Positions 1-64,000 of a DNA stretch of 64,000 nucleotides are shown here, one piece after another. The stretch spans positions 62,001-126,000 of the IMG/VR virus record IMGVR_UViG_3300027969_000039, one strand, 5' to 3'. A program made the position numbers and the translations under genes. A model generated the notes under the pieces. That model saw nothing but the letters and a program-made list of their open reading frames with translations, searched no databases and was not told the DNA's origin. Positions within the stretch are counted from its first letter, which is position 1; each line of letters starts with the position of its first letter.

Positions 1-56
1 TGCTAGGCAGTTGATCCATAACTGCCTTAGTGATAGTGTATTTTAGTTTTTTTCTG

Positions 57-350
57 TCACTCATCCGGGTACACAGTAGTACCGTTGTTCATAAAAACGA
101 CAGTAAACTTATCTGTCTTGAATTGATTGTTTAGTTTACGACAGAGGTTTCGTGCATGACCAGGATTACTGAAACTTGTTTTCTTATACTTAGGTGTAGC
201 CTCATTGTCTAAGTAATGCTGAGATTTTAAGTTGATAGGTTGTCTATCATAGAATACAGCCCATATGCCACTTGCTTCTACAATTTGGTCGCACTTATAG
301 GTAGTTTTATCTACTAGTTCTAATAATACTTTTGGTTGTGTTCTACTCAT
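57..350 (-). CDS. hypothetical phage protein
   Basis: 97-aa ORF in a chain of abutting minus-strand ORFs. Confidence 0.7.
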   Translation of the reverse strand: MSRTQPKVLLELVDKTTYKCDQIVEASGIWAVFYDRQPINLKSQHYLDNEATPKYKKTSFSNPGHARNLCRKLNNQFKTDKFTVVFMNNGTTVYPDE

Positions 351-550
351 TAAAATTTACCTCCGATGACTTCTATTTCAATCACTTCGGAAGTGTTCTT
401 CTTTCCTTCAGTAACTTCATAGTGATCTATCAATAATTTAGCCAATTCATCACGCAAACTTCTAGCATCTGATAATGGAATTACCACATCTTTACCTTGT
501 CTACCTTCGATAACAGCTACTCTATCAATAAATCTTTTTATATGAAACAT
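350..550 (-). CDS. hypothetical protein
   Basis: 66-aa ORF; stop/start overlap with neighbours. Confidence 0.65.
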   Translation of the reverse strand: MFHIKRFIDRVAVIEGRQGKDVVIPLSDARSLRDELAKLLIDHYEVTEGKKNTSEVIEIEVIGGKF

Positions 551-1008
551 CAGATATTTATCAACTTTTTAGCTTCGTCCTCAGTTTTGTACGGACCCTC
601 ATACTCATAACGCTGTATAAAGATGTATTTAGGGCAAAAAACTACTGTAGGTTCTTCACTTTGATACATAACATACCATCCTGCCGCATGATAACACTTG
701 CTTTTAGTTGTTTTAGTGAATAAATGTATTTTGCGCTTGATGTCCAACATAGAATTGTAGACCTTCTTTGTTGTTGGATATTCATTAAAAGGTATTTCTT
801 TTTTAATCTTTTCTGCTTTTGTTTGTTGAAACTCTATGCTAGTTTGTTTTTTAATAGCACTAGTGTTTTTAAAATGAGTTTTACTGCCGTTGAGTTTTAC
901 TTCAAAGCCTGAACCATCAGCAATAACATTTCCTACCTTTGATGTACCATCAGTAACAATCCAGAATTGATTCTTAACTACGGGTTTTGCGATTAGTGGT
1001 TTTGACAT
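550..1008 (-). CDS. hypothetical phage protein
   Basis: 152-aa ORF, coupled to the downstream ORF. Confidence 0.7.
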   Translation of the reverse strand: MSKPLIAKPVVKNQFWIVTDGTSKVGNVIADGSGFEVKLNGSKTHFKNTSAIKKQTSIEFQQTKAEKIKKEIPFNEYPTTKKVYNSMLDIKRKIHLFTKTTKSKCYHAAGWYVMYQSEEPTVVFCPKYIFIQRYEYEGPYKTEDEAKKLINI

Positions 1009-1264
1009 TTTCTTCCATTTCTATTAATTTTGTAATCTTTTTAAAACTACTTTGTTTATCTACTATAACATTATAAGTAGAATTCTCATAACGAATTGGT
1101 AAATCTAAATGAATACTGTACTGTGGTCCAATTGTTTCATTGATTACAGTATCATTTCCAACTGTACCGACAAATGGAATATTATTCCAGTATCCAAATA
1201 TCCGTTGACCAAATTCATATTTAGCCACATGGCGATTCTTCTCAAAATATTCTGCTTGATTCAT
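974..1264 (-). CDS. hypothetical protein
   Basis: ORF 974-1279; likely start MNQAEY at 1264 overlapping the upstream stop. Confidence 0.6.
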   Translation of the reverse strand: MNQAEYFEKNRHVAKYEFGQRIFGYWNNIPFVGTVGNDTVINETIGPQYSIHLDLPIRYENSTYNVIVDKQSSFKKITKLIEMEENVKTTNRKTRS

Positions 1265-1539
1265 TTGTAACTTTCCCAAGTGTTTTGATCATAATTCCAA
1301 TGCCGGGTGTCGTAGAAGTCTAATTCAACTTCGTACCCAAACAATCCGAGCATTAATCTAGCACCTGCGTGGTCACTTTGGAATGTTAATTGAAACTCTA
1401 TATTGATGATATGTCCAGTACGATATCCGTTAAACTCCCATGCTTTGTTCTTTGTGATAGATCCATATTTACTCCACAGGATATTCCAAACTTTATTGGT
1501 TCTACGTGGGTTGACTATGTTAAAGTTTAGCTGTATCAT
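1261..1539 (-). CDS. hypothetical protein
   Basis: ORF 1261-1569; likely start MIQLNF at 1539. Confidence 0.6.
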   Translation of the reverse strand: MIQLNFNIVNPRRTNKVWNILWSKYGSITKNKAWEFNGYRTGHIINIEFQLTFQSDHAGARLMLGLFGYEVELDFYDTRHWNYDQNTWESYK

Positions 1540-1759
1540 TTTTTCCTTTAGGGTTTTGTATCTTAGCATTGATACAAGTACCTTCTAATACTTCAACTTT
1601 ACCTTGATTAGATTTTTCCGCTATCTCAGTCAAATGAATTTTTTGTTTATCGACTGAATCTCTGCATCGTTCTTCAATTGTATAATAGGACTGTGCTTGC
1701 ATGAAATTACAATTGCCATTAAAGCACATAAACAATACAGGTATAAAAATCTCAATCAT
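1520..1759 (-). CDS. small exported/membrane Cys-containing protein
   Basis: hydrophobic N-terminus with CFNGNC; ATGA overlap with the upstream gene. Confidence 0.6.
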   Translation of the reverse strand: MIEIFIPVLFMCFNGNCNFMQAQSYYTIEERCRDSVDKQKIHLTEIAEKSNQGKVEVLEGTCINAKIQNPKGKNDTAKL

Positions 1760-1974
1760 TCTTCGACTCCGTATTCTTTTTTAAGGGCTTCTAATGCTTT
1801 GCGAACCTGTTCGGCTACGGGACGATACTTCACAGGGTCTATAGGGTGATATGTATATTCAAACCCTGACCAAGTTTTGTCACCATCCAACAACTTATCA
1901 ACCACCGCTAGCATTTGAAATCTAGGATCACACCACATCTTGATTAGACTGTCGGGCGCTATGGGCGTGTTCAT
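1756..1974 (-). CDS. hypothetical protein ending in the GVEE junction motif
   Basis: 72 aa; C-terminus KKEYGVEE resembles the MNERI-family C-terminus. Confidence 0.65.
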   Translation of the reverse strand: MNTPIAPDSLIKMWCDPRFQMLAVVDKLLDGDKTWSGFEYTYHPIDPVKYRPVAEQVRKALEALKKEYGVEE

Positions 1975-2189
1975 TTTTCAACTCCAAAATGTTCTCTAAT
2001 GTCATCACCCATAGTTCCGCCACCATCCTTTTTCTCACGCAGGATATTATCTACCTTGCTGGCACATTCCTCTACAATCAACTCGGCGAACTTTTCTATA
2101 CCTTGTCGAGAATAGTCATCAAGTTCGTCCCAACATCCTTGTGCTGTGAGTCCTGCCTGGTATAAACAATGTTCAATTCGTTCGTTCAT
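1971..2189 (-). CDS. MNERI-family small protein, copy 1
   Basis: MNERIEH...EKFAELIVEEC...IREHFGVEK. Confidence 0.8.
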   Translation of the reverse strand: MNERIEHCLYQAGLTAQGCWDELDDYSRQGIEKFAELIVEECASKVDNILREKKDGGGTMGDDIREHFGVEK

Positions 2190-2380
2190 TTAACTCCCCA
2201 GAAAGGTGTGTTGCGAACAAATGGTCGCATAGGCACTAACACCGGAATCATCAACACTAGAATCCAAACCATTTGAATATATTCTGATTCAGTAAAACGA
2301 TACACAAAGATATTGAACATACCTACAATAAAGTAGATAAGTCCTGTATAGAACATATATTGTCCTGGGCTAATCATCAT
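2186..2380 (-). CDS. small two-TM membrane protein
   Basis: two hydrophobic segments; ends WGVK; ATGA overlaps on both sides. Confidence 0.65.
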   Translation of the reverse strand: MMISPGQYMFYTGLIYFIVGMFNIFVYRFTESEYIQMVWILVLMIPVLVPMRPFVRNTPFWGVK

Positions 2381-2631
2381 TCAACTCCGAAATGTTGTAA
2401 TAGACCATTCGCACAATCACCAACAGCATCATTATAAGTCAGTTCATTTGTATCGGCAACCTCTTTGTCAAGAATCTGCCCTTTACAATGTTCATAACAT
2501 TCCTTAACAATCAACTCGGCAAACTTTTCAGGACTAAAAGTCTTGGGCGGGGTAAACGCAAATTGTCCACTGCGTTCTACCGGTGGCTGAATATGTGCCT
2601 GTTCAAAAAGTAGTCGAATCTTCTCGTTCAT
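2377..2631 (-). CDS. MNERI-family small protein, copy 2
   Basis: MNEKIRLL...EKFAELIVKEC...LLQHFGVE. Confidence 0.8.
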   Translation of the reverse strand: MNEKIRLLFEQAHIQPPVERSGQFAFTPPKTFSPEKFAELIVKECYEHCKGQILDKEVADTNELTYNDAVGDCANGLLQHFGVE

Positions 2632-2858
2632 TCTTCAACTCCGAAATGTTGTTTAATCTCTAGTATAGGATGTAAGTATTCTTCACCGGGTCTGCTCATT
2701 CTAACAGTATATGGGGCAATGATATCAATACATTCCTGAACAATCAACTCGGCGAACTTTTCTATATCTTCTACTGATTCTATCCAGTAAAAACTAAAGT
2801 CTTTTTGACTCAAAGATAAACCAGCCTGAATTGCAAGTTGTCGAATTCGTTCGTTCAT
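2628..2858 (-). CDS. MNERI-family small protein, copy 3
   Basis: start reassigned to MNERIRQLAIQAG at 2858; EKFAELIVQEC...IKQHFGVEE. Confidence 0.8.
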   Translation of the reverse strand: MNERIRQLAIQAGLSLSQKDFSFYWIESVEDIEKFAELIVQECIDIIAPYTVRMSRPGEEYLHPILEIKQHFGVEE

Positions 2859-2944
2859 TTTAAATATCCCAATCCACCTAACACAAGATAACAGAACACA
2901 ATGCCAACAATAAAGTGCAGCCAATCACGAACGGTATCTGTCAT
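2855..2944 (-). CDS. 29-aa single-TM peptide (not in ORF track)
   Basis: manual translation MTDTVRDWLHFIVGIVFCYLVLGGLGYLK*; ATGA overlaps at both ends; GGAG RBS in the upstream junction. Confidence 0.6.
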   Translation of the reverse strand: MTDTVRDWLHFIVGIVFCYLVLGGLGYLK

Positions 2945-3177
2945 TCTTCAACTCCGAAATGTTTTTTAATCTGGTATTCCACAGAATAGGGGTGTGCCAA
3001 ATGAAACTTTACCGCAACATCGGCACATTCCCTAACAATCAACTGGGCGAACTTTTCAATTTTCTCTAAATCTTCTTGTTCCGAGTCTGTCAGGGCATCA
3101 ATCTTACCCCAGTGATGTAGCAGTAGTGCTGGACCAAGTTTAGCCTCTAGGGCGAGTTGTTTAATTCGTTCGTTCAT
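2941..3177 (-). CDS. MNERI-family small protein, copy 4
   Basis: MNERIKQLALEA...EKFAQLIVREC...IKKHFGVEE. Confidence 0.8.
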   Translation of the reverse strand: MNERIKQLALEAKLGPALLLHHWGKIDALTDSEQEDLEKIEKFAQLIVRECADVAVKFHLAHPYSVEYQIKKHFGVEE

Positions 3178-3299
3178 GCTACCTCCACCACACGATATTG
3201 ACTGAATGGATAATTCTCATTGAGCCATTCAATCATACCTTCTTCGTAAGGAAGAAACACGCTATTGAATTTGTTAGTGATATACTTACGCACAGTCAA
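3174..3299 (-). CDS. 41-aa hypothetical protein (not in ORF track)
   Basis: TTG start after an AAAGGA RBS; MTVRKYITNKFNSVFLPYEEGMIEWLNENYPFSQYRVVEVA*. Confidence 0.55.
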   Translation of the reverse strand: MTVRKYITNKFNSVFLPYEEGMIEWLNENYPFSQYRVVEVA

Positions 3300-3303
3300 T
3301 CCT

Positions 3304-4161
3304 TTACTTACTGATGTTCATCAAGGTCTTTGAATCACCGCCCAACACAGTAGTAGGCAGCTTACCGTCCCACTTTTCGATCCATTGCAGTTGCACATAG
3401 TTTGCACCACCGTTAGATTGAATAGCAGCCGCTTGAATCGCAATAGCTTTAGCTTCACCATCTGCCTGTGCGATACGACTGTTTGCTTCAACTTTGATAC
3501 GCTCCAGGTCTTGCTGTGCCTTAGCAGTTTTCTGTGCAGAAATAACTTTATCTTCAATTGCTTGTTGATATGCTTGACTAAATCCAAAGTTTACCAAGCT
3601 GATATTACTTACAGCAATATTGAACGGAGCCATCTTAGTAATCAAGTGTTGCAATATCTCTTGACTAACCAAATCACGCTTAGTAACCAATTCTTCACTT
3701 GTATAGTGACCTGTCACACTCTTAAAAGCCTCATTGATTCCAGGACCAAGAACTTTTTCATCTACATTGAGACCATACTCTTTGTAGATATGCGGTACTT
3801 TGAGCGGGTCAAGACGATAGTTCACTACGATATCAGTATGCACAACCTGCAAGTCTTTAGTACCTGCGTTAGCACCTTTTAGTTCTGCTTTCTGTAGACG
3901 AACATCTACATCCTTGATTGAACTGATTGGATTCACAAAGTGAACACCTTCAGTCAAGGGCAAGGGATTGACTTCACCCAATGTAACTTGTACACCAGTA
4001 TGCCCTGCACTAATTACAGTGAATGCCGAAATTCCAATTGATATAAGAATGATTGCTACACCTGTAAGTACGCCCAACGCAATCTTTTTAAATTCTGACA
4101 CAAAAATAATAGCACCTGCTACTAGCAAACCTACAAAAATACCCACGAGAATTATAAACAT
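3304..4161 (-). CDS. SPFH/prohibitin (band 7) family membrane protein
   Basis: N-terminal TM helices, SAGHTGV..TLG, AIEDKV and AEGEA-like coiled-coil repeats. Confidence 0.9.
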   Translation of the reverse strand: MFIILVGIFVGLLVAGAIIFVSEFKKIALGVLTGVAIILISIGISAFTVISAGHTGVQVTLGEVNPLPLTEGVHFVNPISSIKDVDVRLQKAELKGANAGTKDLQVVHTDIVVNYRLDPLKVPHIYKEYGLNVDEKVLGPGINEAFKSVTGHYTSEELVTKRDLVSQEILQHLITKMAPFNIAVSNISLVNFGFSQAYQQAIEDKVISAQKTAKAQQDLERIKVEANSRIAQADGEAKAIAIQAAAIQSNGGANYVQLQWIEKWDGKLPTTVLGGDSKTLMNISK

Positions 4162-4185
4162 AAAAAGTCCTTTGTTAAAAAATAC

Positions 4186-4214
4186 AGTATAACAGAAAAT
4201 GCAATAGTTGTCTA
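4186..4214 (-). promoter_or_regulatory. sigma70-type promoter
   Basis: TAGACA-N17-TATACT upstream of the SPFH gene. Confidence 0.65.
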
Positions 4215-4226
4215 TTGTTTTGGCTA

Positions 4227-4673
4227 TTACTTAGTCAGTTCAGCAACTAGCAAGAAATGATCATAAGCCTTTTTTACAGCAGGGTTAGTCAATATCTTAG
4301 CTGCTTCACCTTCTAAAGCCTTGAGTCCTGCTTGAGCAATGTCGTATGATGAGGCACCACTTAGAGTAGCAAGTTCATCACCAAACTCTTTGGCCAGTTT
4401 CTTCCATGCCTTACGTTGACCTTCAGTGATAGGAGTTTGCTTTGGTTGCAATTCACTGGCCTTTTGCATGGCTTGCATCATAGCATCTTCGGCCACCCGA
4501 GCAGCAGCAATCAGTGCAGCATAATCAGGATCAATGTTGTATCTACGGCTCTGCCCACCTGGATAGCATATCACAAGATGACTACCTTTTGGAAAACTAT
4601 CTAGCAAGTCATTGTCGTATTCAGCAACAGGAACATATTTCCTGCCGATCTTTTCGTAGTAAATTTTTTTCAT
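4227..4673 (-). CDS. hypothetical phage protein
   Basis: 148-aa ORF. Confidence 0.7.
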   Translation of the reverse strand: MKKIYYEKIGRKYVPVAEYDNDLLDSFPKGSHLVICYPGGQSRRYNIDPDYAALIAAARVAEDAMMQAMQKASELQPKQTPITEGQRKAWKKLAKEFGDELATLSGASSYDIAQAGLKALEGEAAKILTNPAVKKAYDHFLLVAELTK

Positions 4674-4674
4674 A

Positions 4675-5514
4675 TTATGTCCACAAACTGTCTCTAATCT
4701 TAATTAAACGAATCATCATTTCAGTATCTTCTTTATCGTAGGCTTTTTCAATCTTGTCTAACAACTTATGAGCCTTATCACGAGATTTTATTTCATCAGG
4801 TGCTTTTGCACTCATACCAAGCCAAGTATCACCGTGCTTGTTACGTAAACTTTCACAGTATTCACTCCAGCCACTTGCTTTATATGGGTCAGGACGATTG
4901 CGATATGTAACTGTCCACCATGTGTAAAGTTCCTTAATCTCTTTAGCATGTAGTGCTTGACTAGTAGGTTTACCATAGTCGGGATCACTTTTGTCAACCC
5001 AATCACTATTAGTAAGAGTCATTGCCCAGTCAAGATGATCGATACCTGCTTGACTGCAACGCCAAGTGCGCCAACGCCACCAACCACTAGCATAGAAAGG
5101 AGGATCATATTTAGCACGATCTTCCTTGCTTCCCCACGCAATGTGGCTCCAGGCTTGTTCGACCTCGACAAAATCAACCAACTCATTAAATAAGCATGGA
5201 AGGAACCTACTGCCAACATCACTCCAAGAACCAGGCTTAATATCACGATGATGTGCGGTAAGAGCATGAGTACGAGTAACATATCGGTTATTAATGTAAT
5301 ACTTGACATCATAAATCTTTCTAATAGGATAAGTTACAAAATCTTGAAGTTTACCAAGACCTTCCTCAGCTAACCAAAAACGAATAGGGTTATAACCTTT
5401 GGTGTTGTTAGCCCAATCATTCCATTCTTCACTAGTGCCTGACTTGAGTTTGGGAGTTCCACGAACCCAATCAGCGAAAGGGGTGCAACTCCAGTAATTA
5501 CTATGTTGTGCCAT
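4675..5514 (-). CDS. hypothetical Trp-rich phage protein
   Basis: 279-aa ORF. Confidence 0.75.
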   Translation of the reverse strand: MAQHSNYWSCTPFADWVRGTPKLKSGTSEEWNDWANNTKGYNPIRFWLAEEGLGKLQDFVTYPIRKIYDVKYYINNRYVTRTHALTAHHRDIKPGSWSDVGSRFLPCLFNELVDFVEVEQAWSHIAWGSKEDRAKYDPPFYASGWWRWRTWRCSQAGIDHLDWAMTLTNSDWVDKSDPDYGKPTSQALHAKEIKELYTWWTVTYRNRPDPYKASGWSEYCESLRNKHGDTWLGMSAKAPDEIKSRDKAHKLLDKIEKAYDKEDTEMMIRLIKIRDSLWT

Positions 5515-5782
5515 TACTAAATACCTCTGGATTATCTTCTACTAATGCAATCAATGCGTGAGTTTGAAACTTAACCTGTTCTTCTGTCATCTTTAGATTG
5601 TAGGCATGGTCCAGTATATGCAATACTTCATGCCACAATGCAATCTTTTTAGTTTGTTCAGTAAAGGTTTCGTTAATCCAAATCTCTTGACTATTGAATA
5701 ATGCAAGGCCAATATTACCTTGCATTTCCTCAGGTGTCTTGTACAGTACTTCGTATGTTATTCCACAAATTTTCAGTTTCAT
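5501..5782 (-). CDS. small HExxH zincin-like metallopeptidase
   Basis: IALWHEVLHIL motif. Confidence 0.6.
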   Translation of the reverse strand: MKLKICGITYEVLYKTPEEMQGNIGLALFNSQEIWINETFTEQTKKIALWHEVLHILDHAYNLKMTEEQVKFQTHALIALVEDNPEVFSNGTT

Positions 5783-5783
5783 T

Positions 5784-6041
5784 TTATTCTCCTAATTTTT
5801 CCCATATCCACTCTGACTCTTTCATATGTGCTACTGGTATCAACCATTTGTACTGTATGCATTCAAGTATAACACGCTTAAAATTGTCAGGGCATTCACG
5901 ACTGATTTCAAAGCCAGCCCTTGGGATAGTGCTGAAACCTCGTTCATCATACATAATGAAGCCTGGATCACCGAATCGTATTGATTTAATACGAAACTTT
6001 GGATCACTATTTTGGTAAGTTATTTTCATCTTCAAAATCAA
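5784..6041 (-). CDS. hypothetical protein
   Basis: 85-aa ORF. Confidence 0.6.
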   Translation of the reverse strand: MILKMKITYQNSDPKFRIKSIRFGDPGFIMYDERGFSTIPRAGFEISRECPDNFKRVILECIQYKWLIPVAHMKESEWIWEKLGE

Positions 6042-6255
6042 ACATTTCTCTAATAGATTTTATATACTGTGTTGGTAATACGCTAAATGTAGAAGCCTGC
6101 ATAATTATAGCACAACAATCATTAATAATCAACTGTGCAAATTTATTATCTACTTTAGTTTGGTAACTTTTATAGGTAGGTTTTAGATTAGGGAAATTGT
6201 CCTTAACATATTGCTCGGCTGCTTTCTTATGCTCTTGTATTCTTTTCTCAATCAT
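6007..6255 (-). CDS. divergent MNERI-family-like protein
   Basis: MIEKRIQE...NKFAQLIINDC...IREMFDFED parallels the family motifs. Confidence 0.6.
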   Translation of the reverse strand: MIEKRIQEHKKAAEQYVKDNFPNLKPTYKSYQTKVDNKFAQLIINDCCAIIMQASTFSVLPTQYIKSIREMFDFEDENNLPK

Positions 6256-6407
6256 TACTTCCCGGGTATAATTGCATCTGCAACTGCACCCACTGCCTTT
6301 GCTGTAACTTTCACTCCTGTCGCTACTACAGTAACACCTGCATCAGCAACTGCTACTACCGCACAACCATGCAATAGTAAGCAACATATAATTAAAATCT
6401 TATTCAC
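6255..6407 (-). CDS. small lipoprotein
   Basis: GTG start overlapping the rnh stop; signal peptide with LHGC lipobox. Confidence 0.65.
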   Translation of the reverse strand: MNKILIICCLLLHGCAVVAVADAGVTVVATGVKVTAKAVGAVADAIIPGK

Positions 6408-7405
6408 GCTAGTACACCCACGTAAGGACTGTTCAACCATTTTGCGTATGTCTCTGCATTATCACTAATTTTATTCAACTCATACTTGCCACAGAATTTC
6501 ATCAAGTGTATTCCCACTTGTGGAATAGTAGTTCTGCGAACACCCTCACGAATGTTTGTATCTACTGATAGTTTAACATCATCGGGCTGTGCTGTCAAGT
6601 CAATTAGGGTGCGGTTGCGTTCATAATCGTCACGCACACGATGTTCAACCCCTTCGTGATCGGACCAGCGTTGCAACATCAGATTGTTCCACTGGTAGCC
6701 TTGTTTATTTCTATCAGCATATGCCTCAATCAATCCAACTTTGTTCTTACTACCTTTCTCACGCACACCGGGAAAGGCACTGAAAATATTGTCGGTTGCG
6801 TCACCGCGCATGGTCTTCTTGAATAGCAGATATTGTGGGTCCTCAAGTAGTTTAGGTTCTTTAGTTTTCTTATCTTTTACTGAACGACCCTTATCATCAA
6901 AGTATCCCTCAAGTGTAATTAGTTCACCACTTACGCCATTGTACTGTTTGACTTTGGGTGAAATCAATTGTACGAAATCCGTGTCCGAACTGATGATAAA
7001 AATTTCATCCTCAGGATGCAAGTGAATGAAACGTGCAATCAAGTCATCAGCCTCAGCCTTAGGATCACGCAATACACTACAGTTTGTGCGGTCTTTAAGG
7101 TAAGAGCAAAATGTATCATACGTTTGCCAAAACATGGTGTTTTCTTCAACCTCTGCCTCTGTTTGAGACATTGTATCTACTACGCGGTTCTTCTTATACG
7201 GAGCGTACAAGTCCTTACGAAAGCTGCGACCTTCTAAACAGAACACTACATGATCAATTCCAAAACGTTTAACGATTTGATTAGTGCTAGCCAATGTAAG
7301 ATGTAAGGCCATACCCACCTTCTCGTCAACTGTACTATTGCGTGATGCAATGTGCCGAGCGCGGAAGAACGTATTTGCGGTATCAATGAGTGCGTATTTG
7401 GTCAT
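6404..7405 (-). CDS. rnh: T4-type RNase H / 5'-3' exonuclease (FEN-like)
   Basis: IDTANTFFR, EADDLIA, SSDTDFVQL and GDATDNI acidic motifs. Confidence 0.9.
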   Translation of the reverse strand: MTKYALIDTANTFFRARHIASRNSTVDEKVGMALHLTLASTNQIVKRFGIDHVVFCLEGRSFRKDLYAPYKKNRVVDTMSQTEAEVEENTMFWQTYDTFCSYLKDRTNCSVLRDPKAEADDLIARFIHLHPEDEIFIISSDTDFVQLISPKVKQYNGVSGELITLEGYFDDKGRSVKDKKTKEPKLLEDPQYLLFKKTMRGDATDNIFSAFPGVREKGSKNKVGLIEAYADRNKQGYQWNNLMLQRWSDHEGVEHRVRDDYERNRTLIDLTAQPDDVKLSVDTNIREGVRRTTIPQVGIHLMKFCGKYELNKISDNAETYAKWLNSPYVGVLA

Positions 7406-7411
7406 GTGTGT

Positions 7412-7440
7412 ATTATAGTCTACTATTTAGTTTTTGTCAA
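7412..7440 (-). promoter_or_regulatory. consensus sigma70 promoter, probably leaderless
   Basis: TTGACA-N17-TATAAT; ATG 6 nt downstream; CTAAATA within the spacer. Confidence 0.85.
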
Positions 7441-7881
7441 CTTGACTTCTTCCAAAAACATATCAGGATTGGAATTGATGTTAGAGAATAGTAGTGGGTT
7501 ATTAATAGTAAACGGGAGAAACTTTGACTTTACTTTTCTGATAGTATCATATGGGTAATTGACAATTCTATCAGCAACAAACTTTTCTAGGTCCTTGAGG
7601 TTAATTCCATGTACTGGATCTAACCATTCTAGTTTTTCATTGCTTAGTTCAAGCCTATATTCTGCCCATTCTTTTTTAACGTATCGTTCTAAATCTTTAA
7701 TCTGATGAATATCACCATAATATAGATTACAAAACTGTTGTGCAGCCGCAACGTGGTTAGAATATTCTAACAGTCTGTCAACGGGTAGATCCCTGAGTGT
7801 AATACCATATCCAAGCACAAGAGTTTGTGCTTGGATAATGTTATAGAACCACCCGTGATTAGAGAGTGTAGTTACCGACAT
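7423..7881 (-). CDS. hypothetical protein
   Basis: 152-aa ORF. Confidence 0.6.
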   Translation of the reverse strand: MSVTTLSNHGWFYNIIQAQTLVLGYGITLRDLPVDRLLEYSNHVAAAQQFCNLYYGDIHQIKDLERYVKKEWAEYRLELSNEKLEWLDPVHGINLKDLEKFVADRIVNYPYDTIRKVKSKFLPFTINNPLLFSNINSNPDMFLEEVKLTKTK

Positions 7882-9172
7882 TCTGACGAATATTCAGCGG
7901 AAGAGAATCATAGATATCATGCGTGATTCCCGGCGCTGGTGTGTAAATGAAATCACTTACATCAGTAGTAACCAAGTGCTTGCCGTGCATTTTCTTGTAC
8001 ATTTTAAGTACCAATGCCAATGCACAGTTATAAGGTGGAGTCTTGGCATCTTTGCCTTGAATCTTCAACCATGCCTTGTGTGTTTCTGCGGTGATGCTAC
8101 GCAACTCAGGGAAACCAACAAAGAAAGTTTTAACGATAGCATGAATGTCCTTCATGAATTCATCAAACGCTTTGCCCTTCATTGGTACGTTGCCATTCAT
8201 CAGTCCTGCATACAAGTGACCATAGAAACCAAATGCTTGCGAGTCCACTTCTGAACCATGCCAGAATTTATTGTTCATTGAAATAATGAACTTAAACTTA
8301 TCCATGTCATCATCAGTAAAACTAGACAATGCCTTGATATGAGTCAGTGTACCAGCACGACCTGCATGAGCATGATTGGGTGCCATTGGAATTGTATCTT
8401 CACTTTCACAATGAGTTTGTTTCTCGGCAGCTAGTTTGTATTTGTCATTAGGACCATTGTCACCGTACAACCGAAAGCTACGAACATGAACACGATGGTA
8501 GTCAAATTCATCCCAAGGCTTAGAACCTTCACCATTGCGATAGAGACCAGCTAACAGAGAAAAACTTTCTTGGTCAGTATCTACTACCCAGCATGGATAT
8601 TCAAAATCAAGCCAATCTTCGGGGACGTTATCCCAGATACCTTCTTTTGCGAACGAACCAACTACAGTTAGTGTATGCATACTGTCGATAACCAATAGTT
8701 GATTAGTTCCTCGTAGTCGCACGATAAAGATAGGGCTTAGTAAGCGAGGATCAAACCCACTGCTAATTTTAGCACAATGAGGTTTATCCAGTAGACGTTG
8801 TACTTCCTCAGGGATAATTAAAGCACGGAGTTTGTGATTCTCAAATTTAGGAATGTCTATAATTTTAAATTGAATGTTGTTTGCCTGTAAGAAAGCAATA
8901 ACATTTTGAAACTTCTTGTAACCTGAAAGTTCATTAGTCAAATCAATTACATTCTTGTTTTTCAATTGAGATTTAGTCTTAGCCAAAACATTATCTAATT
9001 GACTAATATTTACCTTCTGACGATTTGGACGCCATACTAGTTTAGTCTTTGTAGAGGGGACCGTCGCAATTACCACAGCGGCAGATTGACCATTCAATGC
9101 TGTCACGGAAGTTTTATTAGCGGTTGTTTTTGCTGTTGCTGTTTTTACAGCGGTTGCTTTTACTGTTGCCAT
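7859..9172 (-). CDS. ParB/Srx-like domain protein (tentative)
   Basis: start MATVKAT at 9172 after AAGGA; FDPRLLSPIFIV...VIDSMHT resembles the ParB/DGQH-type core. Confidence 0.5.
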   Translation of the reverse strand: MATVKATAVKTATAKTTANKTSVTALNGQSAAVVIATVPSTKTKLVWRPNRQKVNISQLDNVLAKTKSQLKNKNVIDLTNELSGYKKFQNVIAFLQANNIQFKIIDIPKFENHKLRALIIPEEVQRLLDKPHCAKISSGFDPRLLSPIFIVRLRGTNQLLVIDSMHTLTVVGSFAKEGIWDNVPEDWLDFEYPCWVVDTDQESFSLLAGLYRNGEGSKPWDEFDYHRVHVRSFRLYGDNGPNDKYKLAAEKQTHCESEDTIPMAPNHAHAGRAGTLTHIKALSSFTDDDMDKFKFIISMNNKFWHGSEVDSQAFGFYGHLYAGLMNGNVPMKGKAFDEFMKDIHAIVKTFFVGFPELRSITAETHKAWLKIQGKDAKTPPYNCALALVLKMYKKMHGKHLVTTDVSDFIYTPAPGITHDIYDSLPLNIRQNVGNYTL

Positions 9173-9227
9173 TTTATTTTCCTTAAAAAAGTTTATATTG
9201 CTAAACACCATGTCTAGCAATAACTGC

Positions 9228-9256
9228 ATTATACACGATTTTTTCTTTATTGTCAA
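9228..9256 (-). promoter_or_regulatory. consensus sigma70 promoter
   Basis: TTGACA-N17-TATAAT. Confidence 0.85.
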
Positions 9257-9284
9257 TAACTTTTTGGTTTATTTAACCAAATTG

Positions 9285-9749
9285 TTAGCTGACTTCTGTC
9301 CTCCCATCTCCTAGGTCCTTAGCACGGACCACTCTCATTTCTGAGGCCATTGCTCTATTTTCCGGATCAGCCTGTTGCTGTTCATAGAGTTCAAGTGCTA
9401 CATTGCGACATACCGATTGAAACCAGCGTTCGGCAATGATAGTGTCTGTATCATCATCACGAATCTTATATCCTGCACGAATTAGATTCAGAATGAATTT
9501 ATCATTCCAATCAAGTTCAAACGCCCCAGTGTTAATATCATATGGATCAAGTTCCATCTTTAGTATATTAACATACGGCAAACCAAGTTCATCTGCTTTT
9601 GCTTTGTCAGATACAGTTGGTTGTTCCTTCTGTACCTTAGGTGCCTTAGGTTTGCGAGGTTTCTTTACCTTAGGCACTGCTGGGGGAGGAGCCAATAATT
9701 CCTCTAATGCTTTTTCTTTGCTACCAAAAAATCTATCAAATAGTCCCAT
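9285..9749 (-). CDS. hypothetical phage protein
   Basis: likely start MGLFDRFF at 9749 overlapping the end of uvsE. Confidence 0.7.
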   Translation of the reverse strand: MGLFDRFFGSKEKALEELLAPPPAVPKVKKPRKPKAPKVQKEQPTVSDKAKADELGLPYVNILKMELDPYDINTGAFELDWNDKFILNLIRAGYKIRDDDTDTIIAERWFQSVCRNVALELYEQQQADPENRAMASEMRVVRAKDLGDGRTEVS

Positions 9750-10761
9750 TTTTATATCTCTCAAATAATTTAAAGCTGGCAAGATTCTTTGCCTTTGATT
9801 CACACATTATATCAAAGTTATCACAGAATGTCAATGCCCAATCGTTCACAGCATCGTTCCAATAGTAGTCGCTATGTGCCCTAAGTTTCTGTTTGCTATG
9901 TCCATTTTCTAGCAAACGCTCCAACTCTGGGCGATCAGTAACGGAAAAGTCTCCGAGTACATCTTCGCGGCTAACACTGTAATGCATAGTAGGGCGAACA
10001 CCCCGCCAACTGTCAATAACCCTTTTAACCCTGTCATCAGATGGGTCAATGTATTCTCCTTCACGTATCCAATTATGGTGTATGTCCATGACCGTAGGCA
10101 CGAGGTCAGATAGTGATAAGCAGTCAAGTAGTCCATGTGTATATTCCTCATTCTCTAGTGTAAGTGTGTTTCGGGCTTCGGGTGACAAACGATTGTACAC
10201 ATCACGAATGCCCTGTGGACCTTTACGACCACTGATGTGTACATTAACTTTGAAGTCTTGAAATGTTTTGCCATAGCCCATCCAACGAACCATGTCACAA
10301 TGATATTCAAATTCTTCAATACTCTTATTTACTACTTCTTCACGGTCACTCGCTAAAACTACAAATTGGTCAGGGTGAAAACTAAGACGGACATCATTAG
10401 CCCGTGCAGTCTCGCCGATGGGACTGAACCATCGTGCTAGACTATCTTGCATTGTTTTATCTTGCCAAAAGTCTTGCCAACCATCCATTGTATAGAAGGG
10501 AAGCATGTCCGATGTAAGACGAACCATACGCAATGATGGTTCTAGTGATGACACTTTTTTAACTAGTGCATGAGTATTGAGAATGTTTTGCTTTGATACC
10601 TCAAGTATCTTTTCTTCTGCGGTGCTACGAGATTGTCTATTGATCCATGCACGGGTTGTACCGCCGGTGGTTAGTTCTCTGACAGAACAGACTTCACCTT
10701 TACTGTTTAGTTCACTAAATTTACAAGCAAAGCCTATGCGTTTGATAGATTGATTTGTCAA
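9736..10761 (-). CDS. uvsE: UV damage endonuclease (UvsE/UvdE)
   Basis: RIGFACK, RLSFHPDQF, VHISG, LENEE and DIHH motifs; likely TTG start at 10761. Confidence 0.9.
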   Translation of the reverse strand: MTNQSIKRIGFACKFSELNSKGEVCSVRELTTGGTTRAWINRQSRSTAEEKILEVSKQNILNTHALVKKVSSLEPSLRMVRLTSDMLPFYTMDGWQDFWQDKTMQDSLARWFSPIGETARANDVRLSFHPDQFVVLASDREEVVNKSIEEFEYHCDMVRWMGYGKTFQDFKVNVHISGRKGPQGIRDVYNRLSPEARNTLTLENEEYTHGLLDCLSLSDLVPTVMDIHHNWIREGEYIDPSDDRVKRVIDSWRGVRPTMHYSVSREDVLGDFSVTDRPELERLLENGHSKQKLRAHSDYYWNDAVNDWALTFCDNFDIMCESKAKNLASFKLFERYKNGTI

Positions 10762-10778
10762 GATAAAAGTCCAAAGTG

Positions 10779-10785
10779 ATAAATA
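10779..10785 (+). promoter_or_regulatory. T4-late-like promoter
   Basis: GATAAATA upstream of the plus-strand operon 10841-14840. Confidence 0.55.
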
Positions 10786-10793
10786 ATACATAT

Positions 10794-10822
10794 AGTGTAA
10801 CAGAATTACGCAATAAAGTCAA
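10794..10822 (-). promoter_or_regulatory. sigma70-type promoter for uvsE
   Basis: TTGACT-N17-TACACT. Confidence 0.65.
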
Positions 10823-10840
10823 CTATTTACGGACAACAAC

Positions 10841-12523
10841 ATGAGATTTACCGAATTTATATCTGAGAACGAAAAGCCAGGATTATGGGCAAACATCCAT
10901 GCCAAACGTGACCGAATCAAACATGGATCCGGTGAGCGTATGCGTAAGCCCGGAAGCAAGGGTGCTCCAACAGCAGATGCATTGAGAAAGTCAGCAACTG
11001 ATGAAGCAGCTAATCCAGCACAGCAAGCAGCTATCGCTATCAATATGAAGAAGCATCATCAGAAGCCAAAAGGTGTGGCGGAAAGCGAGTTGGATAAATT
11101 TAAAAAGTATACCAGACCAGTTGTAAAGACTGAACCAAAGATCGAAAGAACAACTAATCCTGCAGGAAGAACAACTGACCATGTTGAATGGAAAGTTACA
11201 AGTCCGACGGGCGAGATTCACAGATATAAATCTAAAAAACAAGCACAAGAGCATTTTGATTCTTTTGGTCAGCAAGGTGTGGCGGAAGGCGACATGTATG
11301 GCGATCAAGAAGTAAGTTGGGAAAAAGGTGGTCGTAGAGCCCCAACTGGTGCATTTAAAAATCCTCATACCAGCGCATTAGGTCGAGCATTATATCGTGA
11401 CCTCAGCAAGCAACCTAAATTAAGCCCGCAACAAGTCCAACGCAACAAAGAGCGTTGGGCACAGCGTCAAGCGGAGCGTGAGCAAGGTGTGGCGGAAGGC
11501 TCTGAAACACCACAACAGCAACAAGTTCGTGCTGCAATTACTAAAGGCATGGAAAAATGGGATAGTAATAATAAGGCTACATATCAGAGTCAACCAACTA
11601 AAACTAATTATATGCCACCCAGCGGTTACGCTAGCGATTCATTGACAGGAGTAGATTCCATTGATCCTGATGGTACCGTGGTCATATCTCTTGGAAATAC
11701 TGGTGCCGAAGCCACAATTAAAAAATTAGCAACATTAGGTGGTATGCCCGGCATTAAAACTAGACAACTGCAATCACCAACCGTTTCATCTAGAGGTGTG
11801 GCGGAAGGCAGAAAGCCATTTCGTGATTTAAAATCTTGGGCTGACCACGCAAAATCACAAGGATTGAAAGTAAGCCCATCTGATCACATTGATTGGACAC
11901 ACGATGCTACTGATAAAGAAGGTAAGGTGCGTGGTAGATTTGTGACTACTAGTGTCCCACAAAATAGTCGAGGATTCATCCACCAGCAAGGTGTGGCGGA
12001 GGGAGAGAGTACTATTCTTTCTCCTGGAACACAAGTTACAGTACCTCACAAGGGAAAAATGGTTTCAGGTAAAATCGTTAGATATGATTCAGGCAAAGGT
12101 ATAGAGTCCCCAGCATATATTGTTGATATCAGCGAATACGAATCACTCATCGTTCCAGTTTCTAGAGTGAAGCAAGACATGGATGAAGGCGAGAATTGGT
12201 CAAAGCACAATAACAAACGTGCAGGCGGGATGAGTAAAAAGAGTGTAGCCAGTTATCGCCGCAGTCATCCTGGAAGCAAGATTCAAACAGCAGTCACAAC
12301 TAAGCCTAGTAAATTAAAGAAGGGCAGTAAGGCAGCAAAACGCCGTGCTAGCTTCTGTGCTAGAATGCGTGGCATGAAGAAACATCGTACTGGTGCGAAA
12401 ACAGCACACGATCCAAACAGCAACATAAATAAAAGTTTGCGTAGATGGCATTGCGAAAGTATTGAAGAACTACACGAATTAGTAATGCTTGCCGAACAAT
12501 TTATTAGGAACAATAAGAAATGA
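10841..12523 (+). CDS. modular putative internal-head polyprotein with GVAE-delimited modules
   Basis: N-terminus MRFTEFISE; five GVAE(G/S) joints separating unrelated 65-103-aa segments. Confidence 0.75.
   Translation: MRFTEFISENEKPGLWANIHAKRDRIKHGSGERMRKPGSKGAPTADALRKSATDEAANPAQQAAIAINMKKHHQKPKGVAESELDKFKKYTRPVVKTEPKIERTTNPAGRTTDHVEWKVTSPTGEIHRYKSKKQAQEHFDSFGQQGVAEGDMYGDQEVSWEKGGRRAPTGAFKNPHTSALGRALYRDLSKQPKLSPQQVQRNKERWAQRQAEREQGVAEGSETPQQQQVRAAITKGMEKWDSNNKATYQSQPTKTNYMPPSGYASDSLTGVDSIDPDGTVVISLGNTGAEATIKKLATLGGMPGIKTRQLQSPTVSSRGVAEGRKPFRDLKSWADHAKSQGLKVSPSDHIDWTHDATDKEGKVRGRFVTTSVPQNSRGFIHQQGVAEGESTILSPGTQVTVPHKGKMVSGKIVRYDSGKGIESPAYIVDISEYESLIVPVSRVKQDMDEGENWSKHNNKRAGGMSKKSVASYRRSHPGSKIQTAVTTKPSKLKKGSKAAKRRASFCARMRGMKKHRTGAKTAHDPNSNINKSLRRWHCESIEELHELVMLAEQFIRNNKK
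11072..12001 (+). repeat. five in-frame direct repeats GGTGTGGCGGA(A/G)
   Basis: copies start at 11072, 11276, 11486, 11795 and 11990; spacings 204, 210, 309 and 195 nt; three copies extend to AGCAAGGTGTGGCGGA. Confidence 0.95.
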
Positions 12524-13098
12524 AAAAACTACTAACGATACTTGCATTGACCTTCTTTGGTTCTGCATTTGCCGGAGAGATTACAGTATGTGATGGACAG
12601 TATGCATTATGTGCTGCTAGTACTTGCAAACCAACTAACAAAACAATTACTGGTAATAACGGCGTAGCATACCCAGAAGTAGAATGCCGTTGCCCAATAC
12701 TTAAAGGTCGTGCTATCGCTGATACATCAGCAGGTAACATGCAAGGTTCATGTGCTGCAACTGATGATAAACATGTTTGGAGTTTGTTTGCTCCTAAACT
12801 TTACTACCCACAAGAGGCTAGCAATTTTAGCAACAAACCAAAAGATAAAAAAGTAACTATACAAAAGTGTGATGCTAGTTTGAATCTAGGTGCAAAGTCT
12901 AGCAATTGCTTTAGTTGGAATTGTACGATAGGTAGTGATGGTATTGCACTATGCTCATGCCCAACTGGTCAAGTACCGGCAAATACTGCATTTTTAACAG
13001 AAGCAGGTCAAGGTAACCCAGAAGCATGTTCACAATACCCAGTAAGTTTACCAATCAAAGCGCAAGATAAGGCTGAAGCTAAGGAAGCAAAAAAATGA
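12520..13098 (+). CDS. secreted Cys-rich protein with internal duplication
   Basis: Sec signal ending AFA; 12 Cys in two halves, each with C-x4-C and CxCP. Confidence 0.7.
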   Translation: MKKLLTILALTFFGSAFAGEITVCDGQYALCAASTCKPTNKTITGNNGVAYPEVECRCPILKGRAIADTSAGNMQGSCAATDDKHVWSLFAPKLYYPQEASNFSNKPKDKKVTIQKCDASLNLGAKSSNCFSWNCTIGSDGIALCSCPTGQVPANTAFLTEAGQGNPEACSQYPVSLPIKAQDKAEAKEAKK

Positions 13099-14840
13099 AC
13101 TTTAAAGAATTACACGAAGGCGCAGAGCCAAATATGCCTGGTGCCCCTAGTGGCATCAAGATTATGACACCTCAGCAGTTCGTTGCTAGTGCAGGTGATT
13201 CAAAATCTGATGAAGAGGTATCAGAAGGCGGTAATGCATTCATGCCAGGCATACAAAATACGGCAGAATACAAAGCAGGTTTTGCAACAGGCAAGTTACC
13301 AGTTCCATATCCTGAAGGTACACAACAATATGCTAGCTATTACAAAGGAGTGATTGATAAGTCTACCCCTAATTTAAATAAAGGTACAGCAGGAAATTCG
13401 TTGACTGAATTTGCCCCTAGTGATGACGGTGATGATGGATTTAGTGAAGAAACACTAAAAGGTCTTGCAGCGCAATGGTGGAATGGTGATGAAGATCCTC
13501 GTGTAGAAAAATTATTGATGGCTGCAGGTTGGGAGATTGGTCAAGATGATGGGTATGACAACGGTGGTGTGTTTGTGGTGCGAGCCGGTGATGACAGTGG
13601 TCATAGTTATCTCAGTTGGCCAGCAGAAGAACTAAATCCTAATTTATCAGAAACACATTTAAATAGAATTCGTAGCTTATCTGGATTAGTTGAAGCAACT
13701 AAACTACCAGCACAAACTCGTGATTTGGATAGTCAAGAATTTCAAGACTATATGAAGCGTATCGTTGGTACACCTGATTTAGACAAAGAAGGTAATGTTA
13801 AAGTAGATAAAAAAGGTAACGAAAAGTATACTACTGGCAAGACCAAAGGTGACAAATACAAGATGCCTTACATCCATCGTAGTAGTGTAGTTACATACTT
13901 AAGCCCAGATGGTAAAACATATGATGAAGATGCAGTTAAACAAACATTAGCAATTCGTCCTAAATCATTATTAAAGCAAAATGAAAAGATGAAACATAGC
14001 AATGGTGAGTTTGAACAATTCTTCAATGTTGGATTTGCAGCATTAGTAGGAATTGCATTAGATGAACAAACTAATAAATTAATCATTGTTAATACTTGTC
14101 CAGGCGCTGGCTCTTGTAAAGTAGAGTGCTTTGCTATGAAAGGCGGCAAGATTCAATTCAAGGCTGCATGGCAAAGTGACGGAAGAATACTAACATATCT
14201 ATTAAATGATCCTGATGGTTTCTTCAATCAACTAAGTAGTGAAATATCTGCTGAGGCACAAGCAGCAGCAAAGGGTGATAAGAAATTCCCTAATGGTTGG
14301 CAAACAACAGTTCGCTGGCATGATGCTGGTGACTTCTTTAGTCCAGAATATTTAGACATGGCATTGAAGATGGCTGCTAAACATCCTGATGTTAAGTTCT
14401 ATGCTTATACTAAAATGGCTGGAGCAGCATTAGCGGATAAGCCAGACAACTTCATTATCAATTGGAGTGAAGGTGCTAACACTGCACAAGAGAAACAAAT
14501 CAAAGCACAAGATCCTAAGTTAGATAAAACAAAGAACAGTCGCATCGTTCCAGAGAAACTATTCTATGACTTATTGGCTAAGGACGAGAAGGGCAATTTA
14601 GCAAAGACTCCAGATGGTGCATGGCAACCTGCAGGGCCGCAAGAATTACAACAAATGAAACAGCGTATTGCAACAGAATACGGTATTAGTGCTAACTCTA
14701 TTTTGAGTTATACTGAGTACATGGCTAAGAGAAATTCAATCCCAGCTGGAATGAAGTACAATGTTATTGTTGCACCAGGTGAAGGTGATGTTAGTGCTAA
14801 CGACCCAGGCGTACTAAGTACCTTATTGCTAAGACATTAA
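13095..14840 (+). CDS. modular protein with C-terminal Gp88-like (Cys-cluster) domain
   Basis: MNFKELHEG leader; short modules; then CPGAGSCKVECFA, RWHDAGDF and FYAYTK motifs. Confidence 0.65.
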   Translation: MNFKELHEGAEPNMPGAPSGIKIMTPQQFVASAGDSKSDEEVSEGGNAFMPGIQNTAEYKAGFATGKLPVPYPEGTQQYASYYKGVIDKSTPNLNKGTAGNSLTEFAPSDDGDDGFSEETLKGLAAQWWNGDEDPRVEKLLMAAGWEIGQDDGYDNGGVFVVRAGDDSGHSYLSWPAEELNPNLSETHLNRIRSLSGLVEATKLPAQTRDLDSQEFQDYMKRIVGTPDLDKEGNVKVDKKGNEKYTTGKTKGDKYKMPYIHRSSVVTYLSPDGKTYDEDAVKQTLAIRPKSLLKQNEKMKHSNGEFEQFFNVGFAALVGIALDEQTNKLIIVNTCPGAGSCKVECFAMKGGKIQFKAAWQSDGRILTYLLNDPDGFFNQLSSEISAEAQAAAKGDKKFPNGWQTTVRWHDAGDFFSPEYLDMALKMAAKHPDVKFYAYTKMAGAALADKPDNFIINWSEGANTAQEKQIKAQDPKLDKTKNSRIVPEKLFYDLLAKDEKGNLAKTPDGAWQPAGPQELQQMKQRIATEYGISANSILSYTEYMAKRNSIPAGMKYNVIVAPGEGDVSANDPGVLSTLLLRH

Positions 14841-15661
14841 ACTTTAAGTATTTCTTCCAAAGAGTATAACTCTTTCATATAGGGTGACACATTATCTAAT
14901 ACAGATATTGTTAAGTCACCCTTTCTTCTTGGGCCGTGTTTTACATCAAAGTCAGCATCATTGACCTTCTTGTATAGATCAACAATCTGTCTAACTGAAC
15001 GACCTATACCGTGACCTAATGATTCTATTTGATTGCTTGGTTTCTCAATTGCAGTATGTAATGCATCACATATCTCATTAACATGCACATAGTCACGAAT
15101 GCAAGTTCCATCAAATGTATTATAATCTGTACCAAAGATAGTAAACTCACCCTTGTCTTTTGCCTGCATTAAATTGTGCATCAATCCATCTGGATTGGTT
15201 GGCGCAAATCCATCGCTACCAATTACATTGTAGAATCTAAAGATAGTATATGGTGTAGGTCTATGCTGTGTACAATATTCACGCACAACATCTTCTGCGG
15301 CACGTTTACTTATACCATATGCACTAGCACAACCTTCTGCTGCACCAGTACTAGCAAATATAAAGTTCTTTGTTTTTATCTTGTTGATGACATTCATTGT
15401 GCCATTTAAGTTAGTGATGTAATATTGAATAGGAATTTGTTCACTTTCACCTACATTAACTAATGCAGCCAAATGAATTATTGCGTCAAATTCAATTGAT
15501 AAGTCAATTAGTTTGCGTATATCATGTTGATAGAATTCACGCAATCCGTCAGCTTGTGGAATATTGATATCTAGTCCATGCACTTCATACTTGTCAGCTA
15601 ACATCTTAATTAGATGACTACCAATATATCCTGAACAACCTGTTATTAATATTTTTTTCAT
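14837..15661 (-). CDS. NAD-dependent epimerase (GalE-like)
   Basis: GCSGYIG Rossmann motif; YGISK catalytic motif; RDYVHV. Confidence 0.9.
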   Translation of the reverse strand: MKKILITGCSGYIGSHLIKMLADKYEVHGLDINIPQADGLREFYQHDIRKLIDLSIEFDAIIHLAALVNVGESEQIPIQYYITNLNGTMNVINKIKTKNFIFASTGAAEGCASAYGISKRAAEDVVREYCTQHRPTPYTIFRFYNVIGSDGFAPTNPDGLMHNLMQAKDKGEFTIFGTDYNTFDGTCIRDYVHVNEICDALHTAIEKPSNQIESLGHGIGRSVRQIVDLYKKVNDADFDVKHGPRRKGDLTISVLDNVSPYMKELYSLEEILKV

Positions 15662-17016
15662 GTAAATGAAAACAGACTTTCGCCTGTCTCTTCCTCTGTT
15701 GGTTTGTATGTTGGGTCTTTACTTAGATAACTATTATCATCTGTGTATATATTAACAATAAATTTGTAACGGTTAGCCAACACACTTTCAAAATCTTCAC
15801 GGGCTAAATGACTACGATTCAATTCTTTGATATAGTCACGGTAGCATATTGTATCATAATTATTAATCTTTGCTGCATTTGTATTGCTGCGTTTTGCTAC
15901 AAAATCATCTAAGAACTTTATCCAACCTTGTGCAGTATCATCATCTAGTTTTTTGATATAGTCTAATGCACCAGTATTGTAATAGTTGTCAACAATATAT
16001 AACATACTAATTAGATTGCTAGCGTTTGCTAGTTTCTCTTTATAGAAATATTTTTCATCAAAGTTATCAGACCATTCTTGATTGTCTAATACAACGCATG
16101 GCATATGACCAAGACATTCACTAAACGCAAAAGGATAATTTTCACCTAATGCTGGCATAAAGAATACTTTACAACTCTTAATGAAGTCTACCTTTTCTTG
16201 TCCTACAATAGCTACTTTAATTTCATAGTCTGTAATACCTGCTTCACTAAATGCTTTCTCAAACTTCTTAGCACCAGTACTATTAGTCATTACTTTGCAA
16301 GGTAAACCTGTTTCTTTCATTACTTTAATATAAGCGGACGGGTTCTTGCGTTCTTCCCATCGTCCAATAAACAATACACCACTACGAGGTCCATTGTTAG
16401 GTTCAAGCAATTTTCTCTCACTTAATGGCATACGCAATAGTGATACATTCTTTGCACCATACTTAGTCATCTCATCAACATTCTTTTGACTTTGTGTTCC
16501 TACAAAACTATGTGATAGTTCCATATGCTTGTTAAAGAAGTTATGATATTCATCTAAGCATACATCACTAAAGTCTTGTTCATCACGGAACACCATGCTA
16601 TATGAATGAGTATAGAATACAACTGGAATATACTTACCTATTCCCATTGCATAAGCAGCACTCATTGCCTCTTGCGTGTTACACACTAGCATATCATAGA
16701 TATTAGACTCAAAAGCAAGCATGAGACTTTTTCTAAAGTTAACCATCTTTTCAAAATTGATACTATCACTAAATGCAAATGTACCTGTATGATCTGAATA
16801 GCGTATACCAGAATCTGTATATATGATATTTGCACCCAATGACTTAACCAATGTAGCTAAATCGTTTGTTGGTTCTTTATCTAATATGATATCAACTTTC
16901 CAGTTGATACGATCTCCTAGTTCAGTAAATCCCTTAGCAAATTGACCTATACCACCATGTGTTATAAAGTGCTGATCACTAATTAAAAATCCAATACGTT
17001 TATTATATATCCGCAT
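15658..17016 (-). CDS. GT-B (GT4-like) glycosyltransferase
   Basis: GGIGQF, FIGRWEERKNP and ENYPFAFSE (E-x7-E). Confidence 0.8.
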   Translation of the reverse strand: MRIYNKRIGFLISDQHFITHGGIGQFAKGFTELGDRINWKVDIILDKEPTNDLATLVKSLGANIIYTDSGIRYSDHTGTFAFSDSINFEKMVNFRKSLMLAFESNIYDMLVCNTQEAMSAAYAMGIGKYIPVVFYTHSYSMVFRDEQDFSDVCLDEYHNFFNKHMELSHSFVGTQSQKNVDEMTKYGAKNVSLLRMPLSERKLLEPNNGPRSGVLFIGRWEERKNPSAYIKVMKETGLPCKVMTNSTGAKKFEKAFSEAGITDYEIKVAIVGQEKVDFIKSCKVFFMPALGENYPFAFSECLGHMPCVVLDNQEWSDNFDEKYFYKEKLANASNLISMLYIVDNYYNTGALDYIKKLDDDTAQGWIKFLDDFVAKRSNTNAAKINNYDTICYRDYIKELNRSHLAREDFESVLANRYKFIVNIYTDDNSYLSKDPTYKPTEEETGESLFSFT

Positions 17017-17200
17017 TCCATACCTCATCTACAGCCGGGACAGTAATCCATTCAGTTAATTCTTTTCTAATTAGAAATGAACCTGTTCTTGGATTTGTTA
17101 TGCTGTAATCTGTTATTTCACGTTCATAACGATATTGCAATATCTTCTCTGGACCTTCTTCCCAATTGGGTGTAACAAGCCAACGCATCTCAAATTTCAT
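17003..17200 (-). CDS. hypothetical protein
   Basis: 65-aa ORF. Confidence 0.6.
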   Translation of the reverse strand: MKFEMRWLVTPNWEEGPEKILQYRYEREITDYSITNPRTGSFLIRKELTEWITVPAVDEVWNADI

Positions 17201-17442
17201 ATTAAATCCTTTAATCTTGCTATTAAATATTCATCTTTATCGTACCAACGATGTTCATACAACCAATCTGTATCACCTGCTCTGTATCCTGCGGTAATAC
17301 AATATGCATTCTCTAACCACATTGTACGCTTTGTTATATGGCATTGTCTAGGCAATAGGGTAAACTTTAATTTTCTACCCATAATACATTTTTTAAAATG
17401 ATAATCACCGGCTGTTTGTGTAGTCCAATCACTTGAGGGCAT
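17197..17442 (-). CDS. hypothetical protein
   Basis: 81-aa ORF. Confidence 0.6.
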   Translation of the reverse strand: MPSSDWTTQTAGDYHFKKCIMGRKLKFTLLPRQCHITKRTMWLENAYCITAGYRAGDTDWLYEHRWYDKDEYLIARLKDLI

Positions 17443-17537
17443 TATTCTCTATCCACTCTAGCATTTACATTAGCACGATGTGCCATATAGAATACCGCTA
17501 CTATGTATCCAAGTAAGAATCCCCAGAAGAATGTCAT
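17442..17537 (-). CDS. 31-aa membrane peptide (not in ORF track)
   Basis: MTFFWGFLLGYIVAVFYMAHRANVNARVDRE* fills the gap exactly. Confidence 0.5.
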   Translation of the reverse strand: MTFFWGFLLGYIVAVFYMAHRANVNARVDRE

Positions 17538-18380
17538 TTAAGTGCCCCATTCGTTTTTGAATAACGGCACTTGTAGTCTATCACTGTACCGCCATCCTTT
17601 TCGCATTGCCATTTCTGCAACCGCCCTATTATTAAGATTGTACACCCGCTCAACGCCACCACAAGGCATAAGATAGACATGACCACGAAAACCCCTCTTA
17701 CGATACGCATTTACTGCCTCCTCAGCTTCTTCCATATCCTCGTTAGTAGCTACTACAAATTTGAGATATGTATGCCCAACTTGGCTATATTCATAGATTA
17801 TGTCTGGGCAGATAGCATCATCCCACTTCTCACCACTGATGCTGAGTTTAGGACTGACGCTGAATGTGATAGAACCCATGCTACGACTTGTACACCATTT
17901 ATTCAAGAAGAATCGTAGATCCTGATGTAATGATTGTGTACCATTAGTCTCAAAAGTTAGTTCTTGTAAGCTACGCATCTTCTCGTTTGAAAGTAAATCA
18001 ACAAAACTACGCTGCCAACCTAGTAGTGGCTCACCACCAGTGATGACAAGATGCTCATCTAACCAACGCTTCTCTGGCAACATATCCATGATACTACTAA
18101 CAATACTATCAGTTTCAAGCATTGGACTTAAGTCTTTGAATCTGGGATCCCAACTCGCATAGCTATCACATCCTGTACTGACAAGTGGTAACATTTTGTA
18201 ATCAGTATACTTTGTCGGGTCGATATTATTTGCTTCCTCGCTTAGTTTACCTTTCGGCATACCAAAGCCTGCACATTTGAAGTTACATCCGAATGTTCGT
18301 AGAAATACTGAGGGGACACCCATGTATCTACCTTCACCTTGAATGCTATAGAATAGTTCTGCTATTTTTAATTTTGCCAT
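17538..18380 (-). CDS. queE: 7-carboxy-7-deazaguanine synthase (radical SAM)
   Basis: ELFYSIQGEG, VFLRTFGCNFKC, ITGGEP, ETNGT, SVSPK and RLQVPL motifs. Confidence 0.9.
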   Translation of the reverse strand: MAKLKIAELFYSIQGEGRYMGVPSVFLRTFGCNFKCAGFGMPKGKLSEEANNIDPTKYTDYKMLPLVSTGCDSYASWDPRFKDLSPMLETDSIVSSIMDMLPEKRWLDEHLVITGGEPLLGWQRSFVDLLSNEKMRSLQELTFETNGTQSLHQDLRFFLNKWCTSRSMGSITFSVSPKLSISGEKWDDAICPDIIYEYSQVGHTYLKFVVATNEDMEEAEEAVNAYRKRGFRGHVYLMPCGGVERVYNLNNRAVAEMAMRKGWRYSDRLQVPLFKNEWGT

Positions 18381-18383
18381 GTT

Positions 18384-19481
18384 TTATTGCCTGAATGAAT
18401 TTATGTCACCTAAATATACTTTTTTGTTTTTAAAAATATCATCTTTTAATATTTCTTTTAGTAAAATTTTATCTTCTGCGTTTAAATTTAATCTATCGTA
18501 CATAATGTTATCTAAATGTCCCCACTGCCGTATACTATTAAAATATATACCTGTCAAGTTTTCATATGATAATTGCCAATTAATATAGTCTTTAATTTCT
18601 TTATAATTACCTTTTTGGACAGTAAAAGAAGTACTCCAGCCAATAAAATTTTTAAAACTGTTACTTATAATCATTTCATTAAGAAATTTTAAATTTTCAT
18701 CTAATTTATCTTTAGATCCATTTATTCTTATCTTTGAATAAGTTTCATTTGAAAATGCATCGATACTTACTGTAATATGTGTGATATTATTCCATAATGG
18801 TTTTATTTGATTCCAGCGTGATTCTGTCATTAAAATACCGTTGGTCATTAGTTTTATTGTTAAATTTTCATTTAGATTTTTTGTTGACAATGTTTTTAAG
18901 TAATTCCAATAAGTAGGACTTGCAAAAGCATCTCCACTACCAGTAATGTTTATACTAACCTTTTCACCTTGTTCTAATAAATAATCAACAAGTTTTTCAA
19001 CTTTGTCATTGATATTATCTATTTGTTTATTTTCTCCCAATTTATGAAGTATTAAATTATTACGACAACTAGGACATTGCAAATTACATGATAAATCATA
19101 ACAAAAATGAATTATGATTGAATTAGAATTTTTATAAAAATCTAATAATTGCAAAGGTACAATTGTATTACCAGGCATTACTTTATCATTTAACATTTGA
19201 CTAATAAAAGGACAATAGTCATTGCAGTTTGTGAATTTACCCTCACTCATATCTGATATCATAGCTAGTCGTTCTGAATTATTAATGATATCTTCTATTG
19301 AATCTGTAATAATATTGCCGCAAAATTTTGGTAACCAAGAAAAACAACATATAGTAATATCACCATTGTGGTGAATTTCTAAATGTTTTGATATTTTATA
19401 ACAGCCGAAATTTTTTAAATATTCCTGTGTTCTTGCATACTCATTTTCTGATTTCATTAAAAAATTCATGTTATGATTCAA
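18384..19481 (-). CDS. radical SAM protein with N-terminal SPASM/Twitch-like domain
   Basis: CNLQCPSC (Cx3Cx2C), GSGDAF, MTNG; N-terminal GDITICC; markedly AT-rich. Confidence 0.8.
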   Translation of the reverse strand: MNHNMNFLMKSENEYARTQEYLKNFGCYKISKHLEIHHNGDITICCFSWLPKFCGNIITDSIEDIINNSERLAMISDMSEGKFTNCNDYCPFISQMLNDKVMPGNTIVPLQLLDFYKNSNSIIIHFCYDLSCNLQCPSCRNNLILHKLGENKQIDNINDKVEKLVDYLLEQGEKVSINITGSGDAFASPTYWNYLKTLSTKNLNENLTIKLMTNGILMTESRWNQIKPLWNNITHITVSIDAFSNETYSKIRINGSKDKLDENLKFLNEMIISNSFKNFIGWSTSFTVQKGNYKEIKDYINWQLSYENLTGIYFNSIRQWGHLDNIMYDRLNLNAEDKILLKEILKDDIFKNKKVYLGDINSFRQ

Positions 19482-19960
19482 TCTTTAAATTCATTATCTT
19501 CTCTGTGTCCTTGACGACCTGCCATGTTTGAATCAGTCTCACGTACTTCTACTTTACAGCACCAAACACGTTTGGCTTCTTCACTGCCGCAGTTGGGTAA
19601 GAAGATAGTGTTCACATATTCATATAAGAAATCACTGATACCTTCACATCCTGTCTTTTCAACCTCTGTAATTTTTGCTAGTTTAAGTTTACCTAGATTC
19701 AATAGATGTTCACGCATCGGGTCATCTTGTGCGACTAGTAATGTATGATCGAACCATTCTTCTAATTTTTCTTTGAGTGGTTTCAAGCCACCAAAGTCAG
19801 TCACCCAGTTTCGTGCATCTAATGTATCCGCTTCAAATTCAAAATGAAACGACATTGCGTAACCATGAATCATGTTACAATGACTATCTGCACGCCATTG
19901 ACGATAAGCTACTGGACCTATCTGTTTGTACGTTTTTGTACTGAAATATTTTTTTGCCAT
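19478..19960 (-). CDS. queD: 6-carboxy-5,6,7,8-tetrahydropterin synthase
   Basis: HCNMIHGY, DFGGLK, FDHT, GCE and VRET motifs. Confidence 0.85.
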   Translation of the reverse strand: MAKKYFSTKTYKQIGPVAYRQWRADSHCNMIHGYAMSFHFEFEADTLDARNWVTDFGGLKPLKEKLEEWFDHTLLVAQDDPMREHLLNLGKLKLAKITEVEKTGCEGISDFLYEYVNTIFLPNCGSEEAKRVWCCKVEVRETDSNMAGRQGHREDNEFKD

Positions 19961-19968
19961 GTTGTTCT

Positions 19969-20042
19969 CCTATGTTAATTATAGCATAGGCAGCAGAATT
20001 TGTAAAGCGGGATGATGACCGAAGACCGCTATCTTTATTTAT
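19969..20042 (-). promoter_or_regulatory. late promoter plus structured 5' UTR of queD
   Basis: ATAAATA (20042-20036); AGCGG/CCGCU stem with a cUUCGg-like loop; CCUAUG/CAUAGG hairpin overlapping the RBS. Confidence 0.45.
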
Positions 20043-20496
20043 CCTTTGATTCAGCTTGTACTACACGCTTACGCAAACTACTGCTACTGAAACTATGGTC
20101 ACGGCTATTGAATACTAATTCAATCTTACGCTTCTCGCAGATTGCTCTACCAGTAAAGTCTTTCTCCATGTACTCAACCCCTAGTATACGCACATCTACT
20201 GGCAATGTCAACAGTATGTCTTCCAAATCTTTTTCTGTATTGTAAACAACAATTTCATCTACAAAACGGACAGCACTTAAACTGATTTGGCGTTCAACAA
20301 TACTTTGAATGGGAGCATTCTTATCTGGTCTATCCCATTGTGCATTATTTTGTAACCCAGCAATGAGGTAATCGCAATGATTCTTAGCTTCACTAAGCAT
20401 TGCGATATGTCCTGCATGTAATATATCAAATTGCGAGAACACGATACCTATCTTTAGGCCTTGTAATTTTAGTTCTTTGATACGGTTGAATATCAT
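20035..20496 (-). CDS. cytidylyltransferase (TagD/RfaE-like)
   Basis: FDILHAGHI (HxGH), LIAGL, ER..L.AVRFVDE and SSSSLR motifs. Confidence 0.85.
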   Translation of the reverse strand: MIFNRIKELKLQGLKIGIVFSQFDILHAGHIAMLSEAKNHCDYLIAGLQNNAQWDRPDKNAPIQSIVERQISLSAVRFVDEIVVYNTEKDLEDILLTLPVDVRILGVEYMEKDFTGRAICEKRKIELVFNSRDHSFSSSSLRKRVVQAESKDK

Positions 20497-20765
20497 TCTT
20501 CAACTCCAAAAAAGTGTTCTTTAATTGCTACATAACTGTCAACACCACATTGAACATAACCATCCCAATGTGTGTCCTTCATCATAAGTTCATCTTCCAG
20601 CACAGGCAGATATTGTTCTCTTACTTGATTCATACATTCAGCTATAATCAATTCAGCAAGATTTTCTAAGTTTTGTTTGTCATCATCATGCCCGTATAAG
20701 CTAGACCGTTTTAATGCCCAATCAAATCCAGCCTGTTCAGCAAGTTGTTGAATTCGTTCGTTCAT
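20493..20765 (-). CDS. MNERI-family small protein, dispersed copy
   Basis: MNERIQQLAEQAG...ENLAELIIAEC...IKEHFFGVEE. Confidence 0.8.
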   Translation of the reverse strand: MNERIQQLAEQAGFDWALKRSSLYGHDDDKQNLENLAELIIAECMNQVREQYLPVLEDELMMKDTHWDGYVQCGVDSYVAIKEHFFGVEE

Positions 20766-21445
20766 TTCCCACCCCGAGCCAATTGATAGAATTCTGCTCT
20801 TGCTGCTGGATCACTTTTGAATCCACCACCTAATTTACTTGTAACAGTACTAGAGCCAGTATCTTCTACACCTCTTGATTTAACACAATAATGTTGTGCA
20901 TCAATCATGACCGCAACATCTTCTGTCTCAAGGATATATTGCAATGCGTGAAAGATTTGTTCTGTCAATCGTTCTTGTATTTGTGGACGCTTGCTAAAGT
21001 ATTCTACGATACGATTGATTTTACTCAATCCAAGTACTTTCTGATTGGGAACGTATGCCACAGTTGCTAGTCCATCGATGACTACAAAGTGATGTTCGCA
21101 ATTGCTTTGTACATTGATATTGCGTTCGCATACCATTTCGTTGTACTTCATCTTGTTATCAACTGCTGTACATTTAGGAAATGCCTCATAATCTAATCCC
21201 CAAAAGATTTCATTGACATACATCTTTGCTACACGTTTTGGGGTGTCAATCAGACTATCATCTGTTAAGTCAAGACCTAATGCTGTCATAATATCAGCAA
21301 ATAATACTTCAATGACTTCAATCTTGCCTTTACGGTCGATGATTTGACCTGTCTCTTTGATAGGAGTTTCAACTCCCATCTTAACCAAATGTTCGTGTAC
21401 TTTTTGACCCAACTCTGGATCTGTTTTTGTTTTATTATAACTCAT
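20762..21445 (-). CDS. folE: GTP cyclohydrolase I
   Basis: TPKRVAK, SNCEHH, GLSKINR, QIQERLT and HYCVKSRG motifs. Confidence 0.95.
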   Translation of the reverse strand: MSYNKTKTDPELGQKVHEHLVKMGVETPIKETGQIIDRKGKIEVIEVLFADIMTALGLDLTDDSLIDTPKRVAKMYVNEIFWGLDYEAFPKCTAVDNKMKYNEMVCERNINVQSNCEHHFVVIDGLATVAYVPNQKVLGLSKINRIVEYFSKRPQIQERLTEQIFHALQYILETEDVAVMIDAQHYCVKSRGVEDTGSSTVTSKLGGGFKSDPAARAEFYQLARGGK

Positions 21446-21480
21446 AGATAACCTTCCTTTGTGATGGTTTTTGTTTTGAA

Positions 21481-21518
21481 ATGTAAGCTACCGTTGTGTA
21501 GCTTACATATTTATTTAT
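21481..21518 (-). promoter_or_regulatory. tandem late promoter and 11-bp hairpin upstream of folE
   Basis: ATAAATAAATA (21518-21508) followed by the ATGTAAGCTAC-N6-GTAGCTTACAT inverted repeat (21481-21508). Confidence 0.55.
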
Positions 21519-21524
21519 CACAGA

Positions 21525-21713
21525 TTAAGCCTTAGCTTCTTTTCTTGCTGCTTTTTCAGCGGTGATTTCATTACGGCGAGCCTTGACTGCTTTAGCTAGT
21601 TCACCCAATGCTTTACGGGCACGAGTTCCTGCTGCTGCATTACCTTTTTCAAATTTTTCATGTTCGGCTTCGTATGCTGCCAATTGTGTTTTAATATCAT
21701 TATGTGCGTTCAT
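21525..21713 (-). CDS. histone H1-like (Hc1-type) small basic protein
   Basis: KFEKGNAAAGTRARKALGEL motif. Confidence 0.75.
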   Translation of the reverse strand: MNAHNDIKTQLAAYEAEHEKFEKGNAAAGTRARKALGELAKAVKARRNEITAEKAARKEAKA

Positions 21714-21738
21714 TTTATTTCCTTTTTAAAATTTTTTT

Positions 21739-22122
21739 TTATTCGTCAAGTCTGGTGATTTCTAAATCACAATCAATAATCATTTCGCATTCGTCTTGAC
21801 TCCAGCCGTGTTCTTCTAAGTCAAGCCAAGAATTACCTTCTTCAAAGAATTCTTCTATCCAAGCTGTAGTTTCTTCATCACAGTCATCTGTGTCAACTTC
21901 TTCCCAGCAACCATCGCTAGTTTCAACTAGTTCAGCTTCATATCCGCAGTCGTACATATCTACTCCTGCTTCAATATCAGGGGGATTATCATCTTCTGTT
22001 TCTACAGTAAATTCTCCCCAACGCCATCCTGTTTCAACCATGACCTTATTACCATCTTTAGTAAGATAGTTACGTTCAATGATTGATTTCTTCCATGTTG
22101 GTTTTACACTCCATATTGCCAT
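21739..22122 (-). CDS. hypothetical acidic protein
   Basis: 127-aa ORF with an AAAGGA RBS. Confidence 0.7.
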   Translation of the reverse strand: MAIWSVKPTWKKSIIERNYLTKDGNKVMVETGWRWGEFTVETEDDNPPDIEAGVDMYDCGYEAELVETSDGCWEEVDTDDCDEETTAWIEEFFEEGNSWLDLEEHGWSQDECEMIIDCDLEITRLDE

Positions 22123-22123
22123 T

Positions 22124-23299
22124 TTAATATTTCCTTTCTTTAGTGTGTTTTCTGTAATCAGTACTCATGCGTAGCATATCATCGCCCTTGCCCTCTAATA
22201 TATCACAGATTCTATCAATCGTGCTATCGTTACGGTCACTTATCTTTCCCATGTTCTTATGAGGCTCTTGTAGAAGCCTACGTAACTTACCAATAGCATT
22301 ATCAATGCTCCAAGGGATATACAAACGGTCAGGATCGTTAGCGAAAGTTTCAGGGAAGCTACGATAAGCAGGATAGAGAACATTGCATCCGAGTGCATCA
22401 GCCTCACTGACTGTGTTCGAAACCCAATCTTGTAACGCACAGTTAAATACAACCCGACTATCATTAACAATGTTGTAGTATTCATTCTTTTCTAAATCCT
22501 CATGTATTGTCAATAGTCCACGACTCACCAAGTCGCGGGTTCGTTGCATATAGCTGTCGCTATTAGATTTAAGTTTACCCCCGCTACACACGCAGAATTT
22601 AATATCAGTGTCTGGGTTTTCAGTGTACCATTGTTCAATGAGGTCCATATAGAAATCAGGTTGTTTCTCCTGATCCCAACGGGCACTGAATACTACACGA
22701 TTCTTTCGTTCATTAAATGGCTTGATACTAGCGACACGACCTTGTACTTCACTCTTGCCAAATGCTAATCCACTGATATTGTAGATTGGAGCACGCCAAC
22801 CTGCAATCTTCATATGCATTACCATTTCTTCATTAGTTGCTAGTACACCGTCTACGAACGAATCAACCATCTTTTCATAATGCCCCATAAATTCTGACAT
22901 ATTCCAAACATGTACAAAATCATCAGGATCAATAGACTGGGCAAGACAGCGAACAAAAATACGAGGACGGTGCTCACTACTGATTTGATTGAGTATATAA
23001 GGTAGGCTCTCAATACCGGGCTGAAACATGTCCTCAAAGTAGATAACATCTTCATTGTTCAGTTCTCCTGCTTTCATCATCTTGATTAGATTCATCAGTT
23101 GACTCATACCGTAGTATGTGCGACCATGTGCATCTAATACTTGACCCGTTACTATTGCTTGGTCATTACTAAGTGTTTCCCCGGGTACTACAACATAGTT
23201 GATACCTCTAAGATCAAACACCGTAGTATTCCACTCTTGCAATTGCAGAGTGTACCTTGCTTTGTAGGGCTCAAGCCCCATGTAATATAGCTTACGCAT
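22124..23299 (-). CDS. GT-B glycosyltransferase
   Basis: VVFSARWDQEKQP, VVFNCALQDW.S..V.EA..LG, YPAYRSFPE; start MRKLYY at 23299. Confidence 0.75.
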   Translation of the reverse strand: MRKLYYMGLEPYKARYTLQLQEWNTTVFDLRGINYVVVPGETLSNDQAIVTGQVLDAHGRTYYGMSQLMNLIKMMKAGELNNEDVIYFEDMFQPGIESLPYILNQISSEHRPRIFVRCLAQSIDPDDFVHVWNMSEFMGHYEKMVDSFVDGVLATNEEMVMHMKIAGWRAPIYNISGLAFGKSEVQGRVASIKPFNERKNRVVFSARWDQEKQPDFYMDLIEQWYTENPDTDIKFCVCSGGKLKSNSDSYMQRTRDLVSRGLLTIHEDLEKNEYYNIVNDSRVVFNCALQDWVSNTVSEADALGCNVLYPAYRSFPETFANDPDRLYIPWSIDNAIGKLRRLLQEPHKNMGKISDRNDSTIDRICDILEGKGDDMLRMSTDYRKHTKERKY

Positions 23300-23505
23300 T
23301 ATGGACGAGCGTTTTCTTGCCACTGATCTCTCGCAACTTTTCCAGTTGCGAATTTTGTATACTGACGATAGACATAACTACGTTGGTCGTAGAGTTCTGC
23401 TTCGTTGTACTTATAACCAAAATCCACGCAGAATTCTAGATATTTCTCTAGGTCCTCAAAGATTTGTTGAACACGTGGGTTTGATTGAAAAGTTTGTTTT
23501 GCCAT
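23299..23505 (-). CDS. hypothetical protein
   Basis: 68-aa ORF with RBS. Confidence 0.65.
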   Translation of the reverse strand: MAKQTFQSNPRVQQIFEDLEKYLEFCVDFGYKYNEAELYDQRSYVYRQYTKFATGKVARDQWQENARP

Positions 23506-23514
23506 TTTATTTCC

Positions 23515-23967
23515 TTAGATAGCGAGGTTAGTTAAAGGTTTAGTTACATTATAAAAAATCGTAGCACCATTCTCATTGTCCTCTGAGACAGTGATAGTGA
23601 TATTACGATCTGGATACCGAGTTGCAATAACCTCATAAAGATCATCACTAATCATTTCACAACTTTTGTAATACAATGCAAGAATGCCTTGAGAATATTG
23701 ATTCTCTAACCATCGTTTGAATTGAATAAACTCAATATCACGGTCGTTGTGAAATACTTCAATCGTCACCTCAAAGTGAAAGATGTGACGATGTGGAGTT
23801 GCTAAAAAGCTAACATCATACTCATCACCTGTTGCCAAGTTAGGGTCTGTTGCTGCTGCGGGGTATTTATGAATACCTTCTTTTTGAAAACGTACAAAAA
23901 TTGTACGCATTGCTTTATCTTTAATTCGTTGACGTTTTTCAGCCAATACTTGCGTTTGTTGTTCCAT
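23515..23967 (-). CDS. QueD-like T-fold protein (DpdL-like candidate)
   Basis: PHRHIFHFEV, EFIQFKRWL, SCEMI and VSEDNENGA parallel the QueD layout; two genes from dpdA-like. Confidence 0.6.
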   Translation of the reverse strand: MEQQTQVLAEKRQRIKDKAMRTIFVRFQKEGIHKYPAAATDPNLATGDEYDVSFLATPHRHIFHFEVTIEVFHNDRDIEFIQFKRWLENQYSQGILALYYKSCEMISDDLYEVIATRYPDRNITITVSEDNENGATIFYNVTKPLTNLAI

Positions 23968-24176
23968 TATCTATCATCCTCAAAATTAACTCGTTCATGG
24001 TCTTCATCCCATTGAAGTCTTGTATATCTTCTTAACTCTAAGTATACATCAAGCCTATCTATTTTCATATCTTTAAGGGCATCTACAGTAAAGTCTTTAT
24101 CCTGTTCTGCTGCTAGTATTTTAGCATCAAGGTCCTTGAGTTGTTGTTCTAATCTTGCAATTCGTTGTCTATACAT
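23967..24176 (-). CDS. hypothetical coiled-coil protein
   Basis: 69-aa ORF. Confidence 0.6.
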   Translation of the reverse strand: MYRQRIARLEQQLKDLDAKILAAEQDKDFTVDALKDMKIDRLDVYLELRRYTRLQWDEDHERVNFEDDR

Positions 24177-24180
24177 ATTA

Positions 24181-25776
24181 TTACTCCAAAACTAATGACA
24201 TAGCGTCATCGCTATCTTCTATTTCCTCAATTGGTTCTTCATCTACAGTAAACAATTCATTAAACATAGTCATAGCATTAACTGTTTTTTTACCACTAAT
24301 ACCTTGGCTACCTGATTGGAATTGTTTCCAATAACTACTATGATAGTCAATCAACTCCCATGCTTCATCTTTAGTTTTCTTTGAAAAGATTTCATCAACT
24401 AATGTAGTGAAGAATCTATCACCTTCAAACTTATGAACAATCATCTTAGGAATCACACCTTGTTCATATTGCCGATTAGCCTCTTGAACTGCATTCATAT
24501 GCATCCAAACATTGTGACTTTGAATCAATGTGTAACTCAATGTATCCCAACTTGTTTTAGTTTCTTTGCCATGTTGTCCTAAGAATCCTACCCCACGATA
24601 ACACATATCTTTGAGTGTAAGTAAATCAGTTACTGGACTATCCGTAAATGTTTTATGTATTCCTTCAGCTAACACCGCATCACGAAACTTGCGAGTATCA
24701 CTAGCATATGATTTCTTCTCGGCAGTCTTTTCCATTTGATAAGACCACTTCTTATTATGTTGAATAGTTGTATTAAAATATGCCAATCCTTTAGCTGCAC
24801 TATAAAATGGACTTGCACAGTCAAAAGTAATTTGAAGTTTAGGATTATGATATTTACGAATAGCTTTTTGAATATCAGTAAACAATACTGCATATTCTAA
24901 TATACTTGTACCCAAACAATGTACTAAATCATGCTTATCTTCACGCAATAACCCGTCGTGAATTATTTCAGTCAATCTACGCAATGTCAAATGAATGTCA
25001 ATTTTATTTTGTCCACCGAACGCCCATCCGTTAAAATGATTATCTGGATAGATATTTGGGTCACAGTATTTTTTCATTTCAGTATACCATGTATCGCTGG
25101 CTGTATGATTACGACCCTGCAACACATTTAAAAACTTGCATTTCCCTGAGCGATTTTTTATAAAATATTCATTATTGATATGAGTAGCTGTTATAGCTTC
25201 TTCAACATTTTTGATACCATGCAGACTTTTTCCAGTACCTGGAATAGTGTTACCATCACTATCTTTTTCTACTGTCTTAGGGTCTTTCATATGAAAAGTA
25301 AGTTCAGACTGACTTGGTATATCTAAACACATACCATAGTCCATGTATGTGTCCATCCATGTTAATACTGCTTTGCGTTTTTTCATAGCACGAGGACAGT
25401 TAGGATCCTTCCAGTCTGCGGGCCATTGACCTTTTAAAATTTGAAAGCCACCACTGTCACCCAACATGAATGTACCTTGCTCACGCTCACGTATGATACT
25501 CTCATTGTTATCGTTCACAGTGGTATCTAAGTTAGCATGACCGGCAGAGTATAGTCCCCACTTGTAATAGTAAAGACCTTCTTTGCTGTTTAAGAAGTTT
25601 AATTTCTCAACATCGCCCTTGAACCCTGCAGGGATGCGAGCCTGATCAAAGTATGGTTCACCCTTGCGTTGCTTACCCAAACCAGCAATATAGAAACTGC
25701 TGACTGCGGGTAAGAACAATGCCCATTCAGGGTCTTGTTTTAGTGATAGATTATCCTGGACCATATGGTAAATCAT
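24181..25776 (-). CDS. dpdA: DpdA/TGT-like 7-deazaguanine transglycosylase
   Basis: GDSGGFQ, MCLDIP, NVLQG, GWAFGG, HCLGT and FDCASP motifs; context of folE/queD/queE. Confidence 0.8.
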   Translation of the reverse strand: MIYHMVQDNLSLKQDPEWALFLPAVSSFYIAGLGKQRKGEPYFDQARIPAGFKGDVEKLNFLNSKEGLYYYKWGLYSAGHANLDTTVNDNNESIIREREQGTFMLGDSGGFQILKGQWPADWKDPNCPRAMKKRKAVLTWMDTYMDYGMCLDIPSQSELTFHMKDPKTVEKDSDGNTIPGTGKSLHGIKNVEEAITATHINNEYFIKNRSGKCKFLNVLQGRNHTASDTWYTEMKKYCDPNIYPDNHFNGWAFGGQNKIDIHLTLRRLTEIIHDGLLREDKHDLVHCLGTSILEYAVLFTDIQKAIRKYHNPKLQITFDCASPFYSAAKGLAYFNTTIQHNKKWSYQMEKTAEKKSYASDTRKFRDAVLAEGIHKTFTDSPVTDLLTLKDMCYRGVGFLGQHGKETKTSWDTLSYTLIQSHNVWMHMNAVQEANRQYEQGVIPKMIVHKFEGDRFFTTLVDEIFSKKTKDEAWELIDYHSSYWKQFQSGSQGISGKKTVNAMTMFNELFTVDEEPIEEIEDSDDAMSLVLE

Positions 25777-26137
25777 TAACCTCTTCTTTTTTAATTAAAG
25801 TTCTGACAATACGTATCTGTTCTTCTTTTTGCTTGATAGTGTCTAGTAAATCTTTGATAGTGGGATTAGTTTCTGCTAATGCTGATAATTCCATTTCTTC
25901 ATCACGCTTTTTTCTAGCCCAATCAAGTAATGATTCTGCATCAGATGATAACCCAATACTTGCATAGCTAGTATTCATTGTCATCCAAGTACTTCCGTCA
26001 AACACTTGCGTATCAGTACCATTAATACGTATCATCCCTTGAATAGGATTGTTTATATTCTGATTGATATAGGGAACACTAGTGTTCCCTGCGGAAACAA
26101 CGGTGTACTTACCCATTGGAGCTATACCCTTGATCAT
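25751..26137 (-). CDS. hypothetical protein
   Basis: 128-aa ORF, ATGA-coupled to the clamp gene. Confidence 0.65.
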   Translation of the reverse strand: MIKGIAPMGKYTVVSAGNTSVPYINQNINNPIQGMIRINGTDTQVFDGSTWMTMNTSYASIGLSSDAESLLDWARKKRDEEMELSALAETNPTIKDLLDTIKQKEEQIRIVRTLIKKEEVNDLPYGPG

Positions 26138-26865
26138 TTTTTGTTCGCTGGAAGCAAGTAAACATATGTTGCGATACCACTATCAACTGTAATCTCAGTC
26201 GCACCTTGTTCGCTAATCTTGACTTTCTTGTCACCAACTTGATCCATGATACTCAAGAATTCTTTAACGGGCCACTTATGTGTACCAGCTAGTGTACCAG
26301 TCACTGGGGTGTTGAACACAAAGTTACCACTGTGAGTTGATGCATCACCAAAGTATATCTTCAAATCACTGCCATCAGTTTTGAATACAAAATGTTCTTC
26401 TTCGCTATTAGCATTTGCTTGCTTTTTAAGACGTTGAATACCTGCAACTGTCGGCTCAAATTCAACATTCCATTTAGCACCTTTGAATGATACACTCTTA
26501 ACTTTTTCATCGACTACGCTTTTAAGCATAAGACGATAGTCATTAACAAAATCACCGTTCTTTGTTTCGAAATGAATAGTAGATGGAACATCTACACCAT
26601 CACGCTGAGTACGAACAACATTGATTTTAGCATCTTTGTCATATTCGTCAAACCCGATAATTGTCTTGAGTTTACTCAAGTTAGGCATACCAAACACACC
26701 GATAAAGTCAGCTAGTGGGTCTTTGAATGTACCACTTACGATAACATTTTTGTTTTCAGCTACTGCATTGATAGTAGTCTCTGTATCAGTACCAGTAACT
26801 TTAACAAGTTCAATTGTACCAAGACCATGCGTATGGTCAATTAAGTCTTTTAAATAATCTTTCAT
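26134..26865 (-). CDS. putative DNA sliding clamp (gp45/PCNA-like)
   Basis: 243-aa beta-rich protein directly downstream of the DNA polymerase; two-domain size. Confidence 0.65.
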   Translation of the reverse strand: MKDYLKDLIDHTHGLGTIELVKVTGTDTETTINAVAENKNVIVSGTFKDPLADFIGVFGMPNLSKLKTIIGFDEYDKDAKINVVRTQRDGVDVPSTIHFETKNGDFVNDYRLMLKSVVDEKVKSVSFKGAKWNVEFEPTVAGIQRLKKQANANSEEEHFVFKTDGSDLKIYFGDASTHSGNFVFNTPVTGTLAGTHKWPVKEFLSIMDQVGDKKVKISEQGATEITVDSGIATYVYLLPANKK

Positions 26866-26907
26866 TTTGTTTCCTTTGTTTAAAATATTTAGGAGTTCCT
26901 ATCACGT

Positions 26908-26936
26908 ATTATAGTGGAATATATTGCAATAGTCAA
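26908..26936 (-). promoter_or_regulatory. sigma70-type promoter
   Basis: TTGACT-N17-TATAAT; CTAAATA late motif just downstream. Confidence 0.75.
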
Positions 26937-26943
26937 CACCAGT

Positions 26944-29649
26944 TTAACCGAATGTGAATAAATCATCAAATGTTGAATTAACATCGGTGTTGCTTCTGAT
27001 ATCCCAATCTAATACACCAAGCAAGTTGTCTATCTTTTCATCAACCAATGTTGATTCCATTAGTAAATCATCAAATGGCAATTCTTTGAACCAACTTGGC
27101 AATCTCAATTCATCAACCGGATATGCGATACTAGTGAAACCTAATGCATTATCTTTGAGTTTACATACAACAATCTTCATACCATCTATAATCTTCTGGC
27201 TGTAGTTATCACCGTATACTCTGCGTAGATAGTTCCAGTTGATTGCTGCCCGTGCATGACCGACACCACACTTACCAGTCTTTTCAAACTCAATGGTATG
27301 CTTAGTCAAATTGTTAACACTCTTTGGACTACCCTTAGTCCAGCTGTCTTGTTCAGACAATTTGTTTTTGAATTCTTTGACCATTTCAATAACTTTATCC
27401 CTTTGAGCACCGGCAAGTACTTTTGTAAGTACATCCATTAAGAATTCTTGTATGTACTTTGGAGTATCAGCACGTTTCAAGTCAAGACCCATAGCTTTGA
27501 TATCACCATTCTTGCCGTTTGTGTCTTTACGCTTGCCTTCTTTATCAAAGATATTAATAGCATAACGCTTCTTAGTAATAAAGATAGCACGATCACCAAT
27601 CAATTCACGCCCAGCTTTAATGATTAAACCATTCTTTCTTGGAGCATGAAATGCTCGTTCCATGAATGCAGGGAATGATTCGTTTGCTTGTTCAGCAATA
27701 CTATCATATAGTCCGATACAAGTTTCTTTGTTCCACTCTAGTTCCCCGTTCGCTATTTGCGAATTGAGAATAGGATATGCAGTAAAGTAACATGAGTCAG
27801 TATCACCATACACAATAGCATTACCATCGTGTGCATATTCACCTGCAATTGTTTCGTTGATTGTACTCATCATATGTTTAACAATCTGACGACCACTTAA
27901 TGTAACTGATTGCCCGATACGCTTATCATAGAATCTGCAATGTTCATTCAATAGTGCGCCATACGCAGAGTTCAACAAAATCTTACGAACAAGTTGACGT
28001 TTATCATAATATTCATATTGGTCAGTGCCATAAGCTGCTTTTGCTTTAGCTTGCATTTCTTTACGTTCACTATACCAGCGAGACAATAGTCCTGGGACTA
28101 CGCCCTCTTTCTCATAAGTAAAGATTGTACCATTCGCAGATAGCATCCATGGGCGATTGCTATCAAATATAATCTTCCATATTTCAGCAGCACTATATTC
28201 TTCACTGCGACCATCTTCATAATCTAATGTAAGCATTACTCCACGGTCTTGATTCATAATAGCTGTATACTCTAATACACTAAACAAGTTTTCCCATAGA
28301 ATAGCACCAGTAACATCATCGTCACCTTCTTTGAATCGTTTCTTAAGGCTAGCAAGTTGCTTGCCCTTATCGTCCATATACTTGTCAGTTAATGTCTGAC
28401 GGACTTGACCAACGATGGTTTCTCCTGCCATGTTGAGGGCACGAATAACCGAGGGATAGAGCGAGTTAATGTCAACTGCTCCGACATATTCGTGCATGCC
28501 TTTTTTGGGCGTAGCAACGAAGGCACCTGCTGCTGGCGTTGTTTCTTCTGCATTTTCATTCTTTCGTTTTTTGTCTGGCACTACTAAACCGCGTTCATGC
28601 GCTTCATTGAAAATTGCCATTTCAATCATAGCTACAGAACCCATTACTGTTGGCAGTAATACTGTATTCTCATGTGCTAGCTGATTAGCTAGTTCTAAGA
28701 ATTGAAGTTTGTTGTGAATCTTCACTAACAACATGGTATCTTGACGATTATATTCAATAAACTTTTTAAAGTCTTTGTTATACAACTGGTCAAGAGTACC
28801 TTCATATTGAGTTTTGTTCTCTCCTACTTCCATCTCACCAATAGCATCTAACTTATATGAATGTCGTGATTCATAGTTATACTTTTTGTAGAGTTGTAAA
28901 TAGTCCAAATGAATACGACCTACTAAATCGTATGTAGTTTCACTTTTGCCAAATCTTTCGTATTCTCTTGCTTTAGGAAGTTGACCCATCAAGCAAAACT
29001 TGCGTGTATCATCCTTACTCATTACTCTTGTGACACGATTAACCATATAAGGTATATCATATCCTTCACTGTTCCAGCCAGTCATTACATCAGCATCTTC
29101 AATGAGTTGAAAGAAAACATCAAACATATCCTTCTCGTTAGTGAAAAGCATACAGTTCTCAAACTCATTACATATTTCTTGCGCTGTTTCTGGACTCATG
29201 TGCTTAGGAGCAATGACCAATGTAACTAATGTATCTTGCCAATCCAAATATAATGAGATAGCAGTCACTGGATTGAATGGGTCAGTCGTAGGACTAAAAC
29301 CTTTCTCAGGGTCAAAGTCTACCTCAATGTCAAAGAAGCAAGTATGTAGTTTAGGAACATCTGCCTTAAGATAGTTTTCACTAAGGCAACGAAAAATTAC
29401 TGGCACATCACTTTCAAATAATTTCTTACCTGAATGTATACGTTTTTCTTTTTCAAACTCTTGTCGTTTGCGTGTACTGAAACGATTTACAGGGTCACCA
29501 TATATACTGCGATACTTTCCCTTATGATCGGGATAGTAGAGTACATAGTTTGTGGGATATTCTTTGTATTGACGCTTTCCGTTCTGGTCTCGTTCCACCA
29601 CATAGATACGATCCTCATCCCTTGAGTGTATTGCATCCACATAGGACAT
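26944..29649 (-). CDS. family B DNA polymerase (gp43-like)
   Basis: FDIEVD exonuclease motif; DINSLYPS, KILLNSAYG and YGDTDS polymerase motifs; no intein seen. Confidence 0.97.
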   Translation of the reverse strand: MSYVDAIHSRDEDRIYVVERDQNGKRQYKEYPTNYVLYYPDHKGKYRSIYGDPVNRFSTRKRQEFEKEKRIHSGKKLFESDVPVIFRCLSENYLKADVPKLHTCFFDIEVDFDPEKGFSPTTDPFNPVTAISLYLDWQDTLVTLVIAPKHMSPETAQEICNEFENCMLFTNEKDMFDVFFQLIEDADVMTGWNSEGYDIPYMVNRVTRVMSKDDTRKFCLMGQLPKAREYERFGKSETTYDLVGRIHLDYLQLYKKYNYESRHSYKLDAIGEMEVGENKTQYEGTLDQLYNKDFKKFIEYNRQDTMLLVKIHNKLQFLELANQLAHENTVLLPTVMGSVAMIEMAIFNEAHERGLVVPDKKRKNENAEETTPAAGAFVATPKKGMHEYVGAVDINSLYPSVIRALNMAGETIVGQVRQTLTDKYMDDKGKQLASLKKRFKEGDDDVTGAILWENLFSVLEYTAIMNQDRGVMLTLDYEDGRSEEYSAAEIWKIIFDSNRPWMLSANGTIFTYEKEGVVPGLLSRWYSERKEMQAKAKAAYGTDQYEYYDKRQLVRKILLNSAYGALLNEHCRFYDKRIGQSVTLSGRQIVKHMMSTINETIAGEYAHDGNAIVYGDTDSCYFTAYPILNSQIANGELEWNKETCIGLYDSIAEQANESFPAFMERAFHAPRKNGLIIKAGRELIGDRAIFITKKRYAINIFDKEGKRKDTNGKNGDIKAMGLDLKRADTPKYIQEFLMDVLTKVLAGAQRDKVIEMVKEFKNKLSEQDSWTKGSPKSVNNLTKHTIEFEKTGKCGVGHARAAINWNYLRRVYGDNYSQKIIDGMKIVVCKLKDNALGFTSIAYPVDELRLPSWFKELPFDDLLMESTLVDEKIDNLLGVLDWDIRSNTDVNSTFDDLFTFG

Positions 29650-29909
29650 TACAGTGTTTTACCCACAGTTTCCAAGATAGTATTTAATTCCTCGTGGTCG
29701 GCATTTGTTTGACCAAGACTTGCTTTGTGTGCGACAGATATTGCCTTCTTAAGAATGCTAGGCTTTACTTCTAGTTCTTCTGCAATAGCCTTGACAGTAT
29801 CACTTAGACCCTCGCGTAGGGTATCGATCTCGTGTAATACTACCATGCCCTCGTTGATAAGTTGAGTCAACTTAATCTTTTGCTCTCCGGTAAACATTTT
29901 ATCACTCAT
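29649..29909 (-). CDS. small DNA-binding protein (T4 DsbA/GapR-like, tentative)
   Basis: start MSDKM after GGAG; helical, with a KAIAEELEVKPSILKKAI pattern. Confidence 0.5.
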   Translation of the reverse strand: MSDKMFTGEQKIKLTQLINEGMVVLHEIDTLREGLSDTVKAIAEELEVKPSILKKAISVAHKASLGQTNADHEELNTILETVGKTL

Positions 29910-29931
29910 AGTTTCTCCTTGTAAAGTAATT

Positions 29932-29960
29932 AGTATACATGCCTTGTGTAGAAAAGTCAA
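29932..29960 (-). promoter_or_regulatory. sigma70-type promoter
   Basis: TTGACT-N17-TATACT. Confidence 0.7.
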
Positions 29961-30565
29961 ACATTTTGCTGTTTTTCTACAATCTTTTTAACCACAGTAT
30001 TCAGTCCTGGGTTAATATGTAATGCGTGTGGCATTAAATGTGTTCTTACATAGTTACGCATATACTTCGTGTCATCATTGCTATTATCGTGACACCAATC
30101 AATTGATTTCTGTTCGCACCATTTTGTGAATTCGATTTTGTTTGTAGTTAGAAATGGGCGAACAACATTGTTTCTTTTTGCTGGGATAACTTTGGCTTGT
30201 CCATGCATTGCTGACCAAAGATATGTTTCTACGCAATCATCTAAGTGATGACCAGTTATCACTGGACCCAATGAATTGCCAATACTATCCAAAAAATCAT
30301 AGCGTTCATTACGCCAATGTTCTTCCATGCTAAGTTCTTTGGGTTTACTCTTTTTAATCATCCCAATCATCAATGGAAGTTTTCGTTCTGTGCAGAAATT
30401 AGCAACAAATTGTAAGGCTCGTTCGCTATTCTCTGTTCCATGATGGAAGAAAGCGCAACCTACCTTATGCTTGTGTGAAAGGAAATCAGTGATGGCAACA
30501 GAGTCAACACCGCCACTAAGTGCGACAACAACTTCTTTTGGTAATGGAAAGAGTAGTTTTAGCAT
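29957..30565 (-). CDS. tilS: TilS-like PP-loop ATPase (catalytic domain only)
   Basis: ALSGGVDS, TGHHLDD.VET, VVRPFL, D.SN...YMRNYVR. Confidence 0.8.
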   Translation of the reverse strand: MLKLLFPLPKEVVVALSGGVDSVAITDFLSHKHKVGCAFFHHGTENSERALQFVANFCTERKLPLMIGMIKKSKPKELSMEEHWRNERYDFLDSIGNSLGPVITGHHLDDCVETYLWSAMHGQAKVIPAKRNNVVRPFLTTNKIEFTKWCEQKSIDWCHDNSNDDTKYMRNYVRTHLMPHALHINPGLNTVVKKIVEKQQNV

Positions 30566-30591
30566 CTACGCATTATAGCATAGAAACGATT

Positions 30592-31176
30592 TTATTGAAA
30601 GATTTCTGGGTGACTTTTGCCAAATATTTTCATGGCTTTGCCCGCAGTCATATCTGCTAGCATTTCAATTGGGCTACCAGGATAACTATCGCCCGGTTCG
30701 ATCATATTCAATTCACCTTGACGTACATGGGTTAGTTCGTGATAAACGGTACGCATAATGTCAACCATGTTACGATTAGCAACATATACCCAAACACTGT
30801 TATCGTTTTCTGAATGACGACCGGTGTGATGTCCTTGTTGTGCTTCTTCGGTATTGTAACTGAATTCAAATTTAGGTGTAGATTGTAGATGTAATTCTTT
30901 ACTAGCCCACTGGATGAATTTTTGCATTATTGGATTGTCTTCCAAGAAGTTTGGTTCATCGCTTGCTTCATCTAATTTACCCTTGACCCATTCATCTGGT
31001 GATCTTTTGAATTTGTGAACGAACAAATCATGTAATGCTTTACCAGTGATACGATGTTTACTTGCAATATTTTGCATCAACTTGTCAATAGTATTATAGT
31101 CATATTTTTGCAATGACGGTAGTCTTTTTGATAATTCAATTGCAGCGGATTCAACAATGATGTGTTTTGTGAGCAT
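30592..31176 (-). CDS. HExxH metallopeptidase with leader module
   Basis: start MLTKHIIVE 4 nt after ATAAATA; TVYHELTHVRQ and downstream E. Confidence 0.7.
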   Translation of the reverse strand: MLTKHIIVESAAIELSKRLPSLQKYDYNTIDKLMQNIASKHRITGKALHDLFVHKFKRSPDEWVKGKLDEASDEPNFLEDNPIMQKFIQWASKELHLQSTPKFEFSYNTEEAQQGHHTGRHSENDNSVWVYVANRNMVDIMRTVYHELTHVRQGELNMIEPGDSYPGSPIEMLADMTAGKAMKIFGKSHPEIFQ

Positions 31177-31203
31177 TATGTATTTATCAATGGTGCTCAC
31201 TTT

Positions 31204-31269
31204 AACGAACTAAATGGGTAGCGATTCCTATTCGTTGGCCAGCAGCCGGCCACACGGCCCTAAGGTGTG
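31204..31269. ncRNA. candidate structured RNA / DNA element
   Basis: GC-rich intergenic stretch with three adjacent stems; no family recognised. Confidence 0.35.
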
Positions 31270-31272
31270 TTC

Positions 31273-31956
31273 TTACCAAGAATTTTCTTTTAATTCTAAG
31301 GTGTATGTATCAAATCTTTTCAATCTAGCTAAAAACTCATTAGTTTGTTCAGTAACAATTCCAGTCATTTGAAATGTAACTCGTGGAACATGTCCTGCAT
31401 TTGCAGTAGAGTGCGGAACATTCTTCCAATCAAATGTACTGACATCGCCGGCTTTCCATCCAGTGTGATTATAATTACCATAACTCCAAAAATGTCCCAT
31501 CTGCCAATCTGTTAATTGAACAACGATTCTAGTAACTAAGTATGGTTGTTCTGGATTCCATTTTTCAAGTTTGTCTAAATGCAAGTTCCAAACTTCACCC
31601 GGCATCTGCACATGTACACGATTCATGCAATCTTTCAATCCAAACAAATCACTAATCTTTTGCAGATTGGGAGATATCTTCCATGATAGATGACTGATTA
31701 TATAATCTTTACCATACCCGGTTTGTTCTAAATCATAATCTTCTGCTGCTAGTTCTTCTTCAGGTCTAGATTTACCTGCTTGTCCTCGTGTACGCCATGT
31801 TGCAGGTTTGCTATTACTAACTGCGTTTTCAACATCACTAGAGTAGTCAGCAATAATTCTTCCTAACTTAACAACTGTGTCATAGTTTGGGTCCATTTTA
31901 GTTGTATCAAAGTGATACTTACTTCTTATTTTTGTATTTTCCCAATTTGAATTCAT
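31273..31956 (-). CDS. 2OG-Fe(II) oxygenase superfamily protein
   Basis: HLD...H...R(VTFQ) pattern in a double-stranded beta-helix context. Confidence 0.7.
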   Translation of the reverse strand: MNSNWENTKIRSKYHFDTTKMDPNYDTVVKLGRIIADYSSDVENAVSNSKPATWRTRGQAGKSRPEEELAAEDYDLEQTGYGKDYIISHLSWKISPNLQKISDLFGLKDCMNRVHVQMPGEVWNLHLDKLEKWNPEQPYLVTRIVVQLTDWQMGHFWSYGNYNHTGWKAGDVSTFDWKNVPHSTANAGHVPRVTFQMTGIVTEQTNEFLARLKRFDTYTLELKENSW

Positions 31957-32585
31957 ATTACAGTTACCCTTACATCTGATTCCCCATAATTTTGTTGATA
32001 TTCAACTGGGGGTTGTTCTATATTTAACATATCACAGAGCATGGTATTATTTAATGGGGTTTTGCCTGGGTAGTTTAAGGTGCCGTTGACAATACCGATG
32101 TTCTGTGCTTCAATAATTTTAGACATTGCACGTAGATTTTTATAATGTTGATAGTTTGGATATGTAATATCAAAATGTCCGCATTTTACCCACCACCCTA
32201 AACAAGCGTCATCGGGTCTGTGTACCAATATCAGTGGACATTCTGGCCAGGTCTTTTTTATAAACTCAATATGTTGAGTATAGCTGAACCAATGACTTTT
32301 GATTATACGAATGCCTTCACCATTAAATGGGCGGTCAAATTCTAATTCGTGTCCTTGTTTGCTGCGTGTGCCAAGACCATCTCCATCTAAAAACCAATCG
32401 CCGAATTCCATGCCCGGATCAAAGTATGCACCCATATGCATGAGTTCTGTGCGACCAGTCGCATCATGAAAATAGGTGCGCTCAATACTGTGGTCACTGC
32501 GATCAATACTGGGACTGTGATAGATGTTCTTCGCTACACTGCTCCATTTACTGCCTGGGGCGCCGGCTACAAATATATATTTCAT
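31953..32585 (-). CDS. sulfotransferase-like / P-loop protein
   Basis: FVAGAPGSKWS N-terminus, IIKSHW and LVHRP. Confidence 0.5.
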   Translation of the reverse strand: MKYIFVAGAPGSKWSSVAKNIYHSPSIDRSDHSIERTYFHDATGRTELMHMGAYFDPGMEFGDWFLDGDGLGTRSKQGHELEFDRPFNGEGIRIIKSHWFSYTQHIEFIKKTWPECPLILVHRPDDACLGWWVKCGHFDITYPNYQHYKNLRAMSKIIEAQNIGIVNGTLNYPGKTPLNNTMLCDMLNIEQPPVEYQQNYGESDVRVTVI

Positions 32586-33538
32586 TCAGGTTTAAATCGT
32601 TGTGCTATTGGTTGCCATTCTTTGCGTAACTTAATCATGCTAGCATTTAGTCCTTGTGCTGTGTGTTCATTCGTACTTATGAACATCATGTTCTCCTCAA
32701 ACTTTTCTTTAGCTTCTTTGCTATTGATAGCAGGGATGAAATTTGTACGATACCAGTCTTGTATATCTTTTGATGTACCTTTGGGTAGTATAAGATTCCA
32801 GCAGCCATATAGATTTAACCCCGGCGCGTAGTCTTTCATTAATGGCACTTTTTCTAATCCATGAATAGGTACTTCACTTGCTAGACCAATTAACTTTAAC
32901 TTACCTGCTTGTACATAAGGATAACCAACTGCAACTGGTGTCACACTAAACTCAACATGCCCGCCCATAACATCTAATAATGCTTGCGCTGGCCCTTTGT
33001 ACATAATAGTTTCAACCTTATCACCTGCTACATTCAACTTACTAGTTAGATATTCTACTGCTAGTTTATGTCCGCCTCCACCAATAGCAAAATTGATAGG
33101 TCTTTGTTTAGATTTAATTTCATTTATCAATTCTTCTGGGGTGTTTACTTTACTACTAGGGTGTGCCCAGAATGCTAATGGGCTTTTAGCAATATTAGCG
33201 ATTGGTTCAAATTCAAAAATGTTATATTTAAGCATTTGCGGATACCATATTTCAGCAGTCACCCATTGACTATTACATGCTGGCATAGAGATGGTATATC
33301 CATCATTAGCTACAGTGTTGAAATAATTTGTAGCAAGATTGCCATCTGCGCCTGGTTTATATTCAGATATAAATTTTGTACCAGTGTTCTTTTCTACAAT
33401 GTCTGCTACGATTTTAAAACTTATCTCATTGCCAGCACCCGGACCGTTTGGATATATAACAGTAATTGGTTTAGTTGGTTGCCAAGCTATAGCAGACAAT
33501 GACACAAGTAAAGTTAGAATAAAGATTATTGATTTCAT
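32582..33538 (-). CDS. TctC/Bug-family periplasmic solute-binding protein
   Basis: signal peptide; KPITVIYPNGPGAG, KPGADG, YKGPAQALLDVMGGHV motifs; start MKSII at 33538. Confidence 0.85.
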   Translation of the reverse strand: MKSIIFILTLLVSLSAIAWQPTKPITVIYPNGPGAGNEISFKIVADIVEKNTGTKFISEYKPGADGNLATNYFNTVANDGYTISMPACNSQWVTAEIWYPQMLKYNIFEFEPIANIAKSPLAFWAHPSSKVNTPEELINEIKSKQRPINFAIGGGGHKLAVEYLTSKLNVAGDKVETIMYKGPAQALLDVMGGHVEFSVTPVAVGYPYVQAGKLKLIGLASEVPIHGLEKVPLMKDYAPGLNLYGCWNLILPKGTSKDIQDWYRTNFIPAINSKEAKEKFEENMMFISTNEHTAQGLNASMIKLRKEWQPIAQRFKPE

Positions 33539-33546
33539 AAGAGTGA

Positions 33547-33562
33547 TTAAATATATATTTAA
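33547..33562. promoter_or_regulatory. palindromic divergent late promoter
   Basis: perfect palindrome TTAAATATATATTTAA with TAAATA on both strands, each 17 nt from an ATG. Confidence 0.6.
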
Positions 33563-33570
33563 CAGCATTT

Positions 33571-34104
33571 ATGACAGTCAATCAAATTTTATTAAACCAA
33601 TACTTTGGTACCATTTGGCATCAAAATAGCGATCCTTCCAAGAAGGATACTAAATCAGGGAAACAATTAATAGACAAAATTAATCCCGGTGAATCAGTAC
33701 TAGATGTAGGGTGTGGAACTAATCCTTTTAAAGGAATCATTCCCAATCTAACTGGAATTGATCCGGCTTTTGACCAAGCAGATCACAAGATATCAATTGA
33801 TGATTTTGAAACTAGTGAGAAATATGATGTTGCACTATGTCTGGGTAGTATAAATTTTGGAGGTAGTAGTGACATTGAGAGACAAATTGCCAAAGTCATT
33901 TCATTAATGAAACCAAATGGGAGAATATATTGGCGTTGCAATCCAGGAAGACAAGATCACCCTAGTGATGAATGCAAAAATGTGCCTTTTTATGCATGGT
34001 CTATACAAGAGCATGAGAGACTAACTGCTATGTTTGAAGCACGACTGATTGAATGTTGTTGGGAAGATAATGGTCGTAGAATATACGCTGAATGGAATCT
34101 TTAA
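33571..34104 (+). CDS. class I SAM-dependent methyltransferase
   Basis: VLDVGCG, GID and YDVALCLGSINF motifs. Confidence 0.8.
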   Translation: MTVNQILLNQYFGTIWHQNSDPSKKDTKSGKQLIDKINPGESVLDVGCGTNPFKGIIPNLTGIDPAFDQADHKISIDDFETSEKYDVALCLGSINFGGSSDIERQIAKVISLMKPNGRIYWRCNPGRQDHPSDECKNVPFYAWSIQEHERLTAMFEARLIECCWEDNGRRIYAEWNL

Positions 34105-34913
34105 TCGTCACTCTTACCACACTTAGCACGTTTAGCTTGTGTGAGTTTGCCGAAGTCAACTGGCCATTCTTGGCCTGGTTGTAATTCTTTAGCCCCTTGA
34201 GGGAATCCAAACTTTACACCTGAGGCTTGTTCAATCTGTGTTATAGGTAAACGAAACTTAGTTAAATCATTTCCTAAATTAGGATATGGAACAACATGTG
34301 GGAAACTCCATCCTGCTACTTCTTTAGTTTGATTGTTAATTACTATTTTATAGAAGCCATGTGGAACGATTACTCCATTGCCAATCTTCTTATCAGAAGT
34401 GGAATATAATGCTCCAACATATACGGTATATGATTGGTTCCGTTGAACTGACCATCCACGGACAGATGTTTCCAGTAATTTCCAGATTCCACGATTTAAT
34501 GAGCCAGCCTGGGGCGCCATGTTTGTCATTAAAAAACTCTCAAATTCTACTTGCGTATCCCAAGACAAATCTCCATCAGGAGCCATATGTCCTTTATCGT
34601 AATTAGTTCCAATATAATCATCAGGTCTAGCACCATTAGAAATATACTGATTAGCGGCAAAAGCATTAGTACGAGCCACACAACCCAGTGCATTTTGCGG
34701 AAGTAGTTCATAAGTTACAAACCTTGGTAGTTTTGCAGATGCATCATAACCAACTAGATATGCTTGTTGGCATAGTGGCTGAACACCTTGTGTTTGAGGG
34801 AATCCGTATGGTGCATGTACTTGGCATTGTTGAACTGAATTTGGGGGACGTTGTGTCCAAGCAGATACGGTGAATGAAGCAGTGACTAATAATAGTGATA
34901 TTATTTTTTTCAT
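34101..34913 (-). CDS. secreted DNA/RNA non-specific endonuclease (NucA/EndoG-like)
   Basis: signal peptide; YDKGHMAP, TNMAPQ..LNRGIW..LE and VPHGFYKIV. Confidence 0.9.
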   Translation of the reverse strand: MKKIISLLLVTASFTVSAWTQRPPNSVQQCQVHAPYGFPQTQGVQPLCQQAYLVGYDASAKLPRFVTYELLPQNALGCVARTNAFAANQYISNGARPDDYIGTNYDKGHMAPDGDLSWDTQVEFESFLMTNMAPQAGSLNRGIWKLLETSVRGWSVQRNQSYTVYVGALYSTSDKKIGNGVIVPHGFYKIVINNQTKEVAGWSFPHVVPYPNLGNDLTKFRLPITQIEQASGVKFGFPQGAKELQPGQEWPVDFGKLTQAKRAKCGKSDD

Positions 34914-34914
34914 A

Positions 34915-35355
34915 TTACGCTCGGGCTTTCTTTAGAGTACTACGAATCATCCATTGATGTTTTTCGTGAGCATCTAGCCTCTCAGCGATAAAGTTTGCTA
35001 TACCTTGTTTGTTTTCTTGTGTAGCTGAAGCAAAGCAATGGTTGAGTAAATCAATCATCTTACTGTTATCTTCGAATAATTCAGCAAACATTAATTCAGC
35101 ACGAGGAATTTTAAGTTGGTCTTGAATGATAGATAATTCAGCGTAGCGTGTTAAACTGCCGGGTGCATAACTATCCAATGTACGAATGTATTCAGCAACT
35201 TTATCTACTGCACTATATACTTCTTCATAGAAATTACCAAAGAATTCGTGATATTCAGGGAAGTCAGGTCCTTCAACATTCCAATGAAAGTTCTGTGCTT
35301 TGATGGATAGTGAATTAACGCTAGCCAATAATACTTTTAAATCTTCTGCTAACAT
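34915..35355 (-). CDS. dps: Dps ferritin-like protein
   Basis: FHWNVEG..F...HEFF..FYEE...VD.VAEYIR; HEKHQWM. Confidence 0.9.
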   Translation of the reverse strand: MLAEDLKVLLASVNSLSIKAQNFHWNVEGPDFPEYHEFFGNFYEEVYSAVDKVAEYIRTLDSYAPGSLTRYAELSIIQDQLKIPRAELMFAELFEDNSKMIDLLNHCFASATQENKQGIANFIAERLDAHEKHQWMIRSTLKKARA

Positions 35356-37367
35356 TATTGCTGTCCTTGTTGTTGTAGTAACTGTTTTGCCTTTTCTACA
35401 CTAAGCATTGGGCGAGGATGTGATCCATCTATAATACTTTGTAGATATTCTGCACTATAACCACTTGGTGCTTTTGCTGCTGGTTGTTCATCTGATGGTG
35501 CTACTTGAGTAGCAACTGGTTTACCAGTTAAACGATTAATACCAGGATCTTGATCTGGTAGTACACGACCGTGTGCGGCACCGCCTAATGCCATAGCACC
35601 TGCTAATGCTGCACTACCTAATGCGCTTTTCCAGCCTTCATCTACTTGGTGTACACCTGAAAGTATTGCTGATTCTTTTATTGGTACACAGTTATTAACT
35701 CTAGTATCACCCTTCATCTTAGTGCCTTGTTTTTTATAACCAGTCCAGCATTTAGGATCCATACGTTGTTTTTCTTCATCCATAGTTTGATTACCACTAG
35801 CTTGATCAATTCTGCGTTGTAAGTTAGCTTGCTCATCCGGGGTTGGAGCACCTGGATTACCTCCTGACACTCTTAAGTTTGCAGGTTTTGGTTGTTTTGC
35901 ATTACTTGGTGCTGCTGCTTGTTGACTTTGTTGTGCTAATTTACTAAATTCTTTAGCACCATAACTTACTGCCGCAGTTCTATTTCTTCTCTTTAAACTA
36001 TTTAATCCATCTAGTACATCATCTATTGCATCTTTAGCATCATCGACCGTTCTAAAAGATGATGGTCCAGATGATGGTGCGGCTGCTTGCCCTGCACCAC
36101 CTGATGCTGCACCAGCTGATGGTGCGTATCCTCTACCGCCACTTGCTGCTGACATGCCTGAACCTATTCTACTAGCTGGTACATTACTAGTTGTAGCTGC
36201 ATTGCTTGTAGTTTGTGGTGCTGATGCTCTGGTTTCAGGATTGACTTCACCAGTGTGACCCACATGTTGCATAGCTTGATTGGCTCTTGATGCGTCATAA
36301 CCTGTCATTTTACCGCCACCGTATGCATCTTTCATTCCGGCATATGTTCCTTTTACACTACCAATTGCATCACCTACCCCACCCGCCATACGACCCAATA
36401 ATCCTTGTTTGGGTTGTGCCGGCTGAACCGGTAACGGCTTTGCAGCAGGAAGTTTAAAGTTAGTAAATAAATTATTCAATGTCTCCTGTGGTACACCTGC
36501 TTTAATCATAATATCTGCAATTTGATCACTATCGGTTGGCTTATTTGCTTTATTCCATGCTTGCAATAATTTGTCAGCAGTAATCTTTGTTGTTAAGTTT
36601 TGCCCTTTGGTTTTAGCCCAATCTAGTATACCTTCATCAACTTGTTTTTTATGCTCATTAACTATTCTACCAATTAATCTATAAATTTGTGATTCAGATA
36701 GTTCAAATGATTCATTTCTCATTTGTAGACCATTGACTTCACCCGGCTTAGCAGGAACTCTTTTTGGTGCTATCGCTGATAGTGCAGAAGTAGCCGTAGT
36801 TGGTGGTTTAGGTTGTACTCTAGGAAATTTACTAAAATCACCTGTATCTGTTCTTGTACCATCTGATGGACGACCAACAAGTTCTGTACCTTTGTTTAAT
36901 GCAGCAGTTGCAGCAGCTTGTCTTTGTTGTCTTGCTGCTTGTGCAGCTTGTCCTGCAGGAGTAGTTGGTTCTTCTGCTGCTGAAACTGATGGATCTGCAC
37001 TTGTTGATTGTTTTAATCCTGAAGCTGCAACTGGATTAGGAGTGCTAAACATATCTTTAACTTTGCCAATTGCTGTTCTATTGTTGCCGCCACCTACTAA
37101 GTTAGCAGCACCACCTGCTGATTGAATCTCTTGTGCGCTTTTGAAAATTTGTTGAATTTGTTGAGGGTCAACTGCAACTCCTTCTTTAATTTTTTTTGCA
37201 TCATTATCAAATTGTTTTTTAGTAGCAGTATTGATACCTTTAAAACGTTTGTCGCCTTTTTTGAAGTCACCTTCACTATCAGCTTTGCTAGCATTAGCCG
37301 CAGCAGCAGTTTTGTATTTTGCCAACTTGTCGTTAGATAGTTCTGCTAAAAATTCATTGGTTCTCAT
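35355..37367 (-). CDS. modular putative internal-head polyprotein
   Basis: MRTNEFLAE leader; Ala/Gly-rich linkers; joints IKEG, VDEG and MDEE; CWTGYKK...NCVP module. Confidence 0.7.
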   Translation of the reverse strand: MRTNEFLAELSNDKLAKYKTAAAANASKADSEGDFKKGDKRFKGINTATKKQFDNDAKKIKEGVAVDPQQIQQIFKSAQEIQSAGGAANLVGGGNNRTAIGKVKDMFSTPNPVAASGLKQSTSADPSVSAAEEPTTPAGQAAQAARQQRQAAATAALNKGTELVGRPSDGTRTDTGDFSKFPRVQPKPPTTATSALSAIAPKRVPAKPGEVNGLQMRNESFELSESQIYRLIGRIVNEHKKQVDEGILDWAKTKGQNLTTKITADKLLQAWNKANKPTDSDQIADIMIKAGVPQETLNNLFTNFKLPAAKPLPVQPAQPKQGLLGRMAGGVGDAIGSVKGTYAGMKDAYGGGKMTGYDASRANQAMQHVGHTGEVNPETRASAPQTTSNAATTSNVPASRIGSGMSAASGGRGYAPSAGAASGGAGQAAAPSSGPSSFRTVDDAKDAIDDVLDGLNSLKRRNRTAAVSYGAKEFSKLAQQSQQAAAPSNAKQPKPANLRVSGGNPGAPTPDEQANLQRRIDQASGNQTMDEEKQRMDPKCWTGYKKQGTKMKGDTRVNNCVPIKESAILSGVHQVDEGWKSALGSAALAGAMALGGAAHGRVLPDQDPGINRLTGKPVATQVAPSDEQPAAKAPSGYSAEYLQSIIDGSHPRPMLSVEKAKQLLQQQGQQ

Positions 37368-37369
37368 AA

Positions 37370-39475
37370 TTATGCTTTCTTATTTTTGATAGATTTTTTG
37401 CTTTCGTATGCTATAGAAGCACCGGGTCTAGAAGAAGATGTATATCCTCTATCTTGTAATCTTGCTGGTTCATCACCAGTAGCTGAATATGGAGTGTTAC
37501 TTAGATTGTTTGAATCATGTTGTCTCTGATATTCTTGGTTAGATGCATCCATTTCATCTTTACTAACTAATGGAGGTTGAACATCTGCACGATGTAATTT
37601 GAAATTATAAAACTTGATACCTTTTGATTTCATAAAATCTTTAACTGCTTCTGAAGCCTGTCCCGGGGAGTTATATTCTGTTCCAAGATTGATATCTTTT
37701 GTAATTGATTTACCATCTACTTGAAAAGTAATTTGAGCAACAATAGGTTGTATTTCATGTGCATGTGCTCCTGCCCCGCCCAATGCAGCAGCACCTGCTA
37801 GTGCAGCACCTGCTAAATTACTTTTCCAACCTTCTTCTACTTTTTTCTTAGCAGCATCCCATGCAGCATCAGTCTTTACATTGTATTCTTTGCCACCAGC
37901 GCCAATGTCAGCAACTCTGCTACCAATATCTTTTTTAGTTTTTACAACAGCTTTATTGTGTTTGTTCACACTCTTTTGCATTAATTTACCGAAGTCTGGA
38001 TTGCGTTTAAGGGCCCGTTCATCTTCTGGACTTCTTGAACTTGCTGCTGCTGTTCTCAAATCACCTAAGTCAAATGCTTCCCTCATTCCTGCTACTTTGC
38101 TACCTTGAGTGTTAGCTGCGGTACCGGTACGGCTGGCTTTCATCTTATCTCCACCGCCACCAATGTGTCTACTACCATAATCGGTCTTGTCTGCCTTGCG
38201 TGGCTTTTTATATGGTAATTGTTGAACATTACCACCTTTACTTAAAAATGCTTGTAATGCAGAATCATCTTCCGCTACACCTTCAGCACTATCAGTAGCT
38301 AATACATCTGCAACTGTGCCAATATGATCGTTTGCTACTGTGATATAACTGTATTCCCATGCATCTAATTGATTACCTTGCTTCAACATCTGATGTATCT
38401 GCTTGCAATTCTTTGCAATATTACGCAACTCTCCCATAGCCATTTGTGGAATCTGTTCTCCACCATCACTATCTTCGTATGCAAGTCCACCGGCGATAAC
38501 ACCAGCACCTTCCGTTACCCCTTGCTCTGCTTGATCCATGTACCATTTAAGAATTTTTAGTAATTCAGTAAGTGATTCTTGCCCTTCAGGATTACAGTAG
38601 TTCTTAGCCATTCTAGCTAAGTCGTACATTGTTCGTAAGTTGCTGGTGCTTACATCACCTTCATTCATACCTATCTTACGCATCACCGCTGGAGAAGCGA
38701 TTTTTTTTATCGCTTCTTTTTTTCCTACTTGTGCTGCCCTATTGCTTATTTTTTGTGATACATCATCATAATGTTTTGCCAATGGATTCATATAGCCGCC
38801 ACCTAATGCATTATGCACCTCAGGCTTCATTGCTTGATTACTTTTGTTTTTAGCTAATTGTGCGGATCTTTGTAACAGATCAGAACTGAGTTCATTGATA
38901 GCATCACTATCAGGTTGCATCTCTTGACTGCTGATTAGATAATCCATCACATTAACCATCATACCTTTTGCTGCGCCAATCTTCTCTGATACCCACTCGG
39001 GGAATTCAGATTGAACGGATAATCTCTTATCTAAATCACTAGCAGCACGGGCGATAGTGTGTAGACTGTTCTTTAATGTGTGACCTTCGTGTTCACCATG
39101 GTCTAAGTCATGCTTAACAAATCCAGTTCTTCTTAGTCTACCTTGACCCGGGATAACGATTAAGTCTTGTTCTGCAATTTCCTCTTCGTTGACTTTTGTC
39201 ATGCTTGCTTTGATTTCAGCTTTTGTTTTTCCATATTTCTTTTGAAATTCAGCAGTAGTTAACTCTGTTAAATCTATTGATAGTTCTTTAACTTTGCTTT
39301 CTGTAATGCTATTAGCGTAAGGCCCTTTCTTTTTAGCCTTCCCTTTCATTACTTGTTGTACAGGTTTCAGTCCCGGAACATTAACATTTTCACGGGTTTG
39401 AGTCATCATAGGCTTTGCTACGGTTGCGACTGACCCTGCTGTGGTTGAATTTTCTACTATTTGCTTAAATCTCAT
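37370..39475 (-). CDS. modular putative internal-head polyprotein
   Basis: MRFKQIVE leader; joints QGVTEG, EGVAED, INEL, MNEG and VEEG; ATAAATA upstream (39505-39499). Confidence 0.7.
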   Translation of the reverse strand: MRFKQIVENSTTAGSVATVAKPMMTQTRENVNVPGLKPVQQVMKGKAKKKGPYANSITESKVKELSIDLTELTTAEFQKKYGKTKAEIKASMTKVNEEEIAEQDLIVIPGQGRLRRTGFVKHDLDHGEHEGHTLKNSLHTIARAASDLDKRLSVQSEFPEWVSEKIGAAKGMMVNVMDYLISSQEMQPDSDAINELSSDLLQRSAQLAKNKSNQAMKPEVHNALGGGYMNPLAKHYDDVSQKISNRAAQVGKKEAIKKIASPAVMRKIGMNEGDVSTSNLRTMYDLARMAKNYCNPEGQESLTELLKILKWYMDQAEQGVTEGAGVIAGGLAYEDSDGGEQIPQMAMGELRNIAKNCKQIHQMLKQGNQLDAWEYSYITVANDHIGTVADVLATDSAEGVAEDDSALQAFLSKGGNVQQLPYKKPRKADKTDYGSRHIGGGGDKMKASRTGTAANTQGSKVAGMREAFDLGDLRTAAASSRSPEDERALKRNPDFGKLMQKSVNKHNKAVVKTKKDIGSRVADIGAGGKEYNVKTDAAWDAAKKKVEEGWKSNLAGAALAGAAALGGAGAHAHEIQPIVAQITFQVDGKSITKDINLGTEYNSPGQASEAVKDFMKSKGIKFYNFKLHRADVQPPLVSKDEMDASNQEYQRQHDSNNLSNTPYSATGDEPARLQDRGYTSSSRPGASIAYESKKSIKNKKA

Positions 39476-39528
39476 GACGGTTTCCCAAAGTTATAGAGTA
39501 TTTATCAAAATACCATAATAAGGAAACT

Positions 39529-40935
39529 TTAGATTTTGCCGTTTGCTTTAGCTGTTGGGGGTATTCCAGCACGACTGGTGTTCCAGTAGAATGCTTTTGC
39601 GTTCTTTTTTATACTGTCAGGGTGTACATCTACAGTTAGTGCTGTCTTGAATCGCGGGTCATTCTTTTGTTTTTCGCTTGGAATATATCCACTTGCTTCA
39701 CTTATTCCACCACGATATTGATTATCTTTAACGCCAGCATAAGGACTTACTGGTGGAGTTTTTTCTGCTGCAAATTGCATGGTGTTGTATTCTTCCGCCA
39801 CACCTTTTACTTTTGGATCTAAATCTTTCAAGCTATTCACATCACCTTGCTTGCGCCACTTTGACCACATTTTTTGTCCAGCGGTAGTTTGTGTTTCAGA
39901 AGGCAATACATTGACACCTAACATGCGAATCAAAGCATACATATTTGCGGCTATACCTTGTCCTTGATATTTAGGATCGACTCTGGTCTTCATGCTTGTT
40001 ACACCTTGCACTTCACCTGTATATAGATTTCGTGCTTTGGCAAATTGTGCATCTCCAATTGGATTGAGATTTTTTTTATCATATGCTTTGATAGATAAGA
40101 AATCATTTTTCTTCCCTGCATTTGTAACATGATAAAGTATTCCGTTTATGTCTTGTTTGAAATCTAATCCTGGTTTCCATAACTCATTGTTGAATTGTTC
40201 TTCTTCATCTATGTTCTGATACATAGTCTCAAACGATAACTTCTCACTATGTAACTTGTCTCTTAAATCATATAATTTTGTAATATATCCTTGACTACGC
40301 AACATCTTATATGCTAAATTTTCAGGACCAAACTCACCACCTTTATCTAATCCTGCTTGTCTATATCGTTTGATCGTGTCTATTATATGTTTTACTTTAC
40401 TATATTTTCTTGACTGTAGTGCTATCTCTATCAAACCTAATAACTTTTCATACTTGCTTTTAGTAGAAGTTTGGTCAAAATCACTTCTACGCTTAGTGGG
40501 TATTCTTATCCACTGATCATTCATTACACTGTATTCACCTAAACTTACAACAGGTTGTCTACTGTCTTGTACATATAATTCTACTGGAATTTTATGAATT
40601 GTTATATCATGTGTATCATTGTATATTGTTTTCTTTGCTGTAAATAACTCTTTATATACTTCATTGGTAGGTAAATTACCCATGTCTACTAATATATGTA
40701 AATCTAAATCACTGTGCTTTGTGTAGCTAAATGCAGCATTACTACCTGAGATTGTTATGTCTTTTACATCTAAATCATGTACACCTAATTCTTCTAAAAA
40801 ATCTGCTGCTATCAGCATAAGCTGGTCTCTAACATCTGGTCGCAATTTAGTTTCATTCCATAACTTAGGATTAAGTTTATCGTGGAATGTTACCGCATCA
40901 CTTAGTTTAAAGCTATTAAGTTCTTTTTGATTCAT
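39529..40935 (-). CDS. Pol-beta-family nucleotidyltransferase fused to a GNAT module
   Basis: GSNAAFSYTKHSDLDLH (GS..DxD) and VELYVQD; VDPKYQGQGIA (GNAT motif A) followed by KGVAEE. Confidence 0.8.
   Translation of the reverse strand: MNQKELNSFKLSDAVTFHDKLNPKLWNETKLRPDVRDQLMLIAADFLEELGVHDLDVKDITISGSNAAFSYTKHSDLDLHILVDMGNLPTNEVYKELFTAKKTIYNDTHDITIHKIPVELYVQDSRQPVVSLGEYSVMNDQWIRIPTKRRSDFDQTSTKSKYEKLLGLIEIALQSRKYSKVKHIIDTIKRYRQAGLDKGGEFGPENLAYKMLRSQGYITKLYDLRDKLHSEKLSFETMYQNIDEEEQFNNELWKPGLDFKQDINGILYHVTNAGKKNDFLSIKAYDKKNLNPIGDAQFAKARNLYTGEVQGVTSMKTRVDPKYQGQGIAANMYALIRMLGVNVLPSETQTTAGQKMWSKWRKQGDVNSLKDLDPKVKGVAEEYNTMQFAAEKTPPVSPYAGVKDNQYRGGISEASGYIPSEKQKNDPRFKTALTVDVHPDSIKKNAKAFYWNTSRAGIPPTAKANGKI
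39793..39804 (-). repeat. exact copy of the GGTGTGGCGGAA repeat
   Basis: + strand TTCCGCCACACC; variants at 38270-38281 (GGTGTAGCGGAA) and 38510-38521 (GGGGTAACGGAA). Confidence 0.9.
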
Positions 40936-40997
40936 TTTTTTGGGTCAGGTGGAACGGGAGGGAATTTCTTTGGAGTTTTATGTCTAAACCAACTCAT
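40932..40997 (-). CDS. 21-aa Pro/Lys-rich leader ORF (not in ORF track)
   Basis: MSWFRHKTPKKFPPVPPDPKK*; ATG 5 nt after ATAAATA; stop overlaps the NTase ATG. Confidence 0.4.
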   Translation of the reverse strand: MSWFRHKTPKKFPPVPPDPKK

Positions 40998-41016
40998 ATA
41001 TGTATTTATTACTATA

Positions 41017-41553
41017 TTATAAATCTAGTATTTGACGAGGTAACCAAAGTTCATATATATTTTTATCGATCGGAGTATCTACGCATTTAGATAAAGATTC
41101 AACTGCTTTTCCGTCAATAATATCTTCTAAAGATATTAAATTTTTGACTTGTGTATTAACAAATTCAGAATATTTGATTATATTTTTTGCATATTCTTCT
41201 GTAGAATTGAAACCTATATCATTTTTATACCAATCTTTATGCTGGTTAAGTTTGCTAAATCTACCTGCTGCCCATAATGCAATTTTAAAATCAAAGGTTA
41301 TTATAGATATAATTTTATGTTTTTTTTCAATATGATATTCCATTTGATGACTTGGCAAACTTAGATATTTATTTTTCATGTTATTAATGTAAATATCTTT
41401 TTCTTGGTCTGTTTTAAATAATATAGGACATTTTAATTTGTCTCTTTCATCTTGAATTACTATATAATCATTTTCTAAAATAACGCCGGTTGGATCAATC
41501 ATCGCGGTAATTAAATCCCCGCAGCATCCACCCATAAAAGAAACAATATTCAT
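41017..41553 (-). CDS. AT-rich hypothetical protein (possibly sulfotransferase/kinase-like fold)
   Basis: VSFMGGCCGDLI N-terminus; visibly lower GC than its flanks. Confidence 0.55.
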   Translation of the reverse strand: MNIVSFMGGCCGDLITAMIDPTGVILENDYIVIQDERDKLKCPILFKTDQEKDIYINNMKNKYLSLPSHQMEYHIEKKHKIISIITFDFKIALWAAGRFSKLNQHKDWYKNDIGFNSTEEYAKNIIKYSEFVNTQVKNLISLEDIIDGKAVESLSKCVDTPIDKNIYELWLPRQILDL

Positions 41554-41561
41554 TGTATTAG

Positions 41562-41583
41562 AAAAGCCCCTTTCGGGGCTTTT
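41562..41583. terminator. intrinsic terminator (bidirectional form)
   Basis: AAAAGCCCC-TTTC-GGGGCTTTT immediately after the GT-A gene stop. Confidence 0.85.
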
Positions 41584-42513
41584 TTATGCTGCTTTTACTG
41601 ACTTGATTTCGTTGCCATCTTTGTCAGTTAATTTCATTCCCAGACTTTGTTGTTGTTCTAAGAACATTGGTCCCACTGTCTTAAGTAGATGTTCTTGATT
41701 TTCCATACAGAAAACATAACTACCGCTGTGACGCAATAGAACACGCTTGTCCATCCAGATACGACCACCTAAGTCACGCCAATTTTCGCAGAATGTCCAA
41801 TCTTCGCTGTAGTAGCGATTCTGACGAACTGCTGTGTCAAAATATGTTTTCAAGTATTGATCATACATTGGATCTAATCCAATGTCGTTCTTGTATTGCT
41901 TAACAGCAGGGTGAGTATTCAATTTCTCAAATACATGTTTCTTCATTAACAAGAAACCTGTACCTGCTTTAGATACTTCTTGCAATCCATCTGGTCCTTC
42001 TTCTGCACCTTCAAATCCGTTAACTACCCACTTGATAGGCATAGTTTTCATTGGGTACAATCCACCGATAACGTCTACGTCACGGTTCAATAGAACTAAT
42101 AGATGCCATGGCTCCCAACCAATGTCAGCGTCAACAAAGAACAAGTGTGTTGCATCTGGCATAGCTAAGAACTTAGCAGTTAGTGTGTTACGGGCACGAC
42201 TGATAAGACTTTCGTTGACCATTGTTTCCAATGTCCAGTCAATGTTCAATTGACGGGCTGTGTTAGCCCACTTGATGAAACTCATAAATGTTGATTCAGT
42301 CAACATACCACCATAGCAAGGCATAGCGATATGCACTTTGGTTGTACGCAAGAAATCTACATTTACTTGTACTTGGCCTGCTACTGGGGTTTGATCTGCT
42401 GGAGCATCTGCTTTTTGTGCTTGCTCTGCTGCCGCTTGTTCAGCGATTTCTTGTACCTTTTCTACTGGTACTGTTTTTTCTTCTTTAGTTGCTTTGGGTT
42501 TTCTTGTTGCCAT
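41584..42513 (-). CDS. GT-A (GT2-like) glycosyltransferase-related protein
   Basis: IAMPCYGG, SLISRARN, FFVDADI (DxD) and SEDWTFC motifs. Confidence 0.75.
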   Translation of the reverse strand: MATRKPKATKEEKTVPVEKVQEIAEQAAAEQAQKADAPADQTPVAGQVQVNVDFLRTTKVHIAMPCYGGMLTESTFMSFIKWANTARQLNIDWTLETMVNESLISRARNTLTAKFLAMPDATHLFFVDADIGWEPWHLLVLLNRDVDVIGGLYPMKTMPIKWVVNGFEGAEEGPDGLQEVSKAGTGFLLMKKHVFEKLNTHPAVKQYKNDIGLDPMYDQYLKTYFDTAVRQNRYYSEDWTFCENWRDLGGRIWMDKRVLLRHSGSYVFCMENQEHLLKTVGPMFLEQQQSLGMKLTDKDGNEIKSVKAA

Positions 42514-42570
42514 ATGGTCCTCTTGTTAAGATATAATTATTTACATCCTACAGAGGGGTACGAAATATTT

Positions 42571-44289
42571 TTATTTTTCGTCTAGGTAATCAAATTTAGG
42601 TTCAACAGGTAATCCGTCGCTACGCTCACGCTTTTTCATTTGTTCGCTGTCTCGTGCGGCTCTTAGTTTAGCGATAGGTGCCCCATCACCTGCTAAGTCT
42701 TTTGCCACATGAGCCATAACATCACTTTCTTTTTCCATTACAGTTGCTATACCAACACCAACGCCTAAGCTAGCTAGTGTATATTTGAGTGTGTCTACCC
42801 AATTCTTGCCGTTCATTCTTGCACCCACTGCAGGGACGATTGAGTTCAATATACCTTGCATCATTAGATTAGTTTGATAGGGTGTTAGTTGTATATTATT
42901 AGCAAGATTTATTGCGCCACCGCCTAGTAGTGCTGCTATAGCTGTAATGATTCCACCTTGTAAGTATGGATTGTGTTTACCTTCTTTAAATATATCAATC
43001 AACTTTTTGCGAACAACTGGGTCATCAGTCTTTTGTAATAAGTGTCGTGCTTTCTCTACATAGTTTTCTACTTCTTGTTCTTGTGCTTTTTGCATTACAG
43101 GTGTATAGAACTTCATAGTAGCATCAACTATTGGATCAGTTTCTTTATCTTCTTCAATAGGTTCAGTAGTAGCACCCATCTTCATTTTTTCTTGCACCGG
43201 CATTGCCTTCTTAACTTTTTTAGTATTGTACACTCCAAATTCTCCACCACCGTTGGTTTGGCTTGTCCAACCTGGTAATGACGGTAATACTCTTTTAATC
43301 ATTCTAGCATACAACGCTCTACGACCGGGTTCTGCGGCTTGGAAATATAACAATGAAGGTTTAAATTTTTTCACATACTGAACTATAGCATTGACTACAA
43401 TTCCAAACACTTCTGCGGCTGCCCCTGTACCTTCGATACCCTGTTTAACAACTGGAAATCCGCCTTTCATATCCTGTGTAATTTGTTCAAAACTAACAAA
43501 TTTGCTATTTTCATATACTTCGTCTGAATCAACATAATCATATGGACTCATGTTCTCTGGTCCAATATATGGTTCTAAGAAATCCAATTGATATTCTACT
43601 CCATTGCTAGCAGTGAAGTTAAATTTAATCATATCAGGATTACTAGTGTCCCATTGTGAAGTAGCTGTAGATGCTTTAGTATCAAAAACTTCTTGTAAAT
43701 TAACATCAACACCCATGCCAGCATCTAATAGCTTAACGACATTTGCTGCTAATGCGGGGTTACTTTGTGTAGCTGGATACAAACTCATTACCATTGCAGT
43801 CTTGCGTTTCTCGTTTAGTTTAGGCCACATTGCACGAATCTCACTTGCACTGGTAATGCCAGGACCAAACTCTACTGTTGGTAGATATTCAATGTAAGCA
43901 TGTTGTCCAAATGGTTTTAAATCTTTGCCTGTGTATGGTTGAAAGTATGCAGGACTTCCATCTTTCTTTGTGCCACCTGGTTTAGGTTGCTCATTCTTAT
44001 CTTTTTCACTACGCACAAATATTAATACATCACTGTCAGGATTATACTTGCTTGTTATTTCTTGTGGTCTGAATGGACTACGAACTTGTACAAATTGTCC
44101 TTTCTTTACACCTGCTACTTTAGCAAGTTTTTCTTTGATTGCAAAAGGAAAAGGTCTTTCACTAGTATCGTCTGATGCCGCAACATATACATCAGCACCC
44201 GGAAAGGTTTGTAATGCTGATTGATATAGTGAGGCATGACCCGCATGAAACGGGTGAAAGCCTCCGGGCATTACGACTATTGTACTCAT
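42571..44289 (-). CDS. HxGH nucleotidyltransferase fused to additional modules
   Basis: PGGFHPFHAGH, VRSEKD and SASEIR; then a domain shared with 58507-59604 and a hydrophobic module. Confidence 0.7.
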   Translation of the reverse strand: MSTIVVMPGGFHPFHAGHASLYQSALQTFPGADVYVAASDDTSERPFPFAIKEKLAKVAGVKKGQFVQVRSPFRPQEITSKYNPDSDVLIFVRSEKDKNEQPKPGGTKKDGSPAYFQPYTGKDLKPFGQHAYIEYLPTVEFGPGITSASEIRAMWPKLNEKRKTAMVMSLYPATQSNPALAANVVKLLDAGMGVDVNLQEVFDTKASTATSQWDTSNPDMIKFNFTASNGVEYQLDFLEPYIGPENMSPYDYVDSDEVYENSKFVSFEQITQDMKGGFPVVKQGIEGTGAAAEVFGIVVNAIVQYVKKFKPSLLYFQAAEPGRRALYARMIKRVLPSLPGWTSQTNGGGEFGVYNTKKVKKAMPVQEKMKMGATTEPIEEDKETDPIVDATMKFYTPVMQKAQEQEVENYVEKARHLLQKTDDPVVRKKLIDIFKEGKHNPYLQGGIITAIAALLGGGAINLANNIQLTPYQTNLMMQGILNSIVPAVGARMNGKNWVDTLKYTLASLGVGVGIATVMEKESDVMAHVAKDLAGDGAPIAKLRAARDSEQMKKRERSDGLPVEPKFDYLDEK

Positions 44290-44729
44290 TGTTGATTGCC
44301 TGTTATTGCCTGTAATAAGGCTCTGGCTACTACACGGTCTTTTTCTTGTTCTTCATCTGATAGTTGAGCATATGGAATGTTCATCAACTTTTCGCGCTGC
44401 TGAAGTTTTGCTTCTAATTTACCGGCAGCTTTTAGTTTCTCTGTGTCATCAAATTGTTCTGGGTGTGCTACAAACGCTTTAGCAGTTACATTCCATCCTT
44501 GATGTATCGCATCACTAATCTTTTCAATATCTTTTTCACCTGCTGTAATTGCTTTCAAAGCAAATTCAGCCGACTTCATATTAGCTTTCCATCCAAATGT
44601 ATTGCCAGGACTACTGCGACCATAGTGGTATGCATCATCCAATGCTTTGTCACTTATTTGTGCTAGTTGACCAATGTCCATGCTTTCGTTTAGCATGTCA
44701 ATATATTTTCTAAAAAGTTCTGTACTCAT
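44286..44729 (-). CDS. RyR-repeat-like domain protein
   Basis: AIHQGW...PYAQLSDEEQEKDR pattern; leader ending MLNE. Confidence 0.6.
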   Translation of the reverse strand: MSTELFRKYIDMLNESMDIGQLAQISDKALDDAYHYGRSSPGNTFGWKANMKSAEFALKAITAGEKDIEKISDAIHQGWNVTAKAFVAHPEQFDDTEKLKAAGKLEAKLQQREKLMNIPYAQLSDEEQEKDRVVARALLQAITGNQQ

Positions 44730-44730
44730 T

Positions 44731-45090
44731 TTAATAACTCAACTTTACAAAATTAACTACACCTTGTTGGAAATCTACAATCTTTGCTCTCATGTACACA
44801 AAGTTACCGGTAACATTTGTATATTGACTTGCGTTTGGATTATCACTTCCATTGAATTCATACACATCAAACCATTGATTTTCAAGTGATGCTGGATTTG
44901 CTAGTGTAGCTTGGATAACGATGTTACCTACAATGTTTGACACACTAAGGTTAACTGTCTGTAAATCTCTATTACCTAAGTAATAAGCAGCAGCAGGTTG
45001 AGCATTACCTACAACCGTGTAGGGTGCTGCATTACCTGGATTTACATAGGCTGTCTGCGGTAGCAGAATAAGTGTAGTAGATTGGCTCAT
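44731..45090 (-). CDS. hypothetical beta-rich protein (possibly virion)
   Basis: 119-aa ORF in a late operon. Confidence 0.65.
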   Translation of the reverse strand: MSQSTTLILLPQTAYVNPGNAAPYTVVGNAQPAAAYYLGNRDLQTVNLSVSNIVGNIVIQATLANPASLENQWFDVYEFNGSDNPNASQYTNVTGNFVYMRAKIVDFQQGVVNFVKLSY

Positions 45091-45257
45091 TATGCTCGTA
45101 CCACTTCTACTACAATACTTTCACCGACTAATTCTTGTGCAACTTGTTCTAACGCAGCTTGAACATCTGCACCTACAAGTCCACCATTGTCGGTGTCTGA
45201 ATCTTTAACGATTTTACTAAATTTGATGACTACTACATCTTCTACAATCTTTGCCAT
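45090..45257 (-). CDS. 55-aa hypothetical protein (not in ORF track)
   Basis: MAKIVEDVVVIKFSK...VEVVRA*; GGAG RBS; ATAAATA at 45289-45283. Confidence 0.65.
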   Translation of the reverse strand: MAKIVEDVVVIKFSKIVKDSDTDNGGLVGADVQAALEQVAQELVGESIVVEVVRA

Positions 45258-45293
45258 GGTAAATACTCCATTATTAATAGAGTATTTATCATT

Positions 45294-46022
45294 TCAGACA
45301 GGTACGGGTCGCTTTTCTAATTTATAGCGTTTTCCAAGCATATGTCCATACATTAATATCAAATAGCTTAGTGTACTTTCATTGTCATAGTCAATAGAAT
45401 GATTTCCGCTAGTATAGCGATATTGCCAACTATTAATTGAAGCAATTGGGCGTCTAATATAGTCATTTAACCATATTTTCAATGCATTACTTGGAACCAA
45501 TTCTTTACTTTTCTTGATGGTATCGTGCAAATCTTTAATAAAATCTCTTTCTTCAATATACTTAGATTTTAAATAAATTCTATACTTGTGCTTTGGCTCA
45601 TTGACATAATACTTTGTACCAGCAAACTGCTCCAATTGCACTTCTGTGATTTTTACGGTAACTAGTCCAAGATCCTTCAATGTAAGCAACAAATCTAAAT
45701 TGTTGCTGTACACTGACATAGTATCCATCTCAAGTCTGAAAGTTACTAATCCGGGATTTTTGTTACTGTTACGCCAATCAATGAAGTTATTAAGTTCATT
45801 GATTTTCTCCATCGTTACTGCTTTTCTATCTGCTCGTACCTTGCGATATCCGGTCTCATTCAATCTCCTAATCAACTCACCCGGAGATTTAACATAATTA
45901 GTGAATGCTAATCCATCGATAGTAAATTTAGCCCGATATCTATAGTTGTTGTAATAATTAGTTTCCTTATATTCATAAAAATCAATATTAGGAATGTTTT
46001 CAACTGACCTCAATAATCCCAT
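45294..46022 (-). CDS. hypothetical protein
   Basis: 242-aa ORF overlapping the end of clpA. Confidence 0.7.
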   Translation of the reverse strand: MGLLRSVENIPNIDFYEYKETNYYNNYRYRAKFTIDGLAFTNYVKSPGELIRRLNETGYRKVRADRKAVTMEKINELNNFIDWRNSNKNPGLVTFRLEMDTMSVYSNNLDLLLTLKDLGLVTVKITEVQLEQFAGTKYYVNEPKHKYRIYLKSKYIEERDFIKDLHDTIKKSKELVPSNALKIWLNDYIRRPIASINSWQYRYTSGNHSIDYDNESTLSYLILMYGHMLGKRYKLEKRPVPV

Positions 46023-48261
46023 CTTCGTTCACCTTGGCTGTTAGTTTATGTGTTACTGCAAAATCAATTGCACCTTCGTTCATCACTACATTGATTGTAG
46101 CAGATTTAATACGTTCAAACAAGACTTTTTTACTTAGAGGTACCCGAATCAATTCATCAATCTTGCGACTTAATGGTCGTGCGCCCATCTTCTTATCGTA
46201 TCCTTGCTCTGCCAAATACTCAACTACTGGTTCACTTAGATTCAATACAATATCATGCTTGTCAACCAAACTCTTTTTCAAGTCATCGGTAAACTTGATA
46301 ACAATCTTCTTAATCGCAAGTGTATCCAATTTGTTAAACTTGCAAATCAAGTCAACACGATTTCTAAACTCGGGCTTGAAGAATTCTTTCAATGCTTTGT
46401 CATCTTCACCGGTCTTCTCTTGTGTGCCGAAGCCGATGTTGTTGCGTTCGCTATCACTACTACCTAAATTACTGGTCATGATAATGATACTGTTCTTACA
46501 GTTAACTTGCTTACCATTACTTCCAGTGATATGACCTTCGTCCAACATCTGCAAGAAGATGTTAAAGATATCTGGATGTGCTTTCTCAACTTCATCAAAC
46601 AACATGATCGAATGTGGGTTCTTGCTCAAGTCATTGATCAATCGTCCACCTGACACTTGACTATCACCAAACCCAACATAACCCGGGGGAGGTCCAATCA
46701 AACTACTTACGCTATGTTTTTCTGAGTATTCGCTCATGTCATACTTAAGCAACGGCATGTCTAAATTCTTGCTTAGTAGTTTAGCAAGTTCAGTCTTACC
46801 GGTACCAGTTGGTCCCAAGAACAAGAAACTACCTGTTGGCTTAGTGTCATTACCAATACCAGCAAAGTTAACATAGACTCGCTCAAGTACCTGTTGTACA
46901 GTTTCATCTTGTCCGTATAGTTTGTCTTTGATGTTTGATTCTAAATTTTGAATCAATTCAAAGTTATCACCCTTCATTTTATCAGCAGGTACTCCAGTGA
47001 ATCGTTCAACTTGGTCAAACACAAGTTCTTTAGTAATGATTGCACCTTTGTTTTCTGCTACACGCTGTTTAGCACAAGCAGCATCAAGCAAATCAATAGA
47101 TTTATCTGGGTTCTTACGGTCATGAATATAGCGGTCAGCACTTTCAACTGCTGCTTTGATTGCCTCATCAGTAATTTCAACATTGTGAAAATCATTTAGT
47201 CTAAGACTCAATCCATTAAGAATGCGAATTGTTGTATCGTGGTTAGGTTCATCAACTGAGATACGATAGAACCTACGCATCAACGCACGGTCCTTCTCAA
47301 AGCTATCATAGTATTCTTCCCATGTTGTACTAGCAATAACTTTAAGAGTACCTTTAGTAATTGCAGGTTTAATCATGTTACTGAAATCAACCGACCCATT
47401 GTTAGCACCACCTGCGCCTTGCATAGTATGTGCCTCGTCAATAAAAAGAATAGTCTTTTTCTTTGTGTTCAATGCCTCAAGTACTTGCTTAACCTTTTCC
47501 TCAAAGTCACCGCGATACTTACTACCTGCAAGTAGTGACCCAATCTCTAAACTGTATAGTTGATGGTCTTGCAAGAATTCAGGCACTTCTTTATTAATCA
47601 TCATCTGTGCTAGACCTTCAGCAATTGCTGTTTTACCAACACCAGGATCACCGACCATCAATACATTACTCTTAAACCGTTTAGCAAGTACGTTAATGAT
47701 ATCATCAAGTTCTTTGCTACGACCAATCAATGGCTCAAGTTTACCTTGTGCTGCTAGTTGTGTCAGGTTGATTGTGTATTCTTCTAGTATCTCATCAGCT
47801 TGGTTCTCTGTTAGATTTCCAGTCTCACCATGCTTATAATGTTTTTGCCAATGTGATACAAATTCGTTTTTGTTAATTCCGTATTTCAACAAGAAATAAT
47901 GTGCATGGCTATTGCCTTCTGACGCAATGCTTAAGTATAAGTCAACAGTAGTAACCTGTCTACGACCACTAAACAATACTTGTGTGACGCAACGATTCAT
48001 AACACGCTCTAAACTATTTGTTTTGCGTGGAACTACATCGTCATCTTTGCTTACGATAGCATGTAAACTATCTAAGTATGCATTAATCTCTTGATCCATT
48101 GTTTCAACGTCTGCACCAAAACTATGCAAACATTTTTTGAATGAATTATGATTTATCAGTCCAAGTAGTAAATGTTCCACGGTTACATATTGATGTTTTC
48201 TTTCTTTAGCATAATGAATCGCTTGTTCAATAATACTATCTATTTCGGGTGAATGGTTCAT
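46000..48261 (-). CDS. clpA: ClpA-like Hsp100 AAA+ chaperone
   Basis: Clp N-domain (EHLLL); GDPGVGKT and GPTGTGKT Walker A motifs; IGF ClpP-docking loop. Confidence 0.92.
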
Positions 48262-49061
48262 TTTTGATTCCTTTGTTGTTTGTATGCTGCAATAGTATTT
48301 ACTAATTGTTCGTCTATGATATCAGGTATGAATGGCTTAAACAATATAATTTGGTCTCCGTAAACTGTTGAGTTAGGTATAGGCATCCCATGCCCTGCTA
48401 ATTTTAATTGCATATATGGTTGTGTTTTTGGTTTAACTGTAACCTCTAATGTCTTTCCAGACAATGTTGTGAATTCAAAAGTTGTTCCAACAATTAAATC
48501 TAATACTGATATCGGGTGATTACATGATAAATCATTACCTTGTCTATCATATTTAAGATGGTTCTCCACTCTGAAATCTACCATTAAACTAGCACCATCT
48601 ATGACATTATCAATACGCATCTGATTGCCGTTGTTAATTCCTTTAGGTACTTGGATAGTAATAGCATGAGTGTTAGTGGGTGTTTGTAATTTTAATATTT
48701 GCTCTCCACCATAATATGCTTGTTCAAGTGTGATTCCTACTGTGGTTCTAAATGTTTGTGGTTGTTTGCGCTGTTGGCTAAACGGGTCAAACGGGTTGCC
48801 TCCGCCAAACATCTGACTAAAGATATGTTCAAACCCTGGGGGAACACCAGCTTGCTGATGAAATCCTTGGGGAGCAGGATTGTCGTATTGTTGTCGTTTG
48901 TTTGTATCGCTTAGTGTATCATAAGCGGCTTGAATATCTTGGAATTTAGCCTTGTCTCCGCCCTTGTCAGGATGATGCTGACTGGCTAGTTTCCTATATG
49001 CTTTTTTAATTTCGTCAGGTGATGCGTTTTTAGCTACACCTAATGTAGTATAATGATCCAT
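48258..49061 (-). CDS. dnaJ: type II DnaJ/CbpA-like co-chaperone
   Basis: J-domain with HPD; G/F-rich linker; no zinc finger. Confidence 0.88.
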
Positions 49062-49067
49062 TCAATT

Positions 49068-49096
49068 ATTATAGCACAACATTATGCTAATGTCAA
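49068..49096 (-). promoter_or_regulatory. consensus sigma70 promoter, probably leaderless
   Basis: TTGACA-N17-TATAAT; ATG 6 nt downstream. Confidence 0.85.
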
Positions 49097-49101
49097 CACC
49101 T

Positions 49102-49701
49102 TTAGTTAGCGCCGGCAACCTTTTCTTTAGTACGACCGTATGCTGCAATACCCAAAACAGCACCCATAGCGATATGATATAGTCCTGCACCTTGTAGTGT
49201 CAATGGTTGCCATTGACTAGTTACTGCACCTTTACTGAGTGCTTGTAGTAGACTCCAAAGAATTGGGAACACAATGAAATCAGTAAGGCATGTAGCCATA
49301 TATAGCCATCCCATTGCGGGACGCCATTTTGAATTTATCCAATGTTCACTTTCTTTATCATTTGCAACTAATACATCAGCACCGCTTGCTGCATTAGTGG
49401 GTGCTGCACCAGTTAGTACTGGTTGTTGTCCACTTGATTGATTGATGTTTTGAGTACTTCCAAATCCTGTGTTTGGTTGTTGGTTGAAGCTAGGGGAGTT
49501 AAAACTGTTTTGATTGAATCCAGACGCTCCCGTTCCAAACGTTGAATTTCCACCAAAGCCTGTTGTAGTATTTGTTGTTCCATAAGTACTTCCTTGTGGA
49601 AATTGCGGAATTGTTGGATCCGCTGCTAACAAATCATGTTGATCATCACTCTTTGCTACTGCTAAATCTGTTGACGCTTTTTGTGCTAGAATAGTTGCCA
49701 T
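49102..49701 (-). CDS. holin-like membrane protein with low-complexity N-terminus
   Basis: C-terminal WRPAMGW...LGIAAYGRT.EK resembles 3TM holins. Confidence 0.6.
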   Translation of the reverse strand: MATILAQKASTDLAVAKSDDQHDLLAADPTIPQFPQGSTYGTTNTTTGFGGNSTFGTGASGFNQNSFNSPSFNQQPNTGFGSTQNINQSSGQQPVLTGAAPTNAASGADVLVANDKESEHWINSKWRPAMGWLYMATCLTDFIVFPILWSLLQALSKGAVTSQWQPLTLQGAGLYHIAMGAVLGIAAYGRTKEKVAGAN

Positions 49702-49702
49702 T

Positions 49703-50251
49703 TTATAATCCTGCCATTGCTATGTATGCTTGTATCTCACTATCTGGTTTACCATATAATTTTACAGTTTCTAGTCCGGCGCGTCTACGCATCTCATTTA
49801 AATCTTCTTGGTTTTCTTCTTCAACACGATATTCGTGTGGACTAATAGTAATTACTTGCTTCAATACTTCCGGGTCAGCATCGTATTCTTCTTCATCAAT
49901 AGAAATAGTCCAATCATTTATTGTTAACTCGGTAAGTGTTTCTAAATCATCAATCAATTCTACAATGCGTTCTGGAACTTTTGTTCTACGCTTCATCTCA
50001 ACAAATACTAGATACTTACCAGGACTTAATTCACCTTCGCTTAAGCTAGAATCTAGTATCCAATCATATCCACGCTCAAACCAGTCAACCAAATCATTTC
50101 CTGCTGCTTCGCTTTTAACAACAAATGCCAATGTAACAATGTCACTGTCTTTGCCCATCTTAGCAGCATACTCATCTACAGAAACGGTAGGTTCTATTTG
50201 ATCTACCATATCCAAATAATCTAAGCCTTCATTAATGATTCTTCTTGTCAT
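49703..50251 (-). CDS. hypothetical phage protein
   Basis: 182-aa ORF; N-terminus MTRRIINE. Confidence 0.75.
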   Translation of the reverse strand: MTRRIINEGLDYLDMVDQIEPTVSVDEYAAKMGKDSDIVTLAFVVKSEAAGNDLVDWFERGYDWILDSSLSEGELSPGKYLVFVEMKRRTKVPERIVELIDDLETLTELTINDWTISIDEEEYDADPEVLKQVITISPHEYRVEEENQEDLNEMRRRAGLETVKLYGKPDSEIQAYIAMAGL

Positions 50252-50259
50252 GTTATACC

Positions 50260-50874
50260 TTACATTGGGGCTGCGGTTCCGGCGGCGGGCGGAGCACCTG
50301 GTGGCATACCGCCCATTCCTGCATCGCCTGCCTCTTGTTCTTCTGTGTCTTGCCCATCGTCTTTATCTAAATCTTCATCGTATGAATTATCTAATTCTTC
50401 CAGATCAATTGTCTGTCCAGCTAAGTCAATAGAACCTTCTTTGATATCATCTAGTAATTCTTTAGGAATCTCAATGTAAACAAACCAAACCTTCTTTGGT
50501 TTCATCTTTGGATATCTACCACCAGGAACAAAATCTTCGTAATCTTTAACTTCTACTGGAACTTCTATCTCGCTTTTAGCAAACTTAACTTTACACCCAA
50601 TTGCTACTAATCGTCTAGCACCCTTTGGATTTGGCATTAAATCATATGGCCACATGAATATGCAGTTGACAGAATAGCGTTTTACCATTGGACCTTGGAC
50701 TAATTCACCTAGTTCCCAGTTTCTGTATGCATATAAATCAGATTCATCTAGTACTCTTTCAAAGTCTAGCAGGGTATTCATTGAACCATCGCTGGTAAAT
50801 ATGCCCTTTACGGTGTCAATAATGCTGACGTAATCAACATTGTCAAAGAAATTGTCGGCGGTTTCGTGCTTCAT
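50260..50874 (-). CDS. hypothetical phage protein
   Basis: 204-aa ORF; ATG 5 nt after ATAAATA (50886-50880). Confidence 0.75.
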   Translation of the reverse strand: MKHETADNFFDNVDYVSIIDTVKGIFTSDGSMNTLLDFERVLDESDLYAYRNWELGELVQGPMVKRYSVNCIFMWPYDLMPNPKGARRLVAIGCKVKFAKSEIEVPVEVKDYEDFVPGGRYPKMKPKKVWFVYIEIPKELLDDIKEGSIDLAGQTIDLEELDNSYDEDLDKDDGQDTEEQEAGDAGMGGMPPGAPPAAGTAAPM

Positions 50875-51044
50875 TAATATATTTATCTTTTATTGATTAT
50901 TAGCACTAATAAGAAATACTTGACCGTAGCCTTATATTTAGTCTACAGAATTGTGTTAAAAGTATGTTACTTTACATCATCAAAATTCATTTAAATAATA
51001 ATGAGTATTATGAGTACTCACGCTCTTATGAAGGAGAATTTACA

Positions 51045-51827
51045 TTGAGCAAACGGAAAACCAGTGCTTTACGCACTACCCAGCAAGATCCTCGCTTTAC
51101 AAGCAAAAAAACAAATCAAACTTTTTACATGAAAGAATCAAAAACAATAGACTTTTCACAGGCTCAGAAATCTGTACGTATCAATAAAAGACCCGTACAG
51201 TTAGTTCCCAAATCACTGAATCAAGAAAATTACATTATCGCACTATTAGATGAGAACACCGATATCGTTGTTGTCACTGGTCCTGCGGGCACAGGTAAAA
51301 CTTATTTGGCGATGCAAGCAGCTATTAAAGCAATGCGTGATGGTGAATGTGATAGAATCATATTATCCAGACCGGCAGTAGGGGTAGATGATGAAAAACA
51401 CGGGTTCTTGCCCGGTGATATCAATCAAAAGATGGAACCGTGGACAAGACCATTAATGGATGTATTACGTGAGTACTACACACAGTCAGAAATTACTCAT
51501 ATGTTAGAAGAACAAATCATAGAGATTGCCCCATTGGCATTCTGTCGTGGTCGTAACTTCAAACATAGTTGGGTAGTGTTAGATGAAGCGCAAAATGCAA
51601 CACCTGGTCAACTCAAAATGATTATGACTAGAATCGGCGTTGGCAGTAAGATTGTAATTACTGGCGATATTGAACAAGCCGATAGAAAATCAGCCGACAA
51701 TGGGCTACTAGACTTACAAAATCGATTGAGGAAGGGGGTGATACCAGGGTTGCAATTATGTACCTTTGACATTAAAGATGTTCAGAGGCACCGCATCATT
51801 GAACATGTACTAAACTTGTACAGTTAA
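51045..51827 (+). CDS. phoH: PhoH-family ATPase
   Basis: GPAGTGKT, RGR and DEAQN motifs; TTG start after AAGGAG. Confidence 0.92.
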   Translation: MSKRKTSALRTTQQDPRFTSKKTNQTFYMKESKTIDFSQAQKSVRINKRPVQLVPKSLNQENYIIALLDENTDIVVVTGPAGTGKTYLAMQAAIKAMRDGECDRIILSRPAVGVDDEKHGFLPGDINQKMEPWTRPLMDVLREYYTQSEITHMLEEQIIEIAPLAFCRGRNFKHSWVVLDEAQNATPGQLKMIMTRIGVGSKIVITGDIEQADRKSADNGLLDLQNRLRKGVIPGLQLCTFDIKDVQRHRIIEHVLNLYS

Positions 51828-51851
51828 AAAGAGGGGCATTGCCCCTCTTTT
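51827..51851. terminator. bidirectional intrinsic terminator
   Basis: AAAAGAGGGGC-ATT-GCCCCTCTTTT between convergent genes. Confidence 0.88.
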
Positions 51852-52119
51852 ACTTCTTCTGAACTTCACTTTCAGTATTGCTTTTTTCTAACTGGTCAAT
51901 CAATGTAGGATAGACTTTTTTGTAATATTCATTTAGTTTCTCCCAACCAGTATCTACTACGTTACCTTCAATTACACATTTCTGTACTTTCTGTTTACCA
52001 TAATCTAATATGACATTGCAGGTTTGAAGGTCAGATGTGCGTAGTCTTTTACTAATACTAACTTGTTCATCAATTTGTCCGTTTGGCTTACGAACAAATA
52101 TAATCAATAAATATCTCAC
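51850..52119 (-). CDS. hypothetical protein
   Basis: 89-aa ORF. Confidence 0.65.
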   Translation of the reverse strand: MRYLLIIFVRKPNGQIDEQVSISKRLRTSDLQTCNVILDYGKQKVQKCVIEGNVVDTGWEKLNEYYKKVYPTLIDQLEKSNTESEVQKK

Positions 52120-53042
52120 GATGTTAACTCCACTAAGGTTGCTGCTAGACTAATTTCAGGGATTCCTACTAACGGCAATTGTGCAAGACCATTGCGAATG
52201 AATATGATACTTGCATCACGCTTTTCTTGCTGTGTGCCCCACAAGTCTAAGTTATCGTACATCCATTTATATGTATCTTCGATACGTGTTGGATATAATG
52301 CAATGTATTGCATCAGTTGCTGACGACCTTCAATAATCTTTCCGGCTTTAAACAAAGTTGTTGCTTCTAACAATAACTCATGTTCGCTGTTACCCTGTGA
52401 TTGCGGGGGCAATAGTTTACCTGTGCTGCTATTGACTTGTAGTTGATTCAGACATTTACGTAAGTCTGGGTATGCCACACGCACATAGCTGTCCAATGTA
52501 TCTAAATCAAACTCTACTCCCTCAGTTACAAGAACCGTTGCGGCTCTTGCTGTATATTCTGTGCGATCGGGTTTAGCGATATGAAACTTGTGGCAACGAC
52601 TCTCACGCAATGCTGGAATGATTTTGTGTTCATAGTTACAAGTAAGAATGAACCTCACTGTATCAGCATATGCTTCCATATCGTTACGCAATGCTGCTTG
52701 AAACTCTGGGCTTGTATAGTCAGCCTCGTCAAGTAATATCACTTTGAACTTACCAAACGGCATTGTCTGTGCGAATCCATTGATCTTATCACGCACAATT
52801 GCAACACCATTCTCACGACTTGCATTGATTTCTAGTACATCATAATCTTCTACACCTAACTCATTTATCAATACTTTAGCTAATGTAGTCTTACCAGTAC
52901 CGGGGTCACCACTCAACAATAAATGAGGGATACTACCATTAGTGATCCAACCTTCTACTTGTTGTTTTTGTCGTTCGTCTACGAATACATAATCTGTTAC
53001 AGATTTTGGACGATACTTTTCTACCCAAAGTTGATTCTTCAT
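52116..53042 (-). CDS. clamp loader AAA+ subunit (gp44/RFC-like)
   Basis: WVEKYRP, GDPGTGKT, DEAD and SRC motifs. Confidence 0.92.
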   Translation of the reverse strand: MKNQLWVEKYRPKSVTDYVFVDERQKQQVEGWITNGSIPHLLLSGDPGTGKTTLAKVLINELGVEDYDVLEINASRENGVAIVRDKINGFAQTMPFGKFKVILLDEADYTSPEFQAALRNDMEAYADTVRFILTCNYEHKIIPALRESRCHKFHIAKPDRTEYTARAATVLVTEGVEFDLDTLDSYVRVAYPDLRKCLNQLQVNSSTGKLLPPQSQGNSEHELLLEATTLFKAGKIIEGRQQLMQYIALYPTRIEDTYKWMYDNLDLWGTQQEKRDASIIFIRNGLAQLPLVGIPEISLAATLVELTS

Positions 53043-53347
53043 TTTCTAAGCATTTCAAAAGTTATGATGTGTGCGATACTTTGACCTAAGTCTTGGTCAC
53101 TAGTGATGATATGCAATGCTGTACTGCGTTCATCTGTTCTAGGGTCATACGTACTATATTCCATTACATATCCACCGTTTGCTGAATAGATTGTGAAGTT
53201 CATACCATTATGATCTAATCTACGACCTTTACTAGAAGTAACAATGTGTCGGTCCATGGGAATCAACCCATTATCACCATCACTTCGAACTTTATCCCAA
53301 TCTTCTCTAACCCAGCTAATAACTTTTTTCTTAAACCAATTTATCAT
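53039..53347 (-). CDS. hypothetical protein
   Basis: 102-aa ORF. Confidence 0.65.
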   Translation of the reverse strand: MINWFKKKVISWVREDWDKVRSDGDNGLIPMDRHIVTSSKGRRLDHNGMNFTIYSANGGYVMEYSTYDPRTDERSTALHIITSDQDLGQSIAHIITFEMLRK

Positions 53348-53757
53348 TAATACACCTTGTCGCTAAATGTTTCGTCATATACTTGTTCATCTGACGCTAA
53401 TAGTATATCACTAGGATCAACTCTACGCAATGTTTTCTTACCCGTTTCATCTTCAATATCGATTCCACGTGTCCAGCGACCATGACTTACCATGACCCAT
53501 AGTTCTTCATACAAATCAGGGTCTTTATTCTCTGCGCCAATCTTGTATATCTTTCCCCAGCGAGGTCTGATACCAGCACTTTTCATATCATCATTGGGTA
53601 GTAGTATACCGCTAGTGGTAATACGAACATCAAAACTCATATCATAAACAATGATATGTGCGCCGATTGGTTTGAATTGACTTTTCTTAAACTTATGCGG
53701 TTCAAACGCTAATTTCTTTTCGTCAGTGGTTTCAAAGTCTAGTGTAATTTCTTCCAT
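53347..53757 (-). CDS. groES: GroES-like co-chaperonin
   Basis: FKPIGAHIIV, TTSGILLP mobile loop, G.IYKIG. Confidence 0.75.
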   Translation of the reverse strand: MEEITLDFETTDEKKLAFEPHKFKKSQFKPIGAHIIVYDMSFDVRITTSGILLPNDDMKSAGIRPRWGKIYKIGAENKDPDLYEELWVMVSHGRWTRGIDIEDETGKKTLRRVDPSDILLASDEQVYDETFSDKVY

Positions 53758-53758
53758 A

Positions 53759-54139
53759 TTATTTCTTCTTGGTTGCTTTCTTTACTTCTTCTTCTTTTAT
53801 TTTTTCAACTTCAATATCATCTTCTAAAAATTCATCCAACTCACGCTCATGCTCTGTTAGTTCTGGAATTTCTACTGGTGATGCTACTTTAGCATCTGGT
53901 TGTATTTTTGATTGGGGCTTTGGTATATTTTTTGTTGCTTGTGCAGAACGATTACCTACTGTTTTCCCATATGCTTCATTAACTTTGGCAGTTACTGGTT
54001 TGATAATTCTTCCGTATGCATCAATCGTATCTCCACGTGCATTTACGCCCATGTTACCAACTGCTCTAGTTTTTTCATTCTTAGCTAGAATCGCAGACAT
54101 ATCAACTGTTTTGCCCATTGCTGTTCTATGTGTAGCCAT
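53759..54139 (-). CDS. hypothetical protein
   Basis: 126-aa ORF with a GGAG RBS. Confidence 0.7.
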   Translation of the reverse strand: MATHRTAMGKTVDMSAILAKNEKTRAVGNMGVNARGDTIDAYGRIIKPVTAKVNEAYGKTVGNRSAQATKNIPKPQSKIQPDAKVASPVEIPELTEHERELDEFLEDDIEVEKIKEEEVKKATKKK

Positions 54140-54149
54140 TTTAATCTCC

Positions 54150-54659
54150 TTATTTTAAAAATTCATCTACCGACAATTGGTAGTACAAGCTATTTATTCT
54201 GTGAATTCCTATCAAATACAATACATAGCTTGCCACACTACTACCACGACCCACTCCCCATACGATATTGTTTCTACGCATTGTGTCCACAAGGTACTTC
54301 AAGTACTGTAGTAGTGGGAACATACTCCTATCATGGAATTTTATCAGTTCATCACCTGCACGTTGTAGTTCTTCTTCGTTTTTACATTGATCCAATACCC
54401 ATTTAGCAATATCCATTTCATAGTATTCAATGGGCATGTGCCATTGTGATTGATTGTGATTATCAAATTGTTCCAATGATAACTTACTGTCAACATATTC
54501 TACTAGTATGGGTAGATTTTCGTTAGACAGAAAAATATCATCTAAGTTGATTTTCTTATCTACAAAACACCCTTTGATAGTTCGTATTGGATCACGCATA
54601 TATAAATCACAGAGATCATTTTCTGTGAGAATAATCTGCCCATACATATCTGTTTTCAT
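54150..54659 (-). CDS. DnaE (Pol III alpha) fragment-like protein
   Basis: VWGVGRGSSVASYVLYLIGI...DEFLK; ends before the PDxD catalytic motif. Confidence 0.7.
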   Translation of the reverse strand: MKTDMYGQIILTENDLCDLYMRDPIRTIKGCFVDKKINLDDIFLSNENLPILVEYVDSKLSLEQFDNHNQSQWHMPIEYYEMDIAKWVLDQCKNEEELQRAGDELIKFHDRSMFPLLQYLKYLVDTMRRNNIVWGVGRGSSVASYVLYLIGIHRINSLYYQLSVDEFLK

Positions 54660-54665
54660 CCATGA

Positions 54666-54694
54666 ATGATAACATAGACTGTTGAGCAAATCAA
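54666..54694 (-). promoter_or_regulatory. sigma70-type promoter, probably leaderless
   Basis: TTGATT-N17-TATCAT; ATG 6 nt downstream. Confidence 0.6.
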
Positions 54695-54697
54695 CAG

Positions 54698-55291
54698 TTA
54701 TGGTTGTTTATCCTGAAAAATAATTTCAGTAGTTTTGTATTCTTTTTGTTCCCAATCTAAACCAACGCTTGCCCAATCGCAATGTTGTTTAATTAGTTTA
54801 ACTATTTTTTCTTTTTTATTAGTTTTAGCTACATCAGACATAACGGTGCTGCATTCTGACCACCACGATTTATTACCAAAAGGATGGTTGCTAGCAGTAT
54901 CTATATCATATATAAATTTAACATCATCACTTAATCCAGATCGTAGTGAGATAGTATTTACATGAAGTTTACCTTCAGTGATAGCATTAAGTTTTAATAA
55001 TAATAGAATGGTTATAATTTGATCGTATGGTTCTTCTGGAAGAGTGCATACTTTAATATCTGCTTGTAGATATTTTTCTATAGCCTTTTTGTCTGTGTGT
55101 TCTACGAATACACTATTTTCTAAACACTCAGTTAAGAAATAAGTTATTCTATCCATTGCTATATTTTGCTCTTTAATAGATGCTGTATCAACTTCCATTC
55201 CTAATGAAAGTTCATATACAGTCATTAAGAAGTATCCTTCAAAATGAACCGCTGCTTGGAATGCGAATTCACGTTCTATTTTTGTTGCCAC
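54698..55291 (-). CDS. hypothetical protein
   Basis: GTG start after GAGGG; ORF 54698-55354 in the track. Confidence 0.65.
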   Translation of the reverse strand: MATKIEREFAFQAAVHFEGYFLMTVYELSLGMEVDTASIKEQNIAMDRITYFLTECLENSVFVEHTDKKAIEKYLQADIKVCTLPEEPYDQIITILLLLKLNAITEGKLHVNTISLRSGLSDDVKFIYDIDTASNHPFGNKSWWSECSTVMSDVAKTNKKEKIVKLIKQHCDWASVGLDWEQKEYKTTEIIFQDKQP

Positions 55292-55532
55292 TTTCACCCT
55301 CTTTTTGTATGTAGACTTGATTCTTGAGGTTTTGTTTTTCCATAACCTGATCAAGTTTCTCGCCAGCTTCTCTGCGATAGCTTTCGATTACCATAGTAAG
55401 CTGATTGATTAATGGACGATTACCCATTTTATAGGCAAAGTTTAGCTTATTCATTAAACCGGTGATATCGGTCTGAATTTCTTCAAGTGTCTTTTCAGAC
55501 AATTGTTTTCTGTCTAAGAATGGATGTTCCAT
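55269..55532 (-). CDS. hypothetical protein
   Basis: 87 aa; ATG 5 nt after TAAATA. Confidence 0.65.
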   Translation of the reverse strand: MEHPFLDRKQLSEKTLEEIQTDITGLMNKLNFAYKMGNRPLINQLTMVIESYRREAGEKLDQVMEKQNLKNQVYIQKEGESGNKNRT

Positions 55533-55569
55533 TCAAATATTTAGTTAGGTTTTAAGTACCCATTATATT

Positions 55570-58116
55570 TTAAGCGTTGGCGCCTCTAAGTATTGCAAAA
55601 TTAATTATTGGAGTATCACTTGGGATAGCAGATTGATTGTATATCTGTATGGTAAATGTATTAGCGCCAACCGATAAAATGCTAGGAATATAACTGGTAG
55701 CAGTAGCACCGGAACGGAAATTTATTATAACTATATCAGATACTGTACAAACTACATTAGATACAGCAAAGCTATTCCATGTATTAGCAGTAGATGTTGT
55801 AGTAAACAATGTAATTGATCCAGTAACACATGGTGCTGCCATTGCGACTGCTGTACTACGACTTGTTGCTTGAGTTCCTGCACTACCAGCACCTGATGCA
55901 TATCCAACACCTTGAGTTTTACTATTAGAAAGTATAAAACCAGTACCGGTTAAATTACCACTAGTTAAAGTTGTTAATGTACCAACACTAGTAATATTAC
56001 CTTGTGCTGCTGTTGTTACGGTTCCTGCTGTAGTTGCGCTTGTTGCTGCTCCGGACAAAGCACCAACAAACGTTGTTGCTGTAATAGATGCATTGCCCAA
56101 GTTAGCACTAATGCTTGTATTAATTACCGCAGATGAATTCCCATTTGATGATGATGTAGAGAACGTAGGGTATACCGTTGTTGATGTAGATGTATTTTGT
56201 AATAATGCCGACGCATTTGTTGCACTAGCTACAGTTCCAGTTACATTAGCACCTACCAATGAACTCAACCCATTTCCGTTACCAGTAAATACACCTGTGT
56301 TAGCAGTAAATGCTACTGCGGTTACTGTACCATTAACTCCCAATGATGTTAGTGTGCCAACACTAGTAATATTACCTTGTGCTGCTGTTGTTACAGTACC
56401 TGCTGTTGTAGCACTACCTGCTGTTGTAGCACTACCTGCTGTTGCTACACTTAAATTAGCTACCTGTGTTGTACTTGTAACTACAAAAGGTGCAGTACCG
56501 CCTGCAACATTAGATATAAATTGCGGACTGGTTACATTAGCACTTGCTAGTACTTGCGCTGTGCCTAAATTAAGTACATTAGCATTACCGGATACATTTG
56601 CTGTGCCTGTGATATTAGCACCAGTACTAGTTAATACTAATCTGTTAGCACCTGTTACTGCAATAGATACATTTGCATTAGCAGTAATAGAAATGTTACT
56701 ATTACCATTTTGTAATAGTCCACTATTGATAGTAGTGATGTTACCAGTTGTAATAACTGATGTAGTTGTAGTTGAATTGCCTGAAATTAAGTTACCAACA
56801 ACGTTAGCAGTACCTGCTATGTTAGCGCCGGTCGATGTAACAACAAATTGAGCAGTTACATTGCCCGCGATAAACGTAGAAACATTACCACCAGATGTAA
56901 GTGTGATATTGCTAGTACCACTATTGATTAATGGAATGTTAGCACTCGTACTAAATACACCTGTTGTACCACTTACATTACCCAACCAAGTTAATCCTCG
57001 TGCATTACCTAATGTATTATAAGTTACTACTTCGCTAGCAATAGTTACATTACTACCAAATGCAAATTCACTATTACCAGTATCCCATCCCATAAACGCA
57101 GTTACGGGCGCACTTGTATAATACTGTAATGCAGTTCCTCTATCTTTCCCATCATTACTTGTTAATGCATTGCCGTTTGGTCCGCCGCCCAATGAAATGA
57201 TTGGATCTTGAACATTAAATGAAGTTACATTGTAATAGATTGTATTTCCTGTAACTGTTAAGTTTCCCGTAACGGTTGTATTTCCAGTTACTGTTAAATT
57301 ATTACCAACAGTTAAATTACCCACTATAGAAGTGTTAGTAGGTAAATCTACTGTCATTGTACCAGTTGATGTTATAGGACTATTTGTTACATCTAATGAA
57401 GTACTAGATAGACCTACACTAGTGACACCTGCCGCCGCTGCTGAGGTAGAAACTGTAATGTTTCCATTACTACTACTAAGTGATATTCCAGAGCCAGCAT
57501 TTAATCTTGTTACACCAGTATTAATGATACTGATGTTTCCTGCGGTAGTAATAGGACTACCAGATATTTGTATACCTGCACCAGTTGTTGTCACACCTAC
57601 ACTAGTTACAGTACCAGTGGAAGCAGCATTTGCTATACTAGTAACACGACCATATTGGTCTACTGTAACGGTTGGATAAGTATACGTACCAGCAACAACA
57701 CCACTGGTAGCTAAATCCAATGTGATGATACCACTACTAATAATAGGTCCGCCCACTGAGGTGATCCTAGCTCCTGCTGCTGCGCCTACCACATCAATGT
57801 TTGATACACCACCGCCACCATTACCGCCTCCAGGCGCAGTAATTGTTATGTTCCCGTTACTTTGAGTTAAAACAATACTATCATCACCGGCAACTAAATT
57901 AGTTACACCGGTGTTTGTGATAGTCAAATATGTGTTGCTATTACTATATTCTACATATATTCCATTGCCAGAAACAAAAGTTGTAGTTGGACTAGCACAA
58001 GAAAATAGTGTAGTGAAATTGTTCTTAGATTTATTAAAGGCCGTATATAACGAATCACTGCCCGCAGCTTCGTTCTGTAACCCAATATTGATGTTTTCTA
58101 TGCCTGAAATTGCCAT
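55570..58116 (-). CDS. tail fibre / long Gly-Thr-Asn-rich structural protein
   Basis: GTVTSV, GNLTV and ANVSGN-type repeats; ATAAATA upstream (58140-58134). Confidence 0.8.
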   Translation of the reverse strand: MAISGIENINIGLQNEAAGSDSLYTAFNKSKNNFTTLFSCASPTTTFVSGNGIYVEYSNSNTYLTITNTGVTNLVAGDDSIVLTQSNGNITITAPGGGNGGGGVSNIDVVGAAAGARITSVGGPIISSGIITLDLATSGVVAGTYTYPTVTVDQYGRVTSIANAASTGTVTSVGVTTTGAGIQISGSPITTAGNISIINTGVTRLNAGSGISLSSSNGNITVSTSAAAAGVTSVGLSSTSLDVTNSPITSTGTMTVDLPTNTSIVGNLTVGNNLTVTGNTTVTGNLTVTGNTIYYNVTSFNVQDPIISLGGGPNGNALTSNDGKDRGTALQYYTSAPVTAFMGWDTGNSEFAFGSNVTIASEVVTYNTLGNARGLTWLGNVSGTTGVFSTSANIPLINSGTSNITLTSGGNVSTFIAGNVTAQFVVTSTGANIAGTANVVGNLISGNSTTTTSVITTGNITTINSGLLQNGNSNISITANANVSIAVTGANRLVLTSTGANITGTANVSGNANVLNLGTAQVLASANVTSPQFISNVAGGTAPFVVTSTTQVANLSVATAGSATTAGSATTAGTVTTAAQGNITSVGTLTSLGVNGTVTAVAFTANTGVFTGNGNGLSSLVGANVTGTVASATNASALLQNTSTSTTVYPTFSTSSSNGNSSAVINTSISANLGNASITATTFVGALSGAATSATTAGTVTTAAQGNITSVGTLTTLTSGNLTGTGFILSNSKTQGVGYASGAGSAGTQATSRSTAVAMAAPCVTGSITLFTTTSTANTWNSFAVSNVVCTVSDIVIINFRSGATATSYIPSILSVGANTFTIQIYNQSAIPSDTPIINFAILRGANA
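55982..56445 (-). repeat. internal repeats in the tail fibre gene
   Basis: exact 38-bp duplicate at 55982-56019 and 56357-56394; 18-bp tandem unit ACCTGCTGTTGTAGCACT from 56398. Confidence 0.85.
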
Positions 58117-58160
58117 GGTTAGTCCTTATTATGTATTTATCAATAGGGATTAAATCAGTA

Positions 58161-58505
58161 TCACTCCATCATGTCATAGCTTGGCTGAAAACTGCTTCCA
58201 CAACCGCAAGTTGTCTGTGCATTTGGGTTACTAATAGTGAATTGACTACCGGATAAGTCATCTTTAAAATCAACTTCTGCTCCGGCAACATATTGCATAC
58301 TCATACTATCTACTAAAATCGTAGTAGATCCAGCTGGAATAGCCCAATCATCTTCGTTTTGTACTTCATCTAGTGTGAATCCATAACTCATTCCTGAGCA
58401 TCCTCCACCTTGTACATACATGCGTAATCTTAATGCAGGATTTCCCTCTTCTGCTATTACTTCTAATATCTTTGCTCTTGCGTTTTCTGTAACTGTTAAG
58501 TTCAT
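58161..58505 (-). CDS. erpA: A-type Fe-S cluster carrier (ErpA/IscA)
   Basis: GGGCSG.SY.F and [12 protein letters not shown] motifs; start MNLTVTE at 58505. Confidence 0.92.
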
Positions 58506-58506
58506 A

Positions 58507-59604
58507 TTATGATGTTCCTTCGCTAAACCACGGATCAATGATAACCGGTTGTCCGTTACTTCGTTGCATGACATTTGCCGTATGCAAATCCCATCCAAAT
58601 TTATTGATATTTCCTGTACTATATAATAACTGCATCACAGTATATAGCTGTTTATACATACTGTAAGTTTTTTTACTTGCAGGATTTTCTAGTATACTTT
58701 GCCATGTTCTAGCAAAAGTACCAGAATAGTTTGGACTAAAAAAATACCACGGGTGTCCATTTGTTAATTCGCTTTCCACAGTTGACCATGGTTTATTTCC
58801 ACTAACATAATCACTTAATAACCAAACCATACCTTGTAAGAAACCACCTTTTTCTATAGGGGATAATCTCTCCATCTCAATCTGAGTGTAGTCTTTGCCA
58901 TTGATATCGATGGTGTTCACTTCATTGAATCTAGGAACGCATGGTAAATCTTGATGACTCATTGAAAACTCATAAAACTTACGAAATACTTGTTCAGCTT
59001 TGCTACCCGCATCCTCTGGCATCAATATCTTGATCACATGACTATCATCTTTGGCAAAAACAGTAGCATCAGCACCGCTGCCAACATGATGATATCCAGC
59101 CGCTCTTAGTTGTTTCCAAATCTCATTGCTATTCTTAGTAGCTACTTCAGCTTCATCCAAATTATCTTTGACAATCTTGAAGTAGTCATCATACTCACCT
59201 GAATCAATAGGTGCCGCATGGTAACCGGGTACTTTGATTCTATTCAACATACGCTGGTATAATTTAGTTCTATTGTCATCTGCTTTGTGTGAAGTGAATG
59301 TAAGTTGATCAGGATGATAGCTAGAAATCAAATCTTTGATTGACTCAATGACAAATGAGAATACTTGTAATTCATTACCAGAACCAGTCTTTCTAAAAGT
59401 TGTACCAGTTCCGTCCTTTTCATATTCAGTAAAGTCTATTTCCCATACTGATTTACCTTCATCATCGTCATACTGTGAAGCATTAAAAACAATAACACGA
59501 CCACCTATCGTAGCCTTAGTGGTGTATAAGTCTGGAGTTGCTCTAACTACTTCACTAGAGACATTGCTAGTAAATACTTCGGTTATAAATTCTGTGGCTC
59601 TCAT
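58507..59604 (-). CDS. leader + unknown domain + protein kinase-like domain
   Basis: MRATEFITE leader; [20 protein letters not shown] and IIDP kinase motifs. Confidence 0.8.
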
Positions 59605-60155
59605 AGACTCTTACCCCAACGGGTATTAATCACATTCCAGTTTATGATTTTCCACTGTTCTTTGATGTACTTTTTCTTATCACTGCCGTAATCTAATATG
59701 AAAGCATGTTCCCACCAGTCAATCAATAACAATATGTCATTGCGTACTTGATGATTTACTATCGTTTTAATCTTGCCGTCTGTAGCTAAGTATATCCAAC
59801 CACTACCCTGTATCTTCATGGCCTCAATCTCAAACTCAGACTTCATGTTATCATAATCACCGTAATGTTTATTAACGAATCCCATCATAGGGCCGTTGGG
59901 CTTGTTATTGTTTCTCACTTCACGGAACTGCGGGAATAATGTATTATGCAGGAAAGCGCCTGCATAGTTGAAATCTCTATCACCCTCTTTATTATTGTAT
60001 CGTTCAGCATACCCGTGGGCTAGTTTCCCATAGTGCAAATCCAATGTGTCTTTGGATAGTACAGGACTGACTTCAGCCGGAGTGAAGTTTAAGGGTATGA
60101 TTTCTATGTCTTGAGGCTTACTCTTTTCCTCAAGCAATGTAATAATGTCACGCAT
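59601..60155 (-). CDS. Fe/Mn superoxide dismutase with leader
   Basis: LHYGK..Y, LHN, QGSGW and DWWEHA; four metal-ligand positions present. Confidence 0.88.
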   Translation of the reverse strand: MRDIITLLEEKSKPQDIEIIPLNFTPAEVSPVLSKDTLDLHYGKLAHGYAERYNNKEGDRDFNYAGAFLHNTLFPQFREVRNNNKPNGPMMGFVNKHYGDYDNMKSEFEIEAMKIQGSGWIYLATDGKIKTIVNHQVRNDILLLIDWWEHAFILDYGSDKKKYIKEQWKIINWNVINTRWGKSL

Positions 60156-60176
60156 AACATGTATTTATGCGTATTG

Positions 60177-60392
60177 TTACCTGCGCCGAGTAATGCGTCC
60201 TTTAGATAGGTCGTAGGGTGAGAATTCTACTTCCACCGTGTCTCCGAGCAATATTTTAATGTCGTTCTTACGCATACGACCACTGATGTAACCAGTAATC
60301 ACATTACTTGGATTCATCTGTACTTTGAACATAGCATTGGGTAATACATCGATCACCTTACCGTCCATCTTGATTCCCTCTTCTTTTGCCAT
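60177..60392 (-). CDS. infA: translation initiation factor IF-1
   Basis: MAKEEGI...LPNAMF...ISGRMR..I.IL.GD.V.VE.SPYDL.KGRI. Confidence 0.95.
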   Translation of the reverse strand: MAKEEGIKMDGKVIDVLPNAMFKVQMNPSNVITGYISGRMRKNDIKILLGDTVEVEFSPYDLSKGRITRRR

Positions 60393-60411
60393 TTTAGTTT
60401 ATTAAACTCCT

Positions 60412-60810
60412 TTAGTTGCGGCGCATTGTGCTGATATCTCTAGCTTCCTCATCGCTAAAGACAGGAACAGCATTACTCTTGTGCATAGTACCAATACCAA
60501 GAATCTTTGTTCCTGTGTATTTTGGTGCTGGCTTGCTAGACACGGGACCAGAATGTCCAGTATCCAAACTCTTGATGTGATGTGTGTTGGTACGACCGAT
60601 CGGTGTACTAAGTGAATAGACCAATGGTTCTGCTGCCATCGCTCGTTTTTGTCTCTTTGTTTCCTGTTCAACTCCCCACTTTTTCTGTAGGTCGTGCCAG
60701 TCAGATTCTAGTTCACGGTGCTTCCGTGCTTCCTCTGCATTGCGAAACTTAATTTTGCCCTTGCGTTTACCACCCATCGATAGGGAGGGATGTGCTAGAT
60801 GCATAGTCAT
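60412..60810 (-). CDS. hypothetical basic protein
   Basis: 132-aa ORF. Confidence 0.7.
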   Translation of the reverse strand: MTMHLAHPSLSMGGKRKGKIKFRNAEEARKHRELESDWHDLQKKWGVEQETKRQKRAMAAEPLVYSLSTPIGRTNTHHIKSLDTGHSGPVSSKPAPKYTGTKILGIGTMHKSNAVPVFSDEEARDISTMRRN

Positions 60811-60839
60811 ACGGATATAAACATAGTTAATATGAGTAT

Positions 60840-60868
60840 ATTATAATACAAAAATCATTTATTGTCAA
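60840..60868 (-). promoter_or_regulatory. consensus sigma70 promoter
   Basis: TTGACA-N17-TATAAT. Confidence 0.8.
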
Positions 60869-60871
60869 CCG

Positions 60872-61267
60872 TCATCTTTTCAGTATTTCAACAATCTTTT
60901 CTTTTTCCAGAATGTCGGCTTCTAATTCCATATATTGCTTACGCAATTCTCGCAATTTTTTCCACTTTACCTCTAGTTTTTCGTTGGGATGTAGTATCGC
61001 TAACCGTTCTTCTATCTTAGTCAAGGTCTTATCTAGGCTTTTGCCCTTGACTTTAATATCACCCTCAAAAACAGCATCACCTTTAACTTGTAAAGTACCA
61101 GTAGGTTGATGACTAATAGTGTCAGTCCAGACTGGACTTGTGCCATTATTAACTAGAAATTGTCCGCCAGTTCCTGTAGTTATTGGATTTATTGGATTTA
61201 TATTTATACTAGTACCTGTGGTTGTATAAACTTGTTGTGTTGGTGGATAGATTGAACTATTATTCAT
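60872..61267 (-). CDS. hypothetical protein
   Basis: 131 aa; coiled-coil C-terminus. Confidence 0.65.
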   Translation of the reverse strand: MNNSSIYPPTQQVYTTTGTSININPINPITTGTGGQFLVNNGTSPVWTDTISHQPTGTLQVKGDAVFEGDIKVKGKSLDKTLTKIEERLAILHPNEKLEVKWKKLRELRKQYMELEADILEKEKIVEILKR

Positions 61268-61488
61268 GTTTTCTTTAATATATAACGGCCTTCTTCATCT
61301 AATCCAACTTCAATATTATCTCCCTCTTTCCAGCCCATTTGGTCAAGCAATGCTTGTGGGATAGGTAATAATAAGTCATCGTCATTGTCAGGATTTGGTT
61401 GCGTTATTACTTCATAACGCATTCTTTCTTGTCCAGGATTAGGTCTAGCCATGTGTCTAGTATAATGTATTTGTTGATTACTAATCAA
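61264..61488 (-). CDS. AbrB/MazE-type DNA-binding domain protein
   Basis: LLLPIPQALLDQMGWKEGDNIEV; start may be at 61452. Confidence 0.7.
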   Translation of the reverse strand: MISNQQIHYTRHMARPNPGQERMRYEVITQPNPDNDDDLLLPIPQALLDQMGWKEGDNIEVGLDEEGRYILKKT

Positions 61489-62060
61489 GTTTTATGGATG
61501 AATGGTCCGTAAATCTTTTCAAGTTCTTGGATAGTTTGAGCAACAGTACTATCTTCATGCTTTACTGCAATGCCACCTGCACTACTCCATGCATCTAAAT
61601 ATTTGCCATAATCATCTACTAGTACATTTGGGATGCCACCATTTAATGCATGTTTGTACTTTGCACCAGTGAATATTGCACTACCACTAGTTCCCGGGTT
61701 ATATTGGTCTAGCCAATCTTTTTTAGCTTCTATGCTAGCCTTCGCATACGGACCGCGCAACGGAGCAGACAATACGGTGAACGGGATTTTATTATCATTT
61801 AGCCACATTACAATACGCATACCACCTGTTAGTGGCTTTAAGTCTCTAAAAAACTGATAAACTTGTTCCGGGCTACTTGTTGCTAATGCTTGTATATCTT
61901 CTTCTCGTCTTGGAATCTCTTTGTAACTAGAAACCCCATGCTTTCCAGCCCAGGCGCCAAAGAAATCTGCTTGAACTCCATCCATATCTAGGTATAGATG
62001 TGGCATCTTTGCTTCTGGTTCAGACTCAATTTCTTCTAATAATTCTCGTATACGCATCAT
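61485..62060 (-). CDS. HAD-family 5'(3')-deoxyribonucleotidase with leader
   Basis: YLDMDGV, VLSAP, K.DWL and LVDD motifs; leader MRIRELLEE. Confidence 0.82.
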   Translation of the reverse strand: MMRIRELLEEIESEPEAKMPHLYLDMDGVQADFFGAWAGKHGVSSYKEIPRREEDIQALATSSPEQVYQFFRDLKPLTGGMRIVMWLNDNKIPFTVLSAPLRGPYAKASIEAKKDWLDQYNPGTSGSAIFTGAKYKHALNGGIPNVLVDDYGKYLDAWSSAGGIAVKHEDSTVAQTIQELEKIYGPFIHKT

Positions 62061-62142
62061 TATATTTATCTGTACAGTATAGGAACGATTTTATAGCTAA
62101 ATACATAGTACAACAATAATAACAATAATAAGGAGTACAAAA

Positions 62143-62310
62143 ATGGTAACAAAAAAAGTTACTACTAGGCGAAAAGTAGTCGAGCCGCCTCCCCCTCCAT
62201 CAGTAAAGAGTTTCCCGACCGCTGCCTTAGGTGTAGGTATGGTTATCCTAACTAATTACCAAGCAGAAGTAAAGCAAGCACTAGGATTAATAATGAAAGC
62301 ATTAACATGA
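62143..62310 (+). CDS. 55-aa membrane peptide (not in ORF track)
   Basis: AAGGAG RBS; MVTKKVTTRRKVVEPPPPP...KALT*; ATGA overlap. Confidence 0.6.
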   Translation: MVTKKVTTRRKVVEPPPPPSVKSFPTAALGVGMVILTNYQAEVKQALGLIMKALT

Positions 62311-63050
62311 AAATATTAGATAAAATTTTAGAATTTAAGAGAACTCCATATGTTATTGCAGGGGTTATATTTGTAAGCAGTTTGGCTGTTCTTAGTTGTT
62401 TCAAAAGTGCAGAAACGCAACTAACCACACTAAATCATGCTGCTTCTCTCACTCGCACTATGGCTAAATCGTCAGATGATTTGACTAATTATGCTAGATT
62501 TTTCGTGACGACCAAGAATGAACAATGGAGAACAGAATTCAATAATGTGCTTAAAATCCGAAACGGAGAAGTAGCGGATGATAAGGGTGTGACAAAATCA
62601 TTCAAAGACAGAGTAAAAGAAGTACCGTTTTTACAGACCGAATTAGATCAGTTATTAAAAGCAGAACAACTAAGCAACAATCTCGCTAAACTAGAAGTTG
62701 AAGCGTTCGCATGGATAGATAAGGGTAAGCCTGAATTGAATTTTGACATAATGATGCACCATTACACAGAAGCACAGATGTTGATGTTTGGAGATGATTA
62801 CAAAAAATACAAGAAAGAGATCGTTGTCACTACGGATGAATTCTATGTGATGGTGGTAAGCAGATTACAATCAGAATATATGTTCTATATGACAGCAGCA
62901 TGGACGATGATCATTGTCATAAATCTAAGTTTGATTTTATTAGTGATGGTTATCAAGCATAAAGAAGTAGTTGATAAAAAACCGGTTAGAAAAGTTATTA
63001 AAAAGATACCGGTAAAAAAGCCAGCAGTTAAAAAAATTATTAAGGAGTAA
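62307..63050 (+). CDS. two-TM periplasmic sensor-like domain without output domain
   Basis: TM-SSDDLTNYARFFVTT...IRNG-TM resembles MCP/cyclase sensor domains. Confidence 0.6.
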   Translation: MKILDKILEFKRTPYVIAGVIFVSSLAVLSCFKSAETQLTTLNHAASLTRTMAKSSDDLTNYARFFVTTKNEQWRTEFNNVLKIRNGEVADDKGVTKSFKDRVKEVPFLQTELDQLLKAEQLSNNLAKLEVEAFAWIDKGKPELNFDIMMHHYTEAQMLMFGDDYKKYKKEIVVTTDEFYVMVVSRLQSEYMFYMTAAWTMIIVINLSLILLVMVIKHKEVVDKKPVRKVIKKIPVKKPAVKKIIKE

Positions 63051-63053
63051 AAA

Positions 63054-63575
63054 ATGGCAGAATCACGCAGCGAGAGAGAGGCACACATCAAAGATAGAGC
63101 CGGATGGACTATCACAGTAATAGCAGCATTATTAGCAGTTAACACATATATTGCTAATGGAATCAGTGGTAGTGTATTGACTAACACTATCAAAGCTAAC
63201 GATACTTGGAACTTTTATCAAGCAAAAAGCATCAAACAGACTATAGCAGAAAATGCTAGAGATGATGCTATCGCCCGCAAAGATACTAAGAAAGTTGAAC
63301 AATTGACTGCTAAGATCGACCGTTATGAGAGCGATCCAGTCAAGAATGAAGGTAAGAAAGAACTCATGGAAAAAGCTAGAAAGTTAGAAGCTGAAAGAGA
63401 TGAGGCAAAACAACATAGTCCATGGTTAACATTTGCTGGATCAACATTACAACTTAGTATCGTATTATTATCTGCTAGTATTTTAGCAGTTAGTATGGGA
63501 ATGTTTTACTCTAGCATTGGTGTAGGATTGATTGGTGCAATATTGATGAGCCAAGGCATTTGGATGTGGATGTAA
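63054..63575 (+). CDS. DUF4337-like membrane protein
   Basis: TM, ANDTWNFYQAKSIKQ, coiled coil and two C-terminal TMs. Confidence 0.7.
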   Translation: MAESRSEREAHIKDRAGWTITVIAALLAVNTYIANGISGSVLTNTIKANDTWNFYQAKSIKQTIAENARDDAIARKDTKKVEQLTAKIDRYESDPVKNEGKKELMEKARKLEAERDEAKQHSPWLTFAGSTLQLSIVLLSASILAVSMGMFYSSIGVGLIGAILMSQGIWMWM

Positions 63576-63585
63576 GGCCATACTT

Positions 63586-63828
63586 ATGGCTAACATGGTA
63601 TGGTCTATCGCAATAATCAGTGCAGGGATTGTATCGCCGGTTATACAGCAGATTGGATATTTTCAAGATGAGGCTACTTGTCAAAGAAGCCTAACCGACC
63701 TTAAATCACAGATACCTGTACAACATAAAATGGTATGTGTACAATACCCAGAACCTCCGCCACCTCCACCGCCTCCTCCACCAACCCCTAAGTCACAATC
63801 ACTTAATTCTAAGGATGCACGAAAATGA
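63586..63828 (+). CDS. small exported Pro-rich protein
   Basis: hydrophobic N-terminus; C...C pair; poly-Pro run. Confidence 0.55.
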   Translation: MANMVWSIAIISAGIVSPVIQQIGYFQDEATCQRSLTDLKSQIPVQHKMVCVQYPEPPPPPPPPPPTPKSQSLNSKDARK

Positions 63829-64000
63829 TCGATCCGTTCACCGCATTTGCGATAGCACAAGCAACAGTGGCCGGAATAAAGAAAGCAGTTGCATTGGGAA
63901 AAGATATAAACGGCCTCATAAACGAATTTAGCAAATTCTATAATTCTGCTGATGAGGTACATAATGCTAGTGTCAAATTAAAAGTACAAAGCATCAGGAT
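63825..64000 (+). CDS. hypothetical protein, truncated by the window end
   Basis: MIDPFTAFAIAQATVAGIKKAVALGKDI... open to position 64000. Confidence 0.6.
   Translation, partial: MIDPFTAFAIAQATVAGIKKAVALGKDINGLINEFSKFYNSADEVHNASVKLKVQSIR

Follow-up and report, generated by a model that had tools for sequence, protein, structure and literature searches.

A phage cassette polyprotein whose unrelated modules are joined by a conserved in-frame junction

We found that a jumbo-phage gene is built from unrelated small protein modules joined by one nearly invariant ~19-base in-frame junction, and comparisons show that this junction is where modules are swapped between genes and phages. The junction probably also lets the capsid protease cut the modules apart, although cleavage is inferred from sequence and structure prediction rather than shown. 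The gene lies in a 64,000-nucleotide stretch (the window) covering positions 62,001 to 126,000 of the IMG/VR record IMGVR_UViG_3300027969_000039, part of a genome of at least 171 kb. We found no prior description of such a junction.

A repeated junction in a mosaic polyprotein gene

ORF 10841-12523 (560 aa, a 62-kDa protein) holds five in-frame copies of GGTGTGGCGGA(A/G). The exact 12-mer GGTGTGGCGGAA starts at 11072, 11276, 11486 and 11795, and a copy with one mismatch (GAG) starts at 11990, giving spacings of 204, 210, 309 and 195 nt. None of 100 shuffles reached the 7 matches observed across the window (mean 1.9). Copies 2 and 3 share the 20-mer AGCAAGGTGTGGCGGAAGGC. The six segments fall into six different BLAST clusters and are therefore mutually unrelated. 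The original prediction had described these five copies, the dissimilar segments between them and the unusual codons of the repeat, and this observation was confirmed. It had missed a sixth, decayed copy at 12171-12192, three further copies in two other genes of the window, and the wide occurrence of the phenomenon in uncultivated phages.

The features of the locus are as follows; a slash marks the module boundary, and viral contigs are labelled L followed by a number.

10778-10785, plus strand: GATAAATA, a T4-late-promoter-like box 55 nt upstream of the polyprotein start; promoter function is inferred.
10841-12523, plus strand: cassette polyprotein ORF, translationally coupled to 12520-13098 and 13095-14840.
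10841-10867, plus strand: N-terminal leader MRFTEFISE, resembling a T4 capsid-targeting sequence (CTS) and ending in I-x-E.
10868-11083, plus strand: module A, comprising A1 (aa 10-54, the GLWANIHAKR module, a standalone 50-aa protein family, phrog_16028) and A2 (aa 55-81, a leader-type segment ending in KPK-GVAE).
11072-11083, plus strand: junction 1 (KGVAE/S).
11084-11287, plus strand: module B (68 aa, pI 9.3), predicted to be a small beta-beta-beta-alpha unit.
11276-11287, plus strand: junction 2 (QQGVAE/G).
11288-11497, plus strand: module C (70 aa, pI 9.9).
11486-11497, plus strand: junction 3 (EQGVAE/G).
11498-11806, plus strand: module D (103 aa, pI 8.2).
11795-11806, plus strand: junction 4 (RGVAE/G).
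11807-12001, plus strand: module E (65 aa, pI 9.7).
11990-12001, plus strand: junction 5 (QQGVAE/G, with GAG for Glu).
12002-12187, plus strand: module F1 (aa 388-449), predicted to be a small beta-barrel with weak resemblance to Tudor/chromo-barrel/SH3 folds.
12171-12192, plus strand: decayed junction 6 (KQDMDE/G; full heptapeptide KQDMDEG), with 77% nt identity to the reference copy and codon for codon in register with QGVAE/G.
12188-12520, plus strand: module F2, DUF6321 (very basic, pI 10.8).
13095-14840, plus strand: GP88-domain gene (Pfam GP88) with leader MNFKELHEG; it has no junction in the window (EEVSEGG occupies the position), but its orthologues carry 1-3 cassettes there.
35355-37367, minus strand: leader-bearing large basic protein (MRTNEFLAE) without a GVAE site, probably of the same cargo class.
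37370-39475, minus strand: third carrier gene (701 aa, leader MRFKQIVE), with junctions at 38270-38281 (EGVAE/D, GTA variant, 1 mismatch) and 38510-38521 (QGVTE/G); GATAAATA lies upstream.
39529-40935, minus strand: second carrier gene (468 aa), with a phrog_36119 N-terminal domain and, by eye from the sequence but not confirmed by Pfam, a nucleotidyltransferase-like motif and a GNAT-like motif; one exact junction at 39793-39804 (KGVAE/E) is followed by an 87-aa terminal module, and AATAAATA lies upstream.
58507-59604, minus strand: leader-bearing protein (MRATEFITE) with a protein-kinase-like domain, probably of the same cargo class.

The DUF6321 module matched the Pfam model PF19846 above its gathering score (aa 460-536, 38.3 bits versus a cutoff of 28.5, E 2e-9). 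It is standalone or C-terminal in many PHROG families, and more than 2,700 metagenomic relatives have varied N-terminal content. AlphaFold modelling of the whole polyprotein without an alignment was poor (pLDDT 46.5), with only module B reaching pLDDT 70-80, and was not used for conclusions. A MAFFT alignment of module fragments to the full protein misplaced the fragments and was discarded. By contrast, an alignment-based AF2 model gave F1 a pLDDT of 70-78. A Foldseek search with F1 returned only weak Tudor/SH3-like matches (E about 4e-3, TMt 0.7-0.8) and DUF6321 matched only itself, and no function could be assigned from the fold search.

The T4-late-promoter-like variant GATAAATA is positionally suggestive. 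All ten window copies point toward a downstream gene, including the PHROG 'virion structural' genes 50260 and 55570 and the GVAE genes 10841 and 37370, but the count itself is not significant (10 versus 5.3 expected). TATAAATA, which we also considered as a late promoter, was essentially absent (1 copy).

The junction is spelled with rare codons across many phages

The junction, (A/G)AG-CAA-GGT-GTG-GCG-GAA-GGC, encodes (E/K/Q)QGVAEG and recurs in at least 120 viral contigs. It is read in frame in 223 of 227 cases. In 96 independent contexts, the wobble bases are 83-97% fixed. GTG is used in 90 of 101 motif Val codons, compared with 12.7% elsewhere in the same ORFs (binomial P 7e-68), and GCG in 93 of 101 motif Ala codons, compared with 6.2% (P 5e-102). 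Within the window, GTG is 12% of Val codons and GCG 7% of Ala codons. Pairwise silent-site identity is about 0.80-0.94 at the motif, as derived from the wobble-base frequencies, whereas it is 0.47 in DUF6321 of the same loci.

A tblastn search of cultured relatives with the L141 polyprotein found nothing, and the window protein hit only the A1 and DUF6321 modules, present as small genes in cyanophages and pelagiphages. In cellular genomes, the 18-mer is background in GC-rich genomes, and only three low-GC in-frame cases were found, all on short contigs binned into metagenome-assembled genomes (MAGs).

Modules are exchanged at the junction

To test whether the repeat is an anchor for gaining, losing or shuffling cassettes, as had been proposed, we compared homologues for module presence or absence with breakpoints at the repeat. 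Homologues are not colinear, architectures differ at a syntenic locus, and breakpoints lie inside the repeat. L010 shares module B and both junctions at 100% nt identity over 219 nt, although its flanks are only 76-93% identical (88-93% for the backbone), and identity switches inside the repeat. Module B is also shared at 86-91% with L040, L067, L068, L069 and L070, bounded by the repeats. L024 shares module D at 99.1% nt identity over 328 nt in an otherwise unrelated gene and contig, with identity starting in junction 3 and ending in junction 4. Module C is absent from L067, in which B is joined directly to D, and from L008. L004, L006, L059 and L174 are 92-93% identical to the polyprotein gene from junction 5 onward but differ upstream of it. 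The A2 segment forms a ~35-aa N-terminal leader ending in GVAE in other proteins (L005, L011, L020 and L174).

The same exchange was seen in other carrier genes. Three alleles of the GP88-domain gene, L021, L015 and L020, read leader-X-body, leader-P-Q-X-body and leader-Y-body, respectively, while their flanks are about 100% identical. The L122 homologue of the third carrier gene carries a different cassette, and a C-like cassette sits in the L122 homologue of a different carrier gene from the polyprotein. Twelve further pairs share exactly one module at 95% or more, and some ORFs end in GVAE-stop. These architectures recur in independent assemblies (L001-L003, L008/L009, L021/L022 and L035-L037/L054), and the identical polyprotein gene occurs in three independent metagenome assemblies on contigs of 171-303 kb. 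These data strongly support the recombination-anchor role.

No dedicated recombination system was found in the window

No integrase or recombinase family, including an IntI- or Rci-type enzyme, was found among about 60 window genes scanned with Pfam or PHROGs, the window being 64 kb of the larger genome. The core has no dyad symmetry, inverted-repeat partner or attC-like hairpin, and showed no significant local folding (z -1.25 to +0.36) and no Rfam match. All copies within the gene are direct and on the coding strand, and the cassettes are in-frame pieces of one ORF. A GIY-YIG gene lies beside the polyprotein in L096 and L118, which raised the possibility that the junction is a homing-endonuclease target, but this does not fit the retention of many sites in the endonuclease-bearing genome.

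Indirect evidence that the junction is a protease site

The leader MRFTEFISE, like MRTNEFLAE, MRFKQIVE and MRATEFITE, resembles at the sequence level the T4 CTS MKTYQEFIAE and the N termini of T4 gp24 (MAKINELLRE), gp22 (MLKEQLIAE) and Alt (MELITELFDE). The pattern is enriched five-fold, occurring in 33% of GVAE ORFs and 8.8% of other ORFs, and is present in 90 of 120 database homologues, although the expression used to detect it matches only a third of GVAE ORFs. Leaders of 11-20 aa end directly in GVAE in L173, L097, L111, L127 and L160. Upstream of DUF6321, where the DNA word has decayed, a hydrophobic-x-Glu (Phi-x-E) followed by a small residue is kept in 33 of 34 homologues, which read VAE/G, MAE/G, LDE/G, VDE/G and similar. 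By contrast, only 24 of 41 contexts after the A2 leader keep Phi-x-E. Junctions 5 and 6 fall in segments with pLDDT below 50 that flank a folded unit in the predicted structure. T4-type prohead proteases cut after Glu in short x-x-E motifs, and giant-phage proteases cut after AXE or SXE at multiple sites per substrate.

The phage belongs to the T4 superfamily: its PolB is closest to those of Atu_ph07, CBB and GAP32, and the window has a clamp loader and a gp31-like gene. No prohead protease or major capsid gene was found in the window. L096, L118 and L141 carry GVAE polyproteins next to gp20, gp21 and gp23 homologues, and the gp21 homologues in L096 and L118 have the conserved H-P, GVSSRG and PSAP blocks. 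In L118 the protease lies at 4794-5420 and the polyprotein starts at 8617. However, a protease-profile scan returned only the L118 lineage, which shares no genes with the window, and 79 other protease-anchored head loci contain no copy of the word. Adjacency to head genes is thus the exception and is only weak evidence. In addition, the terminal modules (A1 and DUF6321) also occur as free genes in podoviruses; T7-type podoviruses are not known to have a T4-type prohead protease.

Interpretation and alternative explanations

We favour, with moderate confidence, the view that ORF 10841-12523 is a mosaic cassette polyprotein of an uncultivated T4-superfamily jumbo phage, consisting of a T4-type capsid-targeting leader followed by six to seven small, mostly basic, mutually unrelated modules. 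What the comparisons show is that the junction is the point at which modules are inserted, deleted, replaced and moved between alleles, between different carrier genes and between unrelated phages; because it is read in one phase, exchange stays in frame. The mechanism and the protein-level role are inferred. In this view, exchange happens by the phage's general homologous recombination or template switching on the short identical anchor, as proposed for T4-type PeSL linkers, and needs no dedicated recombinase. The DNA spelling, rare codons included, would stay fixed because only cassettes that keep the anchor continue to be exchanged and homogenised, although purifying selection on the DNA or RNA for some other reason cannot be formally separated from homogenisation. 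The encoded peptide would also be a gp21-type prohead-protease site, cut after Glu. After capsid targeting, the polyprotein would be cut into 6-13 kDa products that stay in the head and are probably ejected with the DNA. Presence in the virion, cleavage and ejection are all inferences.

The original interpretation is therefore partly supported. The recombination anchor is strongly supported, the proteolytic joint is plausible and gained indirect support, the integron- or shufflon-like assembly system holds only as a loose analogy, and virion cargo is likely but unproven.

An unlikely but surviving alternative is that the junction is only a recombination linker and flexible interdomain spacer, and that the protein acts uncleaved as an intact beads-on-a-string 'polyvalent' protein. 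All of the exchange evidence applies equally to this possibility, polyvalent phage proteins such as N4 vRNAP can be packaged unprocessed, no cleavage has been observed, and no protease was seen in the window. However, a mere spacer would not need to keep Phi-x-E plus a small residue after the DNA word has decayed, nor would it explain the short leaders ending exactly in GVAE or the enrichment of T4-CTS-like leaders.

A dedicated site-specific system, in which a specialised recombinase recognises the ~19-nt core and excises and integrates cassette circles, is much less likely. Sharp breakpoints at a short conserved core, cassette gain, loss and replacement, terminal 'empty' junctions (GVAE-stop) and strict nucleotide conservation are in its favour, and only 64 kb of the genome was visible. 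Against it are the absence of a recombinase among the window genes scanned, the lack of symmetry or structure in the core, the direct orientation of all copies, and the efficiency with which T4-type phages recombine on less than 50 bp of homology.

It is also very improbable that the spelling is conserved for an RNA- or translation-level reason, such as ribosome pausing on rare codons, an internal Shine-Dalgarno-like pause or an RNA element, with recombination as a by-product. GTG, GCG and GGC are rare codons placed exactly at domain boundaries, the word is G-rich, and the GAG variant creates GGAGG. However, no significant RNA structure or Rfam family was found, the GGAGG-forming variant is the minority at 17%, and no start codon consistently follows. 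Pausing would not require one exact spelling across genomes of 30-50% GC, and it does not explain 99-100% identical cassettes ending in the repeat.

Chance, recent tandem duplication or chimeric assembly at the short repeat can be all but dismissed, even though all relatives are metagenomic contigs and short repeats can confuse assemblers: no shuffle reached the observed count, the modules are unrelated, the repeat (22 nt or less) is shorter than the final k-mers that assemblers normally use, identical architectures recur in independent samples, and more than 2,700 protein-level relatives show the same mosaicism.

A more far-reaching possibility, which we regard as doubtful, is a sub-genic, integron-like payload platform in which a pan-phage pool of hundreds of small effector cassettes is mobilised, possibly as excised circles and possibly by a dedicated enzyme, through one ~19-nt site. 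That site would be at once the recombination site, a phase-keeping splice point and the capsid-protease cleavage site. A phage could then re-assort the set of proteins it injects, one module at a time, without ever breaking the reading frame or the processing signal.

If the dual role holds, this is a simple natural design for combinatorial protein payloads, in which one short sequence guarantees exchangeability at the DNA level, preservation of the reading frame and release of each module by the capsid protease. It would explain how uncultivated jumbo phages diversify the proteins they carry into the host. It extends the classical 'linker' theory of modular phage evolution from genes to protein domains, and defines a searchable marker that flags hundreds of unknown candidate injected effectors or anti-defence modules. 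It also suggests an engineering route for packaging arbitrary proteins in T4-type capsids. Even if cleavage proves wrong, the evidence for a nucleotide-conserved in-frame recombination junction shared across many phage genomes stands on its own.

Comparison with known systems

The closest analogues are the PeSL (promoter-early stem-loop) cassettes of T4-type phages (Arbiol et al. 2010, PMC2839356; Comeau et al. 2014, PMC4122927) and the gp38 glycine-rich motifs. Like the junction, PeSLs are short conserved linkers flanking variable units in T4-superfamily genomes, and units are inserted, deleted and replaced between close relatives with breakpoints in the linker. PeSL linkers give mini-circles, less than 50 bp of homology suffices in T4, and the authors themselves compare PeSLs to integrons while considering general phage recombination on short homology sufficient. 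PeSLs are, however, intergenic, about 100 bp long, carry an early promoter and a stem-loop terminator, and move whole ORFans. The junction is about 19 nt, lies inside an ORF in a fixed reading phase, has no stem-loop, moves sub-genic protein modules and also encodes a probable protease site.

In T-even tail-fibre adhesins, conserved in-frame motifs (gp38 glycine-rich motifs and His boxes; Trojet et al. 2011, PMC3157838, citing Tetart 1996/1998) similarly separate variable segments, and exchanges within or near them produce chimeric proteins. The glycine-rich motifs are fixed in number and order and form the structural core of one domain, and none of the segments can be deleted. Here, the number and order of modules vary freely, the modules are independent folds, and the motif lies in a flexible linker.

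T4 internal proteins, Alt and giant-phage ejection proteins processed by the prohead protease (gp21; SPN3US gp245; phiKZ) have an N-terminal ~10-aa capsid-targeting leader ending in (I/L)-x-E, cleavage after Glu in short x-x-E motifs, several sites per substrate, basic small products and highly variable cargo between related phages. The leaders found here match at the sequence level, whereas cleavage here is only inferred. The known cases are single proteins that lose a propeptide; none is described as an array of unrelated cargo modules separated by one repeated site, and none has a nucleotide-conserved site.

Polyvalent proteins of phages and conjugative elements (Iyer et al. 2017, PMC5512222) are also multi-domain mosaic proteins predicted to be packaged and injected, and some domain types (lysozyme-like, ParB_N, deaminase and GNAT) are shared with GVAE proteins. 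They are large, with recognisable enzymatic domains and processing by embedded peptidase domains, and no common linker is described (the word 'linker' does not occur in the paper). The window protein does not have the two or more recognisable conflict-related domains (MuF, ParB, methylase, ART, peptidase and so on) of that class, as only DUF6321 was detected. Among 48 GVAE proteins, only a few carry GNAT, ParB_N, Glyco_hydro_19, LysM or deaminase domains, and most modules are 55-135 aa with no known family.

With integron gene cassettes and shufflons, the junction shares an abstract logic, an array of exchangeable units bounded by a repeated site with expression from one upstream signal. However, neither an IntI tyrosine recombinase with an adjacent attI site and Pc promoter nor an Rci recombinase was found in the window, the repeats are neither attC hairpins bounding promoterless ORF cassettes nor inverted sfx repeats, and the units are not ORFs but in-frame protein segments.

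An in-frame repeat shared by three genes

The open reading frame (ORF) at 10841-12523 (plus strand, 560 aa) contains five in-frame copies of a short repeat read as G-V-A-E, which lie at spacings of 204, 210, 309 and 195 nt:

11072, GGTGTGGCGGAA
11276, GGTGTGGCGGAA
11486, GGTGTGGCGGAA
11795, GGTGTGGCGGAA
11990, GGTGTGGCGGAG

None of 100 dinucleotide-preserving shuffles reached the seven window-wide matches observed (mean of 1.9), and copies 2 and 3 share a 20-mer. The six segments between the copies fall into six separate BLAST clusters. In 75 crudely called genes (GC 37.8%), GTG makes up 12% of Val codons and GCG 7% of Ala codons, and VAE tripeptides without the preceding Gly use ordinary codons. 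These results confirm the repeat as it was first observed.

The original prediction had, however, overlooked three points. First, there is a sixth, decayed copy, which is codon for codon in register with Q-G-V-A-E-G and sits exactly where homology to DUF6321 begins. Second, the same word occurs in two other genes on the minus strand. Third, the junction is not private to this genome. The additional copies in the window are as follows:

12171-12192, decayed copy, AG-CAA-GAC-ATG-GAT-GAA-GGC, Q-D-M-D-E-G
39793-39804, minus strand, exact copy, KGVAEE
38270-38281, minus strand, GTA variant, EGVAED
38510-38521, minus strand, QGVTEG

We also found that the first module of the polyprotein (GLWANIHAKR...PGSK, 10886-10976) is a weak paralogue of the N-terminal half of DUF6321 (ENWSKHNNKR...PGSK, 12197-12293), with several short direct repeats lying about 1,311-1,329 nt apart. 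Between the polyprotein and the GP88-domain gene, and translationally coupled through ATGA overlaps, lies a gene for a 192-aa Cys-rich protein (12520-13098, plus strand) with a signal-peptide-like N terminus (MKKLLTILALTFFGSAFA), for which no family match was found.

Genomic context

To place the genome, we compared its family-B DNA polymerase with known sequences and found it closest (43-49% aa identity) to T4-superfamily jumbo myoviruses, namely Atu_ph07, Phosso, Vibrio 2.275.O, XaC1, CBB and GAP32. The window also encodes a T4-type clamp loader, a gp31-like 'head morphogenesis' protein, PhoH, a ClpA/B-like ATPase, UvdE and two small 'virion structural' families, but scans of its genes revealed no prohead protease, major capsid protein or recombinase. 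The identical polyprotein gene lies on contigs of 171, 231 and 303 kb from three different metagenomes. Further features of the window include a full-length ClpA/ClpB-type chaperone and a 7-deazaguanine (queuosine-type) biosynthesis set, which suggests that the phage hypermodifies its DNA:

46000-48261, minus strand, double-AAA+ chaperone (753 aa) with Clp_N, AAA, AAA_2 and ClpB_D2-small domains
17538-18380, minus strand, QueE-like radical SAM gene
18384-19469, minus strand, second radical-SAM gene
19478-19960, minus strand, QueD-like gene
20762-21445, minus strand, GTP cyclohydrolase gene
29957-30565, minus strand, QueC-like gene

A candidate late promoter, GATAAATA, occurs ten times (555-562, 10778-10785, 20036-20043, 21512-21519, 31181-31188, 39499-39506, 45283-45290, 50880-50887, 58134-58141 and 62063-62070), and every copy points toward the downstream gene, most within 100 nt of a start codon. 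It resembles T4 TATAAATA, which itself occurs only once in the window.

A widespread junction conserved at the nucleotide level

We next tested how far the junction extends beyond this genome. The 16-mer AAGGTGTGGCGGAAGG occurs in at least 120 viral contigs, often as two to seven copies within 1-2 kb. In 77 loci chosen by protein patterns away from the repeat, 96 independent contexts (flanks less than 70% identical) gave the consensus (A/G)AG CAA GGT GTG GCG GAA GGC, encoding (E/K/Q)QGVAEG. The wobble bases are fixed at 97, 89, 92 and 83%, whereas the flanks carry no information. Inside the motif, GTG is used in 90 of 101 Val codons, against 12.7% elsewhere in the same ORFs, and GCG in 93 of 101 Ala codons, against 6.2% (binomial P of 7e-68 and 5e-102, respectively), whereas GGC is used for the following Gly in 75% of cases, against 23%. 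Pairwise third-base identity is 0.47 at conserved four-fold codons of DUF6321 in the same loci, but about 0.80-0.94 at the motif (derived from the base frequencies of the 96 contexts), even between non-homologous contexts. In loci found by the DNA word alone, 223 of 227 copies are read as GVAE, and 220 of those lie in ORFs of at least 100 aa. Thus, peptide and spelling are conserved together.

By contrast, in 596 Gb of cellular genomes the 18-mer is background: 53 of 58 occurrences lie in genomes of at least 50% GC, and only three low-GC in-frame cases were found, all on short contigs binned into MAGs. The only array of the junction found in cellular genome records (3-4 in-frame copies, 39% GC) is on L326 (CAILDT010000116.1), a 9-kb contig binned to an uncultured Bacteroidetes MAG, which is probably a mis-binned phage contig but might hint at the host.

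The junction is the exchange point

To determine whether modules are exchanged at the junction, we compared the window gene, whose modules we lettered A to F from the N terminus, with other loci (numbered with the prefix L). Relatives L004-L010, L017, L040, L059 and L174 share the flanking genes (UvdE upstream and the GP88-domain gene downstream) at 66-93% nucleotide identity, so this is one orthologous locus. Its module content nevertheless differs. The window reads A-B-C-D-E-F, whereas L008 lacks C and has extra modules before F, L010 has a different leader followed by B and then another module, L067 joins B directly to D, and L093 is A-F. The boundaries of blastn hits coincide with the repeats.

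L010 shares module B plus both junctions at 100% over 219 nt, while its neighbouring sequence is 76-93% identical, and the alignment shows unrelated sequence up to AAGGTGTGGCGGAA and again after GGTGTGGCGGAAG. At about 10% backbone divergence, 219 identical bases cannot be vertical inheritance. Similarly, L024, an unrelated contig and gene, shares module D at 99.1% over 328 nt, bounded by junctions 3 and 4. In L024 (6329 region), the right-hand junction of the transferred module reads GGTGTGGAGGAAGG (G-V-E-E-G); one base change has altered the peptide after transfer, which shows how junctions start to decay.

Near-identical alleles gave the same picture. Three alleles of another carrier gene, the orthologue of window gene 13095-14840, have about 100% identical flanks and read leader|X|body (L021), leader|P|Q|X|body (L015) and leader|Y|body (L020), where X, Y, P and Q denote cassettes, and every breakpoint lies in GGTGTGGCGGA(A/G)GG. 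L028 and L165 show another replacement, and 12 further protein pairs share exactly one module at 95% or more. Cassettes also move between different carrier genes (L122 and L124). From 200 loci, 557 modules fall into 345 clusters, and internal modules have a median length of 78 aa. A few ORFs end in GVAE-stop or in GVAE plus two to seven residues, which is easier to explain as a recombination remnant or docking site than as a pure protease site. In the protein database, more than 2,700 relatives at E of 1e-5 or better show the same pattern: the best hits match only 20-49% of the query, at 60-98% identity, in proteins of 308-966 aa, and they contain 171 GVAE sites where composition predicts 1.2. 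Identical architectures recur in independent assemblies, which argues against chimeric contigs.

Inferred mechanism of exchange

Although the comparisons show where modules are exchanged, how they are exchanged is an inference. The core has no dyad symmetry or inverted partner, no significant folding (z from -1.25 to +0.36) and no Rfam match. All copies are direct and on the coding strand, and no recombinase gene was seen in the window. T4-type phages recombine on short homologies, and conserved linkers (PeSLs) are documented to mediate insertion, deletion and replacement of ORFans through mini-circles; the authors of that work already drew the analogy to integrons. In-frame conserved motifs are also exchange points in gp38 adhesins. 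We therefore favour homologous recombination or template switching on the 14-21-nt anchor. In this view, the fixed spelling, rare codons included, would be maintained because only cassettes that keep it remain exchangeable and are homogenised. A dedicated enzyme is not excluded, as the window covers only 64 kb of the genome. In L096 (3241-3987) and L118 (7870-8592), an ORF whose N terminus (MKPYTYLIKHRPTGQVYYGVRS) looks GIY-YIG-like by eye sits between the major capsid gene and the GVAE polyprotein, mirroring T4 segD between genes 23 and 24, and it could locally stimulate recombination.

A putative protease site

We then asked whether the junction may also be a protease site, a role that is likewise inferred, from sequence and a structural model alone. 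T4 internal proteins carry a capsid-targeting sequence of about 10 aa, MKTYQEFIAE, which is removed by gp21, and T4 gp24, gp22 and Alt start with MAKINELLRE, MLKEQLIAE and MELITELFDE, respectively. The SPN3US and phiKZ proteases cut after AXE and SXE, often at several sites per substrate. Consistent with such processing, the polyprotein starts with MRFTEFISE, and other window proteins start with MRTNEFLAE, MRFKQIVE and MRATEFITE. The leader pattern occurs in 33% of GVAE ORFs, against 8.8% of other ORFs in the same loci (Fisher P of 4e-11), and in 90 of 120 database homologues. Several proteins have leaders of 11-20 aa that end directly in GVAE, for example MRATEFIIE-GVAE-G in L173. The window genes with further features bearing on this reading are:

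58507-59604, minus strand, leader MRATEFITE and a protein-kinase-like domain (phrog_15752, annotated as a T7 0.7-type kinase), a candidate injected kinase
35355-37367 and 37370-39475, minus strand, two adjacent large basic proteins with T4-CTS-like leaders, each with ...V-(D/E)-E-G-W-K-S followed by an Ala/Gly-rich hydrophobic segment (AALAGAxALGG)

As the SPN3US ejection protein gp53 is cleaved at AQE|GWKE, the latter two may be related ejection proteins whose mature part begins with a membrane segment.

The most telling evidence comes from decayed sites. At the boundary before DUF6321 the DNA word has decayed in most homologues, yet 33 of 34 keep hydrophobic-x-Glu followed by a small residue (VAE|G, MAE|G, MDE|G, LDE|G, VDE|G, MEE|G, LNE|S and others). 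P3 is restricted to M, L, V or I, P2 is free and P1 is always Glu, against about 5% expected by chance. After A2, the leader-type second part of module A, the signal is weaker, at 24 of 41. An AlphaFold model built on a 34-sequence alignment places junction 5 and the decayed junction 6 in segments with pLDDT below 50, flanking a predicted folded beta unit. The predicted products are 6-13 kDa and mostly basic (pI 8.2-10.8), and T4 internal proteins are likewise described as highly basic. In L096, L118 and L141, a GVAE polyprotein lies just downstream of T4-like portal, gp21 protease, scaffold and gp23 genes. By contrast, 79 other protease-anchored loci lack the word, the window phage's own protease was not seen in the window, and A1 (the first part of module A) and DUF6321 also exist as free genes in podoviruses. 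Cleavage at the junction is likely, but on present evidence remains a prediction.

Comparison with known systems

The interpretation offered in the original prediction is partly supported: its recombination anchor is borne out by comparison, its proteolytic joint is likely but inferred, and its likening of the system to integrons or shufflons holds only as an analogy. Full-text searches for the peptides GVAEG and QGVAEG, for DUF6321 and for related concepts found no prior description, and no cultured phage was found to have this architecture. The system is not a member of the integron, shufflon or PeSL families, because defining features of these families were tested for and not found, in the case of recombinases within the 64-kb window, and only the last module belongs to a named family, DUF6321. 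Functionally, it works like PeSL-mediated modular shuffling and like gp38 or His-box domain swapping, but at sub-genic scale and with an in-frame linker of about 19 nt, whereas its cargo logic resembles that of T4 internal proteins, giant-phage ejection proteins and 'polyvalent' proteins.

What the first reader, a model, noticed from the sequence alone, without database searches (positions are those of the whole stretch)
10841..62060. Family of late genes with T4 capsid-targeting-like leaders fused to diverse enzymes
Seen N-termini: MRFTEFISE (10841), MNFKELHE (13095), MLTKHIIVE (31176), MRTNEFLAE (37367), MRFKQIVE (39475), ...KYIDMLNE (44729), MTRRIINE (50251), MRATEFITE (59604), MRDIITLLEE (60155) and MRIRELLEE (62060). 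Several sit just downstream of ATAAATA. Known: T4 internal proteins IPII/IPIII carry an approximately 10-aa capsid-targeting sequence (MKTYQEFIAE) removed by gp21 after Glu. Inference: this phage may package a kinase, SOD, HAD nucleotidase, zincin peptidase, Gp88-like and RyR-like domains and polyproteins for injection, acting before any transcription.
Basis: partly seen in the sequence, partly recalled or inferred. Interest (0 to 1): 0.8.

Follow-up and report, generated by a model that had tools for sequence, protein, structure and literature searches.

The report
T4-like capsid-targeting leaders on modular cargo
An uncultured freshwater jumbo phage related to T4 puts a short, T4-like "pack me into the head and cut here" tag on a set of late enzymes and multi-module proteins, so it probably loads them into the virion for delivery with the DNA, although packaging has not been shown directly.

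Summary
Seven (10841, 13095, 31176, 37367, 39475, 59604, 62057) form a robust family, M-[RKN]-x-x-[EQH]-[FLI]-[ILV]-x-E. A regex fitted after seeing the leaders gives 7 hits against 0.1-0.2 expected. Two (44729, 60155) are variant N-terminal extensions ending in [LI]-x-E. One (50251) is unsupported.

The leader is a separable module. In hundreds of metagenomic homologues it is kept while the sequence directly after its Glu differs. It closely resembles the T4 CTS MKTYQEFIAE.

In 110 of 120 kinase homologues a kinase-module start was recognised, and there the module always follows [VIL]-x-E. That Glu belongs either to the leader or to an internal linker such as QGVAE, which matches the T4 gp21 cleavage motif L/I-x-E.

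The phage belongs to the T4-superfamily jumbo group. Its cultured relative PA5oct has a gp21-type protease and carries the SOD-like orthologue among proteins detected in virion preparations. All leader genes lie in units headed by a T4-late-like [GC]ATAAATA motif.

Packaging, cleavage and injection remain inferred, and this genome's own protease gene was not located.

Unexpectedly, the GVAEG linker is conserved at the nucleotide level (GGTGTGGCGGARGG) in unrelated contexts. This is unexplained and may mark a module-shuffling joint.

The parts
10841..12523 (+). 560-aa basic (pI 10.0) multi-module protein. It has the leader MRFTEFISE (10841-10867), a GLWANIHAKR..MRKPGSKGAP module, four further modules and a C-terminal DUF6321. 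Five GVAE joints and one divergent joint (QDMDEG, DNA repeat copy at 12171-12192) separate the modules.
11072..12003 (+). Five in-frame copies of the joint GGTGTGGCGGARGG (11072, 11276, 11486, 11795, 11990), each encoding G-V-A-E-(G/S).
10778..10785 (+). GATAAATA late-promoter-like motif 56 nt upstream of 10841.
13095..14840 (+). 581-aa protein with the leader MNFKELHE|G and a GP88 domain (residues 293-466). Orthologues start MNFKELxEG, MKIxHLMEG or MRIQHLLEG.
30592..31176 (-). 194-aa protein with the leader MLTKHIIVE|S and an HELTH motif. Orthologues start MLTEHIIIES, MKSYQIITES or MKIHQVINES. The motif GATAAATA lies at 31181-31188, with 4 nt (CATA) between it and the ATG, and this arrangement is conserved in orthologous loci.
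37370..39475 (-). 701-aa multi-module protein with the leader MRFKQIVE|N and joints QGVTE|G and EGVAE|D. A Gly/Ala-rich hydrophobic segment follows V-E-E|G. GATAAATA lies at 39499-39506.
35355..37367 (-). 670-aa protein with the leader MRTNEFLAE|L. It is the next gene in the same late unit and has the same C-terminal hydrophobic segment after V-D-E|G.
39529..40935 (-). It starts MNQKELNS (leader-like, but without the final Glu) and contains one joint copy, GGTGTGGCGGAAGA (39791-39804, KGVAEE).
44286..44729 (-). 147-aa protein with a weak RyR-like match and a variant 15-aa leader ending L-N-E|S.
58507..59604 (-). 365-aa protein: leader MRATEFITE|V, a DUF6934/GNAT-like domain, the junction NLDE|AEV (residues 149-153), then a protein-kinase-like module.
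59601..60155 (-). 184-aa Fe/Mn-SOD-like protein with the 15-aa extension MRDIITLLEEKSKPQ. CATAAATA lies at 60162-60169. The PA5oct orthologue gp261 is flagged as detected in virion preparations.
61485..62060 (-). NT5C/HAD 5'-nucleotidase with an N-terminal extension of 17-18 residues, (M)MRIRELLEE plus an acidic spacer, placed before MPHLYLDMDGV. GATAAATA lies at 62063-62070.
49703..50251 (-). It is not supported as a leader gene.

Best explanation
The leaders are capsid-targeting propeptides of the T4 type. Late in infection the phage makes a set of cargo proteins: a kinase, an SOD-like protein, a 5'-nucleotidase, a GP88-domain protein, an HExxH protein and several basic multi-module proteins. 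Each starts with about 9 residues, M-R/K-x-x-E/Q-F/L-I/L-x-E. This peptide binds the prohead core, so the cargo is enclosed when the shell forms. The gp21-type prohead serine protease then cuts after the Glu. It also cuts at internal [V/I/L]-x-E junctions such as QGVAE|G, releasing individual modules that stay in the head with the DNA and enter the next host with it.

Shown: the motif and its statistics, its modularity, the equivalence of leader and junction, the late-type promoter motifs, and the presence of the protease in relatives.

Inferred: binding to the core, cleavage, retention in the head and injection.
For: (1) Similarity to the T4 CTS. T4 ipII and ipIII start MKTYQEFIAE|A. In T4, residues 4 and 7 drive targeting and residues 8 and 10 drive processing, and gp21 cuts after L/I-x-E. 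The window leaders keep an aromatic or hydrophobic residue at the equivalent positions, plus I/L-x-E. One orthologue of the 31176 gene even starts MKSYQIITE.

(2) Modularity. About 85 of 120 kinase homologues start MR[AIS]xEF..E although the sequence right after the Glu belongs to unrelated families. The NT5C, GP88, HExxH and 701-aa families also keep the leader. Cultured-phage NT5C homologues align only from residue 17-21 onward.

(3) Junction logic. A kinase-module start was recognised in 110 of 120 homologues, and there it always follows h-x-E. In stand-alone 223-aa forms that Glu is the leader's. In fusions it belongs to a linker (QGVAE, PIDE, NLDE, PLDE, DVVE). Across 38 distinct contexts P1 is E in 38/38 and P3 is V/I/L in 35/38, against an 18% background. 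The motif [VIL]xE[GAS] occurs 21 times in the leader proteins against 8.6 +/- 2.9 in shuffles, and is not enriched in other proteins.

(4) Structure. AlphaFold gives pLDDT below 50 for exactly the leader (residues 1-12) and the junction (149-156), between two folded domains.

(5) Lineage. The DNA polymerase is 43-49% identical to those of Atu_ph07, Phosso, CBB and GAP32. There is synteny with PA5oct, which has the head module portal-gp150-gp151-gp152 (gp21-type protease)-scaffold-MCP. Group 2 jumbo phages carry the gp21 orthologue (PMC7824862).

(6) Prohead-core link. The small gene between portal and protease in 82 related loci, and PA5oct gp150 (detected by MS), start with the same kind of peptide: MRFNDL.., MKINDIITE, MILREFIYF.

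(7) Timing. All leader genes lie in units headed by [GC]ATAAATA, and none of the 11 genes next to a sigma-70-type promoter has a leader. There are no leader genes in the next 57 kb of replication and metabolic genes.

(8) Virion detection in a relative. PA5oct gp261 (SOD-like orthologue) and gp349 (the DUF6934 domain of the kinase protein) are flagged as ESI-MS/MS virion proteins.

(9) Cargo properties. The predicted fragments of the 560-aa protein are small and basic (pI 8.2-10.3), like the T4 internal proteins.
Against: There is no proteomic, N-terminal or transcript evidence for this phage.

The protease gene of this genome was not found. The scans were capped at 80 loci, and a walk along the 110-kb JGI contig carrying the same gene order stopped at a 6459-aa gene.

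The PA5oct mass-spectrometry list also contains obvious non-structural enzymes such as RNR, ThyA and ligase, so detection there is weak evidence.

V at P3 is not documented for T4 gp21.

Some homologues lack the final Glu (MRANEFTNF..).

The invariant E|AE could partly belong to the kinase fold.

The nucleotide-level conservation of the GVAEG joint shows that something beyond a protease site acts on the linkers.
Confidence: 0.6

Rival explanations
1. The leaders and linkers are mainly recombination and architectural joints. They would be conserved ends that allow in-frame shuffling of protein modules between co-infecting phages, with no proteolysis or packaging involved.
For: The GVAEG linker is coded by GGTGTGGCGGARGG in 56 unrelated contexts, although GTG and GCG are rare codons here (13% and 7%). 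The 14-mer gives 128 hits in 748 kb of leader-family loci. It gives none in 1.4 Mb of head loci, in PA5oct or in the neighbouring 57 kb. The same upstream modules combine with different kinase subtypes at the junction. Module number varies among GP88 orthologues.
Against: This does not explain the N-terminal leader, whose codons vary (AGA versus CGT for Arg). It does not explain the non-GVAE junctions that keep only [VIL]-x-E, the late-unit location, or the T4 CTS similarity. It is compatible with the main explanation rather than exclusive of it.
Confidence: 0.15
2. The leader is a tag for the phage-encoded Clp/AAA+ machinery or for another cytoplasmic sorting step, not for the capsid. This genome carries a ClpA-like gene at 46000-48261, and ClpX, ClpS and ClpP just beyond the window.
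For: The phage carries an unusually complete Clp set plus DnaJ. N-terminal Met-basic-hydrophobic peptides can act as ClpX signals (general knowledge).
Against: This does not account for the internal [VIL]-x-E junctions, for the identity with the T4 CTS pattern, or for the same peptide on the prohead-core gene next to the protease. PA5oct has the same Clp set but only 2-3 leader-like genes.
Confidence: 0.07
3. The conserved start is an mRNA-level translation-initiation feature of late, possibly leaderless, transcripts rather than a protein signal.
For: Late-type motifs end only 3-7 nt from the ATG of several genes (62060, 60155, 31176), so some late mRNAs may be leaderless.
Against: Other late-motif genes (58116, 50874, 45257, 550) have no leader. 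Three leader genes (13095, 37367, 59604) are internal, translationally coupled genes. Conservation is at the amino-acid level with conservative replacements and differing codons.
Confidence: 0.05
4. The resemblance is chance, or a generic helical N-terminus.
For: [LI]-x-E near the N-terminus is common: 26 matches among the 91 ORFs.
Against: There are seven strict hits against 0.1-0.2 expected, although the pattern was fitted after seeing the leaders. The leader is conserved across hundreds of homologues with unrelated downstream sequence.
Confidence: 0.03

Closest known systems
T4 internal proteins IPI/IPII/IPIII with the capsid targeting sequence MKTYQEFIAE, cut by the gp21 prohead protease
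   Same: An extreme N-terminal peptide of 9-10 aa with the same pattern (M, basic, aromatic/hydrophobic, E/Q, F, I/L, x, E). A Glu-terminal L/I-x-E site. Late genes. A conserved leader on diversified, often basic, cargo. A T4-superfamily phage.
   Different: The leader is one residue shorter, with R instead of K. The cargo includes enzymes and 560-701-aa multi-module proteins with internal junctions. The family is much larger (at least 7-9 genes in 64 kb). Nothing has been shown experimentally.
T4 Alt, an ADP-ribosyltransferase packaged and processed by gp21 and then injected
   Same: A host-takeover enzyme made late, carried in the head and acting at the start of the next infection. This is the same logic as proposed for the kinase, which matches a PHROG family annotated as a protein kinase that inhibits host transcription.
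   Different: The enzyme families differ, and packaging is unproven here.
Ejection and inner-body proteins of phiKZ, 201phi2-1 and SPN3US, cut after Glu by a gp21 homologue
   Same: Many head-internal proteins processed at short x-x-E motifs, with several sites per protein (PMC9026906, PMC5694885).
   Different: Those phages use long propeptides (over 100 aa) and S/A/G-x-E sites. They belong to jumbo group 1, which has virion RNA polymerases. Here the leader is short and T4-like.
Polyvalent proteins of phages and conjugative elements (Iyer et al. 2017, as cited in PMC7824862)
   Same: Multi-domain proteins proposed to be delivered with the DNA, carrying kinase, GNAT and peptidase modules in shuffled combinations.
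   Different: The match to Pfam Kinase-PolyVal is below cut-off. Here the modules are smaller and are joined by a defined [VIL]-x-E or GVAEG junction. An N-terminal CTS-like leader is present.
Modular shuffling cassettes of T4-type phages: conserved promoter/stem-loop (PeSL) and conserved CTS flanks of T-even IP loci (recalled from the literature, not checked here)
   Same: Short conserved nucleotide stretches flank variable units and could serve as recombination joints.
   Different: Here the conserved 14-15 nt lies inside coding sequence, in frame, between protein modules.

Membership tests
T4-type capsid targeting sequence (CTS) propeptide | A peptide of about 10 residues at the extreme N-terminus, with hydrophobic or aromatic residues at the positions equivalent to T4 residues 4 and 7 | tested here: met
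   [52 protein letters not shown] and MRIRELLEE compared with MKTYQEFIAE. There are 7 hits against 0.1-0.2 expected.
T4-type capsid targeting sequence (CTS) propeptide | Ends in the gp21 site L/I-x-E followed by a small residue | tested here: met
   All seven end in I/L-x-E. Family-wide, P1 is E in 38/38 and P3 is V/I/L in 35/38 at the equivalent junction.
T4-type capsid targeting sequence (CTS) propeptide | The same genome encodes a gp21-type (S77) prohead protease | tested here: inconclusive
   It is present in relatives: PA5oct gp152, K64-1, pEa_SNUABM_47 and hundreds of IMG/VR jumbo contigs. This genome's own gene was not reached.
T4-type capsid targeting sequence (CTS) propeptide | Late expression | tested here: inconclusive
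   A T4-late-like [GC]ATAAATA motif heads every unit that holds a leader gene. There are no transcript data.
T4-type capsid targeting sequence (CTS) propeptide | The protein is found in the virion with the leader removed | not testable with these tools
   Only indirect evidence exists: PA5oct gp261 and gp349 are flagged ESI-MS/MS.
Fe/Mn superoxide dismutase (59601-60155) | Pfam Sod_Fe_C and Sod_Fe_N above cut-off | tested here: met
   Sod_Fe_C scores 78.7 bits (cut-off 20.9). Sod_Fe_N scores 20.2 bits, below its cut-off of 27. His/Asp ligand positions look conserved by eye.
NT5C 5'(3')-deoxyribonucleotidase (61485-62060) | Pfam NT5C above cut-off and the DxDGV motif | tested here: met
   30.4 bits against a cut-off of 24.8. 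The motif LDMDGV is present.
GP88 (13095-14840) | Pfam PF17338 above cut-off | tested here: met
   91.7 bits against a cut-off of 24.4.
Protein kinase / Kinase-PolyVal (58507-59604) | A profile match and a kinase-like fold | tested here: inconclusive
   Pfam Kinase-PolyVal scores 17.9 bits, below its cut-off of 27. PHROG 15752 (protein kinase) scores E=3e-10. Foldseek hits to VRK, MK2 and APH kinases have E of 0.01 or worse.
Zincin metallopeptidase (30592-31176) | HExxH within a recognisable zincin domain | tested here: inconclusive
   HELTH is present, but there is no Pfam match even at E=1.
RyR domain (44286-44729) | Pfam PF02026 above cut-off | tested here: not met
   15 bits, E=0.03, against a cut-off of 27.4.

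The most novel reading that the evidence does not exclude
The leader-tagged late proteins form a cassette system for virion-delivered effectors. Modules would be joined by a dedicated in-frame joint of 14-15 nt (GGTGTGGCGGARGG, encoding GVAEG) with two roles. In DNA it would be the recombination point that lets phages swap effector modules. In protein it would be the prohead-protease site that releases the modules inside the capsid.
Probability: 0.25. Interest if true: 0.8.

Novelty: new variant of a known kind. Interest (0 to 1): 0.62.

Why it matters
If this is right, a simple sequence grammar predicts the set of proteins a whole clade of uncultured freshwater jumbo phages carries into the cell. 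The grammar is a leader, modules and [VIL]-x-E joints.

The predicted cargo includes a T7-gp0.7-like kinase, an SOD-like protein, a nucleotidase and basic DNA-associated modules. This would extend the T4 capsid-targeting principle, also used as a protein-delivery tool, to a distant and much more diverse group.

The nucleotide-conserved joint would be a rare case of a defined in-frame shuffling point for protein modules.

Tried and rejected
1. DNA search of 10 kb of the window against cultured phages found no match. tblastn of the 701-aa protein also found none.

2. I tried to find this genome's own gp21 gene. Two profile or protein scans of IMG/VR returned only the best 80 of about 600 loci each, and none came from the window's contigs. 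A walk with the look-up of encoding contigs covered about 57 kb beyond the window end, then stopped at a 6459-aa gene that exceeds the look-up limit.

3. The loose [LI]-x-E criterion was rejected as uninformative.

4. Candidate 50251 was rejected. The PA5oct orthologue lacks the peptide and is not flagged by mass spectrometry.

5. Foldseek of the two-domain kinase model gave only weak hits: GNAT-like for the N-domain and kinase-like for the C-domain.

6. I asked whether the GLWANIHAKR and DUF6321 modules imply the leader. They do not. T7-like cyanopodoviruses and T4-like cyanophages carry these modules without it.

7. Literature searches in the held library for a described CTS-like system in group-2 jumbo phages found none.
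Full report
**What the window is**

The 64-kb window is 100% identical, over the regions compared, to IMG/VR contigs 3300027733_001253 (231 kb) and 3300027969_000039 (303 kb). Its genes also lie on a 364-kb JGI freshwater-metagenome contig. It has no near DNA match among cultured phages.

- The family-B DNA polymerase (26944-29649, minus strand) is 43-49% identical to those of Sinorhizobium phage Phosso, Agrobacterium phage Atu_ph07, Vibrio phage 2.275.O, Xanthomonas XaC1, CBB and GAP32.
- About 23 window proteins have orthologues in Pseudomonas phage PA5oct, in largely collinear order. They include RNase H, the DNA polymerase, a DnaJ-ClpA pair and the RFC-like clamp loader.
- The phage therefore belongs to the T4-superfamily jumbo 'group 2.2'. 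Members use T4-type head genes, including the gp21 (S77) prohead protease (PMC7824862).
- PA5oct has the head module portal-gp150-gp151-gp152 (protease)-gp153-major capsid protein.

**Checking the observation**

All ten N-termini exist at the stated places. The loose motif [LI]-x-E near the N-terminus is common, with 26 matches among the 91 ORFs, so it has no weight by itself.

A stricter pattern, written after seeing the leaders, hits seven gene starts: 10841, 13095, 31176, 37367, 39475, 59604 and 62057. The expectation is 0.08-0.19, with a maximum of 3 in 2000 trials, and only 3 of 479 internal Met match.

- 60155 (SOD-like) and 44729 (weak RyR-like) carry variant N-terminal extensions ending in L-x-E. 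They have family-level support.
- 50251 has no support.

**The leader is a separable module**

- Among 120 homologues of the kinase protein, about 85 start MR[AIS]xEF[ITL]xE. The residues right after the Glu fall into many unrelated families.
- NT5C homologues have M[RK]Ix[ED]L[FLM]E[ED], then a spacer of variable length, then the invariant MPHLYLDMDGV. Cultured-phage NT5C proteins align only from residue 17-21 onward.
- GP88-domain orthologues start MNFKELxEG, MKIxHLMEG or MRIQHLLEG.
- Orthologues of the HExxH protein start MLTEHIIIES, MKSYQIITES or MKIHQVINES.
- Orthologues of the 701-aa protein start MRFKQIVE, MKIKDICE or MKISDIFE.
- Codons differ between leaders (AGA versus CGT for Arg), so conservation is at the protein level.

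**Relation to the T4 CTS**

T4 ipII and ipIII start MKTYQEFIAE|A. In T4, residues 4 and 7 carry targeting and residues 8 and 10 carry processing, and gp21 cuts after L/I-x-E (PMC9026906). The window leaders align as M-R-(F/A/T)-x-E-F-I-x-E. This keeps the aromatic/hydrophobic, F, I/L and E positions.

The small gene between portal and protease, in the position of T4 gene 67, starts with the same kind of peptide in 82 related loci and in PA5oct gp150, which was detected by mass spectrometry. Examples are MRFNDL.., MKINDIITE, MILREFIYF and MKSIEFLTE. This ties the motif to prohead-core proteins of this group.

CTS-like starts also occur in nt-1 (MIEFLTE) and in a T4-like cyanophage (MKSFNQFLSE).

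**Junction grammar**

A kinase-module start (AE[VTA]xTxN[SA]..) was recognised in 110 of 120 homologues, and there it is always preceded by h-x-E.

- In the 223-aa stand-alone forms that Glu is the last residue of the leader (MRANEFTNE|AEV..).
- In fusions it is the last residue of a linker: QGVAE|, PIDE|, NLDE|, PLDE| or DVVE|.
- Across 38 distinct contexts P1 is E in 38/38 and P3 is V/I/L in 35/38, against an 18% background.
- The leader Glu and the linker Glu are therefore positionally equivalent. This is what a common protease site predicts.

Within the window:

- The 560-aa protein has five GVAE joints and one divergent joint. The predicted fragments are 65-173 aa and basic (pI 8.2-10.3), as the T4 internal proteins are.
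- [VIL]xE[GAS] occurs 21 times in leader proteins against 8.6 +/- 2.9 in shuffles. It is not enriched in the other proteins (38 against 34.9).
- An AlphaFold model of the kinase protein has pLDDT below 50 exactly at residues 1-12 and 149-156, between two folded domains.

**Timing and location**

GATAAATA occurs ten times, nine of them on the main coding strand. Most copies lie just upstream of a gene start, with a few 67-76 nt upstream. CATAAATA precedes 60155.

- Every leader gene is the first or a downstream gene of such a unit.
- None of the 11 genes next to a sigma-70-type promoter has a leader.
- The motif directly in front of the ATG of the 31176 gene is conserved in orthologous loci.
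- The next 57 kb of the genome holds Clp genes, a ligase, a porin, a radical-SAM block and other replication or metabolic genes. It has no leader gene.

**Indirect virion evidence**

PA5oct gp261 is the orthologue of the SOD-like protein (36% identity over the full length, N-terminus ..YISIAE|AA). PA5oct gp349 carries the DUF6934 domain of the kinase protein and starts MHLFELFDQ. Both are flagged as ESI-MS/MS virion proteins.

That list also includes clearly non-structural enzymes, so this evidence is weak.

**Unexpected finding**

The GVAEG linker is conserved at the nucleotide level.

- In 56 non-redundant contexts with unrelated flanks it is coded GGT GTG GCG GA(A/G) GG(C/T). In the window's codon usage GTG is 13% of Val codons and GCG is 7% of Ala codons.
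- The 14-mer, allowing one mismatch, occurs six times in the window. All six are in frame, in leader-type genes, and none is expected by chance.
- It occurs 128 times in 748 kb of loci around leader-family genes. It is absent from 1.4 Mb of head-module loci, from 250 kb of PA5oct and from the neighbouring 57 kb.
- It is also used at a QGVAE|AE kinase junction in an unrelated contig.
- Unrelated GVAEG repeats in a tail-fibre-like protein use ordinary codons.

A protease site alone does not explain this. Possible readings are a microhomology joint for in-frame module exchange, or an RNA-level signal such as a GG-N3-GG-N1-GG-N2-GG two-tetrad quadruplex or an SD-like pause site. It remains unresolved.

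**Verdict**

I put about 0.6 on T4-type capsid targeting plus gp21-type processing.

It is a new variant of a known kind. [quoted passage not shown] Here it is expanded to enzymes and multi-module proteins with a defined junction grammar, in an uncultured jumbo clade.

Packaging, cleavage and injection are inferred, and this genome's own protease gene was not located. The zincin and RyR labels are not supported at curated thresholds.

Noticed in passing
window 11072-12003 (+) and 39791-39804 (-); loci L258-L380, L391: The linker GVAEG between modules is coded by a nearly invariant GGTGTGGCGGARGG in unrelated contexts, despite rare GTG and GCG codons. The 14-mer is absent from head-module loci, from PA5oct and from neighbouring genome regions.
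   Followed up: partly
window 62063-62070, 60162-60169, 50880-50887, 31181-31188, 555-562 (all on the minus strand): The late-type motif [GC]ATAAATA ends only 3-7 nt before the ATG. If transcription starts a few nt downstream as in T4, these late mRNAs would be leaderless or nearly so.
   Followed up: no
window 1756-3177 (-) and 20493-20765 (-): A tandem family of small ORFs starting MNERI[KRE]QL. Each is preceded by the conserved sequence ..CATTTCGGAGTTGAAGA, because the previous ORF ends ..HFGVEE.
   Followed up: no
window 17538-21445 (-) and 29957-30565 (-): A gene set like that for 7-deazaguanine synthesis: GTP cyclohydrolase I, PTPS/QueD, a radical-SAM QueE-like gene (orthologue of PA5oct 7-carboxy-7-deazaguanine synthase), a PP-loop ATPase that could be QueC-like, and a radical-SAM/SPASM gene. 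This hints at modified DNA bases.
   Followed up: partly
window 34915-35355 (-): A ferritin/Dps-like protein encoded directly downstream of the two large leader proteins in the late unit that starts at 39475.
   Followed up: no
window 46000-49061 (-); L384-L386: The phage carries DnaJ, ClpA-like, ClpX, ClpS, ClpP, HSP20, ribosomal protein S21 and an IF-1/eIF-1A-like gene (60177-60392). The DnaJ-ClpA pair is syntenic with PA5oct gp297-298.
   Followed up: partly
window 42571-44289 (-) and 58507-59604 (-): The DUF6934-like domain occurs twice, in the kinase protein and in a 572-aa cytidylyltransferase-like protein. In other contigs the nucleotidyltransferase itself carries a canonical leader (MRLRQLFE..).
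   Followed up: partly
window 35355-37367 (-) residues 575-600 and 37370-39475 (-) residues 546-574: A shared Gly/Ala-rich hydrophobic segment, EGWKSxLxxAALAGAxALGGA, placed right after V-[DE]-E. It may be a membrane-active module released by cleavage.
   Followed up: no
L386-L389 (JGI contig Ga0114975_10000017, 30-57 kb beyond the window end): Porin and PstS-like genes, a block of about seven radical-SAM/SPASM genes, a 2116-aa ORF and a 6459-aa ORF.
   Followed up: no

What the first reader, a model, noticed from the sequence alone, without database searches (positions are those of the whole stretch)
14837..23299. Sugar-transfer enzymes interleaved with deazaguanine genes: possible new hypermodified base
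Seen: a GalE-like epimerase, a GT4-like transferase, a TagD-like cytidylyltransferase and a second GT-B gene are co-oriented with and interspersed among queE, queD, folE and dpdA. Inference: a glycosylated or polyol-phosphate-decorated 7-deazaguanine. The alternative is decoration of host surface or virion proteins.
Basis: inference. Interest (0 to 1): 0.6.

Follow-up and report, generated by a model that had tools for sequence, protein, structure and literature searches.

The report
Sugar-linked deazaguanine DNA modification cluster
A freshwater jumbo phage has genes to make 7-deazaguanine and insert it into DNA, tightly joined to sugar-transfer enzymes in a pairing that recurs in unrelated phages. 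This suggests, without proving, a sugar-decorated guanine substitute not described in the papers searched.

Summary
On the minus strand, 14837-23299 holds a GalE-like epimerase, a GT4 glycosyltransferase, QueE, QueD, a TagD-like nucleotidyltransferase, FolE and a second GT-B gene, many with overlapping stop and start codons. No dpdA lies inside these coordinates. The unnamed gene at 18384-19481 is a second radical-SAM enzyme.

The module runs further upstream. Gene 23515-23967 is DpdL, the proposed 7-carboxy-7-deazaguanine decarboxylase. Gene 24181-25776 is a divergent TGT/DpdA-like transglycosylase that HMMER-level searches miss and profile-profile comparison finds. There is no QueC, so the predicted base is 7-deazaguanine (dDG type, as in Cellulophaga phage phiST).

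The main new result is a conserved pairing. The 391-aa GT-B family lies within about 3 kb of DpdL in 18 of its 23 cultured-phage records, in different gene orders and with two different DpdA types. In 80 related metagenomic loci it is part of the conserved core. GT4, epimerase, nucleotidyltransferase and other sugar-tailoring genes vary between relatives.

Best reading: a glycosylated 7-deazaguanine in DNA, with a lineage-variable glycan. This rests on genomic inference only. No chemistry was available, and the acceptor atom is unknown.

The parts
24181..25776 (-). 531-aa divergent TGT/DpdA-like DNA transglycosylase (outside the finding's coordinates)
   Evidence: DSGGFQ at 107, LDIP at 151, VLQG at 218, GWAFGG at 250, HCLG at 286 and FDCAS at 318. 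hhalign of a 57-member family profile: 97.7%, E 2e-12 against the DpdA2 family (includes VH7D gp012); 89%, E 2e-6 against E. coli Tgt, with the three catalytic Asp aligned (earlier). ESM-Atlas feature neighbours are TGT and DpdA clusters. Homologues sit in the same position in PA5oct (gp168) and Vibrio phage 2.275.O. Pfam, PADLOC and PDB HMM searches find nothing.
23967..24176 (-). 69-aa ORF, function unknown
   Evidence: No family hit. Weakly conserved in relatives.
23515..23967 (-). DpdL, a QueD-paralogous T-fold protein and the proposed CDG decarboxylase (outside the finding's coordinates)
   Evidence: 36% identical to phiST DpdL (CGPG_00067) and 57% to ACP17 gp125. Carries LATPHRHIFHF, matching the DpdL signature LxxxHRHxF (signature from PMC10516641). 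phrog_17812 at 5e-31.
23299..23505 (-). 68-aa ORF between DpdL and GT-B, conserved across the clade
   Evidence: Found in nearly all 80 related loci at 35-97% identity. No family hit.
22124..23299 (-). 391-aa GT-B glycosyltransferase, the conserved partner of DpdL
   Evidence: AF2 pLDDT 69, GT-B fold: PimA Z 18.9, T4 alpha-glucosyltransferase (AGT) Z 17.0, Foldseek OtsA 2e-10. ACP17 gp124 is the second BFVD hit. Invariant D291-x7-E299. 62% identical to the BUCT-ZZ01 388-aa protein. More than 7,900 metagenomic homologues; those listed are 83-99% identical.
21739..22122 (-). 127-aa acidic ORF, function unknown
   Evidence: No family hit. pI 4.05. Patchy in relatives.
21525..21713 (-). 62-aa Hc1 histone-H1-like DNA-binding protein
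   Evidence: PF07432 at 1.5e-14. Present in most close relatives.
20762..21445 (-). FolE, GTP cyclohydrolase I
   Evidence: PF01227 at 6e-62; NF006824 scores 322 bits, above its cut-off.
20493..20765 (-). 90-aa ORF, start and stop overlapping FolE and the nucleotidyltransferase
   Evidence: 4-nt overlaps on both sides. No family hit.
20035..20496 (-). 153-aa TagD/RfaE-II-like nucleotidyltransferase (phospho-alcohol or sugar-1-phosphate activation)
   Evidence: PF01467 at 5e-10. RfaE domain II 63 bits and TagD 50 bits, both under their cut-offs. Nearest solved proteins: ECT 3elb 6e-13 and TagD 1coz 2e-10. HAGH at 27.
19478..19960 (-). QueD, 6-carboxytetrahydropterin synthase
   Evidence: phrog_2389 at 2e-41; PF01242 at 8e-16. 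71% identical to ACP17 QueD. Motif CNMIHGY.
18384..19481 (-). 365-aa radical-SAM enzyme with an N-terminal SPASM/twitch domain (not dpdA); role unknown
   Evidence: PF04055 at 2e-10, PF13186 at 4e-8, NF033640 at 6e-13. CNLQCPSC at 132. Seen in only a few relatives.
17538..18380 (-). QueE, 7-carboxy-7-deazaguanine synthase
   Evidence: phrog_2076 at 1e-50; several QueE TIGRFAMs under their cut-offs. 44% identical to BUCT-ZZ01 QueE.
17003..17442 (-). Two small ORFs (81 and 65 aa) upstream of GT4
   Evidence: No family hits. Overlapping junctions.
15658..17028 (-). 456-aa GT4-type glycosyltransferase (variable accessory)
   Evidence: AF2 pLDDT 82; BshA, MshA, PimA and HepE at Foldseek 1e-11 to 1e-10. 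Invariant E296-x7-E304. 43% identical to the in-cluster BUCT-ZZ01 homologue. Relatives carry two types, about 70% and about 43% identical.
14837..15661 (-). 274-aa GalE-like NAD-dependent sugar-nucleotide epimerase (variable accessory)
   Evidence: PF01370 at 5e-33. TIGR01179 scores 164 bits, under its cut-off of 262. GalE structures at 2e-32. GxxGxxG and YGISK present.

Best explanation
The stretch of about 14837-25776 is one DNA-modification module with four proposed steps.
1. FolE, QueD and QueE make 7-carboxy-7-deazaguanine. This follows from solid family assignments.
2. DpdL, with no QueC present, converts it to 7-deazaguanine. This is inferred by homology to phiST, where dDG replaces G; the DpdL reaction itself has never been shown in vitro.
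3. The 531-aa TGT-superfamily protein exchanges guanine in phage DNA for the deazapurine. This is inferred from remote homology and conserved catalytic Asp residues.
4. The 391-aa GT-B enzyme transfers a sugar from a nucleotide-sugar onto the deazapurine, before or after insertion. This is inferred from gene linkage only, and the acceptor atom is unknown. My speculation is the electron-rich C7 that decarboxylation frees, which would put the sugar in the major groove.

In this phage the GT4 enzyme, the GalE-like epimerase, the TagD-like nucleotidyltransferase and perhaps the second radical-SAM enzyme then extend or vary the adduct (second sugar, epimer, polyol- or aminoalcohol-phosphate). The likely benefit is protection of the genome from restriction and other DNA-targeting defences. 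The variable tailoring set fits an arms race.
For: The pathway genes are identified. DpdL homology and signature. The record shows no QueC above Pfam's cut-off (two 17-bit hits). The DpdA-like call for the 531-aa protein rests.

GT-B/DpdL linkage in cultured phages:
- The GT-B family occurs in 23 records and DpdL in 28. Eighteen records have both, 0-2.8 kb apart.
- Gene orders differ. ACP17: DpdA2, GT-B, DpdL. X1: GT-B, DpdA2, DpdL. BUCT-ZZ01: DpdA2, DpdL, GT-B. PA5oct: DpdA(531-type), GT-B, DpdL. Phosso: DpdL, GT-B.
- The pair is kept with two different DpdA types.

In 80 IMG/VR loci of the window's own clade, GT-B is part of the invariant core with pol, DpdA, DpdL, FolE, QueD and QueE. The nucleotidyltransferase, GT4, epimerase, radical-SAM and methyltransferase genes come and go. 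A second subclade carries a GDP-mannose-dehydratase-like SDR and a DegT aminotransferase fragment at the same place.

Both GTs keep the (E/D)x7E motif as invariant residues. The sugar genes and the deazaguanine genes have overlapping stop and start codons.

From the literature: PA5oct virion DNA resists G-containing restriction enzymes, and the adduct is not identified (PMC12191111). DpdL plus DpdA from ACP17 gave no dDG in E. coli, and the authors noted that other enzymes may be required (PMC10516641).
Against: There are no chemical data for any GT-B-bearing phage. 7-deazaguanine has no hydroxyl or amine side chain to glycosylate, so the chemistry would be unusual: a C-glycoside, or N2/O6. 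GT4-like (E/D)x7E enzymes are retaining O-glycosyltransferases as far as I know.

The DpdL+DpdA expression also failed for phiST, which has no GT-B, so that failure does not point to the GT.

The fold does not tell a DNA GT from a lipid or small-molecule GT: T4 AGT Z 17.0, PimA 18.9, pterin glucosyltransferase 17.4. Both GTs are acidic (pI 5.4 and 5.6).

The module may move between phages as a block (QueD is 71% identical to ACP17's), so the lineages are not fully independent. A more distant branch of the GT family (about 25% identity, PhiXhv-15) sits with GlmS and a BshB-like deacetylase and no deazaguanine genes. GT4, the epimerase and the nucleotidyltransferase are absent from ACP17, PA5oct and Phosso.
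Confidence: 0.45

Rival explanations
1. The phage makes plain 2'-deoxy-7-deazaguanosine (dDG) DNA, as phiST does. The glycosyltransferases, epimerase and nucleotidyltransferase serve another target, such as virion protein glycosylation, host envelope remodelling or another nucleic-acid adduct. They sit here only because this is the early and nucleotide-metabolism region.
For: phiST reaches about 100% dDG with FolE, QueD, QueE, DpdL and DpdA3 and has no GT-B. The accessory sugar genes are variable and missing in several DpdL/GT-B phages. X1's GT4 homologue lies 40 kb from its deazaguanine cluster. A distant branch of the GT family has a non-deazaguanine context. Phage GT4, epimerase and nucleotidyltransferase sets for surface glycans are common (my own knowledge).
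Against: It does not explain why the 391-aa GT-B family is nearly confined to DpdL phages and stays within 0-2.8 kb of DpdL through several rearrangements and two DpdA types. It does not explain why GT-B is core in all 80 related loci, or why its stop and start codons overlap or abut its neighbours'.
Confidence: 0.3
2. The GT-B enzyme acts on a free small molecule, a pterin or deazapurine intermediate. It would make a pterin glycoside or a glycosylated deazapurine metabolite or nucleoside, not a DNA base. Cyanobacterial tetrahydrobiopterin glucosyltransferase and the N-glycosylated preQ0 antibiotics work this way.
For: FolE plus a PTPS-family enzyme is also the start of pterin synthesis. Pterin glucosyltransferases of Synechococcus PCC 7942 and Pseudanabaena appear among the structural matches (5zer Z 17.4; 9v0l). 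BUCT-ZZ01, which infects PCC 7942, has the closest cultured GT-B homologue (62%) and a phosphoribosyltransferase next to QueE.
Against: QueE, DpdL and a TGT-like transglycosylase are core to every instance, and they point to base exchange in a nucleic acid. PA5oct DNA is G-modified. The structural similarity to pterin GTs is no better than to dozens of other GT4 enzymes. A free glycosylated base could still be the substrate that DpdA inserts, which would merge this rival with the best explanation.
Confidence: 0.12
3. The GT-B protein is a non-glycosylating accessory of the transglycosylase or of DpdL. It might be a DNA-binding or base-flipping partner, or act in the CDG-to-DG step, rather than add a sugar.
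For: Bacterial DpdA needs a partner, DpdB (PMC10516641 introduction). DpdL+DpdA alone failed in E. coli. The GT-B protein is unusually conserved, with a mean column identity of 85% in the sampled alignment.
Against: The donor-site D-x7-E motif and many C-terminal-domain residues are invariant, as expected of an active GT. phiST manages without it. No GT-B protein is known to me to act as a pure scaffold.
Confidence: 0.08

Closest known systems
dDG system of Cellulophaga phage phiST (FolE, QueD, QueE, DpdL, DpdA3; Hutinet et al. 2023, PMC10516641)
   Same: FolE, QueD and QueE without QueC, plus a DpdL with the LxxxHRHxF signature and a TGT-superfamily transglycosylase, placed next to the DNA polymerase region.
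   Different: phiST has no GT-B, GT4, epimerase or nucleotidyltransferase. Its transglycosylase is the 259-aa DpdA3. The 531-aa protein here is only weakly related to it (hhalign 59%).
Deazaguanine clusters of Acidovorax phage ACP17, the Pseudomonas jumbo phages PA5oct and MIJ3, Xanthomonas phages X1 and BUDD, Sinorhizobium phage Phosso and Synechococcus phage BUCT-ZZ01
   Same: All have the DpdL and GT-B pair beside FolE, QueD, QueE and a DpdA. PA5oct shares the order pol, 243-aa protein, 531-type DpdA, GT-B/DpdL. BUCT-ZZ01 also has the GT4 gene in its cluster.
   Different: ACP17, X1 and BUCT-ZZ01 use a DpdA2-type enzyme. Most lack the epimerase, the nucleotidyltransferase and the second radical-SAM gene. 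BUCT-ZZ01 adds a phosphoribosyltransferase. The DNA adduct has not been identified for any of them: PA5oct has restriction resistance only, and ACP17 was predicted to carry dDG.
T-even phage glucosyl-hydroxymethylcytosine (GT-B DNA glucosyltransferases AGT and BGT)
   Same: It works like this: a base changed by phage enzymes, then sugar added by GT-B enzymes from host UDP-sugar, with lineage-variable second sugars. T4 AGT is a good structural match (Z 17.0).
   Different: There is no detectable sequence similarity. The target here would be a purine analogue placed by base exchange, not a pyrimidine made at nucleotide level. The record has one thymidylate-synthase-family gene, which scores like ThyA (354 bits), so no hmC route is evident.
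Mannosyl- and galactosyl-queuosine in eukaryotic tRNA; N-glycosylated preQ0 natural products such as huimycin and dapiramicin (my own knowledge, not tested here)
   Same: These are precedents for sugars on 7-deazaguanine derivatives.
   Different: There the sugar goes on the cyclopentenediol of queuosine or on the exocyclic N2 of a free nucleobase. The targets are tRNA or small molecules, not DNA. The pathways need QueC-derived preQ0, which this phage cannot make by itself.

Membership tests
Phage 7-deazaguanine DNA modification system (Dpd type) | FolE, QueD and QueE for CDG synthesis | tested here: met
   FolE 322 bits, above its cut-off. QueD phrog_2389 2e-41 with a CxxxHGY motif. QueE phrog_2076 1e-50, though the QueE TIGRFAMs score under their cut-offs.
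Phage 7-deazaguanine DNA modification system (Dpd type) | A DpdA/TGT-superfamily transglycosylase | tested here: met
   Met only by profile-profile comparison and motifs. The 531-aa family scores 97.7%, E 2e-12 against DpdA2 and 89%, E 2e-6 against E. coli Tgt, with DSGGFQ, LD and FDC Asp residues invariant. Pfam TGT and DpdA, PADLOC and PDB HMM searches find nothing. It lies at 24181-25776, outside the finding.
Phage 7-deazaguanine DNA modification system (Dpd type) | QueC (preQ0 synthase) for preQ0-derived bases | tested here: not met
   PF06508 gives only two 17-bit hits, under its cut-off, in the 303-kb record. The record is about 86% complete. A TilS-like PP-loop protein at 29957-30565 is not QueC.
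Phage 7-deazaguanine DNA modification system (Dpd type) | Modified deoxynucleoside actually present in virion DNA | not testable with these tools
   The public runs that hold this phage are kept only as assembled contigs. There are no raw or nanopore reads.
DpdL (proposed CDG decarboxylase) | QueD-like T-fold with LxxxHRHxF in place of CxxxHGH, in a QueC-less cluster | tested here: met
   LATPHRHIFHF at 55-65. 36% identical to phiST DpdL and 57% to ACP17 gp125.
GT4 / GT-B nucleotide-sugar glycosyltransferases | Two-Rossmann-domain GT-B fold | tested here: met
   456-aa protein: Foldseek 1e-11 to BshA and MshA. 391-aa protein: Z 18.9 to PimA, Foldseek 2e-10 to OtsA. The 391-aa model is of only moderate quality (pLDDT 69).
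GT4 / GT-B nucleotide-sugar glycosyltransferases | Ex7E donor-site motif | tested here: met
   456-aa protein: E296-x7-E304, invariant. 391-aa protein: the variant D291-x7-E299, invariant.
GT4 / GT-B nucleotide-sugar glycosyltransferases | Pfam Glycos_transf_1 above its gathering score | tested here: not met
   16.3 and 15.9 bits against a cut-off of 26.4. Glyco_trans_1_2 scores 22.6 against 25.
DNA glucosyltransferases of T-even phages (AGT/BGT) | Sequence membership, and a hydroxymethyl-pyrimidine acceptor pathway in the genome | tested here: not met
   No sequence match. The structural Z of 17.0 to AGT is no better than to other GT-B enzymes. The single thymidylate-synthase-family gene scores like ThyA.
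TagD (glycerol-3-phosphate cytidylyltransferase) / RfaE domain II | HxGH nucleotidyltransferase fold and an equivalog-level score | tested here: inconclusive
   HAGH is present and PF01467 is met. TagD scores 50 bits (cut-off 165) and RfaE-II 63 bits (cut-off 182). The best solved match is ethanolamine-phosphate cytidylyltransferase. The substrate is not assignable.
GalE (UDP-glucose 4-epimerase) | SDR with GxxGxxG and YxxxK, and an equivalog-level score | tested here: inconclusive
   The motifs are present and GalE structures are the best hits (2e-32). TIGR01179 scores 164 bits, under its cut-off of 262, and the protein is about 60 residues shorter than GalE.

The most novel reading that the evidence does not exclude
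A widespread clade of freshwater jumbo phages, and unrelated cultured phages that carry the DpdL and GT-B pair (PA5oct, ACP17, X1, Phosso, BUCT-ZZ01), replace guanine with a glycosylated 7-deazaguanine. The first sugar would be put on by a dedicated GT-B enzyme, possibly as a C7 C-glycoside made possible by DpdL decarboxylation. Swappable tailoring genes would then diversify it. To my knowledge this would be the first sugar-bearing purine analogue in any natural DNA.
Probability: 0.4. Interest if true: 0.85.

Novelty: new variant of a known kind. Interest (0 to 1): 0.66.

Why it matters
Every natural DNA glycosylation known to me is on a pyrimidine (hmC, hmU or base J). Every known deazaguanine DNA adduct is a small C7 substituent. 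A glycosylated deazapurine would be a new class of DNA hypermodification, with consequences for restriction, CRISPR, DNA-glycosylase and END-nuclease defences and for sequencing and DNA technology.

The question can be tested at once, because several cultured phages carry the same gene pair. They include the phage-therapy candidate PA5oct, whose G-modification is known to exist but has not been identified.

The work also shows that a large DpdA-like family (894 clusters at 50% identity) is missed by Pfam, NCBIfam, PADLOC and PDB HMM searches. Surveys of deazaguanine systems based on those libraries would therefore undercount them.

Tried and rejected
DpdA searches that found nothing:
- Pfam TGT (PF01702) and DpdA (PF23859) over the whole 303-kb record.
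- An HMM built from four DpdA2 proteins with all filters off, over the six-frame translation.
- BLAST with phiST DpdA3.
- Pfam and PADLOC at E 10 on the 531-aa family and on bona fide phage DpdA2 and DpdA3 proteins. These libraries do not see the phage enzymes either.
- PDB profile searches with three alignments.
- A Pfam scan of 57 diverse family members.
Only hhalign, motifs and language-model features made the link.

Other dead ends:
- A phosphoribosyltransferase, which would allow a nucleotide-level route as BUCT-ZZ01 might use, is absent here.
- Reading the 391-aa protein as DpdA3 was rejected: the fold is GT-B, and ACP17's DpdA is the neighbouring gp123.
- PDB sequence searches for both GTs gave nothing useful.
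- A read-level test for G miscalls was not possible. All holders are Logan contigs of freshwater metagenomes.
- Contexts of three distant 531-family members were too short to be informative.
- The supplementary tables of Hutinet 2023 are not held, so the published subfamily of ACP17's and PA5oct's DpdA could not be checked.
- One literature search on 'DpdL' alone returned mostly unrelated papers.
- No paper in the library describes a glycosylated deazaguanine in DNA.

No complex-prediction job was sent, because no binding claim is made.

Full report
**Setting.** The window is bases 62001-126000 of a 303-kb IMG/VR phage record, estimated about 86% complete. Its family-B DNA polymerase is 43-49% identical to those of Rak2-, Atu_ph07- and CBB-like jumbo myoviruses and Vibrio phage 2.275.O. 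Near-identical sequence occurs in freshwater, lake and river metagenomes from many studies. These are held only as assembled contigs.

**Checking the observation.** Thirteen co-oriented minus-strand ORFs fill 14837-23299. Family scans, structure models and motifs confirm these seven:
- A GalE-like SDR epimerase at 14837-15661.
- A GT4 glycosyltransferase at 15658-17028. Pfam is weak, but the AF2 model (pLDDT 82) matches BshA, MshA and PimA, and an invariant Ex7E is present.
- QueE at 17538-18380.
- QueD at 19478-19960.
- A TagD/RfaE-II-like nucleotidyltransferase at 20035-20496.
- FolE at 20762-21445.
- A second GT-B protein at 22124-23299 (391 aa from the ATG used by its homologues). AF2 pLDDT 69; PimA Z 18.9; invariant D-x7-E.

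These rest. Stop and start codons overlap by 4 nt at FolE/p90/nucleotidyltransferase, at QueD/radical-SAM and at p81/p65/GT4/epimerase. The sugar genes are therefore physically interleaved with the deazaguanine genes and probably co-translated with them.

One claimed gene is absent from these coordinates: dpdA.

**Extending the module.** Synechococcus phage BUCT-ZZ01 has homologues of QueE, QueD, FolE and both GT genes, with the 391-aa protein 62% identical. It also has two further conserved genes.

The first corresponds to the window's 150-aa ORF at 23515-23967. It is 36% identical to DpdL of Cellulophaga phage phiST and 57% to ACP17 gp125, and it carries the published DpdL signature LxxxHRHxF as LATPHRHIFHF. 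DpdL is the proposed 7-carboxy-7-deazaguanine decarboxylase of phages that have FolE, QueD and QueE but no QueC. phiST DNA has essentially all G replaced by 2'-deoxy-7-deazaguanosine (PMC10516641). This record likewise has no QueC above Pfam's cut-off.

The second is BUCT-ZZ01's 416-aa DpdA2-type transglycosylase. It is homologous to ACP17 gp123 and to gp012 of Vibrio phage VH7D, the phage whose DpdA2 was tested in that paper. It has no counterpart in this record, even with an unfiltered HMM.

**A hidden DpdA.** The 531-aa ORF at 24181-25776 lies between the polymerase region and DpdL. It has homologues at the same position in PA5oct (gp168, 38%) and Vibrio phage 2.275.O. It carries DSGGFQ, LDIP, VLQG, GWAFGG, HCLG and FDCAS.
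- A first hhalign against DpdA2 proteins gave 86-91% probability.
- The exhaustive representative search found 894 clusters for this family. Of 105 full-length top hits, 100 keep DSGGxQ.
- A 57-member profile of the family scores 97.7%, E 2e-12 against the DpdA2 family. Against E. coli Tgt it scores 89%, E 2e-6 over 181 columns, with the three catalytic or substrate Asp positions aligned and invariant.
- ESM-Atlas feature neighbours are viral TGT-like and bacterial DpdA clusters.
- HMMER-level resources (Pfam TGT and DpdA, NCBIfam, PADLOC, PDB) find nothing. They also miss bona fide phage DpdA2 and DpdA3.
- Iyer et al. 2021 had already listed a deazaguanine synthesis and incorporation system in PA5oct (PMC7824862), which is consistent.

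Its relation to DpdA3 is unresolved (59%).

**The key result: GT-B travels with DpdL.** Two different queries against 50,697 phage records found the same 23 records for the GT-B family. DpdL occurs in 28 records. Eighteen records have both, with the two genes 0-2.8 kb apart:
- ACP17: order DpdA2, GT-B, DpdL, QueE.
- X1 and BUDD: order GT-B, DpdA2, DpdL, QueE.
- BUCT-ZZ01: order GT4, DpdA2, DpdL, GT-B.
- The eleven PA5oct-like jumbo phage records: order 531-type DpdA, GT-B, DpdL.
- Phosso: DpdL overlaps GT-B by 4 nt.
- BCSR5.

The pair persists through changes of gene order and with two different transglycosylase types. That argues for selection on the pair itself, not mere inheritance.

DpdL occurs without the GT in the phiST group, MA9V-3, RHph_I1_18, Bakedbeans, Ahp1 and D479. 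The five GT records without DpdL are a distant branch (about 25% identity) that sits with GlmS and a BshB-like deacetylase.

In 80 IMG/VR loci of the window's own clade, pol, p243, the 531-aa DpdA, DpdL, p68, GT-B, FolE, QueD and QueE form a conserved core. The nucleotidyltransferase, two types of GT4, the epimerase, the second radical-SAM gene and a methyltransferase come and go. A second subclade carries a GDP-mannose-dehydratase-like SDR, a DegT aminotransferase fragment, another radical-SAM gene and a methyltransferase at the equivalent place. Outside the clade, GT4 is in-cluster only in BUCT-ZZ01. ACP17, PA5oct and Phosso lack it, and PA5oct has a short SDR-like ORF in its cluster.

**Interpretation.** Shown or well founded:
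- A CDG pathway without QueC.
- A DpdL.
- A TGT-superfamily enzyme.
- Two apparently catalytically intact GT-B enzymes.
- A conserved DpdL and GT-B gene pair.

Inferred:
- The base is 7-deazaguanine and is exchanged into DNA.
- The GT-B enzyme glycosylates it.
- In this phage GT4, the epimerase and the nucleotidyltransferase elaborate the adduct.

External hints fit. [quoted passage not shown] DpdL plus DpdA from ACP17 did not yield dDG in E. coli.

The weak point is chemistry. 7-deazaguanine offers no obvious O- or N-acceptor in the major groove. My suggestion of attack by the electron-rich C7 that decarboxylation frees is speculation. The fold cannot tell a DNA GT from other GT4-like enzymes: T4 AGT Z 17.0, PimA 18.9, pterin glucosyltransferase 17.4.

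The main rival is plain dDG with the sugar enzymes serving another target. It explains the variable accessories well, but it explains the GT-B and DpdL pairing poorly.

**Novelty.** Deazaguanine systems, DpdL and the PA5oct system are known. Three searches of the held literature, and the full text of Hutinet 2023, gave no mention of glycosyltransferases linked to DpdL or DpdA, or of a glycosylated deazaguanine in DNA. I rate this a new variant of a known kind, resting on genomic inference. It can be tested directly in cultured phages.

**Limits.** Both structure-prediction jobs went to the two GTs, so the 531-aa protein was not folded. Read laying was not used, because no raw reads exist for this phage.

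Noticed in passing
window 18384-19481 (-): A radical-SAM enzyme with an N-terminal SPASM/twitch domain (NF033640 type) overlaps QueD by 4 nt. Only a few relatives have it, at about 50% identity. A 29%-identical one sits beside a methyltransferase next to the polymerase in another subclade (L075). Its role is unknown; it may tailor the sugar or the base.
   Followed up: partly
window 21525-21713 (-): A 62-aa Hc1 (chlamydial histone-H1-like) DNA-binding protein gene lies inside the modification cluster. It is conserved in most close relatives.
   Followed up: partly
window 29957-30565 (-): A 202-aa stand-alone PP-loop ATPase of the TilS type (PF01171, 2.5e-35) lies just upstream of the DNA polymerase gene. 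The PA5oct-like phage MIJ3 is also reported to encode TilS. It is not QueC, but it belongs to the same ATP-pyrophosphatase superfamily, so a QueC-like amidation role cannot be excluded.
   Followed up: partly
window 10841-14840 (+): Three plus-strand genes (560 aa with DUF6321, 192 aa, 581 aa with a GP88 domain) interrupt the minus-strand array between UvdE and the epimerase, and GC and AT skew are reversed there. In relative L087 the epimerase abuts UvdE directly, so this looks like an inserted island.
   Followed up: partly
window 32582-33568 (-): A TctC-family tripartite tricarboxylate transporter substrate-binding protein (PF03401, 2e-26) is encoded by the phage. This is an unusual auxiliary gene.
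   Followed up: no
window 9736-10791 (-) and 34101-34913 (-): A UvdE UV-damage endonuclease and a non-specific DNA/RNA endonuclease (Endonuclease_NS) flank the region. If the phage's own DNA is modified, the nuclease could degrade host DNA selectively.
   Followed up: no
L003 13303-13764 (-) (Synechococcus phage BUCT-ZZ01, ON615601): A xanthine-guanine phosphoribosyltransferase-like gene (PF00156, 3e-13) sits between QueE and QueD in the BUCT-ZZ01 cluster. It hints at a nucleotide-level route for the deazapurine in that phage, alongside DpdA.
   Followed up: partly
window 24181-25776 (-) family; P0361-P0510: The 531-aa DpdA-like family has 894 clusters at 50% identity, and Pfam, NCBIfam, PADLOC and PDB HMM searches all fail to detect it. 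One member (L100) lies in a bacterial contig next to an integrase, so the family is not confined to jumbo phages.
   Followed up: partly
L098 5618-8852 (+) (Xanthomonas phage PhiXhv-15, PV764602): A distant member of the GT-B family sits with GlmS and a BshB-like N-acetylglucosaminyl deacetylase. This could be a different glucosamine-based modification pathway in about 227-kb Xanthomonas and Erwinia phages.
   Followed up: no
L097 9382-9915 (+) (Sinorhizobium phage Phosso, PV764938): Phosso has a 177-aa ORF annotated 'glycosylase' directly upstream of its DpdL and GT-B genes, where other phages have DpdA. Whether it is a minimal transglycosylase was not examined.
   Followed up: no
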